DNA of 64,000 bases from the NCBI GenBank assembly GCA_964187785.1, contig OZ076409.1, positions 48,858,001 to 48,922,000 on the forward strand, read 5' to 3'. The position numbers were made by a program, and so were the translations under genes. The notes beneath the pieces are model-generated. The model worked only from the letters and a program-made list of their open reading frames with translations. It was not told the origin of the DNA and did not search any database. Numbering within the stretch: the first letter of the stretch is position 1; each line of letters starts with the position of its first letter. Shown piece by piece: positions 1 to 64,000 of this stretch. This DNA is from Amphiscolops sp. MND2022 (lineage: Eukaryota).

Positions 1-124
1 TAGTAGTAGTAGTAGTAGAAAATCCCACATTGAAGGTATCAACACCGCTGTAACATCCTTGTAGTAGTAGTATTAATAGTAGAAAATCCCACATTGAAGG
101 TATTAACACCGCTGTAACATCCTT
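1..124. repeat. (TAG)n microsatellite end plus a 64-bp tandem duplication
   Basis: Window starts with tagtagtag. The segment agaaaatcccacattgaaggtaYYaacaccgctgtaacatccttg occurs twice, 64 bp apart. Confidence 0.9.
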
Positions 125-246
125 GTTGATGAGAGGAACTCTTGAATGTAAACTTCCTTAAAAAGTTTAGACTGGTCCGATTAACTGTTTAAACTGATTG
201 ATTACACAAAAATAGTGTGAAGAATGTTTGTATCTCAAATTGAGAT

Positions 247-369
247 TCTCAATTCCAAACTCTCACTTTGAAAAAAATTAAATTTATGGTTTCTAGTTTG
301 TATTCAACTTGAATACAAACTAGAAACCATCAATTTAATTTTTTTCAAAGTGAGAGTTTGGAATTGAGA
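247..369. repeat. Long fold-back palindrome, 61-bp arms, centre C308
   Basis: 247-307 is the reverse complement of 309-369 with one mismatch. Confidence 0.95.
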
Positions 370-1064
370 TACAAACATTCTTTTTTTGAAATCTTCTGAT
401 CTTTTTTTGATACCTGTCGTGAGCTTCAGCAAAAACTGTTCCGAAAAATTGTTTTTTCGATTAACTGTACTCTTTTGTACGAAAGAAAGGAAAGTAAAGA
501 CAAGATTAAAAAGCCATTAGTTTAAAAGTAACCCGCTTTTGAGTTTTGTAAACGAACGATTTTCGTAAATCAGGGAAGTTTACAAAAGTGTAGTTCCAAA
601 CTGAACGAACTGTTTCATTCTTTTGTTAACCATTCATCAATCAAATTTTAAGTTGTTACAGCTACTCATGGTTTTCTTTAAGGATGCGAATAAGTCCTAC
701 CTTATAAGGTAACGAAAGTTTCACTCATCATGAGTGATGATCAGCTCTCATTTCCTTATAAGGTACGCGCTGTCCCATTTCTGTGAAAAAGCTACCTTAT
801 TACCTTATTTGGTCAATACGGTGATTCATCGTTGACGAACAAGCGTGCGCGTACTACCTTATTTGGTCAGTAAGCGCCTGCTTTAAAGTATTTCAAGTTT
901 GATCGCGGTAAAATTCCAATTAAATTGGCGGTTATCAGATCTTCTCGAAGAGACCAATTTCCCTTATGAGTAGGCATTGGATTTATTTGGAAATTACAGT
1001 AGTAGCAGAAGCATACAATAAAATATGGATACCATTTGGTTGATGGCTAGACAATACGGAAAAA

Positions 1065-1169
1065 AATACGGAAGAAGCGTTGAATATGTGAAAGTAAAAA
1101 CAGTCTTTACTTCTGAGTCAGAAATAAATACTGTTTTTATTTTCACATATTCAACGCTTCTTCCGTATT
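1065..1169. repeat. Long fold-back palindrome, 52-bp arms, centre G1117
   Basis: aatacggaagaagcgttgaatatgtgaaa ... tttcacatattcaacgcttcttccgtatt, with few mismatches. Confidence 0.95.
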
Positions 1170-2047
1170 CTGAGAAGTACTGAGATTAGTGATTGTTAAT
1201 CGTGTCGCTTCTCAGAAACGTCAATTTAGCTAAGTATTGAATAATTTCTATCAAAATAGATATAAACTTATGTAAGGCGAAATATGGAGAAACATGACAT
1301 TTGGATACAAATAAATCCTAAGCCTACTCATGATTGTTCGCTATGGATGAATCAAATGAAGATGTTTGGAATTTGGCAGTCAGAATTTGTAACAGACAGC
1401 AATATCATTGACTTGTTGGTAAATATGAACGCCAATGCGAATTCTAAAATTGATGATTGACACTTCAATAGTGATTCTTTCTCACCACTGTTACAATACG
1501 CTTCTGACAGCAGAAAGTGGTTCGCAATACTAGCCCCGAGAAGAAAAGTTTAGCTCCGAAATTTATCATTACTAGAAAAGCAAAACGGTTGACCGTTGAA
1601 TCCTCTCCCTTTACAGAAGTTTCAACAGTGTTAGTAGGTAAGATATTGATAGTTTTGTTTCCTTTCCGTAGTATTCAGCTATCTAAAAATTTATTCTCTT
1701 CACTAAAAGCTTTAAATATAGTATATCTTCAAACAAACGCCGGTTTCACCTCCTTTGGAAAAACGAATAATTCTTCTATATTGAATCTGAATCAGTTACT
1801 AAGGAACTGGATATAAGTTGAGTCGGACACTTTTCAATGTCCCTCATATTATCGTCACGGCTGTGATTACGCTCACGGCAGGGACCAAAGTTCAGAAATT
1901 CGATTGAGAGTAAAAACATTTATGGTAAACAAGGTAACTCAGTAAACAAACAAAATCCTGAAATTTGGTCCCTGTCGTGAGCGCAATGTTATTAAACAAT
2001 TCATTAACTTGTCAGCATAACAACAAACACTGTCTGCCAGACAACAG

Positions 2048-2134
2048 TGGCCGACAATAGTTGATAAATTGTTTAATGCGTAAAATTAATCATTAAATTT
2101 ACGCATTAAACAATTTATCAATTATTGTCGGCCA
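2048..2134. repeat. Long fold-back palindrome, 43-bp arms, centre C2091
   Basis: tggccgacaatagttgataaattgtttaatgcgtaaa ... tttacgcattaaacaatttatcaattattgtcggcca. Confidence 0.95.
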
Positions 2135-2411
2135 GACGGTGATGATGAATTGTTTAATGATAAATTGTTTAAACTGAGTTGCAGCTAATTTTGGTCCCTG
2201 GTGTAAGCGCCTGATGTAATAAAACGTTCCTATGACTAAAATGACTCCGATGACTTCTGATCAAGGAAAACGCTAATTTGAAAAATCCATTTTGTAATTT
2301 TTGTATTTATGATACTTTTATAAAAAAAATGCAATAATCATGATCGTAATCATTTGAGGATCACACCATTTGAATATCATATGAAAAGTTACATGACAAA
2401 TGAAGTTGAAA

Positions 2412-3135
2412 TTAGGAGCAATGTTCCTTTACGTGCATCCTATAATTTTCCATTGTCTTGAAATTAACATTGGATACGAGTGTCGCGTGAACATAAATGT
2501 TGCTGTTGAAGTTTAGAGTTGATGTTTTGTCAACTTTGAATTTCAGGGACGTAATGACAGCTGTTCCATCCGCAACTTTGTCCCATTCGTTGCCCAATAT
2601 GTGGTCCCATGCTGATGTTGAAAAAGGGCCGTTGTCTTCTTTGATGGAGAATGTCACTGGGCCATTTGTGACACCGAACGCGTGAATCGTCGCATCAGTG
2701 CAAGGGGCAAAATCTTGCTTGATGTCTTTGACTCTGCTGCGTCCACTGAGGGAATTCATCAGCAAGTTTTTCAGGTTAGAATATGCCCAATACACTAACG
2801 CATGGTCGTCGTATAACGGCGCGCCAGGTGCGTTTTCAACTGCTCCCAGTCTTTTTTTCCGGAGATAACTTACAGGGACTGTTGCGTTACAGGAAGGATC
2901 GTCCTGTTTTTCGACTTCTACGAGAAGTTTCGTCTTTAAATAGTAAATAGAATTAATCTTCCAATCGCAGCCCAAAATATCAACAATGTCTCCCTTGATG
3001 ACGACTCCGGTGCTGATGGGGACACAAACTAGTTCTTTTCGTTCAAGTGGGGTACTTTTGAAACTCTGGGAAGGTCCACCAATTATGGCCTGGGATGGTA
3101 TTGCATCAGGATTACCGAATAATTTATCGTAGTCA
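2412..3135 (-). CDS. Terminal coding exon of an unknown protein (about 240 aa); may be the 3' part of the Tudor-like gene or a separate gene
   Basis: The frame of ORF 2412..2975 stays open upstream to a ttggaatag acceptor at 3136. Composition is protein-like. I could not build a phase-consistent link to the upstream exons. Confidence 0.6.
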
Positions 3136-3432
3136 CTATTCCAAAGTTAAAAAAATATTAGAAAAATGTTTGAAAAGTACTACAACTAACCCATTGAACC
3201 TATTTTGGTTGGTGATATGCGAATGATAATAGGTATTTTTGCCAAAATTGAGAACTCAATTCGCTTCGGAAAAACTGAGGATAAAGCACTTCGGAAACTT
3301 TTCCTAGTAGTATTGTCAAAAACATTTATGTATTCTACAAAAAAAATCAAATCAACTGTACGTGCTTTTTCTCGGGAGGCTGCCAACAACTTGCAACGTT
3401 AAACTTGCAATCATTCAACCCTCATAGTCTAG

Positions 3433-4426
3433 CTAAAAAATAGTTGTACCTCTGTTAAAAAAAATATTGAAGTAGTAATTTCGGTAAGCCTGCTTTACAT
3501 CAATTTTAGTCTTCTTTTTAGGCATCTTGGCGGGGATCGTGGCCTCTATTCCGCGGGTCACCAACACCGTGACTTTTTTGTCACCAAACACCGTCTTTTT
3601 GTCGCATCTTGAAGTAACGTGTTCTTCGTCAGATTCATCCGAGGACTCGGAGTCCTCGGGTTCTTCGAATTTCACTTTTTTGAAAACGGATGCTGCCTTT
3701 TGTGACGATTCGCATCGAAGCTGGTAGTATTTGATGGGGACCAAATTCACATTTTCCAGCTGTTCTTCGAAAAAAACGTTTTCCTCTATTGGTATCACAA
3801 CTGGCGATATCAACATTTCTTTACGGAAGGGATCGTTTTTCATTACGAAACCTTCTTCGATGTCCCCTATGTGTCGGACGCCGTCTTTAGCATGGGCCAG
3901 TGTGTAATGAACTTTATCGTTTCTAACACGTTTTTCTTTCATGTAGCCCAGAACATCAAGGCTCAGTGTCAGTTCAACGCTACGGCTGTAGCTTGGAATT
4001 GGCGTTTCGTTCTTTCGGATGGGCCATTTCTCTGGAAAGTCGTGGAATTTTGGGGGTGTTCTAACGACTCCTGCTGCATGTTTTGAGTTGTAATCTAACC
4101 ATTTGACTTTCGCCTGGAAACAAAAACGTTTTAAAATGTAACTCATTGAACAAAATTCATTAGCAGTAGTGATATTTCTGAAAGCAACAAATGGCAAGTC
4201 TGAAAATCGAATATCTCTAAAACAACAGCGATTTCTGAAAAAAAATTATGAGGATGAAAGTTTCTTAGATTTTTATGTATGTTTATTTGAAGAATATAGG
4301 ATGAAAATTTAATACCTCATGAGTTCGGTGAAATTCGGTGACGTAGGCTAATCGCCAAAGTCCACATTCTTCCTCGAAACATTGCAGGAGTTCTCCGACT
4401 TTGAAATTTTTCGAGAATGTCTGCAT
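3433..4426 (-). CDS. Tudor/chromo-barrel (Royal family)-like protein; exons 4426-4316 and 4113-3433 (263 aa if it ends at 3433)
   Basis: ATG at 4426, phase-0 intron (GAG|gtatt ... tttccag|GCG). Spliced N-terminus MQTFSKNFKVGELLQCFEEECGLWRLAYVTEFHRTHE|AKVKWLDY fits the F-x-V-G-E...W-x-x-A-x-V...V-x-W-x-D-Y barrel pattern. Acidic patch and basic NLS-like KMPKKKTK downstream. Confidence 0.65.
4164..4309 (+). mobile_element. 5' fragment of the MITE family seen at 22131-22816, inside an intron
   Basis: cagtagtgatatt...gaatatctctaaaaca.cagcgattt.tgaaaaa...gaaagtttcttagatttttat closely matches 22131-22283. Confidence 0.75.
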
Positions 4427-5257
4427 TGTCTGTTTCGCACTCGGTTCAAGACTCGGTACTAGTAGTGGGTTTAAGAGGACTAAATTCAGTGTCTTTGTAG
4501 TGAAAAGACTAATATTATGTTGCTCTAAGCAAGCTAAGTTAGCAAAAAGACTTCAACTTGAACTGACTTCAACAAAAATTAGAATAACTTCAACTTAAAC
4601 TTGTCACAGCCACAAAACCAAATTGGGTTAAATTGGTCCAGAATGATATACCGGCCCGCGGGCGTTAATTTGAACCAATATGGTCAAAACTTAGATTTTC
4701 GGATAATCAGTTGAATTGCACAATGGAAAAATTAGTCTATTTAATGATGCTATTCATTACTATCCAATTTATAGTAATGAATGATGCCTCCTATGATGGG
4801 GATGACCATCATTACAAGGCCCACTTCATCCAATATTCAATCTTGGTTGAAACCTAAACCACAAAACCAAATTGGGTTAAATTGTTCCAGAGTATTTTGC
4901 CGGCCCGGGGGCGTTAATTTGAACTTGATTTTCGAATAATGATAATTATGAAGTGATTAGATAATGATGCTCCGTCCTGGCTGACTTCAAGTCACGCTGA
5001 TAAGTCACGCTGATAAGTCACGCTTTAAGTTACGCTGATTGACTATCTTACGCTGCATGACTGAAATCCATTCTACCGGGAAGTGTCTCGTAATTACATC
5101 GTAAAATCGAAAAGAGAATAAGTTTTTGAATTCATCATTTGAAATCAATTCCTCGTCAAGTTCAGACCTCAATTTTATTCAAACTTCTCAACTATATTGT
5201 TGCAACAACCAGTTTACTAATCTCTTGAATTCGAGAATCAAACTGAAATTTTCCAAA
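4427..5257. promoter_or_regulatory. Putative bidirectional promoter between the Tudor-like gene (-) and the SET gene (+)
   Basis: Divergent ATGs at 4426 and 5258. A roughly 66-bp direct repeat (about 4610-4675 and 4859-4924) and four tandem copies of AAGTCACGCTGAT (about 4989-5039). Confidence 0.45.
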
Positions 5258-8917
<3,660 letters not shown>

Positions 8918-9341
8918 AACTTGAAGTGTAATCATTAGTGAAGATGATCTTAGTACAGTAGCGTGATTTTAAAAAAATGCCCGGCCTGCCTCTACACTGA
9001 GCGTTATCATAATTGATCGATTGCATATTTGCTCAATTTCAACTGATTATATATTTTCAACACTTTCAACTGATATCATATTTCAACATATTTTCAACTA
9101 ATAACTCATTTTCAAATAGTTTTTTTTAACCGAAGACAGTATTTTTCTTCCTTACATGACGATGATACGTATGATACTAGTGGAGTCTCTCATAAATTAA
9201 AAAAATGTTTTCAGGACATCCAAAGAAGTTTTTTTTGAATTTTTGAATTACGTTTCGAGTTACTTGGTTTTTTTCTCTGGGGTTAACGCTTTATCGCATA
9301 ACGAGACAACCCGGTAAAATAGGTTTCAGGCACGCAGCTGT

Positions 9342-12300
9342 ATGATCTCGGACATTTCAAAAAGTCTGTCGGAAGTTTGCAATTTGTTTTTTCTTCTTCT
9401 ACCGTGACGGTCACTTCTGGTGGCAATCACAACTTTTGAAATTGTTTTCATAATCATTAAGCCAGTATCATCGTTTTTGTGATTTGTTGCTGGTTTCTTG
9501 CTTAAACAGGTTTTGTATTTCAGATCGAAATGATACAAAAACCAATCATCACTTATGCTGGCATCAATTACGTGAAACTCACATTCCTGAACGTCTTGTT
9601 CCCGAATGTGTTCCTGCTGGAAAGCAATGACTGCCTTCTTCCCAATGATCGCAGAAAGGCTACAGATTTCCTCAAGAAGCATTTAAAAGGTTTATTTTCT
9701 TTCCTTTTTTATTCAAAAACATAACTAGAGATCGTAAACGTAATCGTCCAAAACGTGGTTGTGAGATGTAAGGAATGCACTTGAGCATAGCATTGTAGTT
9801 GATCGTTCGTGGCACGTTTTGATTCATGATTGTTGCAGGACTGAACGTAAACTTCTCTGATGTATACAAGCCCCATGGATTCAAAGAAAGGTGTCCTTTG
9901 TTGCGCGAAGACGTATTCGATTTATTGATAATATCTGCACCTCCATCATTGATTCCCTGGACGACTGAAAGAGTTGGCTATATACGACAATTTTTCCCTT
10001 CGTTGCCCATTCCAGACTCAACCTCTTTTTTAACAATTCAAATTGACGCTATTTTTCACAACAGTCATTGGAAACAGGCGTTTCGCTGCAGAATTTTTGG
10101 AGCTCTTCTTTGAAGACTATATCAGAATCAGAAATTGCATTGGGTCATTTTATTGAAACTCTCAAGCAGTTTTTCACAAGTCAAACTTTGAAAATCAAGA
10201 AAAAAAACACCTTAGTTCATAAACTTCTTCATCTATTTCTGCCAAACTTGTTTTGCCTTGAAAGGGAAGACATTCAAATGGAGATTCAATGCCTACTTAC
10301 TCTCAGTAATCCTCAGGATCTTTTAGTCAAAATACGTCGACTTATACAATGCCCTTTCATCAAATCCACCATTCTCCCTTCAAGACGTGAACTTCAAGCA
10401 ATCACAAATAAATTGAACGAAGATTTCAGATTAATACTTACTCCCAGAAGAACCCCCACTGGGTTCCGTGGTAATCTTGTTACATTTGTCAGATTCGTTG
10501 CCTGCAATTTGTATAACAAGACCAGCTTAGTCGGCTTGAGAGTCGACATTTATGGTGATGCAATGTCTCGGGGGAAAAAACACGTCGTACGAATGGCCTT
10601 CCGAATTTTGCAAAGCGGCATCAAAACTGAGCAATCCTCAACCCATGTCTTCACGTTTGCTGTGTTTGAGGTGAGTCGTTCAAGTTTTAATCTAATTTTA
10701 ACTTTATTAACTTGATTTTAACTTCATTCTAACTTGATTTCTATTGTGAGCTACATCAAAATGTTTATTGAGAACCTAATTTTGGTCCCTGTTGTGAGCT
10801 ACACTTAATAGTTTAGTGGTCACCACCACTAAAAACTCTGAGAACATTCGTGCGTTACGGTAACGCAAATCTAAATTTGGTCCCTGTCGTGAGTTACACT
10901 TAAATGATTACTTAGTAGTTGGAAAACCAATTTGGTCCGTCTTGAGCAGCACTCAAATGTTTTGTTGATATAATTCTAAATTTTTCCCTGTTGTGAGAAA
11001 CTGGAAGTTGAAATATGAATTTTTGGAATGTTTCCCAGGGTAAAGATGTGCGAATCAACCTGGAATACAATCTCGCCATGTCAGAAGTGCTTGGACGCCC
11101 TGGATGGCTATACAACGAAACAAAGGCCTTGCATGATGAAGGTGCTATACTGAGTTGCTCGGGTGATTCACCATTCCAACTGCGTCTTTTAAAAGGTGTT
11201 AGCAGTGATGTCTCTTGTCTGTCAAAGATGTGTCTTTATGTCAGTGATCCTGCAGATATTTCGAATCCACCAGTGAAACAGACAAAAAAAGACACCGCTG
11301 AATATAAGAAAGAAATGGAAGGAAGGGGGTGATTCTTCCGTCAACTGTCGATTATGCTACTGGCCGAAGAACAGAACTGATCATTGACATCAACGAATGC
11401 ATCCCAAAAGACTCTCTCATTTTTCTCAAATCCACTTTCAATACATGCCCTGATTTGCTGCATATGGTTGTCCGTTCAGTCGAAAGTGACTTGAAGTTGC
11501 ATGTGGACTCGATGTTGCTGTTGAAAGACCATGCAGCAATATGTAGACTCGAAAGTAACATAACGGAACGAAATGTGAAACCGCCGAGATTCAAGTTTGA
11601 GATCGTTGAAAAACTCTGCAAGGCTGTATCTCTCAGTTTCAGAGACGCCGAAGTCATAATATCCGACTGCAACAGAATCAGCGACTATGGCCCAGAATCA
11701 GACTGCCCAATTTTTGAAGGTGTGTATTCATTCGAAACACCTCATGTCTACAAAGCTGACCAAACAACCTCTACAACGTCTTATAACGTGTTGATATCAT
11801 TGGTTGATGGGTTGGAGACATCTTTCACAAAAGGAGTGGGTATTTCTGTTCGGAAACTGGCTGACTTCCAATTCCAATCTCTTTACCAGTTACTTGATTT
11901 GCTTCGACAGAGAGAATTCAAAGACATTTCAAAGTGTAAAGATCTCTATGAGATTTATTACCAGTCAACTTTATGTCTTTTCGGTGATCGTGCGTTGACG
12001 CCATACAAATTGAAACTGGATATTTTACTCAGACTTTTTGAGAAGGGTGAGCTTCTGTCTCCATTTTATTACATGACAGAAGGAACTGAAAAAAGCCACC
12101 ACACGGCAGCCAAAGACTACAATACGAAGACAATGCGTGATGGTGGCAATGATGCTTGGAACATGTCATCCAGTTATCTCGATATTCAGTTTTCCTTCTA
12201 CCGTGCAATTGATTTATGTTCTTCAAAGTCTTCGACACTTGAATCTTACCGGAAGTTGTATGGAAAAACCGACGTGACAAAGACGTATCTTGAAATTTGC

Positions 12301-12867
12301 TGTGAACCCATTCCAGAACCTGAACTTGACTATCTTAGAACTGAAGACATGTTTAGAGGTATGCACTTTGTCATTCTTGGAACATATGGTCACCTGAAAG
12401 AAACTCAAGCGAGTCTTGAGAAGAAGATCACTGAAAATGGAGGAAATGTTGTTTCCAATGTAGACATCATCAACAGAAGCAAGCTGAATTTTTTGAGCCA
12501 TCACTATTGCATTTTACCAAATCGAAATTGTATCGACGCATTCATTAAAGGTCAACAAGGTAAAGAAAAAGCTGCAACGAAGGCGCTTTCCAATACGATA
12601 CTCGGTAACTGGATTTACTTGAACGCTGAATTTGTAATCGCCTGTGTACAGAAGAAGTCTTTGATTGATCCCAAAGGCTATGTTTTTGAAGTAGATGAGT
12701 CTGCGAGAGCCAAATTCAAAACGATGAAGTACATATCTATGGCCCCACAATTACAACGTCAATCAAACCCCCTACGACATGGTTCATTAACTTACCACAC
12801 AGCAATGCGGAAGTACAAGAACGCACTAAAAAAGGCCACATTGAAGAGAAAACTAGACGACGTTTAA
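9342..12867 (+). pseudogene. RAG1/Transib-like DDE transposase with C-terminal BRCT domain (about 940-950 aa when repaired); exons 9342-9374 (tentative), 9524-9689, 9839-10670, 11039-12867; two 1-nt frameshifts
   Basis: Motifs in RAG1 order: IYGDAM (D, 10557), FAVFE|GKD, GVSSDVS (D, 11207), PDLLH (H, 11461), TPYKLK, YMTEGTEKSHH (E, 12088). Compare RAG1 SCDGM, GTGYDEK, IDALH, TNYFHK, WASEGNESGNK. BRCT pattern MFRGMHFVILG..LEKKITENGGNVV..FVIACVQKKSLIDPKGY at about 12343-12686. Introns are phase-consistent. Frameshifts fall near T5 at 10052-10056 and G5 at 11325-11329. Confidence 0.75.
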
Positions 12868-13207
12868 TACCTAAAAACTTACTTATTTTATTACTAATTC
12901 AGTAGACAAGGTCCCTTTGACCGCTTCATTGTCAATTCAGTGCTATCTACTAGGTGAACCAAAGAAAATGGAATGTACAAAAATTTTTCGAGTTTACATT
13001 CCCTCTGTTACCTTATTTACTATTGAATGATCTATGACAGTTGTCTCAGGAATGATCTATGAGGACGTATGACTTCCTTGACTTCCTGGAATAGTGTGAC
13101 TTGTTGTGAGTTGTTGGATGTATATATTTGACAATCATTTTATAGTTAATTTCATACAATATTGAATGGTGTATAACTTATGAGCGAATTTTTTCAGTTG
13201 ATATCAA

Positions 13208-16200
13208 ATGGCAACACTGCCGACCACGCCATCAACGTCTCGTCGAACGACACCAGCGAAAGTCCCATGCGGCCAAGGTTCGATAACAATTTTTTTGTGA
13301 TCAAGCTGTAACGTAATCAAGCTGTAACTTTTTTCACGGAAAAGTTTAATCTGACATATGGCATTCCTTTTAGGCACTTGTGACGTTGTGGACAAGCTGT
13401 CCAACATCCTACGCCACCGCAAAGTCTGTCCCCGAATGCCACGAGAGCAGTTCAAGCTCATGGAGAGAACGTGCCAGCTCTGCGGCCAGATCATTTCCGC
13501 CAAAAAACTGCTGAAGAAGCACTACAATACAAAGTATTGTAAGGAGCAGCAAAAGCGGAAAGCAGAAGGCCTGCCTACCCGAATGTACCAGTACGGTTAG
13601 TCAATACAATGTATGTTAAAAATTGATCAACTTGTAACATTTTAAACTCAATGATTTTGAAAAAAGTCTAGGTCTCAAACAAAAAGTGTGTTTTTATTCA
13701 TGTAACTTCTATGTTACAGCAGCTGCAAAAGGCTTGACGCGGAGGCCTAACTTATGCTACGGCAGAGGTTGTGGCAAGTCATATGTTTGCCCTTATGACT
13801 TGCGCGTGCACCTTTTGAAGAATCCTCAATGCCAGGAAGGAGCGAATGTGAGTGCCTGTCCTATTTTTTTCTCTTTAAGAACACATGTTGAATGATTTGA
13901 TTGACCATTTGATTCTCGAAACGCCGTGTTTTAAACGGTGACAATGTGACTGGAAATCCGAATGAGTCATTTTATCGTGGCAACTGTTTAGGCTGCAGTA
14001 TCTTTGGGCTCCGATTCGTCTACTAGTAGCAACACTGACGAGCGATTCAGGCCAGAAGATTTCAACCACATTCCTTCTGATGTGTTTGGGTCTGATGGAT
14101 TTTTCAAGTTCGCGATGGAAGTGCCCCTCGACTACAAGTTTCCTGTAGCTCAATGGGAAGGCAACGTTGACGACCATGTCGTCAAATTCAATTCCCTGAT
14201 GAGACACAGTGTGCCTCTGTTGTGGCGTGGAGGTGTCAACCATTGCCATGGTTTGAAGCTGCCTCAAGTGGAAGAACTCGCTTTCACTGAAGTTGTCCAA
14301 GAGCTTCTAGTCCCCCAGAAGCTACAAGCAAGTGCAGCAACCATCAATGTCAAGTCGGCAAAACTTGGAGAAGTAAGTCTTTGGTAGAATTACTTTCAAT
14401 TTGAAGCTTGTATTTTTCGTAAAATATCTGGAACAACTGCAATTTGATCCCTGGCGTGAGCTCATTTTCCAACTTGGACAAGTCTTTGGTAGAATTACTT
14501 TCAATTTCAAATTTTCAAGTAATGCTTCAAGTTGAAGCTTGTATTTTTCGTAAAATATCTGGAACAACTGCAATTTGATCCCTGTCGTGAGCTCATTCTC
14601 CAACTTGGGCAAGTTGAATTTGTCGAACAACTGCATTTGAACTATTCTAACAATGAGAAAGTTGTCCGTCTTATTCCCGTCTTAGTCACTTTATGATCAT
14701 TTCATTTCAGAGTCGTGACCTCAGTCTCGACGAGTTCAAGCAGGAGCTCATCAACGCCGACAGAAGCAGCGTTTACTATCCTTTAAACGCTATAGACATC
14801 GCCATGCAGCCAAAGGTAAACAACATTGAATGAGCTCCTTTGATTTGATGGAAAACGCAAATCCACTGAAAAACGACTTTTCTTTTTCTGTTTTTCCCCA
14901 ACCCCCTGTTTGCTAGTAGTTGCGTACAAATTCGACTTTGAGGATTTTATTCAACATAATGCACATTGTTTTGAAACAACTTCAACTTATATTGATTTTT
15001 TTGTCTTTTCAGTCCATCTACAGCGTGCCAACGATGATAAAAAAGTCGTCAGTGAACCACCTTGTGGACGAGCTGGTGAGTAAGTCAGCAGAACCGTTCT
15101 CAGTAGCGACTTCATACTACTTGCTGATCTCCAACGATGGTCGTCAAACAACTTGGCACACGGACTTCAGTTCAACATCTGTCTTTTATACAGTCTTGAC
15201 TGGGTCCAAGACCTTCTTTCTGGTTGCGCCAACTGAAAACAACATGAAGTTGTTCAATGCCTGGTCCAAACAAGAATGGGACGACATGTAAGTTGAATTT
15301 TTTCACCAAGGAATTTCAGCTTTTGTGTTCATCTATTTTTGTATTTTTTGCATCATTTTGCATCACGGGCCATCATTTCCGTACGTGTTTTCATTGTATT
15401 TGCGAAATTTTCAACTTTCAATGCACTATATTGTTTTTGCATCGCCGAATATTTTAAGAATAGTCGCTTAGAGTTCCAACAGTTTTCGTTTTAGGCCAAC
15501 ATTTTTTGGATGCCACAAAAGACTGGAGGGGGGTTGCCTCAGGGTTACTCTTAATCCGGGCGACGTTTTCGCCATGCCGTCTCAGTACATCCATACAGTC
15601 CTCACAAGTGGAGACTCTGTGGCAATAGGGACGAATTTCCTTTCAGAAGGTCATTCGAACCAATTCATAAAGGCGATCATTGAAGAAGACTCCACCAGGG
15701 AGCATGAGAAGTTTCCGGGCATGTTGGAAATGCTAGCTATTTTGATGCTCAAAGCATCAGAGAGATGCATGATAACTCCGGACTTCCTTCGTCTTCACAG
15801 AGCCATTGAGAATCGATATCAAGAAAGTGAAGCTGTTGCTGTGAGTTGTATTTTTTAGTTCACAATCGTTTAGAATCAAACTATGTTATCGAATTAAGTA
15901 TTTGTATAATGAAGCCGTGTTGTGACTCACAACAGGGACCAAAACTGAAATTGGTAATCATCATGAATAATGTTGATGATGACGTTGTGGCTCACGACAG
16001 GGACCAAAATTAAAGGTGGTAATGATTACCAATTTTAATTTCGGTCCCTGTCGTGAGCCACAAGGTCATCATCAGCATTATTTGTTGATGATCAACAAAG
16101 TTGATCAAATAGCTTGGTGAGTTATCACGAGTTTTGTTTCAGATTTGCCCCGAATTCAGCAAGGAGAGACTCGTTTACAATATTTGCTCGCGCAAAGACT

Positions 16201-16774
16201 TCGTAAACGATGTTTGTGTCAGCGCTTTCACGGAAACGGCCTCAAAAAGGGCATATCTTCTTTGCCCCAAGCCTTGCTTCAGAAGGAGGAACTGGTTTAC
16301 AAACGAGGACGGCGTGAGGGTCCCGAAGGAAGCAATTTCTGAGGAGCACCTCACTTTCTTTTGCCGAAAACCTGATGTTGACGAGCCGAATCGTGATATT
16401 TTAATCAGCTATGAGGAAGCCATCACGTATGTTCACCCGCGACCGTCACAAACTGTCAGAGGTTTGCACAAAATGCCGAAAAGAAAAACCCTCGTTCAAG
16501 ACCGTGGTAAGTTTGCTTATTTCAGTTACATCCTGGTTGTTTCGTCTTAATATACATAGTGGTAATGTAAGTGATAATATTCAACTCAAAACTGGTCACC
16601 TGGTTGAACATCCGTAAGGCTTACATTTGATTTTCGTATTTCCTAAAAAGACTTCAAAATGAAATTAATGGAGTGGTAATCGAATTCAATGTTTTTGTTT
16701 CAGAATTCAGACCATCTACTGATCGTTACGTTGCTTCGATCATGAGCCACCATGTCCCTGCATACAGCTTGTAG
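13208..16774 (+). CDS. Three zinc fingers plus JmjC histone demethylase (KDM2/KDM7-like); 9 exons: 13208-13277, 13374-13595, 13720-13847, 13992-14372, 14711-14815, 15013-15287, 15495-15840, 16143-16506, 16704-16774 (653 aa)
   Basis: All 8 introns are GT-AG and phase-consistent; total 1962 nt. JmjC motifs YLLISNDGRQTTWHTDFSSTSVFY..GSKTFFLVAPT and GDVFAMPSQYIHTVLT..VAIGTNFL keep HxD...H and the 2-OG-binding T and K. N-terminal C2HC-type fingers CGQGTC..RHRKVC, CQLC..KHYNTKYC and CYGRGC..VHLLKNPQC. Confidence 0.9.
14374..14636 (+). repeat. Imperfect tandem duplication in a JmjC-gene intron; each unit carries the 19-bp motif
   Basis: ttgaagcttgtatttttcgtaaaatatctggaacaactgcaatttgatccctg.cgtgagctcatt occurs twice, 131 bp apart. 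Confidence 0.9.
15967..16081. repeat. Fold-back palindrome, 57-bp arms, centre G16024, in a JmjC-gene intron
   Basis: ataatgttgatgatgacgttgtggctcacgacagggacc ... ggtccctgtcgtgagccacaaggtcatcatcagcattat. Confidence 0.93.
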
Positions 16775-16942
16775 TTGCGTACAGACTGAGTTGTGCTTAA
16801 GAAGTTCTCGATCATTGTTAACTGAACATGTTGAACTTTCTTGTCTCCGAGTTATTTGTTGTGCTCAGTAAGTTGTACACTGTGGCTCGGTATAAACTTG
16901 TAGCTTGAAAAACTGCTCTGGATTTTTCGAATGACCGTCAAC

Positions 16943-17302
16943 CAGGGGTGTTAAATATTGCATTGCAATACTATTGCAATACTAATAAAACAATCTTTTG
17001 TTATTCTGAATTTTGTTGAAACAATAATTGCAATTATTGTGTCTATGAAAAAGATTGTTTGAAGAACCAATCAAATCAATTTGTTGATCAAATTAACATC
17101 CGAAAATTGTTCGTTGATCATTATTAGTTTGACTGAAAAGTCCGCCAAATTGGAAGTATTTGGTACCCAACTCATGTCTCCGAATTCTTTCCTTATTGTG
17201 AAAAATCAACAATGTATTGTATTTGATAACGTTCTGAAAATAATTATTGTATACAATTTTATTGCAATTATTGTGACCTAGAATAATTTTTTAACAACCC
17301 TG
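16943..17302. mobile_element. hAT-type MITE (360 bp)
   Basis: TIRs CAGGGGTGTTAAA / TTTAACAACCCTG; 8-bp TSD CCGTCAAC at 16935-16942 and 17303-17310. Confidence 0.92.
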
Positions 17303-18633
17303 CCGTCAACAACCTGGTATTTTTTGTTCATAGCAAATTCAGCAAAACATTCAGCAAATTATTACGGCAAAGTCCAATTACCTCATAGTCTAGTTAAAAT
17401 CTTTATTTTAACTAATAATTTCACGGTAAAAAAATTGTTGTTGACCATTATTCAATTATTAGGTTACTATTCATTCAATAAGTTAATGTGTACAATTTAC
17501 CTTCGATTTATAGTGCATTCAAAGTTTGTACAGCCTTGATCGTTTGTAAGTTTGTAATGTTCTGAATTGTATCAACTGTGTTTTGGACAATTACTGTCGG
17601 AAATGTCGAGTAGTTGTTCCCAAAAAAAGAGGGACATCTACCGTCGGAAATATCGGGTGGTTGTTTCCAAAAAAAATATCAAATACCGTCAAAATCAATC
17701 ATTGATGGCCGCCGGAAATCATCGGGTCATCGGAAGGGAGTTTCCAATTAACTTCGCCTTTGTGCTCCCTTGCATCGTATGTTTTCTCTTTCAGTACAGG
17801 CCGAGTATGAATAATAGAAGCAAAAGCCTCTTTGTTAAGGAGAAAAACAGTGTTTAAGGTTGTTTAAGAATAGAAAAACGGTCAAACGTCCCAATTCAGA
17901 TTCAGTTGTCTGTAACTTTTTCAATTTTCGTCTGAAAAATTTCAAAGTTAAACTAGTGTAAACTAGAAAAAAATTTAAGAATAGTTTCCTTCTGACAATT
18001 TTACAAATTTTCAATCGATTCCGAAAAAATCGAGCCTGAAAATGCTCGGGGGGTGTTTTCCTAATCACAGTACTAGAGCTCTCAACCAATGAAATGAACA
18101 TGTGGGCATCAATTAGCCAATGATATCTATTCGTTCGTTCCGCCGGCGGCTGCTGTTTTTCAAAAGTTGATAAAAGTACTTCAAGTTGACTCAAGTTTGT
18201 TATGTTTGCTATAGACCAAGACTCAAGTTGTTTTAATTATTCTTGACGCAGCTCGGAGAAGCAACATAAATACAGGTTACCTTTTGATCCGTCGTGAGCA
18301 AATATAAAACAGAGTTGCTAAACCGTATTTTAAGTTAAGTACCAGCTCTGAGAAACTGTCTCTGTTTTCAACCACAGTATCCTTCTTTTCTTAGGATGTG
18401 TTTTCGGAAAGAAAACAACTTTCATTGAATATTGTATTTTGAATACAAAAATAGCACCAGTTTTATAATGGAATTTATGAACATTATAAAATCACAAAAA
18501 AATAATTGAAAATAAAAAATTTATCTCTTTTAGAGCAAATAAATAATGAGTTTTGAAACTTTAAAGTTTCAAAAATAGTGGAAAAGTCGTTGAAATCGTT
18601 TCAACGAAACTTTGAGTCCCTCGGGTTCAGACA

Positions 18634-19215
18634 TTATTTCAGCCTGAGCAGGCATCCTTGTTTCCTGCAGAGTGGGCACTTCACCCAAAGGGCACGATCA
18701 GTGCTTTCCCTGTGAATCACAGTGATCAAAATTTTCGAACGATATCTAGAATGAGTTTGTTTTGTAACCACGTGTGTACCAAAAATTTCAGGAATACAAA
18801 AATGTAAAGGACACGCCTCAAAAAATTGATCAGTGAAAATTATCAGAAAGGAAAAGCGAAAACAGCTTCAATAACAATTTTTCAAAGCAAAGTTCTGTGA
18901 AACTTACCTCTCAAGCACTTTGATCCAGGCTTGACGGCACTGATTGCATATCGCGTGTTTATCATGGAGAATCCAAAAACGCGAAAAGATCTTCTCTCCA
19001 CAGACAGCGCAAAGCATTTCCAGTTGGTTAATGTGTTTCAGGTGGTCAATAAGTACAATGATTTTTGAAAAGATATATCAGTCTTGTCACACGGTTGTTT
19101 GAAGATCGAATGGCCAACAATCGGCCCGGGACATATAGAACACATCGTACGAAAGATTTGAACTTTATTTTGTCATTATCTTGTTTCTATGTACGAACAA
19201 CTGGCTTTGTTTCAT
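18634..19215 (-). pseudogene. Spliced RING-finger gene not on the ORF track; exons 19215-18908 and 18709-18634; three in-frame stops upstream of the RING
   Basis: AG|gtaagt ... ttcacag|G gives MLCAVCGEKIFSRFWILHDKHAICNQCRQAWIKVLERESTDRALWVKCPLCRKQGCLLRLK*. The same frame from ATG 19215 contains TAA, TGA, TGA. A 61-aa product from ATG 19017 remains possible. Confidence 0.75.
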
Positions 19216-19516
19216 GACTTGACAACTTGCAAGTCCTTTTAATCCTTTCACTTAGTAACCACCTAGTTAATTTATAACCTCTGTACCTGTAACAAATAAC
19301 CGTCTCCACTTATTATTTGGTTTAGTAAACCAACGCGGTACTTCGGTAGTGCCACTTTCATTCATTTCAAAATAAGATGATAGTCAAGATGATTCTTTCA
19401 TCTCAGTTATTATGTCGATATAATTGTATTTGTTTCAATGGTTTCAAAAAATGAAATAATTAATACTTTACAGAATTGAATGACGTACATATGTATGTTT
19501 ACAAAGTTTATGGAAT

Positions 19517-19714
19517 TAACAAAGTTCTTTCATTTATCACTACTAAAAAATTAATAACGTACATATGTGGTTTTGATCCCTGTCGTGAGCAACATCAAGT
19601 TGTAACAAATAGTCTAACAAAGTTCATTCATTTATCACTACGAAAAAATTAATAACGTACATATGTGGTTTTGATCCCTGTCGTGAGCAACATCAAGTTG
19701 TAACAAATAGTCTA
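19517..19714 (+). repeat. 98-bp tandem duplication carrying an extended motif module that recurs near 23221, 23324(-) and 24441
   Basis: aaaaattaataacgtacatatgtggttttgatccctgtcgtgagcaacatcaag is near-identical at five positions. Confidence 0.92.
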
Positions 19715-19794
19715 TACGAATCTAAAACTCTGTTTGAGTCTAAAACTCTCTATCAATCTGAAATGTCTATTACCAAATCTCCAAGTACTTAAAC

Positions 19795-20116
19795 GATTAT
19801 TTAATTACCACTGCAGTAAATTTAGAATTGAGGCGTGTTGAATAAGGACAACTGCCAGTGAAGGTGCCACAGGCTGTTCAGTGAAGGTTTGTCGAAAACT
19901 GCTGAGAAGTGCTTACACCGTGTAAGCATTAATTAACACCATTAACACCGTGACGATTAATTAATTACCACTGCAGGAAAGGGTAGATTTGAGGCATTTT
20001 AATTATGACTATTCAAATTTTGTCGATAACCGCAGCAAAGTCCTTACACGATTAACTAATTACAATTACGAATTGAGGCTTTCTAATAATGATTTCTGAA
20101 TTTCTGTCGAAAACTG
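19795..20116 (+). repeat. Three diverged direct repeats upstream of ORF 20317
   Basis: taattac...ttgaggc...tgtcga.aac.g units near 19795, 19955 and 20050. Confidence 0.7.
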
Positions 20117-20316
20117 AAAAGTCGATTCAGTCAAACCTTTTACAACGATACTGTCAACTTGCTTTCATATCTCTCGCAATCATCAACTTCTGTTTTCATC
20201 AAATCCTAATTTCATAATCAACTTCTGAACTTGTCAAAAACAGCAAAGTCAAATCAGTCAATTCTTTCGCATCAATATTATCAACCTTCTTTCTCTCGCA
20301 ATCATCAATATCTATC

Positions 20317-20754
20317 ATGTTCGATCCCGCAGCAATGCCAATCAGGTCGTGTATTCGTCCAATAGATGAAATGATCTCAAACTGTGGACTACCACACAGA
20401 AAAAACGTGCGTTTTGCTGACTCAGCACCAATCTCGGACTCAACCACCAATCAACTTGAAACAACTCCCACATATCCGAGAGCTTGGAGAATCAAAAGAA
20501 GGGCACCCATTCCTGAAACTCCAACTCCACTGGCACCCACTCTAATGCACCCACTCCACCAAAAAGCAGTCACTACGGTAGGATCAAAAACAGTGAGGTT
20601 CTCTTTCATAGAAAGGGCTGTATCACCGAATGGAGAAGTATCAGAGTCAGTCATTTCCTTCAATGACTCGGAAACCAATCCTTGTGACGAATACTGGAAA
20701 ACTGGGGCTCTCGACGACAGGCCGTACATAATGAACTGCCGAACAACACGATAG
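20317..20754 (+). CDS. Small (145 aa), probably disordered protein with two RVxF PP1-docking motifs
   Basis: Intronless ATG-to-TAG ORF, Pro/Thr/Ser-rich, with RKNVRF and KTVRF and an upstream RSCIR (SILK-like) segment. Confidence 0.55.
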   Translation: MFDPAAMPIRSCIRPIDEMISNCGLPHRKNVRFADSAPISDSTTNQLETTPTYPRAWRIKRRAPIPETPTPLAPTLMHPLHQKAVTTVGSKTVRFSFIERAVSPNGEVSESVISFNDSETNPCDEYWKTGALDDRPYIMNCRTTR

Positions 20755-20763
20755 AATATAAAG

Positions 20764-20822
20764 TTATTATTCTGCTCTTCTAGTACAGTTGACACAACTG
20801 TACTAGAAGAGCAGAATAGTAA
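20764..20822. repeat. Fold-back palindrome, about 28-bp arms, centre C20793
   Basis: tattctgctcttctagtacagttg-aca-caactgtactagaagagcagaata. Confidence 0.92.
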
Positions 20823-20835
20823 TTTTAAATGTAAC

Positions 20836-21201
20836 CAGGGCTACCGAAAAAATAATGGATCAAACCATTATCTTTGATAAATAATTTATTTCTAGTATAT
20901 TTCCATTCAGATAATTTATTTCTGTCATTCGAAAAATACCATAATTATTTCGGAATTTTCCATTATTTTAGAAATAAAATGATCTACAAAGCAAATAAAG
21001 GCGACGCTACCACCAAGGCAGCTTGCCGTATGTAGGCTATTGTAAATTTCTAACATATGCGAAATTATTTCATATAATTTAAAATTATGGCCATAATTTA
21101 TTTATTTGAGAGAATATTGTTATTTATGGGCATTAAATCTAAAATAAATCTATAAATATAAAAATAATGAAAAAAACTAAAAGAATTTTTCGGTAGCCCT
21201 G
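20836..21201. mobile_element. hAT-type MITE (366 bp)
   Basis: 16-bp perfect TIR CAGGGCTACCGAAAAA; 8-bp TSD AATGTAAC at 20828-20835 and 21202-21209. Confidence 0.95.
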
Positions 21202-21237
21202 AATGTAACATCGGTTCTAAAATCATTTCTGAATGTC

Positions 21238-21720
21238 GACGAAACAGTTTGGCTTCAGTACAGGGGTGTTCATTATTGTATTGTAATTTAAATCTAAGCC
21301 TACGAAAATCAATAATTCAATTTTCCACAAAAATCAATAATTGAAATTATTGTGCTCAAAAACACACTGATGAAGAAACTTAAATTGCTCTGCGAACTTT
21401 GAAAGTTTCTTTCTATAATAAGTCATCATAAATCTCGCTCGAGAGGATTTTTTTCAAGTAACCAACTTTTTCGATTTGTTAATGTTACACTGCAATTAAT
21501 AATTTCCCCCACAGGATTACGAGCAATCAATAATTGTTGGAAAACAGAGACGTAAAATCAATAATTGTAATTGTTTAACTTAAATTGAATTGCAATAATT
21601 GTTCTTTGCAATAATTAGTTGAACACCCCTGCTTCAGTATCTCAGTATCGGATGCGAATTTTACCTCCGGGGTAAAATTCGCATCCGATACTGAGATACT
21701 GAAGCCAAAACTGTTTCGTC
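21238..21720. repeat. Fold-back palindrome (centre C21668) whose left arm is split by the hAT MITE
   Basis: 21632-21665 pairs with 21671-21704. The right arm continues gaagccaaaactgtttcgtc, matching gacgaaacagtttggcttc at 21238-21256 on the far side of the MITE. Confidence 0.88.
21261..21631. mobile_element. hAT-type MITE (371 bp), related to 16943-17302
   Basis: TIR CAGGGGTGTTCA; 8-bp TSD CTTCAGTA at 21253-21260 and 21632-21639; internal CAATAATTG-rich repeats. Confidence 0.95.
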
Positions 21721-21879
21721 CAATCAGATTTTAGAACCAACCAACGAGTCGTCATCTGGAAGGACAAATTTTTCTGATGATCAACTTGCAAAGCGAACAA
21801 AAGATCGGTCGTCTCGACACGAACTTCTAGACCTATTACACAGTCTGAAATCCAACCTGTCAAACTTGAAAGCGAATGG

Positions 21880-23130
21880 TCAATGTGTGAACAACTTCTT
21901 GACTCAAGGACGACCTTCGGTGGACGAAATTGAAGATCTTTCCTACCCACTTGAAGAATGGATGGAGGAAATTTAACCCTTGGTTTCCCACTTCAATGCC
22001 CAAAACTTCGCAACCCTCAGTGAGGAGAATTTGAAGCAAGAACAAAACAAATGCCTGGAACTTCAAGAAGGGGTTCAAGCTCAGATAATCTCAATTGGCA
22101 AGTTACAGAAGAATATGTTGAGGCCTTGTACAGTAGTGATATTATTAAAAGCAACAAAAGGCAAATCTCAAAACCGAATATCTCTAAAACAGCAGCGATT
22201 TTTGAAAAATGATAAAGTGAAAGTTTCTTAGATTTTTATCTAGTTTACAAATATGTTTGTTTGAAGACTATGCGATGAAAATTGTAGAAGTTACGATAGG
22301 CCATTTTTAGCCAAATTTAGGTCAAAATTGAGGTTTTTCTCACTTTTGGGCTACTTTTCCCCAAAATTGTTGAAAAAATTTTTGTTCAATTGACCCCCCT
22401 GATTTAACTGAAGCTCCTGATATGTTTTGATTTAGAAATCATCTTAAAATCGTAAAGAAAATGCGCTGTAAAATTGAACTTTTTCGAAAATACATGTATT
22501 AAGATACGATTTTGAAATATAACCACTTAAAACAAGCTCGTACTAATACAATTTACAATATTTTCGAGAAAAAATTATATTGTCAGATTCAAAATGTTTG
22601 GGAGAATTTTTCTGTTAAAATTGTTTTGAAATCAAAAAATTGTAAGTGGGTCAAAAATTCAAAAAACTAAAAAATGATGTTTTGGAAATCGCTCTCGACC
22701 AATGAAATGAGCGCGTGAGACGTTATTTAGCCAATGAGATTTGTTTATTTGCTCTCTTTCCGCGTGCTTTGTTGCTTAATAATATAGTTGTTGTAGTAAT
22801 AATAATATCACTACAGTACAAAACCATTCAAAACTCACAGATTCAGAACAGCACACAAGATAACGAATCAGTGGCTAGTTTGAGCGACCGCGTGATCGGA
22901 ATCATGAACAGATACAACGCCATTTCTTCCAACGTGGAGGAAAGAGCGCAACAACTGTATTTCGACATAGAGGAGTCCTTACAGGTATTGAGATTGTGAT
23001 TGTTATGTATCCGAAGAAACTGAAAGAACAGCTGAAGAATCTATCGCAAGTTAGAACAAATCTGGAGGACACCGGTGCCGAAATTGACAAGATCAAGGCC
23101 AACGCTGAGCAAATGTTGAAGAGTAATCCT
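21880..23130 (+). pseudogene. Disrupted coiled-coil-like gene interrupted by a TA-flanked MITE and frameshifts
   Basis: Removing the MITE joins EEYVEALY|KTIQNSQIQNSTQDNESVASLSDRVIGIMNRYNAISSNVEERAQQLYFDIEESLQ. Helical E/Q/L-rich fragments lie on both sides in shifted frames. Confidence 0.5.
22131..22816. mobile_element. Tc1/mariner-type MITE (686 bp)
   Basis: TIR CAGTAGTGATATTATTA / TAATAATATCACTACAG (one mismatch), flanked by TA on both sides. Confidence 0.8.
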
Positions 23131-23190
23131 CACAATCGAATTTATTATTTCGAACAATATATTGTCAATTCATGATATTATTCATTTATT

Positions 23191-23407
23191 AAATAAAAAT
23201 ATAATTGATATTATTCAATAAAAAATTAATAACGTACATATGTGGTTTTGATCCCTGTCGTGAGCAACATCAAGAAACGTTGTAACTGGAGTAACTATCA
23301 TAGTTACTCCAGTTACAACGTTTCTTGATGTTGCTCACGACAGGGATCAAAACCACATATGTACGTTATTAATTTTTTATTGAATAATATCAATTATATT
23401 TTTATTT
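23191..23407. repeat. Perfect fold-back palindrome, 108-bp arms, centre C23299
   Basis: 23191-23298 is the reverse complement of 23300-23407; each arm holds the 19-bp motif. Confidence 0.96.
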
Positions 23408-23682
23408 CTGATGATAAAAAAATTATGATGAAAAAAATTATATTTTTAATTTATGATAAATTGAACAAGTAATTTTTGTCGAGCACAAATTCTAGCTGAG
23501 ATTACAAATCTCAACGAAAAAAACTTTTGCCCATTTTGATGTAGTTTTAAAGAGGCTCTCAGTTTGGGGATCACATAGTGTCGCCCGTAACAAGACCCAC
23601 GACGCGAACGTGGCCTCTGAAGGGTCTCAAAATCTAATTTACAAATTCTACAAAATTATACTAACTACACTTTTACAAAAAT

Positions 23683-23898
23683 TTAATTATACAAAATGCT
23701 ATTTACAGGTAATCTACAGTAAGGACATCTAACGAGGTCTGCACTCGCTAAACTATCTAAATAGTGTTTTATACACTCTCTACAAGCTAAATGTAATTTA
23801 TGTTCTAGGTGAAAACTTTGTAATTCTACTATTCTAAAGTTTTCGTAGCAGATCATGCATTCTTTATTCTTCGAAGCAGCAGCTTTCTTCACCCTCAT
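23683..23898 (-). pseudogene. RING-finger coding segment; upstream part appears frameshifted or decayed
   Basis: CMIC-x12-HLEHKLHLACREC...VRCPYCR. Upstream sequence to about 24139 has in-frame stops and a probable frameshift near 23865. Confidence 0.75.
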
Positions 23899-24169
23899 CG
23901 ATTGGGCTATTCAGAATGTTGGCTGTTGATTTAGAATGGCGAAAGGATAGAAGGAAGAATAAGAATAAGAATGAAATTTTAAAGACTTGTAGAGATTTTA
24001 GAGATTTGTATAGAGCGAGGGAAGAAATGAGTGAAAAAATGAAAGACTTCACGAAAAAGTTTCAATTTCGTAAATCCTTTCACGAACCATGCCGGGACTG
24101 AACGAAATTTTCACCGATACCGAACACCTGTGACGTCATAATTAACTGTATTGCATTTCTGATGCGCGC

Positions 24170-24302
24170 TAACCTTTCAGCTATATCGCCTTGAAAGAAA
24201 TCAATTACCATTCGCAAATGTTGAAGAGTCACTCTTCAACATTTGCGAATGGCCCATTCCCGGGGAATTGATTCCTTTCAAGGCGATATAGCTGAAAGGT
24301 TA
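24170..24302. repeat. Fold-back palindrome with an internal bulge, centre C24230
   Basis: taacctttcagctatatcgccttgaaag...ccattcgcaaatgttgaagagt-c-actcttcaacatttgcgaatgg...ctttcaaggcgatatagctgaaaggtta. Confidence 0.93.
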
Positions 24303-25122
24303 TAATAAATAAAAATAAATAAAAATAAAAATAAATGAATTAAAATATACAAATAATGAATTCGATTGTGAGGATTCATGATATTATTCATTTATTCAAT
24401 CGATTAAAAATTAATTGATGTTTATTGATATTATTCAATAAAAAATTAATAACGTACATATTTGGTTTTGATCCCTGTTGTGAGCAACATCAAGAGAAGT
24501 TGTAACAAATAATCTATACGAAGTTGAAACTTTATCAAAACGAAAACAGTAGTTTATGGAATACCGATCTTGAATTATTGAACTAAAAACGAAGTTTGGA
24601 CCATGTGCCTTATCCTCCCTCAGATAAATACTGTTTCTTATCCAACAACACCCCCCCATCCAAAACTTCCCAAACAAATGAAAGTATGTCTCATAATGAA
24701 GGGGCGGTTGCTTCATTGAACTTGGTAATTTTGGTCCCTGTCGTGAGCACTTCCTGTAGTCAGATTTACTGTTTATGCGATTTGATACTGTGTAGGCGAA
24801 TCAAGCAGTGTAGTTACGAGTCGGCGTGTGTAGCTCACCAGTAAAAACCCGTAATTGCCAGAACTATGTGTAAATATGAGATGCACAGTGTAGTTAGTCA
24901 AATTGCTTAAACTAGTCATATGGTGTAAGCTAGTCAATTACTGTACTATCCAATGGTGTAAACTAGTCAACGTACGTAGCAAAATCAACGAGTGTAACGG
25001 CCTATCAATGCGCGTAATGTGAGAAAAGTGTAAAACTTCCAAAAAAAAATATTCGCGCTCTGATTGGACAAAAATCGAACTAGCAGGATCCTGCTAGTTC
25101 GTACCGGCATGTGTATCGTAAT

Positions 25123-28100
25123 GATAATTGCCGTGTTGTAAATGAAAAAACTCAAATTGAAACCGAAAATGACAAAAACCCTACCATTTTCCAAATTTCA
25201 AAGCTTTTTTATAAGTTTTTTCCAAATTTTTGACAGACTTAATGGATTGGAACATTGAAAAGGGTCAACAAGGAAAAAACGTGTTGTCCAGTAGGCTTTT
25301 CCGAAGAGTTTATTTTAGTTTCCGTTTTGAAATGTCCTAAATTATCAACGAAAATGACAAAAACCCAAAAAGTTTCTAATTTTCAAAGTTTTTAAGAATT
25401 TTTGTTAAAGTTTCGACAGTCTTCTTGGATTGAAATGTTTTACAGGGTCAACAAAACACAATTTGTTGTCTAGTAGTCTTTAATGAAGAGATAGTTGCAA
25501 AATTCCGAATGAAAATGTCTCAAATTGAGACCAAAAATGACAAAAACCCAAAATTTTCCGATTTTCAAAGTTTTTACGCATTTTTTGATGAAGTTCCGAC
25601 AGTCTTCTTGTTTTGAAATGTTTGATAATGTCAAAAAGAAACAGTTTGTTGTCCAGTAGTCTTTAATGAAGAAAAAGTTGCAATGTCATGAATGAAAATG
25701 TCTCAAATTGACACCGAAATAATATCTCAAAATTTTCGAATTTCTTAGGATTTTATGCAGTTTTCTCTAAAATTTCGATGAATTTTATGGATTGGAACAT
25801 TGAAAAGGGTCAACAAGGAAAGAATGTGTTGTTCAGAAGGTTTCTTTGGAACAGTTTTTTGCTGTTTTTCTTGTGACAATGTCTCAAATTGACACCGAAA
25901 ATGACAAAAAACCCAAAAATCTCCAATTTTCAAAGGTTTTATGCATTTTTTGATAAAATTTCGACAGTCTTCGTGGATTCGAAAGTTTTAAGAGGTCAGA
26001 AGGAAACATTTCGTTGTCCAGTAGGCTCCTTTGAAGAGATAATTGCCGTGTTGTAAATGAAAAAATCTCAAATTGAGACCGAAAATGACAAAAACCCTAC
26101 CATTTTCCAAATTTCAAAGATTTTATGCAGTTTTTTTTCCAAATTTTTGACGGACCTAATGGATTGGAACGTTGAAAAGGGTCAACAAGGAAAAAACGTG
26201 TTGTCCACTAGGCTTTTCCGAAGAGTTTTGTTTAGTTTCCGTTTTGAAATTGTCTTAAATTATCAACGAAAATGACAAAAACCCAAAAAGTTTCTAATTT
26301 TCAAAGTTTTCAAGCATTTTTATTAAACTTTTGAAAGTCTTCTTGGATTGAATTGTTTTACAGGGTCAACAAAAAACAATTTGTTGTCCAGTAGTCTTTA
26401 ATGAAGAGATAGTGGCAAAATTCGAATGAAAATGTTTCAAATTGACACCGAAAATGACAAAAAACCTAAAATTTCCCAATTTTCAAAGATTTTATCCCTT
26501 TTTTGTTGAAGTTTCGACAGCCTTCTTGGATTGAACTGTTTTAAAGGATCAAAAAGAAACAAATCGTTGTCCAGTAGTCTTTAATGAAGAGATAGTTGCA
26601 ATGTTTTGATTGAAAATGTCTCAAATTGACACCGAAATAAACAAAATCTCAAAATTTTCGAATTGCTAAAGATTTTATACAGTTTTTTCTAAAATTTCGA
26701 TAGATTTAATGGATTGAAACGTTAAAAAGAGTCAACAAGGCACATATGTGTTGTCCAGTAGGCTTTTCGGAACAGTTTTTTGTTGTTTTTTTTTTAGTGA
26801 CAATGTCTCAAATTGACACCGAAAATGACAAAAAACCCAAAACTCTCCAATTTTCAAAATTTTTATGCATTTTTTGATAAAGTTTCGACAGTCTTCCTGG
26901 ATTCGAAAGTTTTAAAGGGTCAGAAAGAAACGTTTCGTTGACCGGTAGGTTTTTTCGAAGAGATAATTGCCGTTTTGTAAATGAAAAAATCTCAAAATGA
27001 CACCGAAAATGACAAAAACCCCACCATTTTCCAAATTTCAAAGATTTTATGCATTTTTTTCCCAAAATTTTGACAGTTTTTTGCTGTTTTTTTAGTGACA
27101 ATGTCTCAAATTGACACCGAAAATGACAAAAAACACAAAACTCTCCAATTTTCAAAGTTTTTATACATTTTTTGATAAAGTTTCGACAGTCTTCGTGGAT
27201 TCGAAAGTTTCAAAGAGTCAAAAAGAAACATTTCGTTGTCCAGAAGGCTCCTTCGAAGAGATAATTGCCGTGTTGTAAATGAAAAAAACTCAAATTGAAA
27301 CCGAAAATGACAAAAACCCTACCATTTTCCAAATTTCAAAGCTTTTTTTATAATTTTTTTCCAAATTTTTGACAGACTTAACGGATTGGAACATTGAAAA
27401 GGGTCAACAAGGAAAAAACTTGTTGTCCAGTAGGCTTTTCCAAAGAGTTTATTTTAGTTTCCGTTTTGAAATGTCCTAAATTATCAACGAAAATGACAAA
27501 AACCCAAAAAGTTTCTAATTTTCAAAGTTTTTAAGCATTTTTGTTAAAGTTTCGACAGTCTTCTTGGATTGAAATGTTTTACAGGGTCAACAAAAAAACA
27601 ATTTGTTGTCTAGTGGTCTTTAATGAAGAGATAGTGGCAAAATTCGAATGAAAATGTTTCAAATTGACACCGAAAATGACAAAAACCCAAAATTTTCCGA
27701 TTTTCAAAGTTTTTACGCATTTTTTGATAAAGTACCGACAGTCTTCTTGTTTTGAAATGTTTGATAATGTCAAAAAGAAACATTTTGTTGTCCAGTAGTC
27801 TTTAATGAAGAAAAAGTTGCAATGTCATGAATGAAAATGTCTCAAATTCAGACCGAAATAATATCTCAAAATTTTCGAATTTCTTAGGATTTTATGCAGT
27901 TTTCTCTAAAATTTCGATGAATTTTATGGATTGGAACATTGAAACGGGTCAACAAGGAAAAAATGTGTTGTCCAGAAGGCTGTTTGTAACAGTTTTTTGC
28001 TGTTTTTCTAGTGACAATGTCTCAAATTGACACCGAAAATGACAAAAAACCCAAAACTCCAATTTTCAAAGTTTTTATGCATTTTTTGATAAAATTTCGA

Positions 28101-31100
28101 CAGTCTTCGTGGATTCGAAAGTTTTAAGAGATCAGAAAGAAACATTTCGTTGTCCAGTAGGCTCCTTTGAAGAGATAATTGCCGTGTTGTATATGAAAAA
28201 ATCTCAAATTGAGACCGAAAATGACAAAAACCCTACCATTTTCCAAATTTCAAAGATTTTATGCAGTTTTTTTCCAAATTTTCGACGGACCTAATGGATT
28301 GGAACGTTGAAAAGGGTCAACAAGGAAAAAACGTGTTGTCCAGTAGGCTTTTCCGAAGAGTTTTGTTTAGTTTCCGTTTTGAAAATGTCTTAAATTATCA
28401 ACGAAAGTGACAAAAACCCAAAAAGTTTCTAATTTTCAAAGTTTTTAAGCATTTTTATTAAACTTTCGAAAGTCTTCTTGGATTGAAATGTTTTACAGGG
28501 TCAACAAAAAAACACAATTTGTTGTCCAGTAGTCTTTAATGAAGAGATAGTGGCAAAATTCGAATGAAAATATTTCAAATTGACACCGAAAATGACAAAA
28601 ACCCAAAATTTTCCGATTTTCAAAGTTTTTACGCATTTTTTGATAAAGTTCCGACAGTCTTCTTGTTTTGAAATAATTGATAGGGTCAAAAAGAAACAAT
28701 TTGTTGTCCAGTACTCTTTAATGAAGAAAAAGTTGCAATGTTTTGATTGAAAATGTCTCAAATTGACACCGAAATGAACGAAATCTCAAAATTTTCGAAT
28801 TTCTAAGGATTTTATGCAGTTTTTTCGAAAATTTCGATAGATTTTACGGATTGGAACGTTGAAAAGGGTCAACAAGGCACGAATGTGTTGTCCAGTAGGC
28901 TTTTCGGAACAGTTTTTTGCTGTTTTTTTAGTGACAATGTCTCAAATTGACACCGAAAATGACAAAAACCCAAAACTCTCCAATTTTCAAAGTTTTTATA
29001 CATTTTTTGATAAAGTTTCGACAGTCTTCGTGGATTTGAAAGTTTCAAAGGGTCAAAAAGAAACATTTCGTTGTCCAGTAGGCTCCTTCGAAGAGATAAT
29101 TGCCGTGTTGTAAATGAAAAAAACTCAAATTGAAACCGAAAATGACAAAAACCCTACCATTTTCCAAATTTCAAAGCTTTTTTATAAGTTTTTTCCAAAT
29201 GTTTGACAGACTTAATGGATTGGAACATTGAAAAGGGTCAACAAGGAAAAAACGTGTTGTCCAGTAGGCTTTTCCGAAGAGTTTATTTTAGTTTCCGTTT
29301 TGAAATGTCCTAAATTATCAACGAAAATGACAAAAACCCAAAAAGTTTCTAATTTTCAAAGTTTTTAAGCATTTTTGTTAAAGTTTCGACAGTCTTCTTG
29401 GATTGAAATGTTTTACAGGGTCAACAAAAAAAACAATTTGTTGTCTAGTAGTCTTTAATGAAGAGATAGTTGCAAAATTCCGAATGAAAATGTCTCAAAT
29501 TGAGACCAAAAATGACAAAAACCCAAAATTTTCCGATTTTCAAAGTTTTTACGCATTTTTTGATGAAGTTCCGACAGTCTTCTTGTTTTGAAATGTTTGA
29601 TAATGTCAAAAAGAAACAGTTTGATGTCCAGTAGTCTTTAATGAAGAAAAAGTTGCAATGTCATGAATGAAAATGTCTCAAATTGACACCGAAATAATAT
29701 CTCAAAATTTTCGAATTTCTTAGGATTTTATGCAGTTTCCTCTAAAATTTCGATGAATTTTATGGATTGGAACATTGAAAAGGGTCAACAAGGAAAGAAT
29801 GTGTTGTTCAGAAGGCTCTTTGGAACAGTTTTTTGCTGTTTTTCTTGTGACAATGTCTCAAATTGACACCGAAAATGACAAAAAACCCAAAAATCTCCAA
29901 TTTTCAAAGGTTTTATGCATTTTTTGATAAAATTTCGACAGTCTTCGTGGATTCGAAAGTTTTAAGAGGTCAGAAGGAAACATTTCGTTGTCCAGTAGGC
30001 TCCTTTGAAGAGATAATTGCCGTGTTGTAAATGAAAAAATCTCAAGTTGAGACCGAAAATGACAAAAACCCTACCATTTTCCAAATTTCAAAGATTTTAT
30101 GCAGTTTTTTTCTAAATTTTCGACGGACCTAATGGATTGGAACGTTGAAAAGGGTCAACAAGGAAAAAACGTGTTGTCCACTAGGCTTTTCCAAAGAGTT
30201 TTGTTTAGTTTACGTTTTGAAATTGTCTTAAATTATCAACGAAAATGACAAAAACCCAAAAAGTTTCTAATTTTCAAAGTTTTCAAGCATTTTTATTAAA
30301 CTTTCGAAAGTCTTCTTGGATTGAAATGTTTTACAGGGTCAACAAAAAAACAATTGGTTGTCCAGTAGTCTTTAATGAAGAGATAGTGGCAAAATTCGAA
30401 TGAAAATGTTTCAAATTGACACCGAAAATGACAAAAACCTAAAATTTCCCAATTTTCAAAGATTCCATCAATTTTTTGTTGAAGTTTCGACAGTCTTCTT
30501 GGATTGAACTGTTTTTAAAGGATAATGACACCGAAAATGACAAAAACCCTACCATTTTCCAAATTTCAAAGCATTTATGCATTTTTTTCCAAATTTTTGA
30601 CAGACTTAATGGATTGGAACGTTGAAAAGGGTCAACAAGGAAAAAACGTGTTGTCCAGTAGGCTTTTTTGAAGAGTTTATTTTAGTTTCCGTTTTGAAAA
30701 TGTCTTAAATTGTCAACGAAAATGACAAAAACCCAAAAGTTTCAAATTTTCAAAATTTTTAAGCATTTTTGTTAAAGTTTCGACAGTCTTCTTGGATTGA
30801 AATGTTTTACAGTGTCAACAAAAAACAAATTGTTGTCCAGTAGACTTTAATGAAGAGATAGTGGCAAAATTCGAATGAAAATGTTTCAAATTGACACCGA
30901 AAATGACAAAAAACCTAAAATTTCCCAATTTTCAAAGATTTTATCCCTTTTTTGTTGAAGTTTCGACAGCCTTCTTAGATTGAACTGTTTTAAAGAATCA
31001 AAAAGAAACAACTCGTTGTCCAGTAGTCTTTAATGAAGAGATAGTTGCAATGTTTTGATTGAAAATGTCTCAAATTGACACCGAAATAAACAAAATCTCA

Positions 31101-34100
31101 AAATTTTCGAATTGCTAAAGATTTTATACAGTTTTTTCTAAAATTTCGATAGATTTAATGGATTGGAACGTTAAAAAGAGTCAACAAGGCACGAATGTGT
31201 TGTCCAGTAGGCTTTTCGGAACAGTTTTTTGCTGTTTTTTTTAGTGACAATGTCTCAAATTGACACCGAAAATGACAAAAAACCCAAAACTCTCCAATTT
31301 TCAAAGTTTTTATACATTTTTTGATAAAGTTTCGACAGTCTTCCTGGATTCGAAAGTTTTAAAGGGTCAGAAAGAAACGTTTCGTTGTCCGGTAGGTTTT
31401 TTCGAAGAGATAATTGCCGTTTTGTAAATTAAAAAATCTCAAAATGACACCGAAAATGACAAAAACCCCACCATTTTCCAAATTTCAAAGATTTTATGCA
31501 TTTTTTTTCCAAAATTTTGACAGACTTAATGGATTAGAACATTGAAAAGGGTCAACAAGGAAAAAACGTGTTGTCCAGTAGGCTTTTCCGAAGAGTTTAT
31601 TTTGAGGTTCCGTTTTGAAAATGTCTTAAATTATCAACAAAATGACAAAAACCCAAAAAGTTTCTAATTTTCAAAGTTTTTGAGCATTTTTGTTGAAGTT
31701 TCGACAGTCTTCTTAGATTGAACTGTTTTAAAGTGTCAAAAAGAAACAATTCGTTGTCCAGTAGTCTTTAATGAAGAGATAGTTGTAATGTTTTGATTGA
31801 AAATGTTTCAAATTGACACCGAAAATGACAAAAATCACGAAATTTTCCAAATTCCAAAGATTTTAAACAGTTTTTTTTCCACAATTACAACATTATTTCA
31901 GGATTCGAACATTGAAAAGTGTCAACAAGGAAAAAATTTGTTGTCCAGTAGGCTTTTTTGAACAGTTTATTGCAGTTTTTTAGTGACAATGTCTCAAATT
32001 GACACCGACAATAACAAAAAACCCAAAACTCAAATTTTCGAAGTTTTTATGCATTTTTTGATAAAATTTCGACAGTCTTCTTGGATTCGAAAGCTTTAAA
32101 GGGTCAAAAAGAAACATTCCGTTGTCCAGTAGGCTCCTTCGAAAAGATAATTGCCTTGTTGTCAATGAAAAAATCTCAAATTGAGACCGAAAATGACAAA
32201 AACCCTACCATTTTCCAAAATTCAAAGCTTTTTTATAATTTTTTTCCAAATTTTTGACAGACTTAATGGATTGGAACATTGAAAAGGGTCAACAAGGAAA
32301 AAACGTATTGTCCAGTAGGCTTTTCCAAAGAGTTTATTTTAGTTTCCGTTTTGAAAATGTCTTAAATTATCAACGAAAATGACAAAAATCCAAAAAGTTC
32401 CTAATTTTCAAAGTTTTTAAGCATTTTTGTTAAAGTTTCGAAAGTCTTCATGGATTGAAATGTTTTACAGGGTCAACAAAAAAACAATTTGTTGTCCAGT
32501 AGTCTTTAATGAAGAGATAGTGGCAAAATTCGAATGAAAATGTTTCAAATTGACACCGAAAATGACAAAAAACCTAAAATTTCCCAATTTTCAAAGATTT
32601 TATCCCTTTTTTGTTGAAGTTTCGACAGCCTTCTTAGATTGAACTGTTTTAAAGGATCAAAAAGAAACAACTCGTTGTCCAGTAGTCTTTAATGAAGAGA
32701 TAGTTGCAATGTTTTGATTGAAAATGTCTCAAATTGACACCGAAATGAACGAAATCTCAAAATTCTTGAATTGCTAAAGTTTTCATGCAGTTTTTTCTAA
32801 CATTTCGATAGATTTTATGGATTGGAACGTTAAAAAGGTTCAACAAGGCACAAATGTGTTGTCCAGTAGGCTTGTCGGAACAGTTTTTTGTTGTTTTTTT
32901 AGTGACAATGTCTCAAATTGACACCGAAAATGACAAAAAACCCAAAACTCTCCAATTTTCAAAGTTTTTATGCATTTTTTGATAAAGTTTCGACAGTCTT
33001 CTTGCATTCGAAAATTTTAAAGTGTCAGAAAGAAACATTTCGTTGTCCCGTAGGCTTTTTCGAAGAGATAATTGCCGTTTTGTAAGTGAAAAAATCTAAA
33101 AATGACACCGAAAATGACAAAAACCCTCCCATTTTCCAAATTTCAAAGATTTTATGCATTTTTTCCAAATTTTCGACAAACTTAATGGATTGGAACGTTG
33201 AAAAGGGTCAACCAAGAAAGAACGTGTTGTCCAGTAGGCTTTTTTGAAGAGTTTATTTCAGTTTCCGTTTTGAAAATGTCTTAAATTATCAACGAAAATG
33301 ACAAAAACCCAAAAGTTTCAAATTTTCAAAGTTTTAAAGCATTTTTGTCAAAGTTTCGACAGTCTTCTTGGATTGAAATGTTTTAAAGGGTCAACAAAAA
33401 ACAAATTGTTGTCCAGTAGTCTTTAATGAAGAGATAGTGGCAAAATTCGAATGAAAATGTTTCAAATTGACACCGAAATTGACAAAAAACCTTAAATTTC
33501 CCAATTTTCAAAGATTTCCTCCATTTTTTGTTGAAGTTTCGACAGTCTTCTTAGATTGAACTGTTTTAAAGGATCAAAAAGAAACAATTCGTTGTCCAGA
33601 AGTCTTTGTTGAAGAGATAGTTGCATTGTTTTGATTGAAAATGTCTCAAATTAACACCGAAATGAACAAAATCTCAAAACATTCGAATTTAAAGGATTTT
33701 ATGCAGTTTTTTTCTAAAATTTCGATAAATTTTATGAATTGGAACGTAGAAAAGGGTCAACAAGGCACGAATGTGTTGTCCAGTAGGCTTTTCGGAACAG
33801 TTTTTTGCTGTTTTTTTTAGTGACAATGCCTCAAATTGACACCGAAAATGACAAAAAACCCAAAACTCTCCAATTTTCAATGTTTTTATGTATTTTTTGA
33901 TAAACTTTCGACAGTCTTCGTGGATTCGAAAGTTTTAAAAGGCCAAAAAGAAACTTTTCGTTGTCCAGTAGGCTCTTCGAAGAGATAATTGCCGTGTTGT
34001 AAATGCAAAAATCTCAAATTGAGACCGAAAATGACAAAAACCCTCCCATTTTCCAAATTTCAAAGTTTTTATGCATTTTTTCCAAATTTTCGACAGACTT

Positions 34101-37100
34101 AATGGATTGGAACGTTGAAAAGGATCAACAAAGAAAGAACGTCTTGTCCAGTAGGCTTTTTTGAAGAGTTTATTTTAGTTTCCGTTTTGAAAATGTCTTA
34201 AATTGTCAACGAAAATGACAAAATACCAAAAGTTTCAAATTTTCAATGTTTTTAAGCATTTTTGTTAAAGTTTCGACAAACTTCTTGGATTGAAATGTTT
34301 CACAGTGTCAACAAAAAACAAATTGTTGTCCAGTAGTCTTTAATGAAGAGATAGTGGCAAAATTCGAATGAAAATGTTTCAAATTGACACCGAAAATGAC
34401 AAGAAACCTAAAATTTCCCACTTTTCAAAGATTTCATCCAGTTTTTGTTGAAGTTTCGACAGTCTTCTTAGATTGAACTGTTTTAAAGGATCAAAAAGAA
34501 ACAATTCGTTGTCCAGATGACTTTATTGAAGAGATAGTTGCATTGTTTTGATTGAAAATGTCTCAAACTGACACCGAAATGAACAAAATCTAAAAACATT
34601 CGAATTTCTAAGGCTTTTATGCAGTTTTTTCTAAAATTTCGATAGATTTTATGGATTGGAACGTAGAAAAGGGTCAACAAGGCACATATGTGTTGTCCAG
34701 TAGGCTTTTCGGAACAGTTTTTTTGCTGTTTTTTTGGTGACAATGTCTCAAATTGACACCGAAAGTGACAAAAAAACCAAAACTCTCCAATTTTCAATGT
34801 TTTTATGCATTTTTTGATAAACTTTCGACAGTCTTCGTGGATTCGAAAGTTTTAAAGTGTCAAAAAGAAACTGTTCGTTGTCCAGTAGGCTCCTTCGAAG
34901 AGATAATTGCCGTGTTGTAAATGCAAAAATCTCAAATTGAGACCGAAAATGACAAAAACCCTCCCATTTTCCAAATTTCAAAGTTTTTATGCATTTTTTC
35001 CAAATTTTCAACAGACTTAAAGGATTGGAACGTTGAAAAGGGTCAACAAAGAAAGAACGTGTTGTCCAGTAGGCTTTTTTGAAGAGTTTATTTTAGTTTT
35101 CGTTTTGAAAATGTCTTAAATTGTCAACGAAAATGACAAAAACCCAAAAGTTTCAAATTTTCAAAGTTTTTAAGCATTTTTGTTAAAGTTTCGACAGTCT
35201 TCTTGGATTGAAATGTTTTACCGTGTCAAAAAAATAAAGTGTTGTCCAGTAGTCTTTAATGAAGAGATAGTGGCAAAATTCGAATGAAAATGTTTCAAAT
35301 TGACACCGAAAATGACAAGAAACCTAAAATTTCCCACTTTTCAAAGATTTCATCAATTTTTTGTTGAAGTTTCGACAGTCTTCTTGGATTGAACTGTTTT
35401 AAAGAATCAAAAAGAAACAATTTGTTGTCCAGAAGTCTTTATTGAAGAGATAGTTGCATTGTTTTGATTGAAAATGTCTCAAATTGACTTCGAAATGAAC
35501 AAAATCTAAAAACATTCGAATTTCTAAGGATTTTATGCAGTTTTTTCTAAAATTTCGATAGATTTTATGGATTGGAACGTAGAAAAGTTTCAACAAGGCA
35601 CAAATGTGTTGTCCAGTAGGCTTTTTGGAACAGTTTTTTGTTGTTTTTTTAGTGACAATGTCTCAAATTGACACCAAAAATGACAAAAAACCCAAAACTC
35701 TCAAATTTTCAAAGTTTTTATGCATTTTTTGATAAAGTTTCGACAGTCTTCTTGGATTCAAAAGTTTTAAGGGGTCAGAAAGAAACACTTTGTTGTCCGG
35801 TAGGCTTTTTCGAAGAGATAATTGCCGTTTTGTAAATGAAAAAATCTCAAAATGACACCGAAAATGACAAAAACCCTACCATTTTCCAAATTTCAAAGCA
35901 TTTATGCATTTTTTTCCAAATTTTTGACAGACTTAGTGGATTAGAACATTGAAAAGAGTCAACAAGGAAAAAACGTGTTGTCCAGTAGGCTTTTCCGAAG
36001 AGTTTATTTTAGTTTCCGTTTTGAAAATGTCTTAAATTATCAACAAAAATGACAAAAACCCAAAAAGTTTCTGATTTTCAAAGTTTTTGAGCATTTTTGT
36101 TGAAGTTTCGACAGTCTTCTTAGATTGAACTGTTTTAAAGGGTCAAAAAGAAACAATTCGTTGTCCAGTAGTCTTTAATGAAGAGATAGTTGTAATGTTT
36201 TGATTGAAAATGTTTCAAATTGGCACCAAAAATGACAAAAATCACGAAGTTTTCCAAATTCCAAAGATTTTAAACAGTTTTTTTTCCACATTTTCAACAA
36301 ATTTTCAGTATTCGAACATTGAAAAGTGTCAACAAGGAAAAAATTTGTTGTCCAGTAGGCTTTTTTGAAGAGATAATTGCCATTTTGTAACTGAAAAATT
36401 CTCAAAATGACCCCGAAAATGACAAAAACCCTCCCTTTTTCCAAATTTCAAAGATTTTATGCATTTTTTCCAAATTTTCGACAGACTCAATGGATTGGAA
36501 CGTTGAAAAGGGTCAACAAGGAAAAAACGTGTTGTCCAGTAGGCTTTTTTGAAGAGTTTATTTTAGTTTCCGTTTTGAAAATGTGTTAAATTGTCAACGA
36601 AAATGACAAAAACCCAAAAGTTTCAAATTTTCAAAGTTTTTAAGCATTTTTGTTAAAGTTTCGACAGTCTTCTTGGATTGAAATGTTTTACAGTGTCAAC
36701 AAAAAACAAATTGTTGTCCAGTAGACTTTAATGAAGAGATAGTGGCAAAATTCGAATGAAAATGTTTCAAATTGACACCGAAAATGACAAGAAACCTAAA
36801 ATTTCCCACTTTTCAAAGATTTCATCCATTTTTTGTTGAAGTTTCGACAGTCTTCTTAGATTGAACTGTTTTAAAGGATCAAAAAGAAAAAATTTGTTGT
36901 CCAGAAGACTTTATTGAAGAGATAGTTGCATTGTTTTGATTGAAAATGTCTCAAACTGACACCGAAATGAACAAAATCTAAACACATTCGAATTTCTAAG
37001 GCTTTTATGCAGTTTTTTCTAAAATTTCGATAGATTTTATGGATTGGAACGTAGAAAAGGGTCAACAAGGCACAAATGTGTTGTCCAGTAGGCTTTTCGG

Positions 37101-40100
37101 AACAGTTTTTTGCTGTTTTTTTAGTGACAATGTCTCAAATTGACACCGAAAGTGACAAAAAACCCTACCATTTTCCAAATTTCAAAGCATTTATGCATTT
37201 TTTTCCAAATTTTTGACAGACTTAGTGGATTAGAACATTGAAAAGGGTCAACAAGGAAAAAACGTGTTGTCCAGTAGGCTTTTCCGAAGAGTTTATTTTA
37301 GTTTCCGTTTTGAAAATGTCTTAAATTATCAACAAAGATGACAAAAACCCAAAAAGTTTCTGATTTTCAAAGTTTTTGAGCATTTTTGTTGAAGTTTCGA
37401 CAGTCTTCTTAGATTGAACTGTTTTAAAGGGTCAAAAAGAAACAATTCGTTGTCCAGTAGTCTTTAATGAAGAGATAGTTGTAATGTTTTGATTGAAAAT
37501 GTTTCAAATTGACACCAAAAATGACAAAAATCACGAAGTTTTCCAAATTCCAAAGATTTTAAACAGTTTTTTTCCACATTTTCAACAAATTTTCAGGATT
37601 CGAACATTGAAAAGTGTCAACAAGGAAAAAATTTGTTGTCCAGTAGGCTTTTTTGAAGAGATAATTGCCATTTTGTAACTGAAAAATTCTCAAAATGACC
37701 CCGAAAATGACAAAAACCCTCCCTTTTTCCAAATTTCAAAGATTTTATGCATTTTTTCCAAATTTTCGACAGACTCAATGGATTGGAACGTTGAAAAGGG
37801 TCAACAAGGAAAAAACGTGTTGTCCAGTAGGCTTTTTTGAAGAGTTTATTTTAGTTTCCGTTTTGAAAATGTGTTAAATTGTCAACGAAAATGACAAAAA
37901 CCCAAAAGTTTCAAATTTTCAAAGTTTTTAAGCATTTTTGTTAAAGTTTCGACAGTCTTCTTGGATTGAAATGTTTTACAGTGTCAACAAAAAACAAATT
38001 GTTGTCCAGTAGACTTTAATGAAGAGATAGTGGCAAAATTCGAATGAAAATGTTTCAAATTGACACCGAAAATGACAAGAAACCTAAAATTTCCCACTTT
38101 TCAAAGATTTCATCCATTTTTTGTTGAAGTTTCGACAGTCTTCTTAGATTGAACTGTTTTAAAGGATCAAAAAGAAAAAATTTGTTGTCCAGAAGACTTT
38201 ATTGAAGAGATAGTTGCATTGTTTTGATTGAAAATGTCTCAAACTGACACCGAAATGAACAAAATCTAAAAACATTCGAATTTCTAAGGCTTTTATGCAG
38301 TTTTTTCTAAAATTTCGATAGATTTTATGGATTGGAACGTAGAAAAGGGTCAACAAGGCACAAATGTGTTGTCCAGTAGGCTTTTCGGAACAGTTTTTTG
38401 CTGTTTTTTTAGTGACAATGTCTCAAATTGACACCGAAAGTGACAAAAAAACCAAAACTCTCCAATTTTCAATGTTTTTATGCATTTTTTGATAAACTTT
38501 CGACAGTCTTCGTGGATTCGAAAGTTTTAAAGTGTCAAAAAGAAACTTTTCGTTGTCCAGTAGGCTCCTTCGAAGAGATAATTGCCGTGTTGTAAATGCA
38601 AAAATCTCAAATTGAGACCGAAAATGACAAAAACCCTCCCATTTTTTAAATTTCAAAGATTTTATGCATTTTTTCCAAATTTTCAACAGACTTAAAGGAT
38701 TGGAACGTTGAAAAGGGTCAACAAAGAAAGAACGTGTTGTCCAGTAGGCTTTTTTGAAGAGTTTATTTTAGTTTTCGTTTTGAAAATGTCTTAAATTGTC
38801 AACGAAAATGACAAAAACTCAAAAGTTTCAAATTTTCAAAGTTTTTAAGCATTTTTATTGAAGTTTCGACAAACTTCTTGGATTGAAATGTTTTACAGTG
38901 TCAAAAAAACAAAGTGTTGTCCAGTAGTCTTTAATGAAGAGATAGTGGCAAAATTCGAATGAAAATGTTTCAAATTGACACCGAAAATGACAAGAAACCT
39001 AAAATTTCCCACTTTTCAAAGATTTCATCAATTTTTTGTTGAAGTTTCGACAGTCTTCTTGGATTGAACTGTTTTAAAGAATCAAAAAGAAACAATTTGT
39101 TGTCCAGAAGTCTTTATTGAAGAGATAGTTGCATTGTTTTGATTGAAAATGTCTCAAATTGACTTCGAAATGAACAAAATCTAAAAACATTCGAATTTCT
39201 AAGGATTTTATGCAGATTTTTCTAAAATTTCGATAGATTTTATGGATTGGAACGTAGAAAAGTGTCAACAAGGCACAAATGTGTTGTCCAGTAGGCTTTT
39301 TGGAACAGTTTTTTGCTGTTTTTTTAGTGACAATGTCTCAAATTGACACCAAAAATGACAAAAAACCCAAAACTCTCAAATTTTCAAAGTTTTTATGAAT
39401 TTTTTGATAAAGTTTCGACAGTCTTCTTGGATTCGAAAGTTTTAAGGGGTCAGAAAGAAACACTTTGTTGTCTGGTAGGCTTTTTCGAAGAGATAATTGC
39501 CGTTTTGTAAATGAAAAAATCTCAAAATGACACCGAATATGACAAAAACCCTACCATTTTCCAAATTTCAAAGCATTTATGCATTTTTTTCCAAATTTTT
39601 GACAGACTTAGTGGATTAGAACATTGAAAAGGGTCAACAAGGAAAAAACGTGTTGTCCAGTAGGCTTTTCCGAAGAGTTTATTTTAGTTTCCGTTTTGAA
39701 AATGTCTTAAATTATCAACAAAAATGACAAAAACCCAAAAAGTTTCTGATTTTCAAAGTTTTTGAGCATTTTTGTTGAAGTTTCGACAGTCTTCTTAGAT
39801 TGAACTGTTTTAAAGGGTCAAAAAGAAACAATTCGTTGTCCAGTAGTCTTTAATGAAGAGATAGTTGTAATGTTTTGATTGAAAATGTTTCAAATTGACA
39901 CCAAAAGTGACAAAAATCACGAAATTTTCCAAATTCCAAAGATTTTAAACAGTTTTTTTCCACATTTTCAACAAATTTTCAGGATTCGAACATTGGAAAG
40001 TGTCAACAAGGAAAAAATTTGTTGTCCAGTAGGCTTTTTTGAAGAGATAATTGCCATTTTGTAACTGAAAAAATATCAAATTGACACCGAAAATGACAAA

Positions 40101-43100
40101 AACCCTCCCATTTTCCAAATTTCAAAGATTTTATGCATTTTTTCCAAATTTTCGACCGACTTAATGGATTGGAACGTTGAAAAGGGTCAACAAGGAAAAA
40201 CCGTGTTGTCCAGTAGGCTTTTTTGAAGAGTTTATTTTAGTTTCCGTTTTGAAAATGTCTTAAATTGTCAACGAAAATGACAAAAACCCAAAAGTTTCAA
40301 ATTTTCAAAGTTTTTAAGCATTTTTGTTAAAGTTTCGACAGTCTTCTTGGATTGAAATGTTTTACAGTGTCAACAAAAAACAAATTGTTGTCCAGTAGAC
40401 TTTAATGAAGAGATAGTGGCAAAATTCGAATGAAAATGTTTCAAATTGACACCGAAAATGACAAAAACCTAAAATTTCCCAATTTTCAAAGATTTCATCA
40501 ATTATTTGTTGAAGTTTCGACAGTCTTCTTGGATTGAACTTTTTAAAGGATCAAAAAGAAACAATTCGTTGTCCAGAAGTCTTTATTGAAGAGATAGTTG
40601 CATTGTTTTGATTGAAAATGTCTCAAATTGACTTCGAAATGAACAAAATCTCAAAAGATTCGAATTTTTAAAGATTTTATGCAGTTTTTTCTAAAATTTC
40701 GATAGATTTTATGGATTGGAACGTAGAAAAGGGTCAACAAGGCACGAATGTTTTGTCCAGTAGGCTTTTCGGAACAGTTTTTTGCTGTTTTTTTGGTGAC
40801 AATGTCTCAAATTGACACCAAAAATGACAAAAACCCAAAACTCTCCATTTTTCAATGTTTTTATGCATTTTTTGATAAACTTTCGACAGTCTTGGTGGAT
40901 TCGAAAATTTTAAAGCGTCCAGAAGAAACATTTTGTTGTCCAGTGGGCTCCTTCGAAGAGATAATTGCTGTGTTGTAAATTCAAAAATCTCAAATTGAGA
41001 CCGAAAATGACAAAAACCCTACCATTTTCCAAATTTCAAAGATTTTATGCACTTTTTTTCCAAATTTTTGACAGACTCAATGGATTGGAACATTGAAAAG
41101 GGTCAACAAGGAACGAACGTGTTGTCCAGTAGGCGTTTCCGAAGAGTTTATTTTAGTTTCCGTTTTGAAATGTCCTAAATTATCAACGAAAATGACAAAA
41201 ACCTAAAAAGTTCCTAATTTTCAAAGTTTTTAAGCATTTTTGTTAAAGTTTCGACAGTCTTCTTGGATTGAAATGTTTTACAGGGTCAACAAAAAACAAT
41301 TTATTGTCCAGTAGTCTTTATTGAAGAGATAGTTGCAAAATTCCGAATGAAAATGTCTCAAATTGACACTACCGAAAATGACAAAAAACTCAAAAGTTTC
41401 GAATTTCCAAAGATTTCATTCAGTTTTTTTTCCAAAATTTCAATGGGTTTTATAGATTGGAACATTGAAAAGGTCAACAATGAAAAAATGTTATGTCCAG
41501 TAGGCTTTTTGGAGGAGTTAATTACAGTATTTTAAGTGACAATGTCTCAAATTGACACCGAAAATGACAAAAACTTCAAAATTTCCCAATTTTCAAGATT
41601 TTATGCATTTTTTGTTGAAGTTTCGACAGTCTTCTTAGATTGAACTGTTTTAAAGGGTCAAAAAGAAACAATTCGTTGTCCAGTAGTCTATAATGAGGAG
41701 ATAGTTTCAATGTTTTGATTGAAAGTGTGTCAAATTGACACCAAAAATGACAAAAATCTCGAAATTTTCGAATTTCCAGAGACTTTTTTTGCAATTTTTT
41801 TTCCAAAATTTCAATGGATTTTATAGATTGGAACGTTGAAAAGGGTCAACAAGGAAAAACCGTGTTGTCCAGTAGGCTTTTTTGAAGAGTTTATTTTAGT
41901 TTCCGTTTTGAAAATGTCTTAAATTGTCAACGAAAATGACAAAAACCCAAAAGTTTCAAATTTTCAAAGTTTTTAAGCATTTTTGTTAAAGTTTCGACAG
42001 TCTTCTTGGATTGAAATGTTTTACAGTGTCAACAAAAAACAAATTGTTGTCCAGTAGACTTTAATGAAGAGATAGTGGCAAAATTCGAATGAAAATGTTT
42101 CAAATTGACACCGAAAATGACAAAAACCTAAAATTTCCCAATTTTCAAAGATTTCATCAATTTTTTGTTGAAGTTTCGACAGTCTTCTTGGATTGAACTG
42201 TTTTAAAGGATCAAAAAGAAACAATTCGTTGTCCAGAAGTCTTTATTGAAGAGATAGTTGCATTGTTTTGATTGAAAATGTCTCAAATTGACTTCGAAAT
42301 GAACAAAATCTCAAAAGATTCGAATTTTTAAAGATTTTATGCAGTTTTTTCTAAAATTTCGATAGATTTTATGGATTGGAACGTAGAAAAGGGTCAACAA
42401 GGCACGAATGTTTTGTCCAGTAGGCTTTTCGGAACAGTTTTTTGCTGTTTTTTTAGTGACAATGTCTCAAATTGACACCAAAAATGACAAAAACCCAAAA
42501 CTCTCCATTTTTCAATGTTTTTATGCATTTTTTGATAAACTTTCGACAGTCTTGGTGGATTCGAAAATTTTAAAGCGTCCAGAAGAAACATTTTGTTGTC
42601 CAGTGGGCTCCTTCGAAGAGATAATTGCTGTGTTGTAAATTCAAAAATCTCAAATTGAGACCGAAAATGACAAAAACCCTACCATTTTCCAAATTTCAAA
42701 GATTTTATGCATTTTTTTTCCAAATTTTTGACAGACTCAATGGATTGGAACATTGAAAAGGGTCAACAAGGAAAGAACGTGTTGTCCAGTAGGCGTTTCC
42801 GAAGAGTTTATTTTAGTTTCCGTTTTGAAATGTCCTAAATTATCAACGAAAATGACAAAAACCTAAAAAGTTCCTAATTTTCAAAGTTTTTAAGCATTTT
42901 TGTTAAAGTTTCGACAGTCTTCTTGGATTGAAATGTTTTACAGGGTCAACAAAAAACAATTTGTTGTCCAGTAGTCTTTATTGAAGAGATAGTTGCAAAA
43001 TTCCGAATGAAAATGTCTCAAATTGACACTACCGAAAATGACAAAAAACTCAAAAGTTTCGAATTTCCAAAGATTTCATTCAGTTTTTTCCAAAATTTCA

Positions 43101-46100
43101 ATGGGTTTTATAGATTGGAACATTGAAAAGGTCAACAATGAAAAAATGTTATGTCCAGTAGGCTTTTTGGAGGAGTTAATTACAGTATTTTAAGTGACAA
43201 TGTCTCAAATTGACACCGAAAATGACAAAAACTTCAAAATTTCCCAATTTTCAAGATTTTATGCATTTTTTGTTGAAGTTTCGACAGTCTTCTTAGATTG
43301 AACTGTTTTAAAGGGTCAAAAAGAAACAATTCGTTGTCCAGTAGTCTATAATGAGGAGATAGTTTCAATGTTTTGATTGAAAGTGTGTCAAATTGACACC
43401 AAAAATGACAAAAATCTCGAAATTTTCGAATTTCCAGAGACTTTTTTTGCAATTTTTTTTCCAAAATTTCAATGGATTTTATAGATTGGAACGTTGAAAA
43501 AGGTCAACAATGAAAAAATTTGTTGTCCAGTTGGCTTTTTTGAACAGTTTATTGCAGTTTTTTTGGTGACAATGACTCTCAAGTTTTCGAAGTTTTATGC
43601 ATTTTTTGTTAAAGTTTCGACGGTCTTCCTAAATTAAAATGTTTTAAAGGGTCAGAAAGAAACATTTCGTTGTCCGGTAGGCTTTTTCGAAGAGATAATT
43701 GCCGTTTTGTAAATGAAAAAATCTCAAAATGACACCGAAAATGACAAAAACCCTACCATTTTCCAAATTTCAAAGATTTTATGCATTTTTTTTCCAAATT
43801 TTTGACAGACTTAATGGATTGGAACATTGAAAAGGGTCAACAAGGAAAGAACGTGTTGTCCAGTAGGCTTTTCCGAAGAGTTTATTTTAGTTTCCGTTTC
43901 GAAATGTCCTAAATTATCAACGAAAATGACAAAAACCTAAAAAGTTCCTAGTTTTCAAAGTTTTTAAGCATTTTTGTTAAAGTTTCGACAGTCTTCTTGG
44001 ATTGAAATGTTTTACAGTGTCAACAAAAAACAAATTGTTATCCAGTAGACTTTAATGAAGAGATAGTGGCAAAATTCGAAAGAAAATGTTTCAAATTGAC
44101 ACCGAAAATGACAAAAACCTAAAATTTCCCAATTTTCAAAGATTTCATCAATTTTTTGTTGAAGTTTCGACAGTCTTCTTGGATTGAACTGTTTTAAAGG
44201 ATCAAAAAGAAACAATTTGTTGTCCAGAAGTCTTTATTGAAGAGATAGTTGCATTGTTTTGATTGAAAATGTCTCAAATTGACTTCGAAATGAACAAAAT
44301 CTAAAAACATTCGAATTTCTAAGGATTTTATGCAGTTTTTTCTAAAATTTCGATAGATTTTATGGATTGGAACGTAGAAAAGTTTCAACAAGGCACAAAT
44401 GTGTTGTCCAGTAGGCTTTTTGGAACAGTTTTTTGCTGTTTTTTTAGTGACAATGTCTCAAATTGACACCAAAAATGACAAAAAACCCAAAACTCTCAAA
44501 TTTTCAAAGTTTTTATGCATTTTTTGATAAAGTTTCGACAGTCTTCTTGGATTCGAAAATTTTAAGGTGTCAGAAAGAAACACTTTGTTGTCCGGTAGGC
44601 TTTTTCGAAGAGATAATTGCCGTTTTGTAAATGAAAAAATCTCAAAATCACACCTCAAAATGACACAAGCATTTATGCATTTTTTTCCAGATTTTTGACA
44701 GACTTAGTGGATTAGAACATTGAAAAGGGTCAACAAGGAAAAAACGTGTTGTCCAGTAGGCTTTTCCGAAGAGTTTATTTTAGTTTCCGTTTTGAAAATG
44801 TCTTAAATTATCAACAAAAATGACAAAAACCCAAAAAGTTTCTGATTTTCAAAGTTTTTGAGCATTTTTGTTGAAGTTTCGACAGTCTTCTTAGATTGAA
44901 CTGTTTTAAAGAGTCAAAAAGAAACAATTCGTTGTCCAGTAGTCTTTAATGAAGAGATAGTTGTAATGTTTTGATTGAAAATGTTTCAAATTGACACCAA
45001 AAATGACAAAAATCACGAAATTTTCCAAATTCCAAAGATTTTAAACAGTTTTTTTCCACAATTTCAACAAATTTTCAGGATTCGAACATTGGAAAGTGTC
45101 AACAAGGAAAAAATTTGTTGTCCAGTAGGCTTTTTTGAAGAGATAATTGCCATTTTGTAACTGAAAAAATATCAAATTGACACCGAAAATGACAAAAACC
45201 CTCCCATTTTCCAAATTTCAAAGATTTTATGCATTTTTTCCAAATTTTCGACGGACTTAATGGATTGGAACGTTGAAAAGGGTCAACAAGGAAAAAAAGT
45301 GTTGTCCAGTAGGCTTTTTTGAAGAGTTTATTTTAGTTTCCGTTTTGAAAATGTCTTAAATTGTCAACGAAAATGACAAAAACCCAAAAGTTTCAAATTT
45401 TCAAAATTTTTAAGCATTTTTGTTAAAGTTTCGACAGTCTTCTTGGATTGAAATGTTTTACAGTGTCAACAAAAAACAAATTGTTGTCCAGTAGACTTTA
45501 ATGAAGAGATAGTGGCAAAATTCGAATGAAAATGTTTCAAATTGACACCGAAAATGACAAAAACCTAAAATTTCCCAATTTTCAAAGATTCCATCAATTT
45601 TTTGTTGAAGTTTCGACAGTCTTCTTGGATTGAACTGTTTTAAAGGATCAAAAAGAAACAATTCGTTGTCCAGAAGTCTTTATTGAAGAGATAGTTGCAT
45701 TGTTTTGATTGAAAATGTCTCAAATTGACTTCGAAATGAACAAAATCTCAAAAGATTCGAATTTTTAAAGATTTTATGCAGTTTTTTCTGAAATTTCGAT
45801 AGATTTTATGGATTGGAACGTAGAAAAGGGTCAACAAGGCACGAATGTTTTGTCCAGTAGGCTTTTCGGAACAGTTTTTTGCTGTTTTTTTAGTGACAAT
45901 GTCTCAAATTGACACAAAAAATGACAAAAAACCCAAAACTCTCCATTTTTCAATGTTTTTATGCATTTTTTGATAAACTTTCGACAGTCTTGGTGGATTC
46001 GAAAATTTTAAAGCATCCAGAAGAAACATTTTGTTGTCCAGTAGGCTCCTTCGAAGAGATAATTGCTGTGTTGTAAATTCAAAAATCTCAAATTGAGACC

Positions 46101-49100
46101 GAAAATGACAAAAACCCTACCATTTTCCAAATTTCAAAGATTTTATGCATTTTTTTTCCAAATTTTTGACAGACTCAATGGATTGGAACATTGAAAAGGG
46201 TCAACAAGGAAAGAACGTGTTGTCCAGTAGGCTTTTCCGAAGAGTTTATTTTAGTTTCCGTTTTGAAATGTCCTAAATTATCAACGAAAATGACAAAAAC
46301 CTAAAAAGTTCCTAATTTTCAAAGTTTTTAAGCATTTTTGTTAAAGTTTCGACAGTCTTCTTGGATTGAAATGTTTTACAGGGTCAACAAAAAAACAATT
46401 TGTTGTCCAGTAGTCTTTATTGAAGAGATAGTTGCAAAATTCCGAATGAAAATGTCTCAAATTGACACTACCGAAAATGACAAAAAACTCAAAAGTTTCG
46501 AATTTCCAAAGATTTCATTCAGTTTTTTTCCAAAATTTCAATGGGTTTTATCGATTGGAACATTGAAAAGGTCAACAATGAAAAAATGTTATGTCCAGTA
46601 GGCTTTTTGGAGGAGTTAATTACAGTATTTTAAGTGACAATGTCTCAAATTGACACCGAAAATGACAAAAACTTCAAAATTTCACAATTTTCAAGATTTT
46701 ATGCATTTTTTGTTGAAGTTTCGACAGTCTTCTTAGATTGAACTGTTTTAAAGGGTCAAAAAGAAACAATTAGTTGTCCAGTAGTCTATAATGAGGAGAT
46801 AGTTTCAATGTTTTGATTGAAAGTGTGTCAAATTGACACCAAAAATGACAAAAATCTCGAAATTTTCGAATTTCCAGAGCCTTTTTTTTGCATTTTTTTC
46901 CAAAATTTCAATGGATTTTATAGATTGGAACGTTGAAAAAGGTCAACAATGAAAAAATTTGTTGTCCAGTTGGCTTTTTTGAACAGTTTATTGCAGTTTT
47001 TTTGGTGACAATGACTCTCAAGTTTTCGAAGTTTTATGCATTTTTTTGTTAAAGTTTCGACGGTCTTCCTAAATTGAAATGTTTTAAAGGGTCAGAAAGA
47101 AACATTTCGTTGTTCGGTAGGCTTTTTCGAAGAGATAATTGCCGTTTTGTAAATGAAAAAATCTCAAAATGACACCGAAAATGACAAAAACCCTACCATT
47201 TTCCAAATTTCAAAGATTTTATGCATTTTTTTCCAAATTTTTGACAGACTTAATGGATTGGAACATTGAAAAGGGTCAACAAGGAAAGAACGTGTTGTCC
47301 AGTAGGCTTTTCCGAAGAGTTTATTTTAGTTTCCGTTTCGAAATGTCCTAAATTATCAACGAAAATGACAAAAACCTAAAAAGTTCCTAGTTTTCAAAGT
47401 TTTTAAGCATTTTTGTTAAAGTTTCGACAGTCTTCTTGGATTGAAATGTTTTACAGGGTCAACAAAAAAACAATTTGTTGTCCAGTAGTCTTTATTGAAG
47501 AGATAGTTGCAAAATTCCGAATGAAAATGTCTCAAATTGACACTACCGAAAATTACAAAAAACTCAAAAGTTTCGAATTTCCAAAGATTTCATTCAGTTT
47601 TTTTTCCAAAATTTCAATGGGTTTTATAGATTTGGAACATTGAAAAGGTCAAAAATGAAAAAATGTTATGTCCAGTAGGCTTTTTGGAGGAGTTAATTAC
47701 AGTATTTTAAATGACAATGTCTCAAATTGACACCGAAAATGACAAAAACTTCAAAATTTCCCAATTTTCAAGATTTTATGCATTTTTTGTTGAAGTTTCG
47801 ACAGTCTTCTTAGATTGAACTGTTTTAAAGGGTCAAAAAGAAACAATTCGTTGTCCAGTAGTCTTTAATGAAGAGATAGTTTCAATGTTTTGATTGAAAG
47901 TGTGTCAAATTGACACCGAAAATGACAAAAATCTCGAAATTTTCGAATTTCCAGAGACTTTTTTTTGCAATTTTTTTCCAAAATTTCAATGGATTTTATA
48001 GATTGGAACGTTGAAAAGGGTCAACAATGAAAAAATTTGTTGTCCAGTAGGCTTTTTTGAACAGTTTATTGCAGTTTTTTTGGTGACAATGACTCTCAAG
48101 TTTTCGAAGTTCTTATGCATTTTTTGTTAAAGTTTCGACGGTCTTCCTAAATTGAAATGTTTTACAGGGTCAGAAAGAAACATTTCGTTGTCCGGTAGGC
48201 TTTTTCGAAGAGATAATTGCCGTTTTGTAAATGAAAACATCTCAAAATGACACCGAAAATGACAAAAACCCTACCATTTTCCAAATTTCAAAGATTTTAT
48301 GCATTTTTTTTCCAAATTTTTGACAGACTTAATGAATTGGAACATTGAAAAGGGTCAACAAGGAAAGAACGTGTTGTCCAGTAGGCTTTTCCGAAGAGTT
48401 TATTTTAGTTTCCGTTTCGAAATGTCCTGAATTATCAACGAAAATGACAAAAACCTAAAAAGTTCCTAGTTTTCAAAGTTTTTAAGCATTTTTGTTAAAG
48501 TTTCGACAGTCTTCTTGGACTGAAATGTTTTACAGGGTCAACAAAAAAACAAGTCCAGTAGTCTTGTTGTCCAGTAGTCTTTATTGAAGAGATAGTTGCA
48601 AAATTCCGAATGAAAATGTCTCAAATTGACACTACCGAAAATGACAAAAAACTCAAAAGTTTCGAATTTCCAAAGATTTCTTTCAGTTTTTTTCCAAAAT
48701 TTCAATGGGTTTTATAGATTGGAACATTGAAAAGGTCAAAAATGAAAAAATGTTATGTACAGTAGGCTTTTTGGAGGAGTTAATTACAGTATTTTAAATG
48801 ACAATGTCTCAAATTGACACCGAAAATGACAAAAACTTCAAAATTTCCCAATTTTCAAGATTTTATGCATTTTTTGTTGAAGTTTCGACAGTCTTCTGAG
48901 ATTGAACTGTTTTAAAGGGTCAAAAAGAAACAATTCGTTGTCCAGTAGTCTTTAATGAAGAGATAGTTTCAATGTTTTGATTGAAAGTGTGTCAAATTGT
49001 CACCGAAAATGACAAAAATCTCGAAATTTTCGAATTTCCAGAGACTTTTTTTTGCAATTTTTTTCCAAAATTTCAATGGATTTTATAGATTGGAACGTTG

Positions 49101-50130
49101 AAAAGGGTCAACAATGAAAAAATTTGTTGTCCAGTAGGCTTTTTTGAACAGTTTATTGCAGTTTTTTTGGTGACAATGACTCTCAAGTTTTCGAAGTTCT
49201 TATGCATTTTTTGTTAAAGTTTCGACAGTATACCTAAATTAAAATGTTTTAAAGGGTCAGAAAGAAACATTTCGTTGTCCGGTAGGCTTTTTTGAAGAGA
49301 TAATTGCCGTTTTGTAAATGAAAAACTCTCAAAATGACACCGAAAATGACAAAAACCCTACCATTTTCCAAATTTCAAAGATTTTATGCATTTTTTTCCA
49401 AATTTTTGACAGACTTAATGGATTAGAACATTGAAAAGGGTCAACAAGGAAAAAACGTGTTGTCCAATAGGCTTTTCCGAAGAGTTTATTTTAGTTTCCG
49501 TTTTGAAAATGTCTTAAATTATCAACGAAAATGACAAAAACCCAAAAATTTCAAAATTTCAAAGTTTTTAAGCAGTTTTGTTAAAGTTTCGACAGTCTTC
49601 TTGGATTGAACTGTTTTAAAGGGTCAAAAAGAAACAATTTGTTGTCCAGTTGTCTTTTTCGAAGAGATAGTTGCAATGTTCTGAATGAAATTGTCTCGAA
49701 TCGACACCGAAATTGACAAAAATCTCAAAGTTTTCCAATTTTCGAAGCTTTTATGCGTTTTTTCCCCAATTTTTGACAAACTTTATGGATTGGAACGTTG
49801 GACAGGGTCAACAAGGAAAGAATGTGTTGTCCAGTAGGCTTCTCCGAAAAGTTTATTGCACTTCCCTTTTTTGAAAACATCTTAAATTGTCACCGAAAAT
49901 GACAAAAACCCAAAATTTTTAAATTTTCAAAGTTTATATGCATTTTTGTTAAAGTTTCAATAGACTTCGTAAATTGGAATGTTTTGAATTGTCAACAACA
50001 AGGAAGAGGTTTGTTGTCCAGTAGTCTTTTGTGAAGAGATAATTGCAAAGTTCTCAACAAAAATGTCTCAAACTTACACCGAAAGTGATAAAAATCACAA
50101 AATTTTCCAATTTTCAATGCTTTTTTTTGC
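25123..50130 (+). repeat. Satellite DNA, about 183-bp monomer, 5-monomer higher-order repeat (about 916 bp) with variant HORs, about 25 kb
   Basis: Anchor C(G/A)AAA(A)T at 25164, 25349, 25532, 25715, 25896 and 26080 (spacing 181-185); the same monomer type returns after 916 bp. Conserved cores GACACCGAAAATGACAAAAA, TTGTCCAGTAG and GGTCAACAA. Confidence 0.97.
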
Positions 50131-50142
50131 AAAAGGGTCAAA

Positions 50143-51160
50143 ATAGTGTTTCAAAAAGATATCAGACGAGTTTATTTGCCTAACGTTCGAAAACTTTTTT
50201 TGAAAATAAGAATTTCTACCTCATTTATAAAATATTTGATATTCAAAAACCTCCAAGCAAAATCACTGGATATGGAGTAAACCTTCCATAGGAAGATTTT
50301 TAAACCTACTTCGTGGGTTGAATGGGATATACATTCAAGAACAGCTAAACTCGGGTCCAGTAGGATTAATTTCAAAGAGACCTCTGTGGATTCATTGGCT
50401 CAATGTGACTCCAAAGTTGTCAAAACTATTTCCAATTTTTGACACTTTTGGTGAAACTAGGTGCAAAAATACAACAAGTCAGGATCGCTCCAAGTTTGCG
50501 CCGCGCTCAAGTTTCCAAAACTTGCGAAGGACCCTACTTTCAAAATCTATCAATTTCTGAGTGCCGAAAAAACTCCCAAAAAATACGCTTGAGACTAGGA
50601 AACCACTCTTTGCCCAGGAGGAATCACAAAAAAATCCTATTGTGATTTTTTTCCGGGAAAGTTCTATGATGGCGAAACGAGTTTCAGCTCGAAAAACTAC
50701 TTTTCTCAAGCCGATATCAGGTATGAAAGCAAGAACTACTTTTTGACCAAACGAAAGTTCCGGAAAGACGCAGAGTCGAAAAGGAAATCTCCTCAGTTCC
50801 ATATGATCAAAAGTAACAAAGAAGTCACCTCCACGAATCGGGAAACCTATTTCCTTCACAGAAAACCTCAAGAAATAAAAATTGCGAAAAATGTATCCAA
50901 AAATTATCTTCAAAAAAGCTGTTGAAAATTCTCTTTTCTTTGTAAGTCGCATAGTGCCGAAAAAACGAAATGTGGGCAGCTATCGCAGAAATTATAAATT
51001 AGGGGTTCCTTCAAAATAGGCTAAGATGAATCGAAGCTTTCTTTTTTTCGAACTTCTTTGCGTTTTTATAGTGCATTGACTATTCTTGAGCCTCAAATTT
51101 ATTTAGTTGTAGAACACTTTGGGGCGGAAAATATCTCGCTACTCAGCGGGCGTCTTGTTG
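50143..51160 (+). mobile_element. About 1-kb non-satellite tail following the array; probable 3' part of a Helitron-like non-autonomous element
   Basis: Diverged duplicate of 53702-54638; ends ctcgctactcagcgggcgtcttgtt (decayed hairpin plus CTTG). Confidence 0.55.
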
Positions 51161-51779
51161 TTTTCTAAAATAAACTCTATCGATACCTTTTTTGACATAA
51201 CTAAAAGAGCGAATAAGACGAGAAACACGGAAAATTTTAGGCTTGAAACGCGTAAAATTTTCAAGCAATACTCAGTGCGTTCCAGGAAAAATTTCACAGG
51301 TCTAGGAGTGCCGAAAAAAACCATAGGGAGTTTCTTCTTAAGTTTAATTTCTTAAGCGTTAATTTTTTTCTACGCACTAATCCACCTTGTGCCAGGAGAT
51401 GGATCGTTGAATCCAAAGATTGTCGACTTTTTGAGCCGTCTTGAAACGAACTGAACTAATGCATTTTTCTAAGTCTTCTTTCCGAAAAAACAATTCCATA
51501 AAAATTGGATGAAACAATCAGAGTTCAAAATTATTTCAACAAAATTACTTTTTGCTAGACAGAAGTCGAGGGTTTGAATATTTTGATCCGGACAAACTGA
51601 ATTTCAGTAAGCTCTAAAGACACCAAAGTTTCTTTTTCATTTTCCGCCCATATTTCATATGGGAAAGGAAAATATTTATATCGAACCGGTTTTTTTACAA
51701 AATTTGCCAAGAATTTATTTATATCAAAGCTAAAGGGTTTCACCCATAGAATTCAGCTCACATAAATTTAGCTTCGTGC

Positions 51780-54638
51780 GATTTGTATTTGTGGAGATTT
51801 CCGGACATTTTTAGTTGACCCCAAGGACCCCAGAATGACCCCAAAATAACCCAAAAATGACCCCAAAAAATGCATGTTTTTACGTTTTGATGCAATTTTT
51901 GTCGAGTTTCCGATAACTGTCGTGGATTAGAATGTTGAAAAGATTCACAAAGACAAGAACTCGTTGTCCAGTAGTCGTTTATGAAGAGATAAATGCGTTT
52001 TTTTTTGGAAAGAAAAAGACCCAAAAATGACAAAGAAAACCAAAAATTTCCAGATTTTTAACGTGTTTAAGCAATTTTTGTCAAATTTTCGATAGAATTC
52101 GTGGACTAGAATGTTCAAAACGATCAATTCAACATAGTACAAGTTTGTTGTCCAGTAGGCGTTTCCGAAGAGATAATGGCTGTTTTTTATTTGAAAAAAG
52201 TATCAAATTGACACCGAAAATGACAAAAGTCCCTAAATTTTTCATTTTTCAAAGTTTCTACGCATTTCTCGTCAAATTTTGGAGACTTCGTGGATTGGAA
52301 TGTTTTAAGGGGTCAACAAGGAAAACTTTGGTTGTCCAGTAATCATTTTTAGGAGTTTATTGCAATTTTGTAAATGAAAATGTCTCAAATTGACACCGAA
52401 ACTGACAAAAAACACAAAATTTTCCAATTTTCAAAGTAAAGTTCTATGCATTTTTTGTTGCAGTTTCACAGACTTCGTGGTTTGGAATGTTTTGAAGGGT
52501 CAACAATGAAAAAATTGGTACGTCCCGTAGTCTTTAATGAAGAGATAATTGCAATGTTCTGATTGAAAATGTCTCAAATTGACACTTAAAATGACAAAAA
52601 TCCCAAAAATTTCCACTTTTCGAAGATTTCATGCATTTTTTTCCAATTTTTTAACAGTCTGCGTCAATTGGAACGTTGAAAAGGGTCAACATGGAAAATA
52701 GGTGTTGTCCAGTATGCTTAGAAAAGAGATAAATGCAGTTTTCCAATAGGAAATTGTCCGGAATTGACATCGAAAATAACAAAATTTCGAAAAATTATCA
52801 AATTCCTTTTTTTTCCGCTTTTTGTCAAAATATCGATAGACTTCGTGGACTAGAGTGTTTAAACGCTCAAGGCGTGGGTAAACTTGTTGTTTCGGTGAGC
52901 TTTCGTTACGAGATAAGTTCAATTCGTAAAAGAAAATGGCCTCAAATTGACCTGAGATTTCAAAATTTCGAAGTTTTTGTCGTTTTTTATGCAATTTCTG
53001 TACATTTTCGAAAGATTTTGTTCTAAGTTCCGCAATCCACTCAACAACGGGAAAACGAGCTATGCAATATTTTCTTGAAGAGAACATTACAGTGTTTCGC
53101 TCCACAAACACTTCAGAATGACTCCAAAGGAGTAAAAAAAATCAACTTTGTTTTTGTGCAACTTGTGTACTTTTTGAATCGTTTTGGTGTTGAATCGTTT
53201 TCCTCAAAATGACACAATTATTGGAAAAACTGAAAATTTTCAAGTTTTTTTTACATTTTCACGCAGTTTTTTGTTGCTTTTTTGACCTACTTCCTTGCAT
53301 AAAATGGTTTTAAACACTCAACACTAACTATTCCGGGTATCTCCAGAAGGCAATTTTCAAGAGATAACTGCATTTTTTGTTGGAATTGGTCTCAAAAACA
53401 CCCAAAAATCCATGAAACAACAAAAAAGCACGTTGTTTGATAAACTAATCCCATTTTTTGTTCAAGCCACGAAAGTTTTTAAGGAAGAGAAGTTCCAATG
53501 ACCTCAGTCTTTAAACAATAAAGTATTCAAAACGCAATTGTGGGGAAAAGAGGCATGAAGTTCACCGAGTTTACAGCAAAGATGTCAAAGTTCCCGAACT
53601 TTCTTTTTTTTCGACAACATAGTCCCAATTTTGGACACTTTCCGAAAACTTACTTCAATCAGAAATATCATAGGCTCAGGATTGAAACGTCTAGCTACCA
53701 GTAGTATTCCGAAAAGATATCAGACAAATTTATTTGCACAACTTTCAAATACTTTACCTGAAAACGTAAATTTCAACCTCATTTGTCCAATATTTGTCAT
53801 TCAAAAACCTCCAAGCAAATTCACTAGGAAGAAATCCTAAGAAAGATGTTTCGAGCTACTCGTGGGTTAGAATGGTGTAAACATTCAACAACAGCTAAAC
53901 TCGGTGTCCAGTAGGCTTATTTTTGAAGAGACATCTGTAGATTCATGTTAGAAAAGTTCCTCAAATTGACCCTAAACTTGTCAAAACTATTTGCAATTTT
54001 TGACACTTCTGGTGAAGCAATGTACAATAATATAACAAACCGGGATCGCTCAACTTTCCTAAATTTGAAACAGGCCTAATTTCAAGCTTTTACCATTTTT
54101 TTTACCATTTATGGCGAAACGAGTTTCAGCTCGCGAAACTGCTTTTCTCAAGCCGAAATGTGCTATGAAAGCAGGGGTACACTTTGACCAAATGAAAGTT
54201 TCGGAAAGACGTACAGAGTCGAAAAGAACTTAAATGAGGTATTTCCCACAATCAAAATAAAACTCATCAGTTCCACATGATCAAAAGTAACAAAGAGGTC
54301 ACCCTCAAGACCCGGGAAACTTGTTTTCTTTACAGAAAACCTCAAAAACTAAAAATTTTGAAAATTGTTTTTTAGAAAATTATTTTCAAAAAAATTATTG
54401 AAAACTTTCTTTTTTCTCGGCAAGTCGCATAGTGCCGAAAAAACGAAAAGTGACCAGCTCTCTGAAAGAATAAATTAGGGGTTTCCTTTAAAATGGGGTA
54501 CGATGAATCAAAGTTTTCTTTTCTTCGAACTTATTGGCGTTTTTATAGTGCAGTGGCTTATTCTTGAGCCTCAAACTTATGTAGTTGTAGAACAGTTCGG
54601 GGCGGAAAATATCCCGCTGCCCAGCGGGCGTCTTGTTG
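51780..54638 (+). mobile_element. Second copy: short degenerate 183-bp satellite block (about 51850-53700) plus the same 1-kb tail, ending in a hairpin and CTTG
   Basis: Diverged monomers with GACACCGAAAATGACAAAA and TTGTCCAGTAG cores; terminal CCCGCTG-CC-CAGCGGG hairpin at 54613-54628 followed by CGTCTTGTT. Confidence 0.6.
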
Positions 54639-54799
54639 AAATTCAATTTGCAATGTCGGGACCTCTGAACATATATCGTTGAACTGGTTTTCATATCTGA
54701 AGCACAATGTTGTTCTGTTTAGAATAATTTGTCAATTTCTGTCAAAAAACCATTGTGGCTGGAAGTTGGGCGATTCTGGGATATGGAAGTTGGGCGATA

Positions 54800-55447
54800 T
54801 GGAGTGAAACGCGACTATTATAGTGACTCTTTTTTTTCTATCCACACGAACTGACCAAAATAGTTCTTAAAAGTTCTACAAAATATTATTGCACCAAATT
54901 GCAAAATTTGGCCTAGCGAACTGAACCAAAAGGGTTTTTCCTGTTTTTCCGCGTAACATACCATATCAGGCGAGACCGAAGTGTCCCCCCTTCCATTTTT
55001 TTTCGGCACTGCGAGACTTTTTTTCCGGAATTTTTTTCCCCAAAGGGTCCCCCCTTCAATTTTTTTGCTGTTTTGCGACACAATGGATGTTGGAAAATCT
55101 CAAAGGGTCCCCCCTTTCAGTTTTTTTCGGCACTGTGAGATTTTTTTCCGAAAATAAAAATTTTTCTTTTTTCAATTTTTTGATGTTTTGCGACAAAACC
55201 CCTTCAACTGCGACAAAAATGTTGACAATTTCGGAAGTGTCCCCCTTTCAGCGCGCCAGGGGCTCGTGCTAGCGGGCCCCGGCGCGCCACTCGGTCCATT
55301 TTTTGAGTATGTAATTTTTTCGAAAAATTTTTATCGTAAATTTTTTGATTTTCGAGTACTGTAAAAGAGAATACTTGACGCTTGGAAGTCGTTTTGCTAT
55401 TTTTGAGCCTTGGATATGGCGCCGACTTGGGCCTGTCCCGGCTTGTT
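54800..55447 (+). mobile_element. Interspersed repeat family copy (Helitron-like end ...GGCGCCGACTTGGGCCTGTCCCGGCTTGTT)
   Basis: Reverse complement matches the block aacaagccggg..cggccca.gtcggcgccatatc.aaggctcaaaaatagcaaaa at about 57990 and a related block at about 57458; internal TTTTCGGCACT.GCGA repeats. Confidence 0.7.
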
Positions 55448-56199
55448 TGTCTCAGTGTGATGTAACAGTATACGATACTTACCGCATTGCCATGTTATCT
55501 CTTAAGAATGAATTGCAACAGAACCTTTCAGAAGGTAAATAAACAACACAACCAATCCTGTTGTTCATGCTACTCAATGATTGTTTCATTCGCTCTTTCG
55601 TCAGTCATTTCAAAGTTTCAGTCTAAAAACATTTTTTGTTGGTTCATTACTGCTATTACGAGCGAATATTGTCTTATTCGTATGCAGATTTTATGCTTTC
55701 AGCAGCTTTACGGTTTGCAAATTTTGGCCAGTTGGTGTTCACTCAACGGAATTCACTGTGTGCATCATGTTCCAGCAGCTTTTTTGAAAAAAAAATAGCA
55801 TCAACTGATATCTATATGTCTACCTTGACAGCAACAGAACGAGTTTCGACGGTACTGTGGGGTCTTGTTCCATTTGCGCAACAAGTCTCTCTTCAGTAAA
55901 TTCTGAAAGGAAGATTGCGTGTGAAAGTTATGGAAAGTTTTGGTTTTTTGGGATCTTCAAAAATATAATAAAGATCATTGGCGAAGGTTAACAAAAATGA
56001 GGCTCTTGTCCTTAGCTTCAATCGAATACTTTCAAAAAACTTTCAAAATTTAAATTTTAAATTGATATTATTAAGTGTGAAATCTACTTGAAATATAAAA
56101 ATTTGAAAATACAAAATTTGTCATTCAATTCGAATTGAAACATTTAATAGGGAATGAATTAAGTATTGAATATTGTACATGGGCACTGTCGTCGACCAA

Positions 56200-59100
56200 T
56201 CAAAAGATGTCGTAAAGAGTGCTTTCCAAACGAGAGCGACTGTTTCTCTCATGAATTAGGGTCGTCATTTCCTCTAAAATTGCTTCGAAGTCATTCAGCC
56301 GACTTTTTTGTTCGTCTATAACGCGCAAAGCATGTTCGAGTGTTTCTTTGGCCGAATGAAGTTTGTTTTTGTCTGCTAAAACTTCTGAAGCACAGCGGGA
56401 TTCGAACTCGGCTAAAGCACTCAAGTCTGTTTGTGGAATAGCCAACTGTTGCGGACCTTTGAATCTTCGCATGAAAAGTAGCTTCAGGAAGGATTCCAAA
56501 ATAGAAAACGGAGGCGGGAGAATTGTCTTCAGACTGTATTCTCTTTCCATGCAGAAATTTTCTGTTTTCCACTCAAAATCTGACCTGTTTAAAATTCAGC
56601 TTTTAGACAGAACAAATACAAAGTAGTTTCAGCACAGCGGCTACTTTTAAAACGTTTACTGTAGCTGTTATGGTCATTTTTCAAAAAATTTCTTTTGAAA
56701 GGTTAAAATTGTTAGAATGTCAGCAATTTAAAAGCAAATTGAACGTTATGTGTTTTATGAGCTAAAAACTCATTTTATATGAAATATTTGAACACGACTC
56801 AACTTAAATATCTCAATTTTTGAAAAACTCCCGAGACTTTAAGTTTAGTTGCAATTAGGCTTAGAGTTAACTTGTGCTAAACTAACTGTTCGAAAATGTG
56901 TTTGAATATTTCGTTGAAGATGGCAATGAGAAGATTGAGAATGAGGGCGTTGCCTAGCCATAGCAGCCCGACCAGTAACCACGAGTAGGCCGTGACGAAA
57001 GACTCCTGGGTAGACTCTCTCTTGTCTGAATTGTCCTTCACTATCTTGATGAACCTCTCCCCGTTGAACATGAAGTAAGGTCGCAGGATGTACCATTGAA
57101 GACTGCCACTGTACGGGTCATCGTATTCGTACACGTCCATGCAAACCTGTGTGAAATAAGAAGAAAGGTAACGGTTTTCAGAAATACTGTGAAAATTATA
57201 TGAATGTACGGGAAAATTGTATCTTAACTTTTTGAACAAAGTATTGAGCAAGTTTGTTCAGACCGAAACTGGCAAAATGGAACCTGTTTTGATTACCTGT
57301 GAATTCGGTTATGATAAAAGCTTTGAGACTTCACCTAGACTTGATTTGAGCAAAACTATTCAATCTGGTTTCGGAATATGGCACTGAAAAATCCTCTTTT
57401 TATTATACTGGTTCCTATCCAAAGATTATGTAATACAAGGTGTACAATTACTAATTACCCAAGTCGGCGTCATATCTAAGGCTCAAAAATATTCAAGGAA
57501 GAACTGTTTAAAAAAATTTTCAATTATCACACAGTACCAAAAAATACCCGAAAGTTTTCCCCGAAACTCGAAAACAGTTTTTTTCTGAACTGGAAATATC
57601 ATAAAAAACTAACTTGCATTGGAAAAAATTTTTTGATATTTGGTAAAAAAAGTCGTATTTGGTAAAAAAAAGTCGTATATCGCCGAAAAACCCAAAGAGC
57701 GACCCTTTAGGCTCATAAAACGTTTTTTACAAACCGAAAGCTTCGAAAACATCCTAAGTGTACCCTTTGAAAGAACTGAACAATTTTCCGAAAAATCGCA
57801 TAGTGCCGAAAAAAACCCAAAGGCCGTTCCCTTTGGTCTCCCCTCTACTTTTGGAAGCATAAGAAAATTTTGTGGTTTAGTGCGAGACTCACGCTCTCCT
57901 GCTTCTCAGACCCCAGAAAATTAGCCGACCAAAGAGTTGAACAAATTAACAAAAAAAAGTGGAACAATCGCATTTAAGTGACGAAAAAAAACAAGCCGGG
58001 AACGGCCCACGTCGGCGCCATATCTAAGGCTCAAAAATAGCAAAAGGACTTCAAAGTGTCAAAGTATTATCTTCTACAGTACCCGAAAAACTCAAAAGTT
58101 GTACCGAATTGGCGCACCAGGGGGGACACTTTGAGATGTTTCATCCATTGTGTCGCAAATCATCAAAAAAAATTGAAGGGGGACCCTTTGGGGAATTTTT
58201 CGAAAAAAAGTCTCACAATGCCGAAAATACTCTAAGGGAGTACCCTTTGGTCCCGTTAAGTTTCTTAGATGATTGTAAAAATGCGTTGCAAGCTTTTGTG
58301 CAATTATTTATAAATTTGGTTCCTGCTAAAATTCATGAATCATGAAAATTGTAAAAAGTGGACCATTCAGAGTGAGGTTGTCAACTGAAAAAAAAACTAC
58401 CCGCTGTAGTAGTCGGGTTATTTTCCTTCAGGGAAAAGGCGCCGACTAAAAACCAGTCACTGTAAGAGTCGTGCATTTTCTTCGAAAACGCCGACTAAAA
58501 AGACTAGCATTTTGTAACAACACAGAATGTATCGGAAACGTTTCGCCTAAGATCTAAATAGGCGGTACTTAAAAAGGTCAAAGAGACCCCTTTACTAGTT
58601 TATATTTCTATTTTACTTGAAAAGCAGCATGAGACCAAAGCTCAAAGGCACCCTCCGAAAGGTTTAACACTCTCGCTTCCTGTAACCCCCAATTATATAA
58701 CCTGCGCGGCAATGCCAGCGGAGATGGTGATGATGCCGAAGACTGTGAGGAATAGGGCGGTCTCTATCAGCATCTTGCGTACCATGATCCAGAGGGGACC
58801 CATCTTTGAGTTGATGATGAAGAAGGAGATGAGGCGGATCCAGGCCAAGAAACACGAGATACAGTAACAACAGTGTGACTCTCTCATGTATACACCGCTA
58901 ATGTTGCCCTATAGAAAAAAGTTAAATTTCACTCACTGAAAAAAATTCTAATCACCTTAAAATGCAACCAGAGGAACAAAAAGAATGTTGATTATGGACA
59001 CTTTTTAATCAATATTTGTTTTCTTTTCAATATGATGCATAACGTTATAGAATTAGTTTCATTATACTACATAGTTTTTTCCTCAGCCCAGTTTTATCCA

Positions 59101-60271
59101 GTACACCAAAACGTCCTCACCAAATGTCCCCACTGAATCAATGAGTCAAAAATGAACTGTGTATTATTAAATTGCTGCATTCAATCATTGAGTAACTTCT
59201 ACGTCATGATCTATTGAAGCCTTAGTTGCGCGTCGACTTGAGCCGTTCCATATTTCTTCCAATTCAGACCGATTCTAGGTTTTGGTACGATATCGCAGCA
59301 ACATTGCAATAAAATCGATGTTTCGACAATAACTTAGGAATATTGAAATGACGTCACAAATCGCAAACTGGCATTTCGAAAAATTACCGTTGATGGACAA
59401 GTTTTTTCGCTTCCATGTATGAAATATTATGGAAATAACCGAACTTGTTCTTTTTTTGATCTGAAGCTTTTTCATGTTTTTTGGACCCATGCATCCGATG
59501 TTATTTTTTAACATATTGAACTCAGAGTTAGAAATTTCACAATTGCTTTGCTTGCTTTTCCATTCGCTTAATTCCAATGATCCTTCAACCCCATTTATAG
59601 TCTACAGGCTACTTAAAAATATATATATTTTTTCAATTTTCCGTTTCCTTTTCAGACGAGAAGCAAATATAAGTTACTTGGAGACCAGCAGTCTAAACTT
59701 AATATTTCTTCACCTAAATATCAATATTATCCTGAAAACTGTTCCAAGCATCATAAATTTTTGGCATTACGTCATTACAACTGTGCCGCCCTACTAACAT
59801 GTACGGTAGACAATTTGACCAGGAATGCATTTATTCCCAGAATAGTACTGAGCGCTCCCATGGAGTTCCACTCGCTCTGGAACCAGAGTTGCAGTCTGTA
59901 TTTGATGGATAACCTCGGAGCCAGAAACAACTCCAGATACTGGATTAGGAACCCGATGTTAAATGAAAGAATGACAAATTCTCCTAACACCAAATGGTCT
60001 GTTCTTGTCTCATAGATCACGGCCCAGGAAAAGAGACCCAAAAAGAAGAAGTATGAGAGTAGGTTAAGGTTATACTTGAAGATAGAAGAGTTGTAGAACT
60101 TGCTACAAACTGTGACAATCTCGTAGGATTTCTTTTTGGGAGGGCAGCTGGGCCCCAGCGAGATTTCGGGAAGGGCAGATGATATGGCTTCGTTTATGGA
60201 AGAGGAGTTTATGGCTCCGTTTTGGAGTAAAGTTTCACTAGCGTCCTCTGGAGTTTCGTATTTCAAAGAGT
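56200..60271 (-). CDS. TRPM-like cation channel, transmembrane and C-terminal exons: 60271-59799, 58908-58702, 57146-56887, 56584-56200 (possible further exon 60820-60772; N-terminal exons not located)
   Basis: Phase-consistent GT-AG introns. Pre-S1/S1 KFYNSSIFKYNLNLLSYFFFLGLFSW; S4-S5 WIRLISFFIINSKMGPLWIMVRKML; pore RPYFMFNGE; S6 and TRP box LNLLIAIFNEIF..SDFEWK..EY...LPPPF; C-terminal coiled coil. These are characteristic TRPM motifs. Confidence 0.88.
57445..58500 (-). mobile_element. Two adjacent copies of the repeat family seen at 54800-55447, inside a TRPM intron
   Basis: gtcggcgYcatatctaaggctcaaaaata near 57463 and 58011; GCCGAAAA repeats; gtcact.taa.agtcg end block. Confidence 0.7.
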
Positions 60272-61974
60272 CTAAAAATATACAATGTTAAGAAATTCAA
60301 TTGATTCTGTAATTTGATTTGGAAAAAACTCGGAATTTTTCTTCCCGGTTTGCATTATTTTGAAAAACAATTCTCATATTTATTCAGGAAACTGAAACAC
60401 GGGAAAAGGTTCAGCTAAATCTAATTAATTCATGCGCAATAAAAACAATCGGAAAAGCGGTGGTTAGACACAAAGTCTAATCTACCCAAAATTGCTTTTC
60501 AGTGCTACCAAAAAATCTGAATCTAAAGAAATTAGCTAAAATAAATGATGATATTAAAATATTGATTTGGCTGAATCAAACTGAAAAAAAAAGATGAATT
60601 AGTGTTGATTAAAAATGTTATTTCTACAATACAAAATCCAAACAAAAAATGACGTAAGTTTCTACTTTGGCATCATTTATTGCCCTTGATGTTAGCTGCT
60701 TCTTGGGCCCAATGTCAGTGAAAATTTGATCTCATTAGAAATTAATTTCGGCAAGCTCTGAAATACGTTACCCGGCGATGCTGAAGATTTCTGGTCCTCC
60801 TCTTCAAGTAGAAGAAAAAACTATTAGACTATAGAAAATATAGTTAAAAAGCTAAGGACTAAGCGAATGAGTAAATAAAAGACATGAATTGGAAGTTTTT
60901 GTTCCAAAAATCTATAAGGGGCTAGCTTTCTTCAGAAGGTATTTTAATTTAGATCTTGAAAATTTTTAGGAAGCGTTGAGATGTTGTTATAGGGTTTTGA
61001 TACAGAAAAAGTTGGTTGAATGATGACAGCGAGATGAAAGATTTCAGTGATGGTGTATGGTAGAAGGCTGAAAATCGAAGAGGGACACAAATAATATTAA
61101 AGGCGATACAAATAAACCTACCTCGGATTAAAATACCTGTAAGTGACGAGAAGAAAATAAAGTACTCTTTTACAAACCGTTTCTGTCCACGAGCACAAAA
61201 TCATGAGAAATTAAAAAGCTATGAAGTCGCATTAGCGGTCTGAAGAAGTTCCAAGGTTTCATAAGTCATTTTTTGGTTACACCCACGATGTTCTAGAATG
61301 TTCGAAGCATCAAAGTGATTCCTAACTCGGAAAGCAGAAAATCCCAATGTCAGTTTCAAAATTATAATTGGCATAAATCTAAATCGTACAAGAATATTCT
61401 CCCAGACTTGAGTGCTCAGTCAATTTTTATTGCATGAACAGTTCTATGCATCATATTTTGAACAAAAGTTCACGATATGATACACTGAACTCTTCATGCA
61501 ATAAAAGTTGGCACTTCGAAGCGACCGTAACTGCAACACGTTGGTGCAATTTCAAACATTCCTGGCCGCTTGTTGTCATTTTCAGCAAAAAGGGAAATTC
61601 AAATGATTCAAAACCAGTTTTAGGTTCTATACTGCCAGTTACAATGCTCATTTGGGCAACTATTGAGGGACGGAGATATTGCGCTATTTCCGATTATATC
61701 CGATGTAAATTGTGTTTTATTAGAGAGACGGCGGAGGTTCGAATCTTATTGGTTTCGATATTTTTTTAAATTTTCTAGTTAGTCAAAAACATCTTTCTCT
61801 TGCTTCGTAATTTCTGGGTGGGAAACTCGTTCTTCGAGCCTAAGGAGCCTTTTCTTCTTAAGAAACAAAAAACTTTAGTTTCAGCACAGGAAATGTATTT
61901 TTTCGAATATTTTCACGACATTTTCAAATGTTTCTGGCAATAGCTACGAGTAGCGCTGGTGGAAAACCGAAAAG

Positions 61975-62110
61975 TACGTTCCAATTGGCCTAGAGGTTAA
62001 TGCGAGGTTCTCTGCCTGGTGACGGGGCGTGTGAAACAAGAGTACGAAGGCTCTATTCCCGCGCTAGACGAACCATTGTATGCTTGCAAAGGTAACGGGA
62101 AGAACAAACC
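61975..62110 (+). mobile_element. Possible degenerate tRNA-derived SINE head
   Basis: A-box-like TGGCCTAGAGG (61986) and B-box-like GGCTCTATTCC (62049); no complete cloverleaf. Confidence 0.35.
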
Positions 62111-62622
62111 ACCATTGTTGTAGGTTTTAGTTATTTGTCGGAACTGTGATGATAATTAGAAGGCACTGCAACTACTGAATATTGGATCCTTTTGTTCCTG
62201 AATTTGTTTTCATCTTGGAAGAGGTATTTTCAGTTGAGATTTTCTTTTTACCTTATTTTTTTCCGAAGAATTGTAGTGTTCTTTTTCTGAAGGTGTTTTG
62301 TAACAGTATACGAAAAATATCACAGTGCCACTGCGCCTCTTTTGTTAACGTTTCAGTTAAAAAGAAACGTTTTCCGAGTTATAAGGTCAACTTCGGAGAA
62401 TTTTTAACACTGTGAGATCTATTATAATTTGACTAAAAACCACTCTGAGCATATTTTTTGACTTTGAAAATATGACAGCCGCAGTCTGGCAATTTATGTC
62501 CTTAATGGATGCGTCGACTATTGCTTTTGAAATATCTTATTTCAATAAACAAGACGCCCTCTAAGCACCGGGATATTTTCCACCCTGTTCGCCTTCACCA
62601 ACTGAGTCATAGCTATTTTGGG

Positions 62623-62731
62623 AGGGAATAGGATCTAAAGAATAAGATCTAAAATTTAGTGATTTTAGATCTTATTCCCGCCCTGAAATTTTAGATCTTA
62701 TTCCCTTTTTTGACTTTAGATATTGTTCCCG
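62623..62731. repeat. Cluster of short direct and inverted repeats (GAATAAGATCTAAA / TTTAGATCTTATTCCC), probably subterminal repeats of a TE fragment
   Basis: Five copies in about 110 bp, two in one orientation and three in the other. Confidence 0.6.
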
Positions 62732-64000
62732 CTGTATGCTATTTTAGTTACTTGACTATTTTAGTTACTAGTAGCTATATAAAATAGTCAAGTAATCAAA
62801 AGGTGGAGAGTGTGGAGATTTGGCAAAATTTGGGAAAAAAACGCGTCACAGATCATGATTTTCCTCCCCCATTTATAAAATGTGGGGTCGGAAAATAATA
62901 ATTACCATCTCTGACTGTATTAATGCCTTCGGGCAAGGCTTGCTGCGCACATGTGTCTCACAGTCTATATATGTGCTGACTATACTCACCCTTTAGTTTA
63001 ACTTTTAAAACATGGAACGACTTGAAATCTTCAATCAATTAAATCAGAATCGGATACATAATTTTGTTAAGTTCGATAGTCGCAATCCGCGATACATGGT
63101 AACTTTGTGTAGTCAGTAGTACTACTGTGATGATACCTCGACTGAGTTTAAAGCTTAAACTCAAAAGCGCTTCCTTAAATTATGATAATTAGTAAAGGAA
63201 CACTAGCATAAAAAAGTGTTGTAGCGATTACCTATCGAGTACACGATTTCGAAAATTTCGATGAAAATTTCGTTCAAAGGACTATATCCCCTCTACTGAA
63301 AAGTCATATTCCGCTGGACGGCAGCGTGTCTTTATTCAAGTACCTGCCCACAGAATTGAAGAGAATTTGAGCAAAAGACTCCGGGCAGACCCCAACCGAA
63401 CGAGAAGACTGCAGAAAAACACGGCCGCTGTCAGAAAAAGACTCAAATTTCTGTCAAAACGGACTGAACTTTGTTCTAGCCAGTGCTTTCTTCAGCGAAG
63501 CGTTACAAGACGCTGTGATTACCGAAAATGAGTCAATTGGCTTGACCAAGCATCCGTGCTTGTGTCCCCGGCTAATTGCTGCCTCAAAAGTGCTAATTAT
63601 GTAGTAATTTTCGTATTTTCTTGTTGTAACAGCTCGTGAGCTACTTATTTCGATTTCCTGTGTAACTTCGAAAAAACTTGATTTTTCCTTTCCACCACTT
63701 GCATTTTTTAAAGGCTATCTAAGCGTTGGTTCCGAAGAAAAAGCGTAATGCGCGCTACTGTTAGCAATTACAGACTGGATCAGGCCGGCGAGCACTTCTT
63801 AAGAAGCGGAATCCTCCTCTGACGGGACATTTCTTACCCGAAGGAGGCAAAATGGACTCATGGCCATGGGCGCCTGTCCCGGGCAAATACCCATGCCATG
63901 TGTTCCTCCTGCTCTTATGGTTACGGCGACAATGGTGAGAGCTTGTCGTTACATGGAGAACACATTTTATGGCGACCACAGAGGGATCGCTTCGAAGTGC

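Follow-up and report, generated by a model that had tools for sequence, protein, structure and literature searches.

A 27-kb DNA transposon family of Amphiscolops sp. with a RAG1-fold transposase and a conserved set of SET, JmjC and barrel genes

Introduction

KDZ transposons, in which chromatin domains are fused to fungal transposases, are said to have been described by Iyer et al. in 2014. The resistance of animal transposons to histone-based silencing is a largely open question, and the element-encoded counter-measures, shown or proposed, in the literature consulted come from plants, fungi and oomycetes. The VANC protein acts on family-specific repeated motifs in the non-coding parts of its element (PMC5735166), and the SET cargo of oomycete transposons has been read as counter-silencing (PMC12730594). 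The latter article also defines the CMCT clade by CA..TG termini and 2-5-bp TSDs, says that C(2)C and H(3-4)H motifs are common to all CMCT lineages, and gives CATCA ends and 2-3-bp TSDs for PlavakaB. Enlarged En/Spm families of 16-20 kb with 4-5 ORFs occur in a red alga (PMC6431247), and TSD length is a labile trait, even among Transib elements (10.64898/2026.08.26.747230).

The DNA analysed here (the window) is a stretch of 64,000 nucleotides of contig OZ076409.1 of Amphiscolops sp. MND2022, and its region of interest is one 26,927-bp cut-and-paste DNA transposon, called family A, with the termini CATTAC...GTAATG. As in VANDAL/VANC (Arabidopsis), HarbingerS and MuDR elements with SET (oomycetes) and TET/JBP elements (fungi), the cargo contains chromatin modifiers, and with VANDAL/VANC it also shares family-specific non-coding motifs, function being shown for VANC while the present element is known from its sequence; however, in the sources cited, those systems have one modifier each and non-animal hosts, whereas writer-, eraser- and reader-like proteins stand together here. 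CMC/CMCT (EnSpm/CACTA, Mirage, Chapaev, Plavaka, ESTA, Lanisha), compared by description and Pfam, is similar in CA..TG ends, a TSD within 2-5 bp and RAG1-like similarity, but here C(2)C and H(3-4)H and any Pfam transposase match are missing, the host is an animal, and a SET, JmjC and barrel kit takes the place of TET/JBP. RAG1, ProtoRAG (BbRAG1L) and Transib share with the element its CA..TG termini and an RNase H D-D-E core that has an E-x-x-E pair at its last catalytic position. Unlike in this group, there is no C2C/H..H zinc site, the identity to it is 10-13%, the TSD has 2 bp and not 5 bp, the transposase ends in a BRCT domain, the size is 18-28 kb and three extra core genes are present.

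Results

Boundaries, insertion and copy number

The element is delimited by the following features (positions from window base 1):

1..25123, + strand: in-window part of the family A transposon, its termini matching those in other copies
25102..25123, - strand: right-end TIR with 13 perfect bp (CATTACGATACAC) and imperfect pairing out to about 22 bp
25124..25125, + strand: 2-bp TSD (AT; AT also before the left terminus), within a 184-bp satellite
7210..7300, + strand: internal copy of the left terminus, 91 bp, 97%, in the YR-SET intron

The initial annotation had suspected a single mobile element that stops at about 25 kb. Numerous syntenic copies at dispersed sites, with common ends, TIRs and TSDs, bear out the single element, and its right end (25123) also agrees, but it begins outside the window, with the left terminus at contig position 48856197, 1,803 bp before window base 1. 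The right end was common to 20 of 20 right ends examined, each with different flanks, and common ends were found in 40 scored right ends and 40 scored left ends. Besides the window copy, 12 of 13 other copies had a 2-bp TSD of varying sequence (the exception was AC/AA). This count is based on 20 right ends, 19 of which had a left-end stretch; 3 without element sequence were dropped, which left 16 end pairs, and 3 of these had no left terminus in the stretch read, leaving the 13 that were compared.

Family A occupies at least 159 loci in the 1.07-Gb genome, and the best copies are about 99.5% identical. The 83 scored transposase copies (98-99%) are spread over all 13 large contigs, and every one of them is accompanied by a JmjC exon 3.9-6.7 kb downstream, while a SET exon lies upstream in 72; about 900 further candidates are outside this count. 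Many copies contain stops and frameshifts. The best explanation of family A is an animal family of giant, autonomous DNA transposons that move by cut-and-paste, and the data show, or come close to showing, that it was recently active or expanded and that a RAG1-fold DDE transposase moves a 27-kb CATTAC-bounded unit with a 2-nt insertion stagger. A host cluster of single-copy genes or a segmental duplication is ruled out, since the copies end sharply at the same points and differ in their flanks and TSDs, and a transposase that moves alone with short TIRs is ruled out for the 83 scored copies by the linkage to JmjC and SET. A viral or Polinton/Teratorn nature is ruled out as well, with no relative among 44 candidates from viral contigs, no PHROG match below E 0.01 for 12 element proteins, and neither capsid nor polymerase among the element ORFs scanned.

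Dispersed motif and fold-backs

406..24748, both strands: 19-bp motif TTTGGTCCCTGTCGTGAGC, 21 copies in the window and 2 upstream
244-372, 1065-1169, 2048-2134, 7400-7508: fold-back palindromes 1-4
15985-16063, 20756-20830, 21631-21705, 23187-23411: fold-back palindromes 5-8

The 19-bp motif, which had been thought private to the element, has 23 matches (at most 3 mismatches) inside it, none in 57,074 flanking bases and none in each of 30 shuffles. It lies in introns, intergenic and subterminal DNA, near both element ends, and within three of the eight fold-backs. Fold-backs with arms of at least 25 nt number 8 inside the element and 0 outside in an 84-kb scan, so that their expected halt at about 25 kb was confirmed for this arm length. 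One looser 43-nt fold-back pair is present outside the element (61421-61510).

Transposase

9823..12867, + strand: RAG1-fold DDE transposase with C-terminal BRCT, by Pfam BRCT_2, the fold of a homolog and D-D-E conservation

The transposase has at least two exons, one near 9.8-10.67 kb and one near 11.04-12.87 kb, and the 5' limit given is that of these two; the first Asp is in the exon ending at 10670, and the second Asp and Glu are in 11039-12867. The window copy is frameshifted near 11.3 kb (519 codons), and 21 of the 30 best transposase loci have an open frame of at least 617 codons. BRCT was the only Pfam family found (BRCT_2, E 7e-5 in the window protein); it was detected in 23 of 51 family members, with a BRCT structural match of Z 10.6, and none of the 51 matched a Pfam transposase model at E 0.5. 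The catalytic triad is kept in all alignment rows covering each column (D187 25/25, D270 36/36, E566 40/40).

The RNase H fold was seen in the model of a homolog (P0035), not of the window protein. This model aligns to RAG1 (6dbi) with a VIA-align Z of 17.4 (rmsd 3.6, 401 aligned), to BbRAG1L with Z 16.8 and to HzTransib with Z 12.0; its Foldseek E value is 1e-7, with a structural-alignment identity of 10-13% to the RAG1/Transib group. In the transposase alignment there is no conserved Cys pair after D270, and H(3-4)H is absent, with T-P-Y-K-x-K at the expected H..H site; other His residues are invariant (H356 43/43, H570 40/40). The label of a canonical Transib-type element is not supported, as the zinc motifs are missing, the fold is nearer to RAG1 than to HzTransib, and the TSD has 2 bp in place of the 5 bp anticipated (12 of 13 other copies and the window copy). 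Since TSD length is labile within Transib, the 2-bp TSD weighs less than the missing zinc motifs. The ends, CATTAC or CAATAC in four families, also differ from the RSS-like CAC(A)ATG terminus of Transib. As for ProtoRAG/TransibSU, the identity is 10-13% compared with more than 30% to the RAG1 core, no RAG2-like gene, Chapa or N-terminal RING domain was seen in the element, and the element ORFs scanned had no kelch or PHD match. There were no CACTA or Chapaev structures in the PDB match lists, so the fold comparison covers neither.

Chromatin-related genes

All the parts listed in the initial annotation (transposase-BRCT, SET, JmjC, barrel, two RING-like genes and RVxF) are present. Homology and GT-AG sites were the basis of the exon models, and for the barrel gene the exon limits were set by homology:

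2415..4430, - strand: multi-beta-barrel ("Tudor-like") gene, three exon blocks at about 4430-4318, 4113-3440 and 3146-2415
6216..7186, + strand: tyrosine-recombinase-like (YR-like) exon, probably spliced to the SET exon; GT/AG at 7186/7609
7610..8917, + strand: SETD8-like SET exon, with Pfam SET and PDB matches; 124 scored copies
13200..16870, + strand: C2H2-zinc-finger-JmjC gene, about 8 GT-AG exons by homology; 150 scored copies

Host SETD8/KMT5A and KDM2A/KDM7A/PHF8 are the best solved-structure sequence matches of the SET and JmjC proteins, with catalytic residues in register; unlike the host genes, those described here are multi-copy inside TIRs and have a YR-like or C2H2 fusion, not PHD/CXXC. 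The region 7589-8551 matches Pfam SET (6.6e-10) and, in 14 of 14 PDB matches, SETD8/KMT5A, and the motifs GRG, DYH and the final DY are present. In the window copy a (CTA)105 expansion at 8556-8870 gives the SET protein a poly-Thr tail. The SETD8 NHS is intact in families C and D (see below), while in A and B an NY stands in place of N-H, and this change may leave the family A enzyme weak or inactive, as judged from its residues. In 4 of 4 families, Phe occupies the position of the switch Tyr of SETD8, before the final D-Y.

The proposal of a SETD8-like protein fused to a YR-like domain is upheld for SET, whereas the YR label is weakly supported. The YR-like exon has 123 scored copies and is probably spliced to SET, to judge from the splice sites; its Atlas hits, DUF3504/integrase at 0.87-0.88, are leads only, the exon and its profile had no Pfam, PHROG or PDB match, and homologs were found in 0 of 2129 candidates of a longer-length search. 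Against R-K-H-R-H/W-Y, which we take to be the catalytic pattern, its residues appear degenerate.

For the zinc-finger-JmjC protein, the JmjC part is substantiated by PHF8, KDM7 and KDM2A as the best PDB matches of its exons and by the presence of H-T-D, K and H, and the H-x-D, K and H positions show no variation among the 4 families; the product is a predicted demethylase of KDM2/KDM7 type with an intact catalytic triad. The two C2H2-like exons upstream have weak Pfam support (E 0.07 and 0.14).

The barrel gene is a core gene in 4 of 4 families. The model from a sister family contains a barrel of SH3 type, with BAH as its best match (Z 7.1) and PWWP at Foldseek E 0.003. This one modelled barrel (pLDDT 70-84) resembles those of BAH, PWWP, Tudor and chromo domains at Z 5-7, a match of a common fold, below Z 8 and in a model of mean pLDDT 47. 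The N-terminal barrel keeps F, W and F and had no Pfam or PDB match, the barrel profile found nothing meaningful in PDB sequences or Pfam, and the Atlas gave no usable match for the protein. The gene and its barrel stand, while the Tudor label is weakly supported and, for a putative methyl-lysine reader, a lead only. In 2 of 17 metagenome contigs a barrel gene adjoins transposases of 28% identity (E 3.8e-7 and 1.2e-5); SET or JmjC occurred in none of the 17 loci, on contigs of 1-7 kb that are too short for linkage.

Accessory genes

18634..19077, - strand: RING-HC-like gene 1, two exons; frame 18907-19077, Pfam E 0.01
20317..20754, + strand: RVxF ORF, 139-145 aa, with two RVxF-type words read directly
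21695..23175, + strand: coiled-coil-like fragments, partly deleted or duplicated in another copy
23683..23910, - strand: RING-like gene 2; frame 23686-23910, zf-C3HC4_3 E 2e-4

Both RING-like Pfam matches are below the Pfam cut-off. Gene 1 is kept at 94% in a diverged family A copy, and gene 2 is absent from the one diverged copy compared (L110). The RVxF-type words, presumably PP1 docking sites, are both kept in one copy of only 74% identity that has a stop elsewhere. The RING and RVxF genes had been counted in one cargo set with the others, but they were not found in families B-D (one copy each) and, with RING-like gene 2 missing from the diverged copy, fall outside the conserved kit.

Sister families

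Three sister families have transposases 69% (B), 29% (C) and 30% (D) identical to that of family A, and measure 26.4 kb (TSD TT), 19.9 kb (AT) and 17.8 kb (TC), respectively. One copy of each was read, those of B and C being decayed. All four genes (transposase-BRCT, YR-like-SET, zinc-finger-JmjC and barrel) are present in each, in other orders and orientations; the termini CATTAC/CAATAC with a 2-bp TSD extend across the four families, and every family has its own dispersed non-coding motif. Between A and B the exons align and the non-coding DNA no longer does; dS is saturated in 12 of 14 exon comparisons, and dN/dS is 0.2 and 0.3 in the remaining two. SET, JmjC and barrel are kept in three more families, and this conservation strongly supports a fixed, obligatory and selected kit down to about 30% transposase identity.

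Discussion

We tentatively propose, as a possibility that falls short of an even chance, that these families form an undescribed superfamily-level lineage of giant animal transposons, with a zinc-less BRCT transposase that would be a cousin of RAG1 and an obligatory four-gene, sequence-targeted chromatin machine that would co-evolve with the family motifs, an animal counterpart of VANC at the histone level. It is somewhat unlikely that the lineage is already catalogued (animal EnSpm/CMC, Chapaev-like, or an unpublished Repbase Reports group) and only its anatomy is new. CA..TG termini with 2-5-bp TSDs are the CMCT definition (PMC12730594), TSD length is labile within Transib (10.64898/2026.08.26.747230), and our literature search, in which no description of such an element was found, had Repbase Reports outside its scope; but 0 of 51 members match a Pfam transposase at E 0.5, the CMCT-wide C(2)C and H(3-4)H motifs are absent, and the literature that was searched is silent.

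To hypothesize on function, we give about an even chance to the kit being a sequence-targeted chromatin tool that acts mainly on the element itself, a VANC-like self-directed anti-silencing. Binding to the family-specific dispersed motif would fall to the zinc-finger-JmjC protein, to the seemingly inactive YR-like domain of the SET protein, or to both. Removal of silencing-linked di- or mono-methyl-lysine marks would be the task of the KDM2/7-type JmjC, and the SETD8-like enzyme would add an H4K20-type mark of its own. The barrel protein would serve as reader or scaffold, and BRCT would connect the transposase with break repair. Phe at the SET switch position speaks for di- or tri-methylation; since H4K20me2/3 usually acts as a repressive mark, this does not fit simple anti-silencing. 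The dispersed motifs may just as well serve the transposase or a promoter.

The kit could instead serve transposition, with H4K20 methylation, barrel and BRCT steering repair of the large excision break or opening nucleosomal DNA of donor and target, and with the motif as a site for the transposase or an accessory protein that helps to pair ends 18-28 kb apart. BRCT is found across the family (BRCT_2 in 23 of 51, Z 10.6), the closest SET is an H4K20 enzyme and the H4K20 methyl mark recruits 53BP1, in distant organisms, too, a barrel gene keeps company with the transposase, as a second transposition protein would, and the motif is near both ends; nevertheless we consider it unlikely, as the motifs extend beyond the ends over the whole element, introns included, and strand transfer has no obvious need of a separate zinc-finger demethylase. 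Improbable, too, is an action in trans on the host, by broad silencing suppression, germline timing, or methylation, ubiquitination or dephosphorylation of defence factors: the accessory RING and RVxF genes point to host manipulation at the protein level and SETD8-type enzymes have non-histone substrates, but those accessory genes were not found in B-D, and family-specific motifs within each element suggest targeting in cis. The genes might finally be passive captured cargo or hitchhiking pseudo-enzymes, given that N-Y replaces N-H in the SET proteins of A and B, that the YR residues are degenerate, and that many copies have stops and frameshifts. Four genes kept and rearranged across families, saturated dS, the invariant JmjC triad, and A and B exons that align where non-coding DNA does not are a signal of selection that largely refutes this reading, which we regard as very improbable.

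Self-directed anti-silencing is directly testable here, because each family is a specificity control for the others, and the young high-copy families offer intact enzymes and family-specific motifs. The transposase is also an outgroup for the origin of RAG1, with the same fold, no zinc site and a different stagger, and since it naturally moves 18-36-kb cargo, it is of interest for the delivery of large gene payloads and for chromatin editing directed by sequence. Shorter derivatives of family A occur as well, e.g., one of 7.6 kb.

Family A as a mobile element

The window covers G000:C1:48858001-48922000, and its transposon (family A) is inserted into a 184-bp AT-rich satellite with a 368-370-bp higher-order structure, which occupies window positions 25124-50124 and at least 18 kb upstream (fetched loci L031 and L032), a total span of at least 43 kb around this copy. 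CATTACGATACAC breaks the satellite at a point 1,803 bp before the window starts; past GTGTATCGTAATG at 25123 the satellite continues, and the 26,927-bp element in between is flanked by AT at either end. The 1.07-Gb assembly (13 large contigs) was searched, and all copy and locus counts for family A are floors: at least 83 scored matches of the transposase exon at 98-100% identity (979 candidates), at least 124 scored copies of the SET exon, 150 of the JmjC exon and 123 of the YR-like exon, while the merged transposase, SET and JmjC lists give at least 159 loci. In 83/83 scored transposase copies the JmjC exon follows downstream at 3.9-6.7 kb, in the same orientation, and the SET exon is listed upstream of 72 of them (71 at 3.3-3.7 kb). 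The scored ends, 40 right and 40 left, coincide with the same termini or lie a few bases off, and the right terminus abuts different flanks in 20/20 fetched right ends. Both termini were present in 13 of the 16 end pairs examined, and 12 of these 13 show a 2-bp duplication whose sequence is not fixed (AT, AA, CG, CT, AG, CC, TA, AC). Eleven of the 13 two-ended copies measure 26.7-27.9 kb; the remaining two are 7.6 and 35.9 kb long. The initial annotation had proposed a single mobile element and dispersed syntenic copies as its check; the common termini, varied flanks, duplications and dispersed loci bear this out, and all the parts it had claimed are present.

The family has expanded in a recent burst, with mean identity of 99.5% over the 30 best-scoring transposase loci, and a frame of at least 617 codons is kept in 21 of these 30. 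Both values suggest that family A is young and probably still competent; the window copy itself has a frameshifted transposase. At L034 (G000:C12:54266930-54267230, another contig of the assembly), the right flank matches by eye the element's own left arm, as in a nested self-insertion. An internal 97% copy of the left terminus lies in the YR-SET intron (window 7210-7300; spliceosomal introns are present in the window), and it seems to be a recent gain, because young copies have 1,373 bp between YR and SET and some older ones 1,246 bp. A shorter element without the barrel gene could start from this internal terminus. The spliceosomal introns, with a TRP-like channel fragment elsewhere in the window, make an animal the most likely host.

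The transposase

The transposase profile matched 353 clusters (50%-identity representatives) at E 0.001 or better. No Pfam transposase model matched any of 51 aligned members at E 0.5, and BRCT_2 matched 23 of the 51. The structure was predicted for P0035, a full-length homolog about 30% identical to the main exon of the window protein (mean pLDDT 87.5, pTM 0.84). Foldseek placed RAG1 top (E 1.3e-7), and VIA-align gave RAG1 Z 17.4 (rmsd 3.6, 401 aligned), BbRAG1L 16.8, HzTransib 12.0, P element 11.3 and BRCT 10.6. The DDE triad D187, D270 and E566 is invariant in the rows covering each residue (25/25, 36/36, 40/40), with all three in family A. By the model, the transposase would be nearest to RAG1 among solved structures, in match lists that held no CACTA or Chapaev structure.

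The earlier Transib assignment is not supported in its canonical form, as the duplication is 2 bp instead of the 5 bp typical of Transib (PMC4411706) and the model is nearer to RAG1 than to HzTransib; duplication length can vary within Transib (10.64898/2026.08.26.747230). Termini and duplication agree with the CMCT clade, described with CA..TG termini and 2-5-bp duplications in PMC12730594, but a defining CMCT motif is missing, so that the enzyme works like a RAG1/CMCT transposase without it. Family A is a real giant DDE transposon family of a RAG1-fold lineage that is apparently uncatalogued. In the literature searched, which did not extend to Repbase Reports, we found no animal element with such a transposase or such a kit of SET, JmjC and barrel genes, and it is somewhat doubtful that the lineage is already catalogued elsewhere. 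Transposons with a single chromatin modifier are described in PMC12730594: oomycete HarbingerS/MuDR elements carry SET, fungal ones TET/JBP and plant ones VANC. The passages of PMC6431247 on multi-ORF 16-20-kb En/Spm families mention neither JmjC nor SET domains.

Sister families and the conserved kit

Sister transposon families in the same genome, one copy of each read
Family B: 26,436 bp; CATTACGATACAT ends, TT duplication; transposase 69% identical to A
Family C: about 19.9 kb; 21-bp TIRs, AT duplication; transposase 29% identical to A
Family D: 17,832 bp; perfect 22-bp TIR starting CATTAC, TC duplication; transposase 30% identical to A

Each copy carries the four core genes (barrel, YR-like-SET, transposase and zinc-finger-JmjC). 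In family B the zinc-finger-JmjC gene is moved and inverted, and most non-coding DNA no longer aligns to family A; the family C copy is decayed and locally duplicated, with tandem duplications of the transposase and of one end; in family D the transposase frame has 1,017 codons. Many copies of C and D have SET close to their transposase. Of 14 exon comparisons, 12 have saturated synonymous sites and the remaining two give dN/dS values of 0.2 and 0.3. The kit, together with the transposase, is a deeply conserved and selected four-gene set. Beyond A-D, at least two other related transposase families, 53-56% to family C and with frames of 1,037 and 1,175 codons, have multiple near-identical copies on many contigs, which is a radiation of the lineage within one genome.

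Families B and C lie 264 bp apart (G000:C1:50860093-50906698; loci L103, L100-L102, L104, L105), enclosed by a sequence that we take, from its motifs, to be LTR-retrotransposon-like.

Outside this genome, 17 short metagenome contigs encode transposases of 28% identity; the barrel gene was found upstream in two (E 3.8e-7 and 1.2e-5; a third is weak), and SET and JmjC in none of these contigs, which span only 1-7 kb. In L085, a metagenome contig from another organism, the barrel gene (401-2109, minus strand) is divergent from a 28%-identity transposase, as in family A. The barrel protein may be a second protein that the lineage cannot do without.

SET, JmjC, barrel and accessory genes

The SET exon has 14 matches among solved structures, every one of them SETD8/KMT5A. 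It retains GRG, DYH and the final DY; N-H-S is intact in C and D and is N-Y in A and B, where SETD8 has N-H, and all four families have Phe at the SETD8 Tyr position. The SET open frame varies widely among copies (mostly about 342 codons, up to 696), and a (CTA)105 expansion (window 8556-8870) adds a poly-Thr tail. The JmjC exons best match PHF8, KDM7A and KDM2A, and their H-T-D, K and distal H align with those of the matches; 4/4 families keep H-x-D, K and H unchanged.

"Tudor-like" and YR-like are weaker labels. The model of the barrel protein, from a sister family, has low confidence as a whole (pLDDT 47); a single barrel in it (pLDDT 70-84) resembles BAH (Z 7.1) and also PWWP, Tudor and chromo barrels, at common-fold level. 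In the N-terminal barrel, F, W and F are shared by five sequences, and it had no match in the databases searched. The tentative label of the YR-like exon follows from Atlas leads of 0.87-0.88 (DUF3504, integrases) and from a motif pattern.

RING1, RING2, the RVxF ORF and the coiled-coil pieces are accessory and were not found in the single copies of B-D. RING2 is missing from a diverged family-A copy, in which RING1 and the two RVxF words are retained. The RING and RVxF genes given in the initial annotation thus belong to family A but not to the core; RING and C2H2 matches score below Pfam cut-offs.

Motifs and the possible role of the kit

The private 19-bp motif proposed earlier has 23 matches (three mismatches or fewer) within the element, none in 57,074 flanking bases and none in each of 30 shuffles. 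One scan found eight fold-backs inside the element and none outside; a second listing gave one looser pair outside. Each sister family has a dispersed non-coding motif of its own, inside the element in 29/29 and 35/35 cases for B, 11/11 for C and 13/14 for D, counts that are partly by construction, because each motif was chosen for being the commonest word at its locus. At four mismatches, the B/C and D loci contain no match to the family-A motif; by eye, a CA(C/T)G-N6-7-CAAA frame seems common to one motif of B and to those of A, C and D. This resembles VANDAL/VANC, where, as PMC5735166 describes, element-encoded proteins bind family-specific repeated non-coding motifs and remove silencing.

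An anti-silencing role of the kit is plausible and directly testable. To hypothesize, the zinc fingers or an inactive YR-like domain would read the motif, lysine methyl marks on the element would be erased by JmjC and written by SET, and the barrel protein would serve as reader or scaffold; on this whole scheme we are evenly divided. A simple anti-silencing story is weakened, since the Phe switch speaks for the higher methyl states of H4K20, which are usually repressive, and since N-Y may impair SET in family A itself. That the kit helps transposition or repair, or acts in trans on host factors, is in either case rather unlikely, and passive cargo is highly improbable for a set of genes under selection.

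Other observations

A tRNA-like, possibly SINE-head sequence (by eye) lies within the element about 700 bp upstream of the window (L031:9260-9350), close to a 60-230-bp repeat that families B and D also have and that may be a small insertion. On the other side of the satellite, the window holds:
54968-55448 and 57791-58195: MITE-like inverted pair
56200-60300, minus strand: host ion-channel gene fragments (Pfam Ion_trans E 0.005, weak), which we take to be a TRP-like channel

Follow-up and report, generated by a model that had tools for sequence, protein, structure and literature searches.

A transposon-wide 19-bp motif as the predicted binding site of an element-encoded zinc-finger–JmjC protein in Amphiscolops sp.

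A 19-bp motif that recurs through the non-coding DNA of a giant DNA transposon is very likely the binding site of a protein predicted from the element's own sequence, in which zinc fingers are fused to a JmjC domain. This is proposed because the fingers fit the motif by a recognition code, a forecast for one family (H) held, and another family (F3) has lost gene and motif together. Once bound, the protein would probably strip repressive histone methylation from copies of the element and so keep them active. The motif tags the non-coding DNA of a single family, a 27-kb DNA transposon with a RAG fold, and across eight related families the fingers seem to change in step with the tag, from which it is likely that the element marks its own copies. 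If the enzyme is KDM7-like, the mark removed would be H3K9me1/2, H3K27me2 or H4K20me1, and extra sites may have been selected for by way of local duplication. We lean narrowly towards a wider reading, a lineage of giant RAG-fold transposons with self-addressed epigenome editors, whose finger residues would be re-coded together with a private 19-bp address seeded in introns. One genome would then hold at least eight anti-silencing channels insulated from each other, mirroring host zinc-finger repressors from the transposon side and possibly working alongside the element's own SET writer.

Plant anti-silencing proteins are non-enzymatic, and the rules by which they read DNA are obscure. Here, candidate reader and eraser are joined in one protein whose reader code is legible from sequence, and eight natural protein/motif pairs plus one double-loss family make the co-evolution of transposon anti-silencing testable by swaps of single residues or bases. 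If true, anti-silencing, which in its sequence-specific form is established for plant transposons in the passages cited (PMC5735166; bioRxiv 10.64898/2026.08.24.746577), would come to include histone marks besides DNA methylation and would probably reach into an animal genome; the work would also add a group of RAG-fold transposons with 2-bp target duplications and give a compact natural model of targeted histone demethylation. Titles and the beginnings of abstracts yielded no transposon-encoded zinc-finger–JmjC protein; subscription journals, Repbase Reports and supplements could describe this element group.

The motif and the element that carries it

The window, the whole stretch of 64,000 nucleotides that was analysed, holds eight exact copies of the motif and 21 copies at up to three mismatches, in both cases between 406 and 24748 and on both strands (Table 1), where shuffled sequence gives a mean of 0.01 and a maximum of 1 in 100 shuffles. 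The initial annotation had described at least 21 copies in both orientations, confined to non-coding DNA, often multiplied by local duplication and absent after 24.75 kb, and this description is borne out. No copy at up to three mismatches lies past 24748 in the window, none of 23 sites overlaps an exon on an approximate exon map that is 32% coding (chance of avoidance 0.66 per site, ~0.007 over ~12 clusters), and tandem or inverted duplication is visible at five site groups (7351/7411/7479, 14443/14574, 15990/16040, 19572/19670 and 23247/23333). The 22 sites of an unbiased scan fall into 14 distinct flank contexts that have only the 19 bases in common. Motif columns vary by 0.9% vs 2.0% in the flanks, a figure that is biased because one of the five F1 copies compared served to define the sites.

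The gene cluster is a cut-and-paste DNA transposon with terminal inverted repeats (TIRs), 26,927 bp long (family F1). It sits within a 183-bp satellite, where its target duplication is AT/AT. Since its true left end lies at window position -1803 (C1:48856197), two further exact motif copies, at -1177 and -1083, fall upstream of the window. The genome contains 627 exact matches to the TIR and at least 125 copies of the F1 transposase at 92-100%. The termini read CATTA..TAATG, and the target site duplication (TSD) is 2 bp in 4 of 5 long copies and in 10 of 12 further end pairs, the other two having 3 bp. A duplicate of the left end inside an intron is present in element copies B and D and missing in A and C, and a separate short repeat, KTAGTCAA, is densest towards the left end, with 4/9 of its sites there. 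CpG observed/expected is 0.85-0.98 and CpG transitions reach 1.24% vs 1.00% at other C/G; by this indirect measure there is no sign of CpG methylation at this element. We tried and failed to show that transposition can do without the motif: the two miniatures that lack it (680 and 368 bp, with 2-bp TSDs) may be deletions in place.

Table 1. Features of the window, by position.
Feature	Position	Strand
F1 transposon, portion in the window	1..25123	+
Motif, intergenic, 1 mismatch	406..424	+
Three motif copies downstream of gene g1 (1871-, 1964+, 2190+)	1871..2208	
Gene g1	2412..4245	-
Motif upstream of YR-like exon, 2 mismatches	5935..5953	-
YR-like–SET gene	6216..8917	+
Internal duplicate of the element's left end, in YR-SET intron	7210..7320	+
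Three motif copies in YR-SET intron, inverted and tandem duplication	7351..7497	
Transposase, predicted RAG1/RAGL fold, C-terminal BRCT	10047..12867	+
Two motif copies in transposase intron	10781..10894	+
ZnF-JmjC gene model (9 exons, 8 GT-AG introns, 653-aa open frame)	13208..16774	+
Finger 1, split by intron	about 13268-13429	+
Finger 2	13472-13540	+
Finger 3	13755-13832	+
Two motif copies in ZnF-JmjC intron 4, tandem duplication	14443..14592	+
KDM2/7-like JmjC core with H-x-D and distal His (metal ligands)	15013-15840	+
Three motif copies in ZnF-JmjC intron 7	15925..16058	
Two exact motif copies within a 98-bp tandem duplication	19572..19688	+
Two exact motif copies, inverted duplication	23247..23351	
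Two subterminal motif copies close to the right end	24467..24748	+
Right terminal inverted repeat, 22 bp, CATTACGATACACRTRCCGGTA	25102..25123	-

The motif had also been called private, which is right for the transposon family but not for the locus. It has 2,051 exact copies genome-wide (reversed-pattern control, 0), and all 20 isolated copies checked, picked by hand among the first 100 of the 2,051 listed, lie in F1-family derivatives that align to the element at 72-99%. Spread by an unrelated MITE or SINE, which the annotation had itself named as the case against a self-recognition site, is thereby rejected in this sample.

Motif versions and finger residues across families

Eight families were found in the genome, each with its own version of the motif; their transposases are 28–70% identical, and in one family none was found. 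At up to two mismatches the own version occurs in 5-33 copies in each of the eight family regions, while 51 of the 56 off-diagonal cells of the cross-family comparison are 0 and the largest is 6. In F1, F2 and F4 the own version sits in orthologous introns of the transposase, SET and JmjC genes. The F4 version is also carried by the loci C11:5.38 Mb and C5:4.59 Mb, and flank-aware and k-mer scans gave no clear motif at degraded loci on C10 and C147 and at C5:43.34 Mb. The top repeat of family I (TTTGGTGGAATCC...) was discarded as a nested repeat in view of its long identical flanks. In F2 a 61-bp unit that includes the motif has expanded into a satellite, with 89 sites in 10 kb.

Finger 1 is predicted to read top-strand bases 16-18 and finger 3 bottom-strand bases 12-10, two triplets that are non-adjacent and on opposite strands. 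By a C2H2 code table taken mostly from general knowledge and applied to helix residues -1, +3 and +6, finger 1 scores 22.4/23 at +16-18, with the next of all 34 registers at 13.6, and finger 3 scores 13.4/15 at bottom-strand 10-12, with the next of all 34 at 9.9, a register found after seven families had been seen. The combined score is reached by 44 of 40,320 label permutations in a test that ignores kinship, the paired changes numbering about four independent ones. Finger 2 fits no register (38,944/40,320 permutations score as high), and for this reason fingers 1 and 3 explain at most 6 of the 19 bases. For family H, whose finger-1 residues are R,H,R, GGG was forecast before the 3' half of the motif was seen, because Asn→His at position +3 should turn GAG into GGG, and 14 of 20 sites have GGG. 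The motif reads GAG in families I, G and K (finger 1 R/K,N,R) and GAT in F2, which has Val at -1, and K is the only family with Asn at position +3 of finger 3 and the only one with T at base 11. Only H is a strong test of the code, because the motifs of I and K, which ranked under other repeats, were chosen with the motif skeleton known and GAG is ancestral.

F3, the sister of F4 (96/97), retains the transposase with an open frame, YR-SET and g1. Its JmjC gene is a scrap that lacks the His and contains a stop, no finger was found, and 76 and 82 kb hold 0-1 copy of any motif version, with none in the orthologous transposase intron. This is one loss event, seen in three rearranged copies crowded with nested elements. 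F3 carries a different repeat (TTCATCGTTTTTACATCG), for which there is no known reader.

The initial annotation had proposed a self-recognition site for an element-encoded DNA binder, and the family-specific versions and the confinement of all 20 checked copies to the family support this. Between the two binders it had put forward, finger-base co-variation and co-loss favour the zinc-finger–JmjC protein; the YR-SET protein, which F3 keeps without the motif, fares poorly.

The encoded proteins

The gene model, intact at 653 aa, joins three C2HC zinc fingers to a JmjC domain like that of KDM2/KDM7. The finger signature is supported by Pfam zf-C2H2 matches in sister families and by finger matches in the PDB, and the F1 linkers are about 14 and 30 residues long. 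The best PDB matches of the JmjC domain are PHF8, KDM7 and KDM2A: the core exon matches PHF8/KDM7 at E 3e-9 and KDM2A at 1e-7, and the second JmjC exon has KDM2A as its only PDB match. H-x-D is retained in 8/8 families, and between families the exons show pN 0.25-0.37 vs pS 0.53-0.84. No relative turned up when metagenomes were scanned with the finger-3/JmjC-N alignment. An activity of KDM2 type (H3K36me2) could repress and would speak against anti-silencing.

The N-terminal part of YR-SET resembles integrase/DUF3504 in language-model features only and is a lead; a longer-protein search with the YR-like exon gave no match. Its SET domain is nearest to SETD8/KMT5A, with NY in place of NH, a (CTA)105 run encodes poly-Thr, and in F3 the gene is a single 807-aa frame. 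It is also under purifying selection. Gene g1, which matches no Pfam family, is present as well in families F2, F3, F4, F5 and H.

The transposase likely has additional 5' exons. Its last exon is broken here into two frames near 11310-11330, while a 617-aa frame is found in most copies. By sequence, no RAG or Transib came up in profile searches of Pfam and the PDB, Pfam giving BRCT-type matches only, and the protein clusters of ten distant transposases had no informative names. In a first predicted fold (12 sequences, pLDDT 47) the BRCT domain was the sole match. The model with pLDDT 84 matches BbRAGL at Z 11.5 (rmsd 3.3, 248 aligned), RAG1 at Z 11.0 and HzTransib at Z 8.6, and D51, D147, E355, H150 and H362 are invariant in a 49-sequence alignment.

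Alternative explanations and known systems

It is rather unlikely that the same protein reads the motif but restrains the element, as a KDM2-like H3K36 demethylase or a Polycomb-recruiting adaptor serving autoregulation or copy-number control. Many motif sites lie in introns, within gene bodies, where H3K36 methylation is found, and the second JmjC exon has its single match in KDM2A. PHF8 itself is able to act as a repressor (passage in PMC10349869), but the core exon is closer to PHF8/KDM7, known transposon precedents activate, and F1 is abundant and young, whereas gene-less F3 has three close copies among the matches listed. A mechanical or non-histone role, with the fingers reading the motif but the protein serving as a TnpA-like cofactor in pairing or excision of the 27-kb element, or with the JmjC domain hydroxylating another substrate, is quite unlikely. 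Sites lie within about 650 bp at both ends, and both motif-less miniatures examined are single-copy, so they provide no example of a motif-less derivative transposing; against this, most sites are internal and intronic rather than terminal, the KTAGTCAA repeat clusters separately near the left end, the F3 transposase frame is open without gene or motif, and the JmjC domain resembles histone demethylases. The motif as a subterminal transposase repeat is disfavoured by the internal sites and by F3.

That the reader is instead the transposase or the YR-SET protein, the finger correlation being shared ancestry, is improbable. Transposases can activate in a sequence-specific manner (passages in bioRxiv 10.64898/2026.08.24.746577), every cargo gene diverges along with the motif, and YR-SET, with its purifying selection and a YR-like domain that could bind DNA, would be a candidate. 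However, F3 has both genes while the motif is missing even from its orthologous transposase intron, in family G the motif occurs together with fingers and JmjC but no transposase or SET was found in 30-40 kb, and shared ancestry alone does not forecast which base becomes which. It is highly improbable that the motif is a site for a host transcription factor, or that it arose as a neutral by-product, whether of local duplication or of a small insertion element: the many locally duplicated copies and the F2 satellite are what a by-product would give, but the distinct flank contexts share just the 19 bases, the isolated copies checked derive from the element, and one host factor leaves a different version per family unexplained.

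For the zinc-finger–JmjC protein as reader, the closest precedents are VANC and TnpA, each of which binds non-coding motifs specific to its family and switches its own elements back on (passages in PMC5735166; bioRxiv 10.64898/2026.08.24.746577). The likeness to VANDAL/VANC lies in a transposon protein, a short family-specific non-coding motif, tandem multiplication and co-divergence between families, whereas VANC, which is not known to be an enzyme, recognises 8-9 bp and brings about a loss of DNA methylation (PMC5735166). Here the motif is 19 bp, the candidate reader is a C2HC finger array fused to JmjC, and there is no CpG depletion or excess of transitions; of the VANC-like mechanism that had been suggested, the family-specific motif in non-coding DNA stands, while the indirect CpG measure shows no trace of methylation that could be removed. 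VANDAL is a plant Mutator-like element, whereas this element has a predicted RAG-fold transposase, a 2-bp TSD and a 22-bp TIR, and no VANC-type Pfam family is present among the ORFs scanned. In its mode of action the element would resemble VANDAL/VANC, without belonging to that group. Spm/CACTA TnpA is likewise an accessory transposon protein with clustered family-specific motifs that activates cognate copies; according to the passages cited, it is transposase-derived, has terminal sites, depends on the host glycosylases ROS1/DML and does not remove H3K9me (bioRxiv 10.64898/2026.08.24.746577), while here the sites run throughout the element and the candidate eraser is in the same polypeptide. 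Epigenetic enzymes are also carried as cargo elsewhere, TET/JBP in fungal Plavaka, hAT, IS3EU and others and SET in oomycete HarbingerS/MuDR (passages in PMC12730594). Neither a JmjC cargo nor addressing by zinc fingers nor a dispersed self-motif is described in these passages. For PlavakaB (CMCT group) TSDs of 2-3 bp and the termini CATCA..TGATG are given (PMC12730594); the TSDs found here, mostly 2 bp, are of that length, and the ends differ from those termini by one base.

The transposase resembles RAG1, ProtoRAG (RAGL) and Transib in its predicted fold and RAG1-type catalytic core, but with about 11% identity, no Pfam RAG1 match and a C-terminal BRCT. Transib and RAGL have a 5-bp TSD and TIRs starting with CAC, in contrast to the 2-bp TSD and CATTA ends here, and no RAG2-like gene was seen. 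The JmjC core shares H-x-D...H with PHF8/KDM7 and KDM2, whereas the protein has three long-linker C2HC fingers before JmjC and no PHD, CXXC or F-box partner, and is transposon-encoded and apparently transposon-targeted. In contrast to classical C2H2 fingers, it has no short TGEKP-type linkers, and its predicted triplets are not adjacent. An architectural analogue is PRDM9, in which a fast-changing zinc-finger reader is joined to a histone-modifying enzyme.

The element and its transposase

The transposon, 26,927 bp long, was defined by comparing it with four further long copies from this contig and is inserted in a 183-bp satellite. Its 22-bp terminal inverted repeat, CATTACGATACACRTRCCGGTA, is matched exactly at 627 places in the 1.07-Gb genome, and the target duplication is 2 bp in four of the five long copies (2 bp in ten and 3 bp in two of 12 further end pairs). 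The ends and duplications are similar to those of PlavakaB as described in part of PMC12730594. At least 125 transposase copies share 92-100% identity (125 scored among 869 candidates). Pfam gives only BRCT-type matches for the transposase, and the best structural match of a model built from 49 relatives (pLDDT 84) is BbRAGL (Z 11.5, rmsd 3.3, 248 aligned), followed by RAG1 (Z 11.0) and HzTransib (Z 8.6).

Its profile matches 338 protein clusters (50% identity) at E ≤ 0.001, and the group therefore reaches well beyond this genome; ten checked matches sit on short contigs. In the window, a transposase exon is broken into two frames; in most of the copies listed the frame is intact at 617 aa. 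The surrounding satellite is long, with apparent higher-order periods of ~369 and ~740 bp, and another long copy (C) likewise abuts it. The element's own left end is also copied internally, several internal end copies are present in elements of the sister family F4, and clean 2-bp duplications flank 12.2-kb derivatives at several loci.

Further searching within this genome revealed sister families of F1, the family of this element, with transposases ~70% (F2, F3, F4) or ~28-32% (F5, H, I, K) identical. Family G has fingers and JmjC, and no transposase was found within 30-40 kb. CATTAC termini are also present in H and I.

A motif with family-specific versions

The initial annotation described at least 21 copies of a 19-bp motif, in both orientations and absent from exons, and this motif is a real feature: the window contains 8 exact sites and 21 at ≤3 mismatches, against a chance mean of 0.01, and none of 23 sites (those 21 and a further two that lie upstream of the window) falls in an exon on an approximate exon map spanning 32% of the element. 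Local duplication, tandem or inverted, accounts for several sites, as had been noted, and 22 sites have 14 unrelated flank contexts. Among five F1 copies, motif columns vary in 18 of 1,961 cells and flanks in 196 of 9,623, a comparison biased by site choice. The motif had also been called private. It is not private to the locus, since 2,051 exact copies occur genome-wide (reversed control 0); the claim stands at the level of the element family, as all 20 seemingly isolated sites, picked by apparent isolation from the first 100 listed, lie in its fragments, miniature derivatives or older subfamilies (72-99% identity).

In a de novo repeat scan the F1 motif ranked first in the window element, and every motif-bearing sister family yielded its own version; those of I and K were outranked by other repeats and selected with the shared skeleton known. 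At ≤2 mismatches, each family region holds 5-33 copies of its own version, and 51 of 56 off-diagonal cells, for other families' versions, are zero (maximum 6). Exact copies in the genome number 537 for the F2 version and 652 for the H version (controls 0), and orthologous introns of F1, F2 and F4 hold each family's own version. A 61-bp unit that contains the F2 motif and derives from an F2 element's left end has expanded into a satellite array of at least 24 kb (89 sites within the 10 kb examined), which would act as a sink or large target for the F2 protein.

Positions of features (in the window unless a contig, C2 etc., or a segment is named) and motif versions
Feature	Position	Strand	Sequence
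Element	-1803 to 25123		
F1 motif sites	406-24748	both	TTTGRTCCCTGTCGTGAGC
g1	2412-4245	-	
Internal left-end copies	7210-7320 and 5095 (-)		
(CTA)105 run	8556-8870		
Transposase frame break	11308-11332		
Cys/His-rich exon	~18910-19010	-	
RING-finger-like frame	23686-23910	-	
183-bp satellite	25123-50100 and, in segment L001, 1-8196		
F2-motif satellite	C2:2054400-2060000, to at least 2078499		
F3 loci with dispersed repeat	C12:55.20-55.27 Mb; C4:23.27-23.36 Mb; C3:70.99-71.02 Mb		TTCATCGTTTTTACATCG
F2 version			TTTGYTTACTGKCATGATC
F4 version			TTTACRRMCTGTVWTGAGC
G version			TTTGTCATCGGTCGRGAGC
H version			TTTGGTTCCAATYRWGGGT
I version			TTTGGTMCCARTCRYGAGT
F5 version			TTTKGTAYYYACCGTGAGT
K version			TTGKAACGACTCCRGGAG

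Cargo genes and the zinc-finger code

The cargo consists of g1, a YR-like–SET gene and a ZnF–JmjC gene. No Pfam family matches g1, which is nevertheless conserved between families with transposases only ~30% identical. The SET domain is nearest SETD8, and the YR likeness, seen in language-model features, is a lead; the (CTA) run lies in the final exon of this gene, in a frame that encodes poly-Thr, and is longer in long copies A and B and almost absent from D. Possible further cargo is the RING-finger-like frame (Pfam zf-C3HC4_3, E 2e-4, under the cut-off), whose segment only copy B shares, together with another small exon rich in Cys and His.

The ZnF–JmjC gene model joins nine exons across eight GT-AG introns into a 653-aa open frame, and its predicted product has three C2HC fingers followed by the JmjC domain. 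H-x-D and the distal His are both present in the JmjC exons, which match PHF8/KDM7/KDM2A. Gene affinities suggest that the host is an animal. H-x-D is retained in all eight families, and finger 3 and the region before the JmjC core share one exon in F4, G, H and I. For ZnF–JmjC exons compared between families, pN is 0.25-0.37 versus pS 0.53-0.84; within young F1 copies substitution counts are too small to reveal selection. TET/JBP or SET enzymes are already known as transposon cargo from part of PMC12730594; no description of a transposon-encoded zinc-finger–JmjC protein was found among the titles and abstracts listed in the literature searched, with Repbase Reports, subscription papers and supplements outside its scope.

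The finger-1 helix (-1, +3, +6) K/R-N-R accompanies GAG at motif bases 16-18, and V-N-R in F2 accompanies GAT. A forecast of GGG for H (R-H-R), made before the 3' half was seen, matched in 14 of 20 H sites; GAG in I, G and K also matches the forecast, GAG being the ancestral state. Scored with a code table partly backed by the papers cited below (Val at -1 left unscored) in all 34 registers, finger 1 makes 22.4 of 23 contacts at top-strand bases 16-18 (next register 13.6) and finger 3 makes 13.4 of 15 at bottom-strand bases 12-10 (next 9.9; register found after seven families had been seen), and none of the 34 fits finger 2. The pair score of fingers 1 and 3 was equalled by 44 of 40,320 permutations, with the best register allowed each and kinship ignored. 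In the parts of the literature consulted, His+3 and Arg+6 specify G and Val+6 is neutral (PMC1920264), and a table gives GAG for RSDNLVR and GAT for TSGNLVR (PMC5260015). The fingers of the ZnF–JmjC protein very probably bind the motif.

Family F3, the sister of F4 (support 96/97), retains transposase, YR-SET and g1. Its JmjC is a scrap without the His and with a stop, no zinc finger was found, and any motif version is present at 0-1 copy across 76 and 82 kb; this co-loss is a single event, observed in rearranged copies. F3 loci carry a different dispersed repeat, two CATCG half-sites 11 bp apart in many contexts, which may be F3's own or come from a nested element.

Proposed role and alternatives

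Through its fingers the protein would bind each cognate copy at about two dozen positions, where the JmjC domain would strip a repressive methyl mark; PHF8 removes H3K9me1/2, H3K27me2 and H4K20me1 according to part of PMC10349869. We infer that this full anti-silencing reading is somewhat more probable than not. The VANC-like self-recognition suggested initially is supported as a way of working, which would be that of VANDAL/VANC (PMC5735166) and Spm TnpA (bioRxiv 10.64898/2026.08.24.746577) in the sections describing them; the element itself is not MuDR.

The main rivals are that the ZnF–JmjC protein restrains its own element via KDM2-type activity, that another protein reads the motif, or that the role of motif or protein is mechanical or non-histone. 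Both motif-less miniatures examined are single-copy; transposition may therefore need the motif, which makes the case for a purely chromatin role less firm. As to the mark that anti-silencing would remove, the element shows no CpG depletion (observed/expected 0.85-0.98) and CpG is not clearly hypermutable (1.24% versus 1.00%), a pattern that suits histone-based over DNA-methylation-based silencing.

Follow-up and report, generated by a model that had tools for sequence, protein, structure and literature searches.

A gene that sets three catalytic acidic residues in RAG1/Transib order, lacks the zinc ligands of these transposases and ends in a BRCT domain raises two questions: does it move an element, and to which kind of transposon does it belong? 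The gene lies in a window of 64,000 nucleotides (contig OZ076409.1, positions 48,858,001 to 48,922,000, assembly GCA_964187785.1) from Amphiscolops sp. MND2022, whose genome of 1.07 Gb has GT-AG introns. An earlier note on this sequence had read it as a divergent RAG1-related lineage that may recruit repair factors to its own breaks. Our analysis indicates that the gene likely encodes the cut-and-paste transposase of a 27-kb element; the protein is predicted to adopt the RAG1/Transib fold, lacks the zinc ligands of that fold and ends in a single BRCT domain.

The 27-kb transposon and its copies

The gene is part of a transposon that has terminal inverted repeats (TIRs) and is delimited by ends common to other copies and by an end-motif search. 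The TIRs begin CATTACGATACA. Apart from the transposase itself, the following features were placed on the element:

1..25123, forward strand: window part of the 26,927-bp transposon, which starts on the left 1,804 bases ahead of window base 1 (C1:48856197)
2412..4426, reverse strand: partner gene, spliced, present in the sister families B and C
6216..8917, forward strand: SET-domain gene (SET at about 8108-8440), kept in B and C
7210..7301, forward strand: internal copy of the left end (first ~92 bases), within a SET-gene intron
13355..16550, forward strand: zinc-finger and JmjC gene, spliced, kept in B and C
23686..23910, reverse strand: RING-finger open reading frame
25102..25123, reverse strand: right TIR, with 13 identical bases and a 20/22 match to the left end
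25124..25125, forward strand: 2-bp target duplication AT

The window copy was inserted into a 183-bp satellite, and joining its flanks rebuilds one satellite unit. The last exon of the transposase has at least 83 matches in the genome, all of 98-100% identity (the best 83 of 979 candidates were scored), and 70 of these 83 best candidates carry a 617-aa frame without internal stop. Among the 18 best-scoring copies, the mean pairwise difference in exon 3 is 0.26%. From six copies retrieved with their flanks, the unit measures about 27 kb. Both ends agree with those of the window copy in five of them; the sixth has the right end only, its left part being absent. The internal copy of the left end recurs in other long copies, and such internal copies are included in the 627 exact genome matches to the 22-base end pattern, against 0 for the reversed control.

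Target duplications are short and non-specific. A 2-bp duplication was found in 23 of 24 end pairs (22 from family A, that of the window copy, and one each from B and C), the remaining pair having 3 bp. We picked these pairs where opposite ends stood next to each other, both among the listed matches and in the retrieved copies, and left two ambiguous pairings (around L061; L064-L066) out of the count. Twelve different dinucleotides occurred, with no preference. Pairs span 0.37-3.4, 12.2, 27-30, 36 or 41 kb, which indicates that deletion derivatives are mobile too. The element is a young, recently amplified, high-copy DNA transposon. Its mobile ends and many copies rule out a domesticated host gene. 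A viral origin was also considered, and none of 82 pattern matches in viral contigs was confirmed.

The two sister families in the same genome, B and C, have about 70% transposase identity to family A and have in common with it the first 12 end bases as well as three genes (partner, SET and JmjC), the last of which is inverted and shifted to the left in family B. Across the three families, synonymous positions are saturated or nearly so, and dN is 0.17 in the transposase core and 0.28-0.44 in the other genes. Judged from these substitution rates, the partner, SET and zinc-finger-JmjC genes are under purifying selection.

With several genes aboard, the RAG1-like gene could be a passenger on an element that is moved by another protein, for example by the product of the exon upstream of SET, in which a tyrosine-recombinase pattern can be made out by eye. 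This exon, though, has no recombinase match in Pfam or PDB, so the tyrosine-recombinase reading was dropped. Moreover, the combination of inverted ends and short target duplications is an established signature of DDE transposases, and no other gene is as conserved as the transposase core. We therefore regard a passenger role as very improbable and continue with the RAG1-like gene as the transposase.

Gene model, active site and predicted fold of the probable transposase

The predicted gene has three exons, and in copy C7a, which is intact, these encode 939 aa. The features of the gene are, in order:

9530..9689, forward strand: exon 1 with the predicted start; the model is open in C7a, and N-termini are similar in family B and in relatives
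9690-9838 and 10671-11038, forward strand: GT-AG introns of the predicted gene model
9839..10670, forward strand: exon 2, with the first catalytic Asp (10557) and a 1-bp loss near 10052
10775..10897, forward strand: two of the 23 copies of a 17-bp motif, in intron 2
11039..12867, forward strand: exon 3, with catalytic residues, the BRCT domain and a 1-bp loss near 11325
11045, forward strand: accessory Asp, exon 3
11228..11239, forward strand: likely position of the RAG1 CxxC, reading M-C-L-Y; register inferred from the distance to the second Asp
11461, forward strand: His of the DxxH motif, exon 3
11998..12027, forward strand: TPYKLKLDIL, with Leu at both ZnH2 His positions of RAG1/Transib
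12352..12678, forward strand: single BRCT domain, from Pfam and fold matches, found in 36 of the 40 relatives whose sequence extends over the catalytic Glu

The gene had been taken to start at 9342; the best-supported predicted start is the ATG at 9530, with a further upstream exon possible. Both frameshifts of the window copy are 1-bp losses in homopolymer runs. The loss near 11325 recurs in 2 of 18 other readable copies and the one near 10052 in none of 17, and they may be mutations or assembly errors. Six other copies were modelled: one is intact, three have a premature stop, one has lost 7 bp from exon 1, and the last has lost 1 bp from exon 3 (exon 2 of the latter was mis-parsed in its model). 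Broken and shortened copies would move in trans.

Conservation was assessed in an alignment of 44 relatives chosen by length, in which the number of rows varies from column to column. The first catalytic Asp, in the motif DIYGD, is Asp in 21/21 aligned rows, the PDLLH motif at 11449 has its Asp in 39/39 and its His in 40/40, and the catalytic Glu (12088) is Glu in 40/40, all as the earlier note had proposed. Its second catalytic Asp, at 11207, had to be given up: this column holds Asp in 24, Glu in 13 and Ala in one of 38 rows. The second catalytic Asp is instead that of SGDSP at 11165, which is Asp in 33/33 rows. Across the alignment, the accessory Asp, the DxxH and YKxK motifs and the three catalytic columns are invariant or nearly so.

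The proposed lack of zinc ligands is borne out and extends to the whole family. A CxxC within the 45 aa after the second Asp is found in 0 of 33 rows, and TPYKLKLDIL at 11998 is devoid of His. In the RAG1 register, where we take this motif to be the ZnH2 His site, neither column has His in any of 40 rows, and 3 of the 40 have one His further along within 14 aa. With the register so inferred, the zinc-ligand positions are occupied family-wide by hydrophobic or aromatic residues. Because the ligands are missing across the family, their absence does not reflect decay, and pseudogene decay is ruled out as its cause.

A structural metal site might still have been retained by moving to other conserved residues. 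Three other columns hold His in all or nearly all rows (40/40, 37/41 and 40/40), and Cys is frequent before DxxH (28/39). Against this, the window element itself has Tyr at the 37/41 column, while the remaining two His flank the active site (H795-like and E+4). Between the second Asp and the Glu there is no conserved Cys pair, since CxxC occurs in only 3 of 29 rows and not in common places. A relocated metal site is thus quite unlikely. The favored picture is a zinc-free insertion domain, in which hydrophobic and aromatic residues would replace the zinc site.

Sequence searches returned 22 relatives at first and then 202 at E <= 0.001, all without names (environmental or assembly proteins); ten that were looked up yielded no informative name. 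As many as 202 relatives with the same motifs are more than chance. Among PDB chains, the profiles A1 and A2 recovered no RAG1 or Transib chain at E <= 10, and A2 found only its own first sequence in a large protein set. Pfam assigned no transposase family to the 44 relatives among the 25 of 29 families that were listed. Lacking a match at the sequence level, the link to RAG1 is one of predicted structure.

In the model of one relative, P0030 (pLDDT 82.7; 34% identity to the window protein), the first strand carries the first Asp, the second Asp follows the fourth strand, and the Glu sits on a helix that comes behind a long insertion. With this model, Foldseek retrieved RAG1 at E 1.1e-6 and HzTransib at E 1.4e-4. 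In structural alignments, which are loose throughout (rmsd 3-7 Å, identity 8-13%), P0030 matched RAG1 with Z 13.1 (416 aligned, rmsd 4.1), ProtoRAG with Z 12.3, and HzTransib with Z 11.2 (rmsd 7.4, 380 aligned), with the P element (Z 7.9) and Hermes (Z 7.2) below these three. RAG1 was also the first Atlas match (0.93), which we treat as a lead. The element's own exon 3 was modelled with pLDDT 84.1. Residues 1-348 of this model align with ProtoRAG 763-1061 (Z 11.5, rmsd 3.2, 239 residues aligned), and from the end points Glu350 falls at about E1063, given as the catalytic Glu of ProtoRAG in the available text of PMC7204232. In Foldseek, the exon-3 model had no match at E <= 0.001, the chains listed being BRCT domains and not RAG1.

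The RNase H-like core that the earlier note called for is present in the predicted models, as is a RAG1-type helical insertion, and the models support a transposase fold nearer to RAG1/Transib than to the P element or Hermes. The divergent RAG1-related lineage of the earlier note holds in part. The predicted RAG1 fold, the missing zinc ligands and the C-terminal BRCT agree with it, and "RAG1-related" has to be read as the wider clade only. EnSpm, Chapaev and Plavaka transposases were not among the structure matches listed, so the term cannot be drawn more narrowly; to our knowledge, no transposase structure has been solved for these three.

As to mechanism, a DDE transpososome would pair the two ends (13-22 bp) and excise the element, probably through the nick-and-hairpin route that is the excision chemistry of RAG and Transib, as suggested by the invariant H795-like His. 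Insertion would take place with a 2-base stagger, in line with the 2-bp target duplications.

Relation to known transposon lineages

With RAG1 and RAGL/ProtoRAG (PDB 4WWX, 6CIJ, 6B40), the transposase has in common the predicted domain order, the fold over about 420 residues and the matching order of the catalytic D, D and E, of an acidic residue like E662 and of the H795-like His. It differs in that the ZnC2/ZnH2 ligands are missing, N-terminal zinc fingers are not recognizable and a BRCT replaces the C-terminal tail. Furthermore, the duplication is 2 bp and not 5 bp, the ends start CAT, and the element is 27 kb long and carries chromatin cargo. For RAG1L, the 5-bp duplication, the zinc ligands and the active-site residues are given in the part of PMC7204232 that was available.

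With Transib (HzTransib, PDB 6PQN/6PQX), the element has in common the predicted fold, a single large DDE gene and TIRs beginning with CA. Unlike Transib, it lacks the zinc motifs and a sequence-level match, makes a non-specific 2-bp duplication, has a BRCT fusion and carries several extra genes. A 5-bp duplication and CAC(AATG)-like ends mark Transib, and here the duplication is 2 bp in 23/24 pairs and the ends read CATTACG. According to the accessible part of the Nozomi preprint (bioRxiv 10.64898/2026.08.26.747230), duplications of 3 bp and of TA occur in Transib elements, and duplication length should not be put above enzyme homology. Since this length varies within Transib, it is a weak ground for exclusion. 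No zinc-free or BRCT form is described in PMC9435367 on Transib.

The CMCT clade (EnSpm/CACTA, Mirage, Chapaev, Plavaka, ESTA, Lanisha) is characterized, in the available text of PMC12730594, by CA..TG termini, a 2-5-bp duplication, and C(2)C and H(3-4)H motifs in all lineages; BRCT does not occur in that text. Our element has 5'-CA..TG-3' ends, a 2-bp duplication and, from invariant columns and predicted models, a DDE triad in an RNase H-like core. Both the C(2)C after the second Asp and the H(3-4)H before the Glu are absent, which leaves one of the five conserved C/H residues, a His, and takes away four. Ends and duplication thus point to a CMCT-like way of working, and the lack of both motifs speaks against membership in any named lineage. 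CACTA elements, too, have a second conserved gene. ESTA is set apart by its TA-specific duplication, TA accounting here for 2 of 23 duplications among the 12 dinucleotides. EnSpm, Mirage, Chapaev, Plavaka and Lanisha were not among the Pfam families listed for the 44 relatives, though not all of these lineages are modelled there; Lanisha is named without detail in the available text of PMC8245031.

Could the element nevertheless belong within Transib or EnSpm/CMC as a far-diverged branch, perhaps one that Repbase already lists, rather than form a separate lineage? Its best folds are RAG1, ProtoRAG and HzTransib, its CA..TG ends and short duplications fit CMCT as outlined in PMC12730594, and duplications other than 5 bp are reported for Transib in the preprint (bioRxiv 10.64898/2026.08.26.747230). 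On the other hand, the two motifs said to be common to all CMCT lineages are absent family-wide, the profiles matched no RAG1 or Transib chain, and literature searches, with Repbase Reports and subscription journals outside their reach, found no description of such an element. We consider such a placement unlikely. Judged by the published motifs of Transib, RAGL and CMCT, the element belongs to none of the three. It represents an apparently undescribed lineage, possibly a superfamily-level variant, of RAG1-fold cut-and-paste transposons.

The BRCT domain and the cargo genes

The C-terminal BRCT named in the earlier note was recovered with Pfam BRCT_2 at E 7.3e-5, a match that falls short of the curated cut-off, and with BRCT folds up to Z 10.8. 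The best fold match was MDC1 (rmsd 2.6, 93 aligned), with many BRCT types nearly tied. In the relatives, Pfam found BRCT_2 in 20 and PF00533 in 8 of the 44 (best E 1.2e-7), and the four Glu-covering rows without the domain end early. Its dN between sister families is 0.23-0.29, which indicates purifying selection.

What might this putative BRCT do? Phosphopeptide-binding tandem BRCTs are paired domains with Ser or Thr before the first-loop Gly. Here, both models (P0030 and the element's own exon 3) have one BRCT only, and the residue before this Gly is L/I/V/C/M, with Ser and Thr not among the five commonest. Some single BRCTs bind DNA or dimerise. The single domain and its hydrophobic pocket residue therefore make DNA binding and self-association live alternatives, and the domain may dock (i) host repair factors, (ii) DNA, or (iii) another subunit. 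That it is a protein dock, bringing host break-repair factors to the excision site, is our best, though tentative, reading; a DNA-binding role is conceivable though somewhat doubtful, and the same applies to self-association. Taken together, we give an even chance to a BRCT whose target would be DNA (at ends or nicks) or a further transposase subunit, with no recruitment of repair proteins. The 939-aa model has no recognizable N-terminal zinc fingers, so that an added DNA-binding module would be useful. The BRCTs of XRCC1 and ligase IV count against this alternative as the top Foldseek rows, though at E 0.005-0.03 and tied with others. Literature searches on transposase-BRCT fusions retrieved nothing relevant.

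The partner gene received no Pfam, PDB or Atlas assignment, and its N-terminus looks chromo-barrel/Tudor-like by eye only. A complex prediction of its last exon with two transposase pieces, run without alignments and with an uncertain partner fold, scored 0.00 and speaks neither for nor against a complex. Of 16 metagenome loci with relatives, one (L075) holds a weak match to the partner gene, which stands head to head with the transposase; identity is 29% over ~80 aa (E 0.001, from a small database) and 24% in an N-terminal piece. Most of the other loci are too short for this comparison.

The SET domain was identified by Pfam (E 3.4e-10) and has NY in place of the usual NH motif; the gene also has an upstream exon without assignment and a CTA repeat encoding poly-Thr. 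Weak Pfam matches in individual exons define the zinc-finger-JmjC gene, in which the JmjC metal-binding residues are present (HxD at 15157-15165, distal His near 15592). The RING-finger frame (zf-C3HC4_3, E 2.2e-4) was not found in the sister-family copies retrieved. No kelch match was obtained by Pfam in 28 ORFs, and no RAG2-like gene was recognized.

The element also carries dispersed motifs. With up to 3 mismatches allowed, the 17-bp motif was counted 23 times in family A and 0 times in 50 shuffles, and it is absent from the rest of the window and from the stretches of B and C that were searched. None of the 23 copies falls inside the hand-drawn coding stretches, which cover 39%; because the copies are clustered, the P value calculated for this comes out too small. 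Family B has 12 copies of a related but different motif. In family C, no dispersed motif was seen besides internal copies of its own end.

A similar arrangement is known from the Arabidopsis transposons VANDAL, whose anti-silencing system VANC is described in the available text of PMC5735166, and SET-bearing transposons, HarbingerS, are cited in that of PMC12730594. As in both, a chromatin factor is borne by the transposon, and as in VANDAL/VANC, short non-coding motifs differ among related families. Unlike in VANDAL/VANC, the transposase belongs to another superfamily, the cargo is zinc-finger-JmjC plus SET, and motif binding is inferred. By analogy, the histone-modifier-like SET and JmjC cargo may shield the element from silencing, as VANC does (PMC5735166). 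We hold it evenly possible that the zinc-finger-JmjC protein recognizes the motifs specific to its family and thereby protects that family against silencing. The combined picture, a superfamily-level branch that dropped the zinc site, gained a BRCT repair dock, retains a dedicated partner gene in distant lineages, and has its own sequence-specific anti-silencing kit parallel to VANC, is rather doubtful as a whole. If true, this kit, with a zinc-finger-JmjC protein reading the family motifs and a SET protein, would be an independent parallel to plant VANC.

The zinc motifs are a published hallmark of the whole clade behind RAG1. A young high-copy family without these ligands suggests that the fold can work without the zinc site, and it offers an outgroup for RAG evolution. 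With a transposase that has its own BRCT, the steering of break repair by cut-and-paste elements would become testable. An intact copy of the recently amplified 27-kb element is a candidate large-cargo vector. Finally, through its zinc-finger-JmjC gene and family motifs, anti-silencing encoded by a transposon can be tested directly outside plants.

Repeats and hairpins within the element

The SET ORF of the element contains a CTA repeat of 105 units (window 8556-8870), which is translated into poly-threonine. The repeat is far shorter in other copies of the element; C2b, for example, encodes nine threonines at this place. The spaces separating the genes of the element hold long and near-perfect hairpins with loops of 1-5 bases, which are possibly terminators or replication scars.

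Long hairpins in the element (window positions)
247-369, hairpin
1065-1169, hairpin
2048-2134, hairpin
15966-16082, hairpin
20756-20830, hairpin
21631-21705, hairpin
23170-23428, hairpin

Pieces of the element are also duplicated. A 196-bp segment lies in direct orientation near each end, at window 24466-24661 and about 890-1085 bases to the left of window base 1. Furthermore, 79 bp from the region of the partner gene (window 4164-4242) recur near the right end (22131-22209) with 89% identity.

Internal element ends and right-arm ORFs

Family A has one internal copy of the element end, within the SET intron (window 7210-7301), and the family C copies, Cc1 and Cc2, have several. In both families, these internal copies could be binding sites for the transposase, or alternative ends. 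The right arm carries additional ORFs, which receive no assignment from Pfam and were not found in the sister-family stretches compared.

Additional right-arm ORFs (window positions)
20218-20754, ORF
21695-22228, ORF
22706-23172, ORF

C-terminal tails of transposase relatives

Five relatives of the transposase retrieved by protein searches (P0014, P0037, P0050, P0054 and P0073) have an additional C-terminal tail beyond the BRCT domain, in which a pattern resembling an HMG box was seen by eye. No HMG family is among the Pfam families listed for the transposase relatives in whole-protein scans. The possibly HMG-like tails are noteworthy because HMGB1 is used by RAG.

Insertion site and related elements in the genome

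The element has inserted into a large 183-bp satellite array (window 25123-52784). Further along, on the minus strand (56877-60287), exon-like ORFs resemble, by eye, a TRP-type ion channel, a likeness that would point to an animal as host. Elsewhere in the host genome, at least four copies of a 12.2-kb derivative, which shares the ends of the element, lie on sequences C1 and C2; this shorter form has amplified independently. A distinct unit carrying SET and JmjC genes (L106:8918-10000 and following) adjoins the family B copy B3, hinting at further chromatin-cargo elements in the genome of Amphiscolops sp. MND2022.
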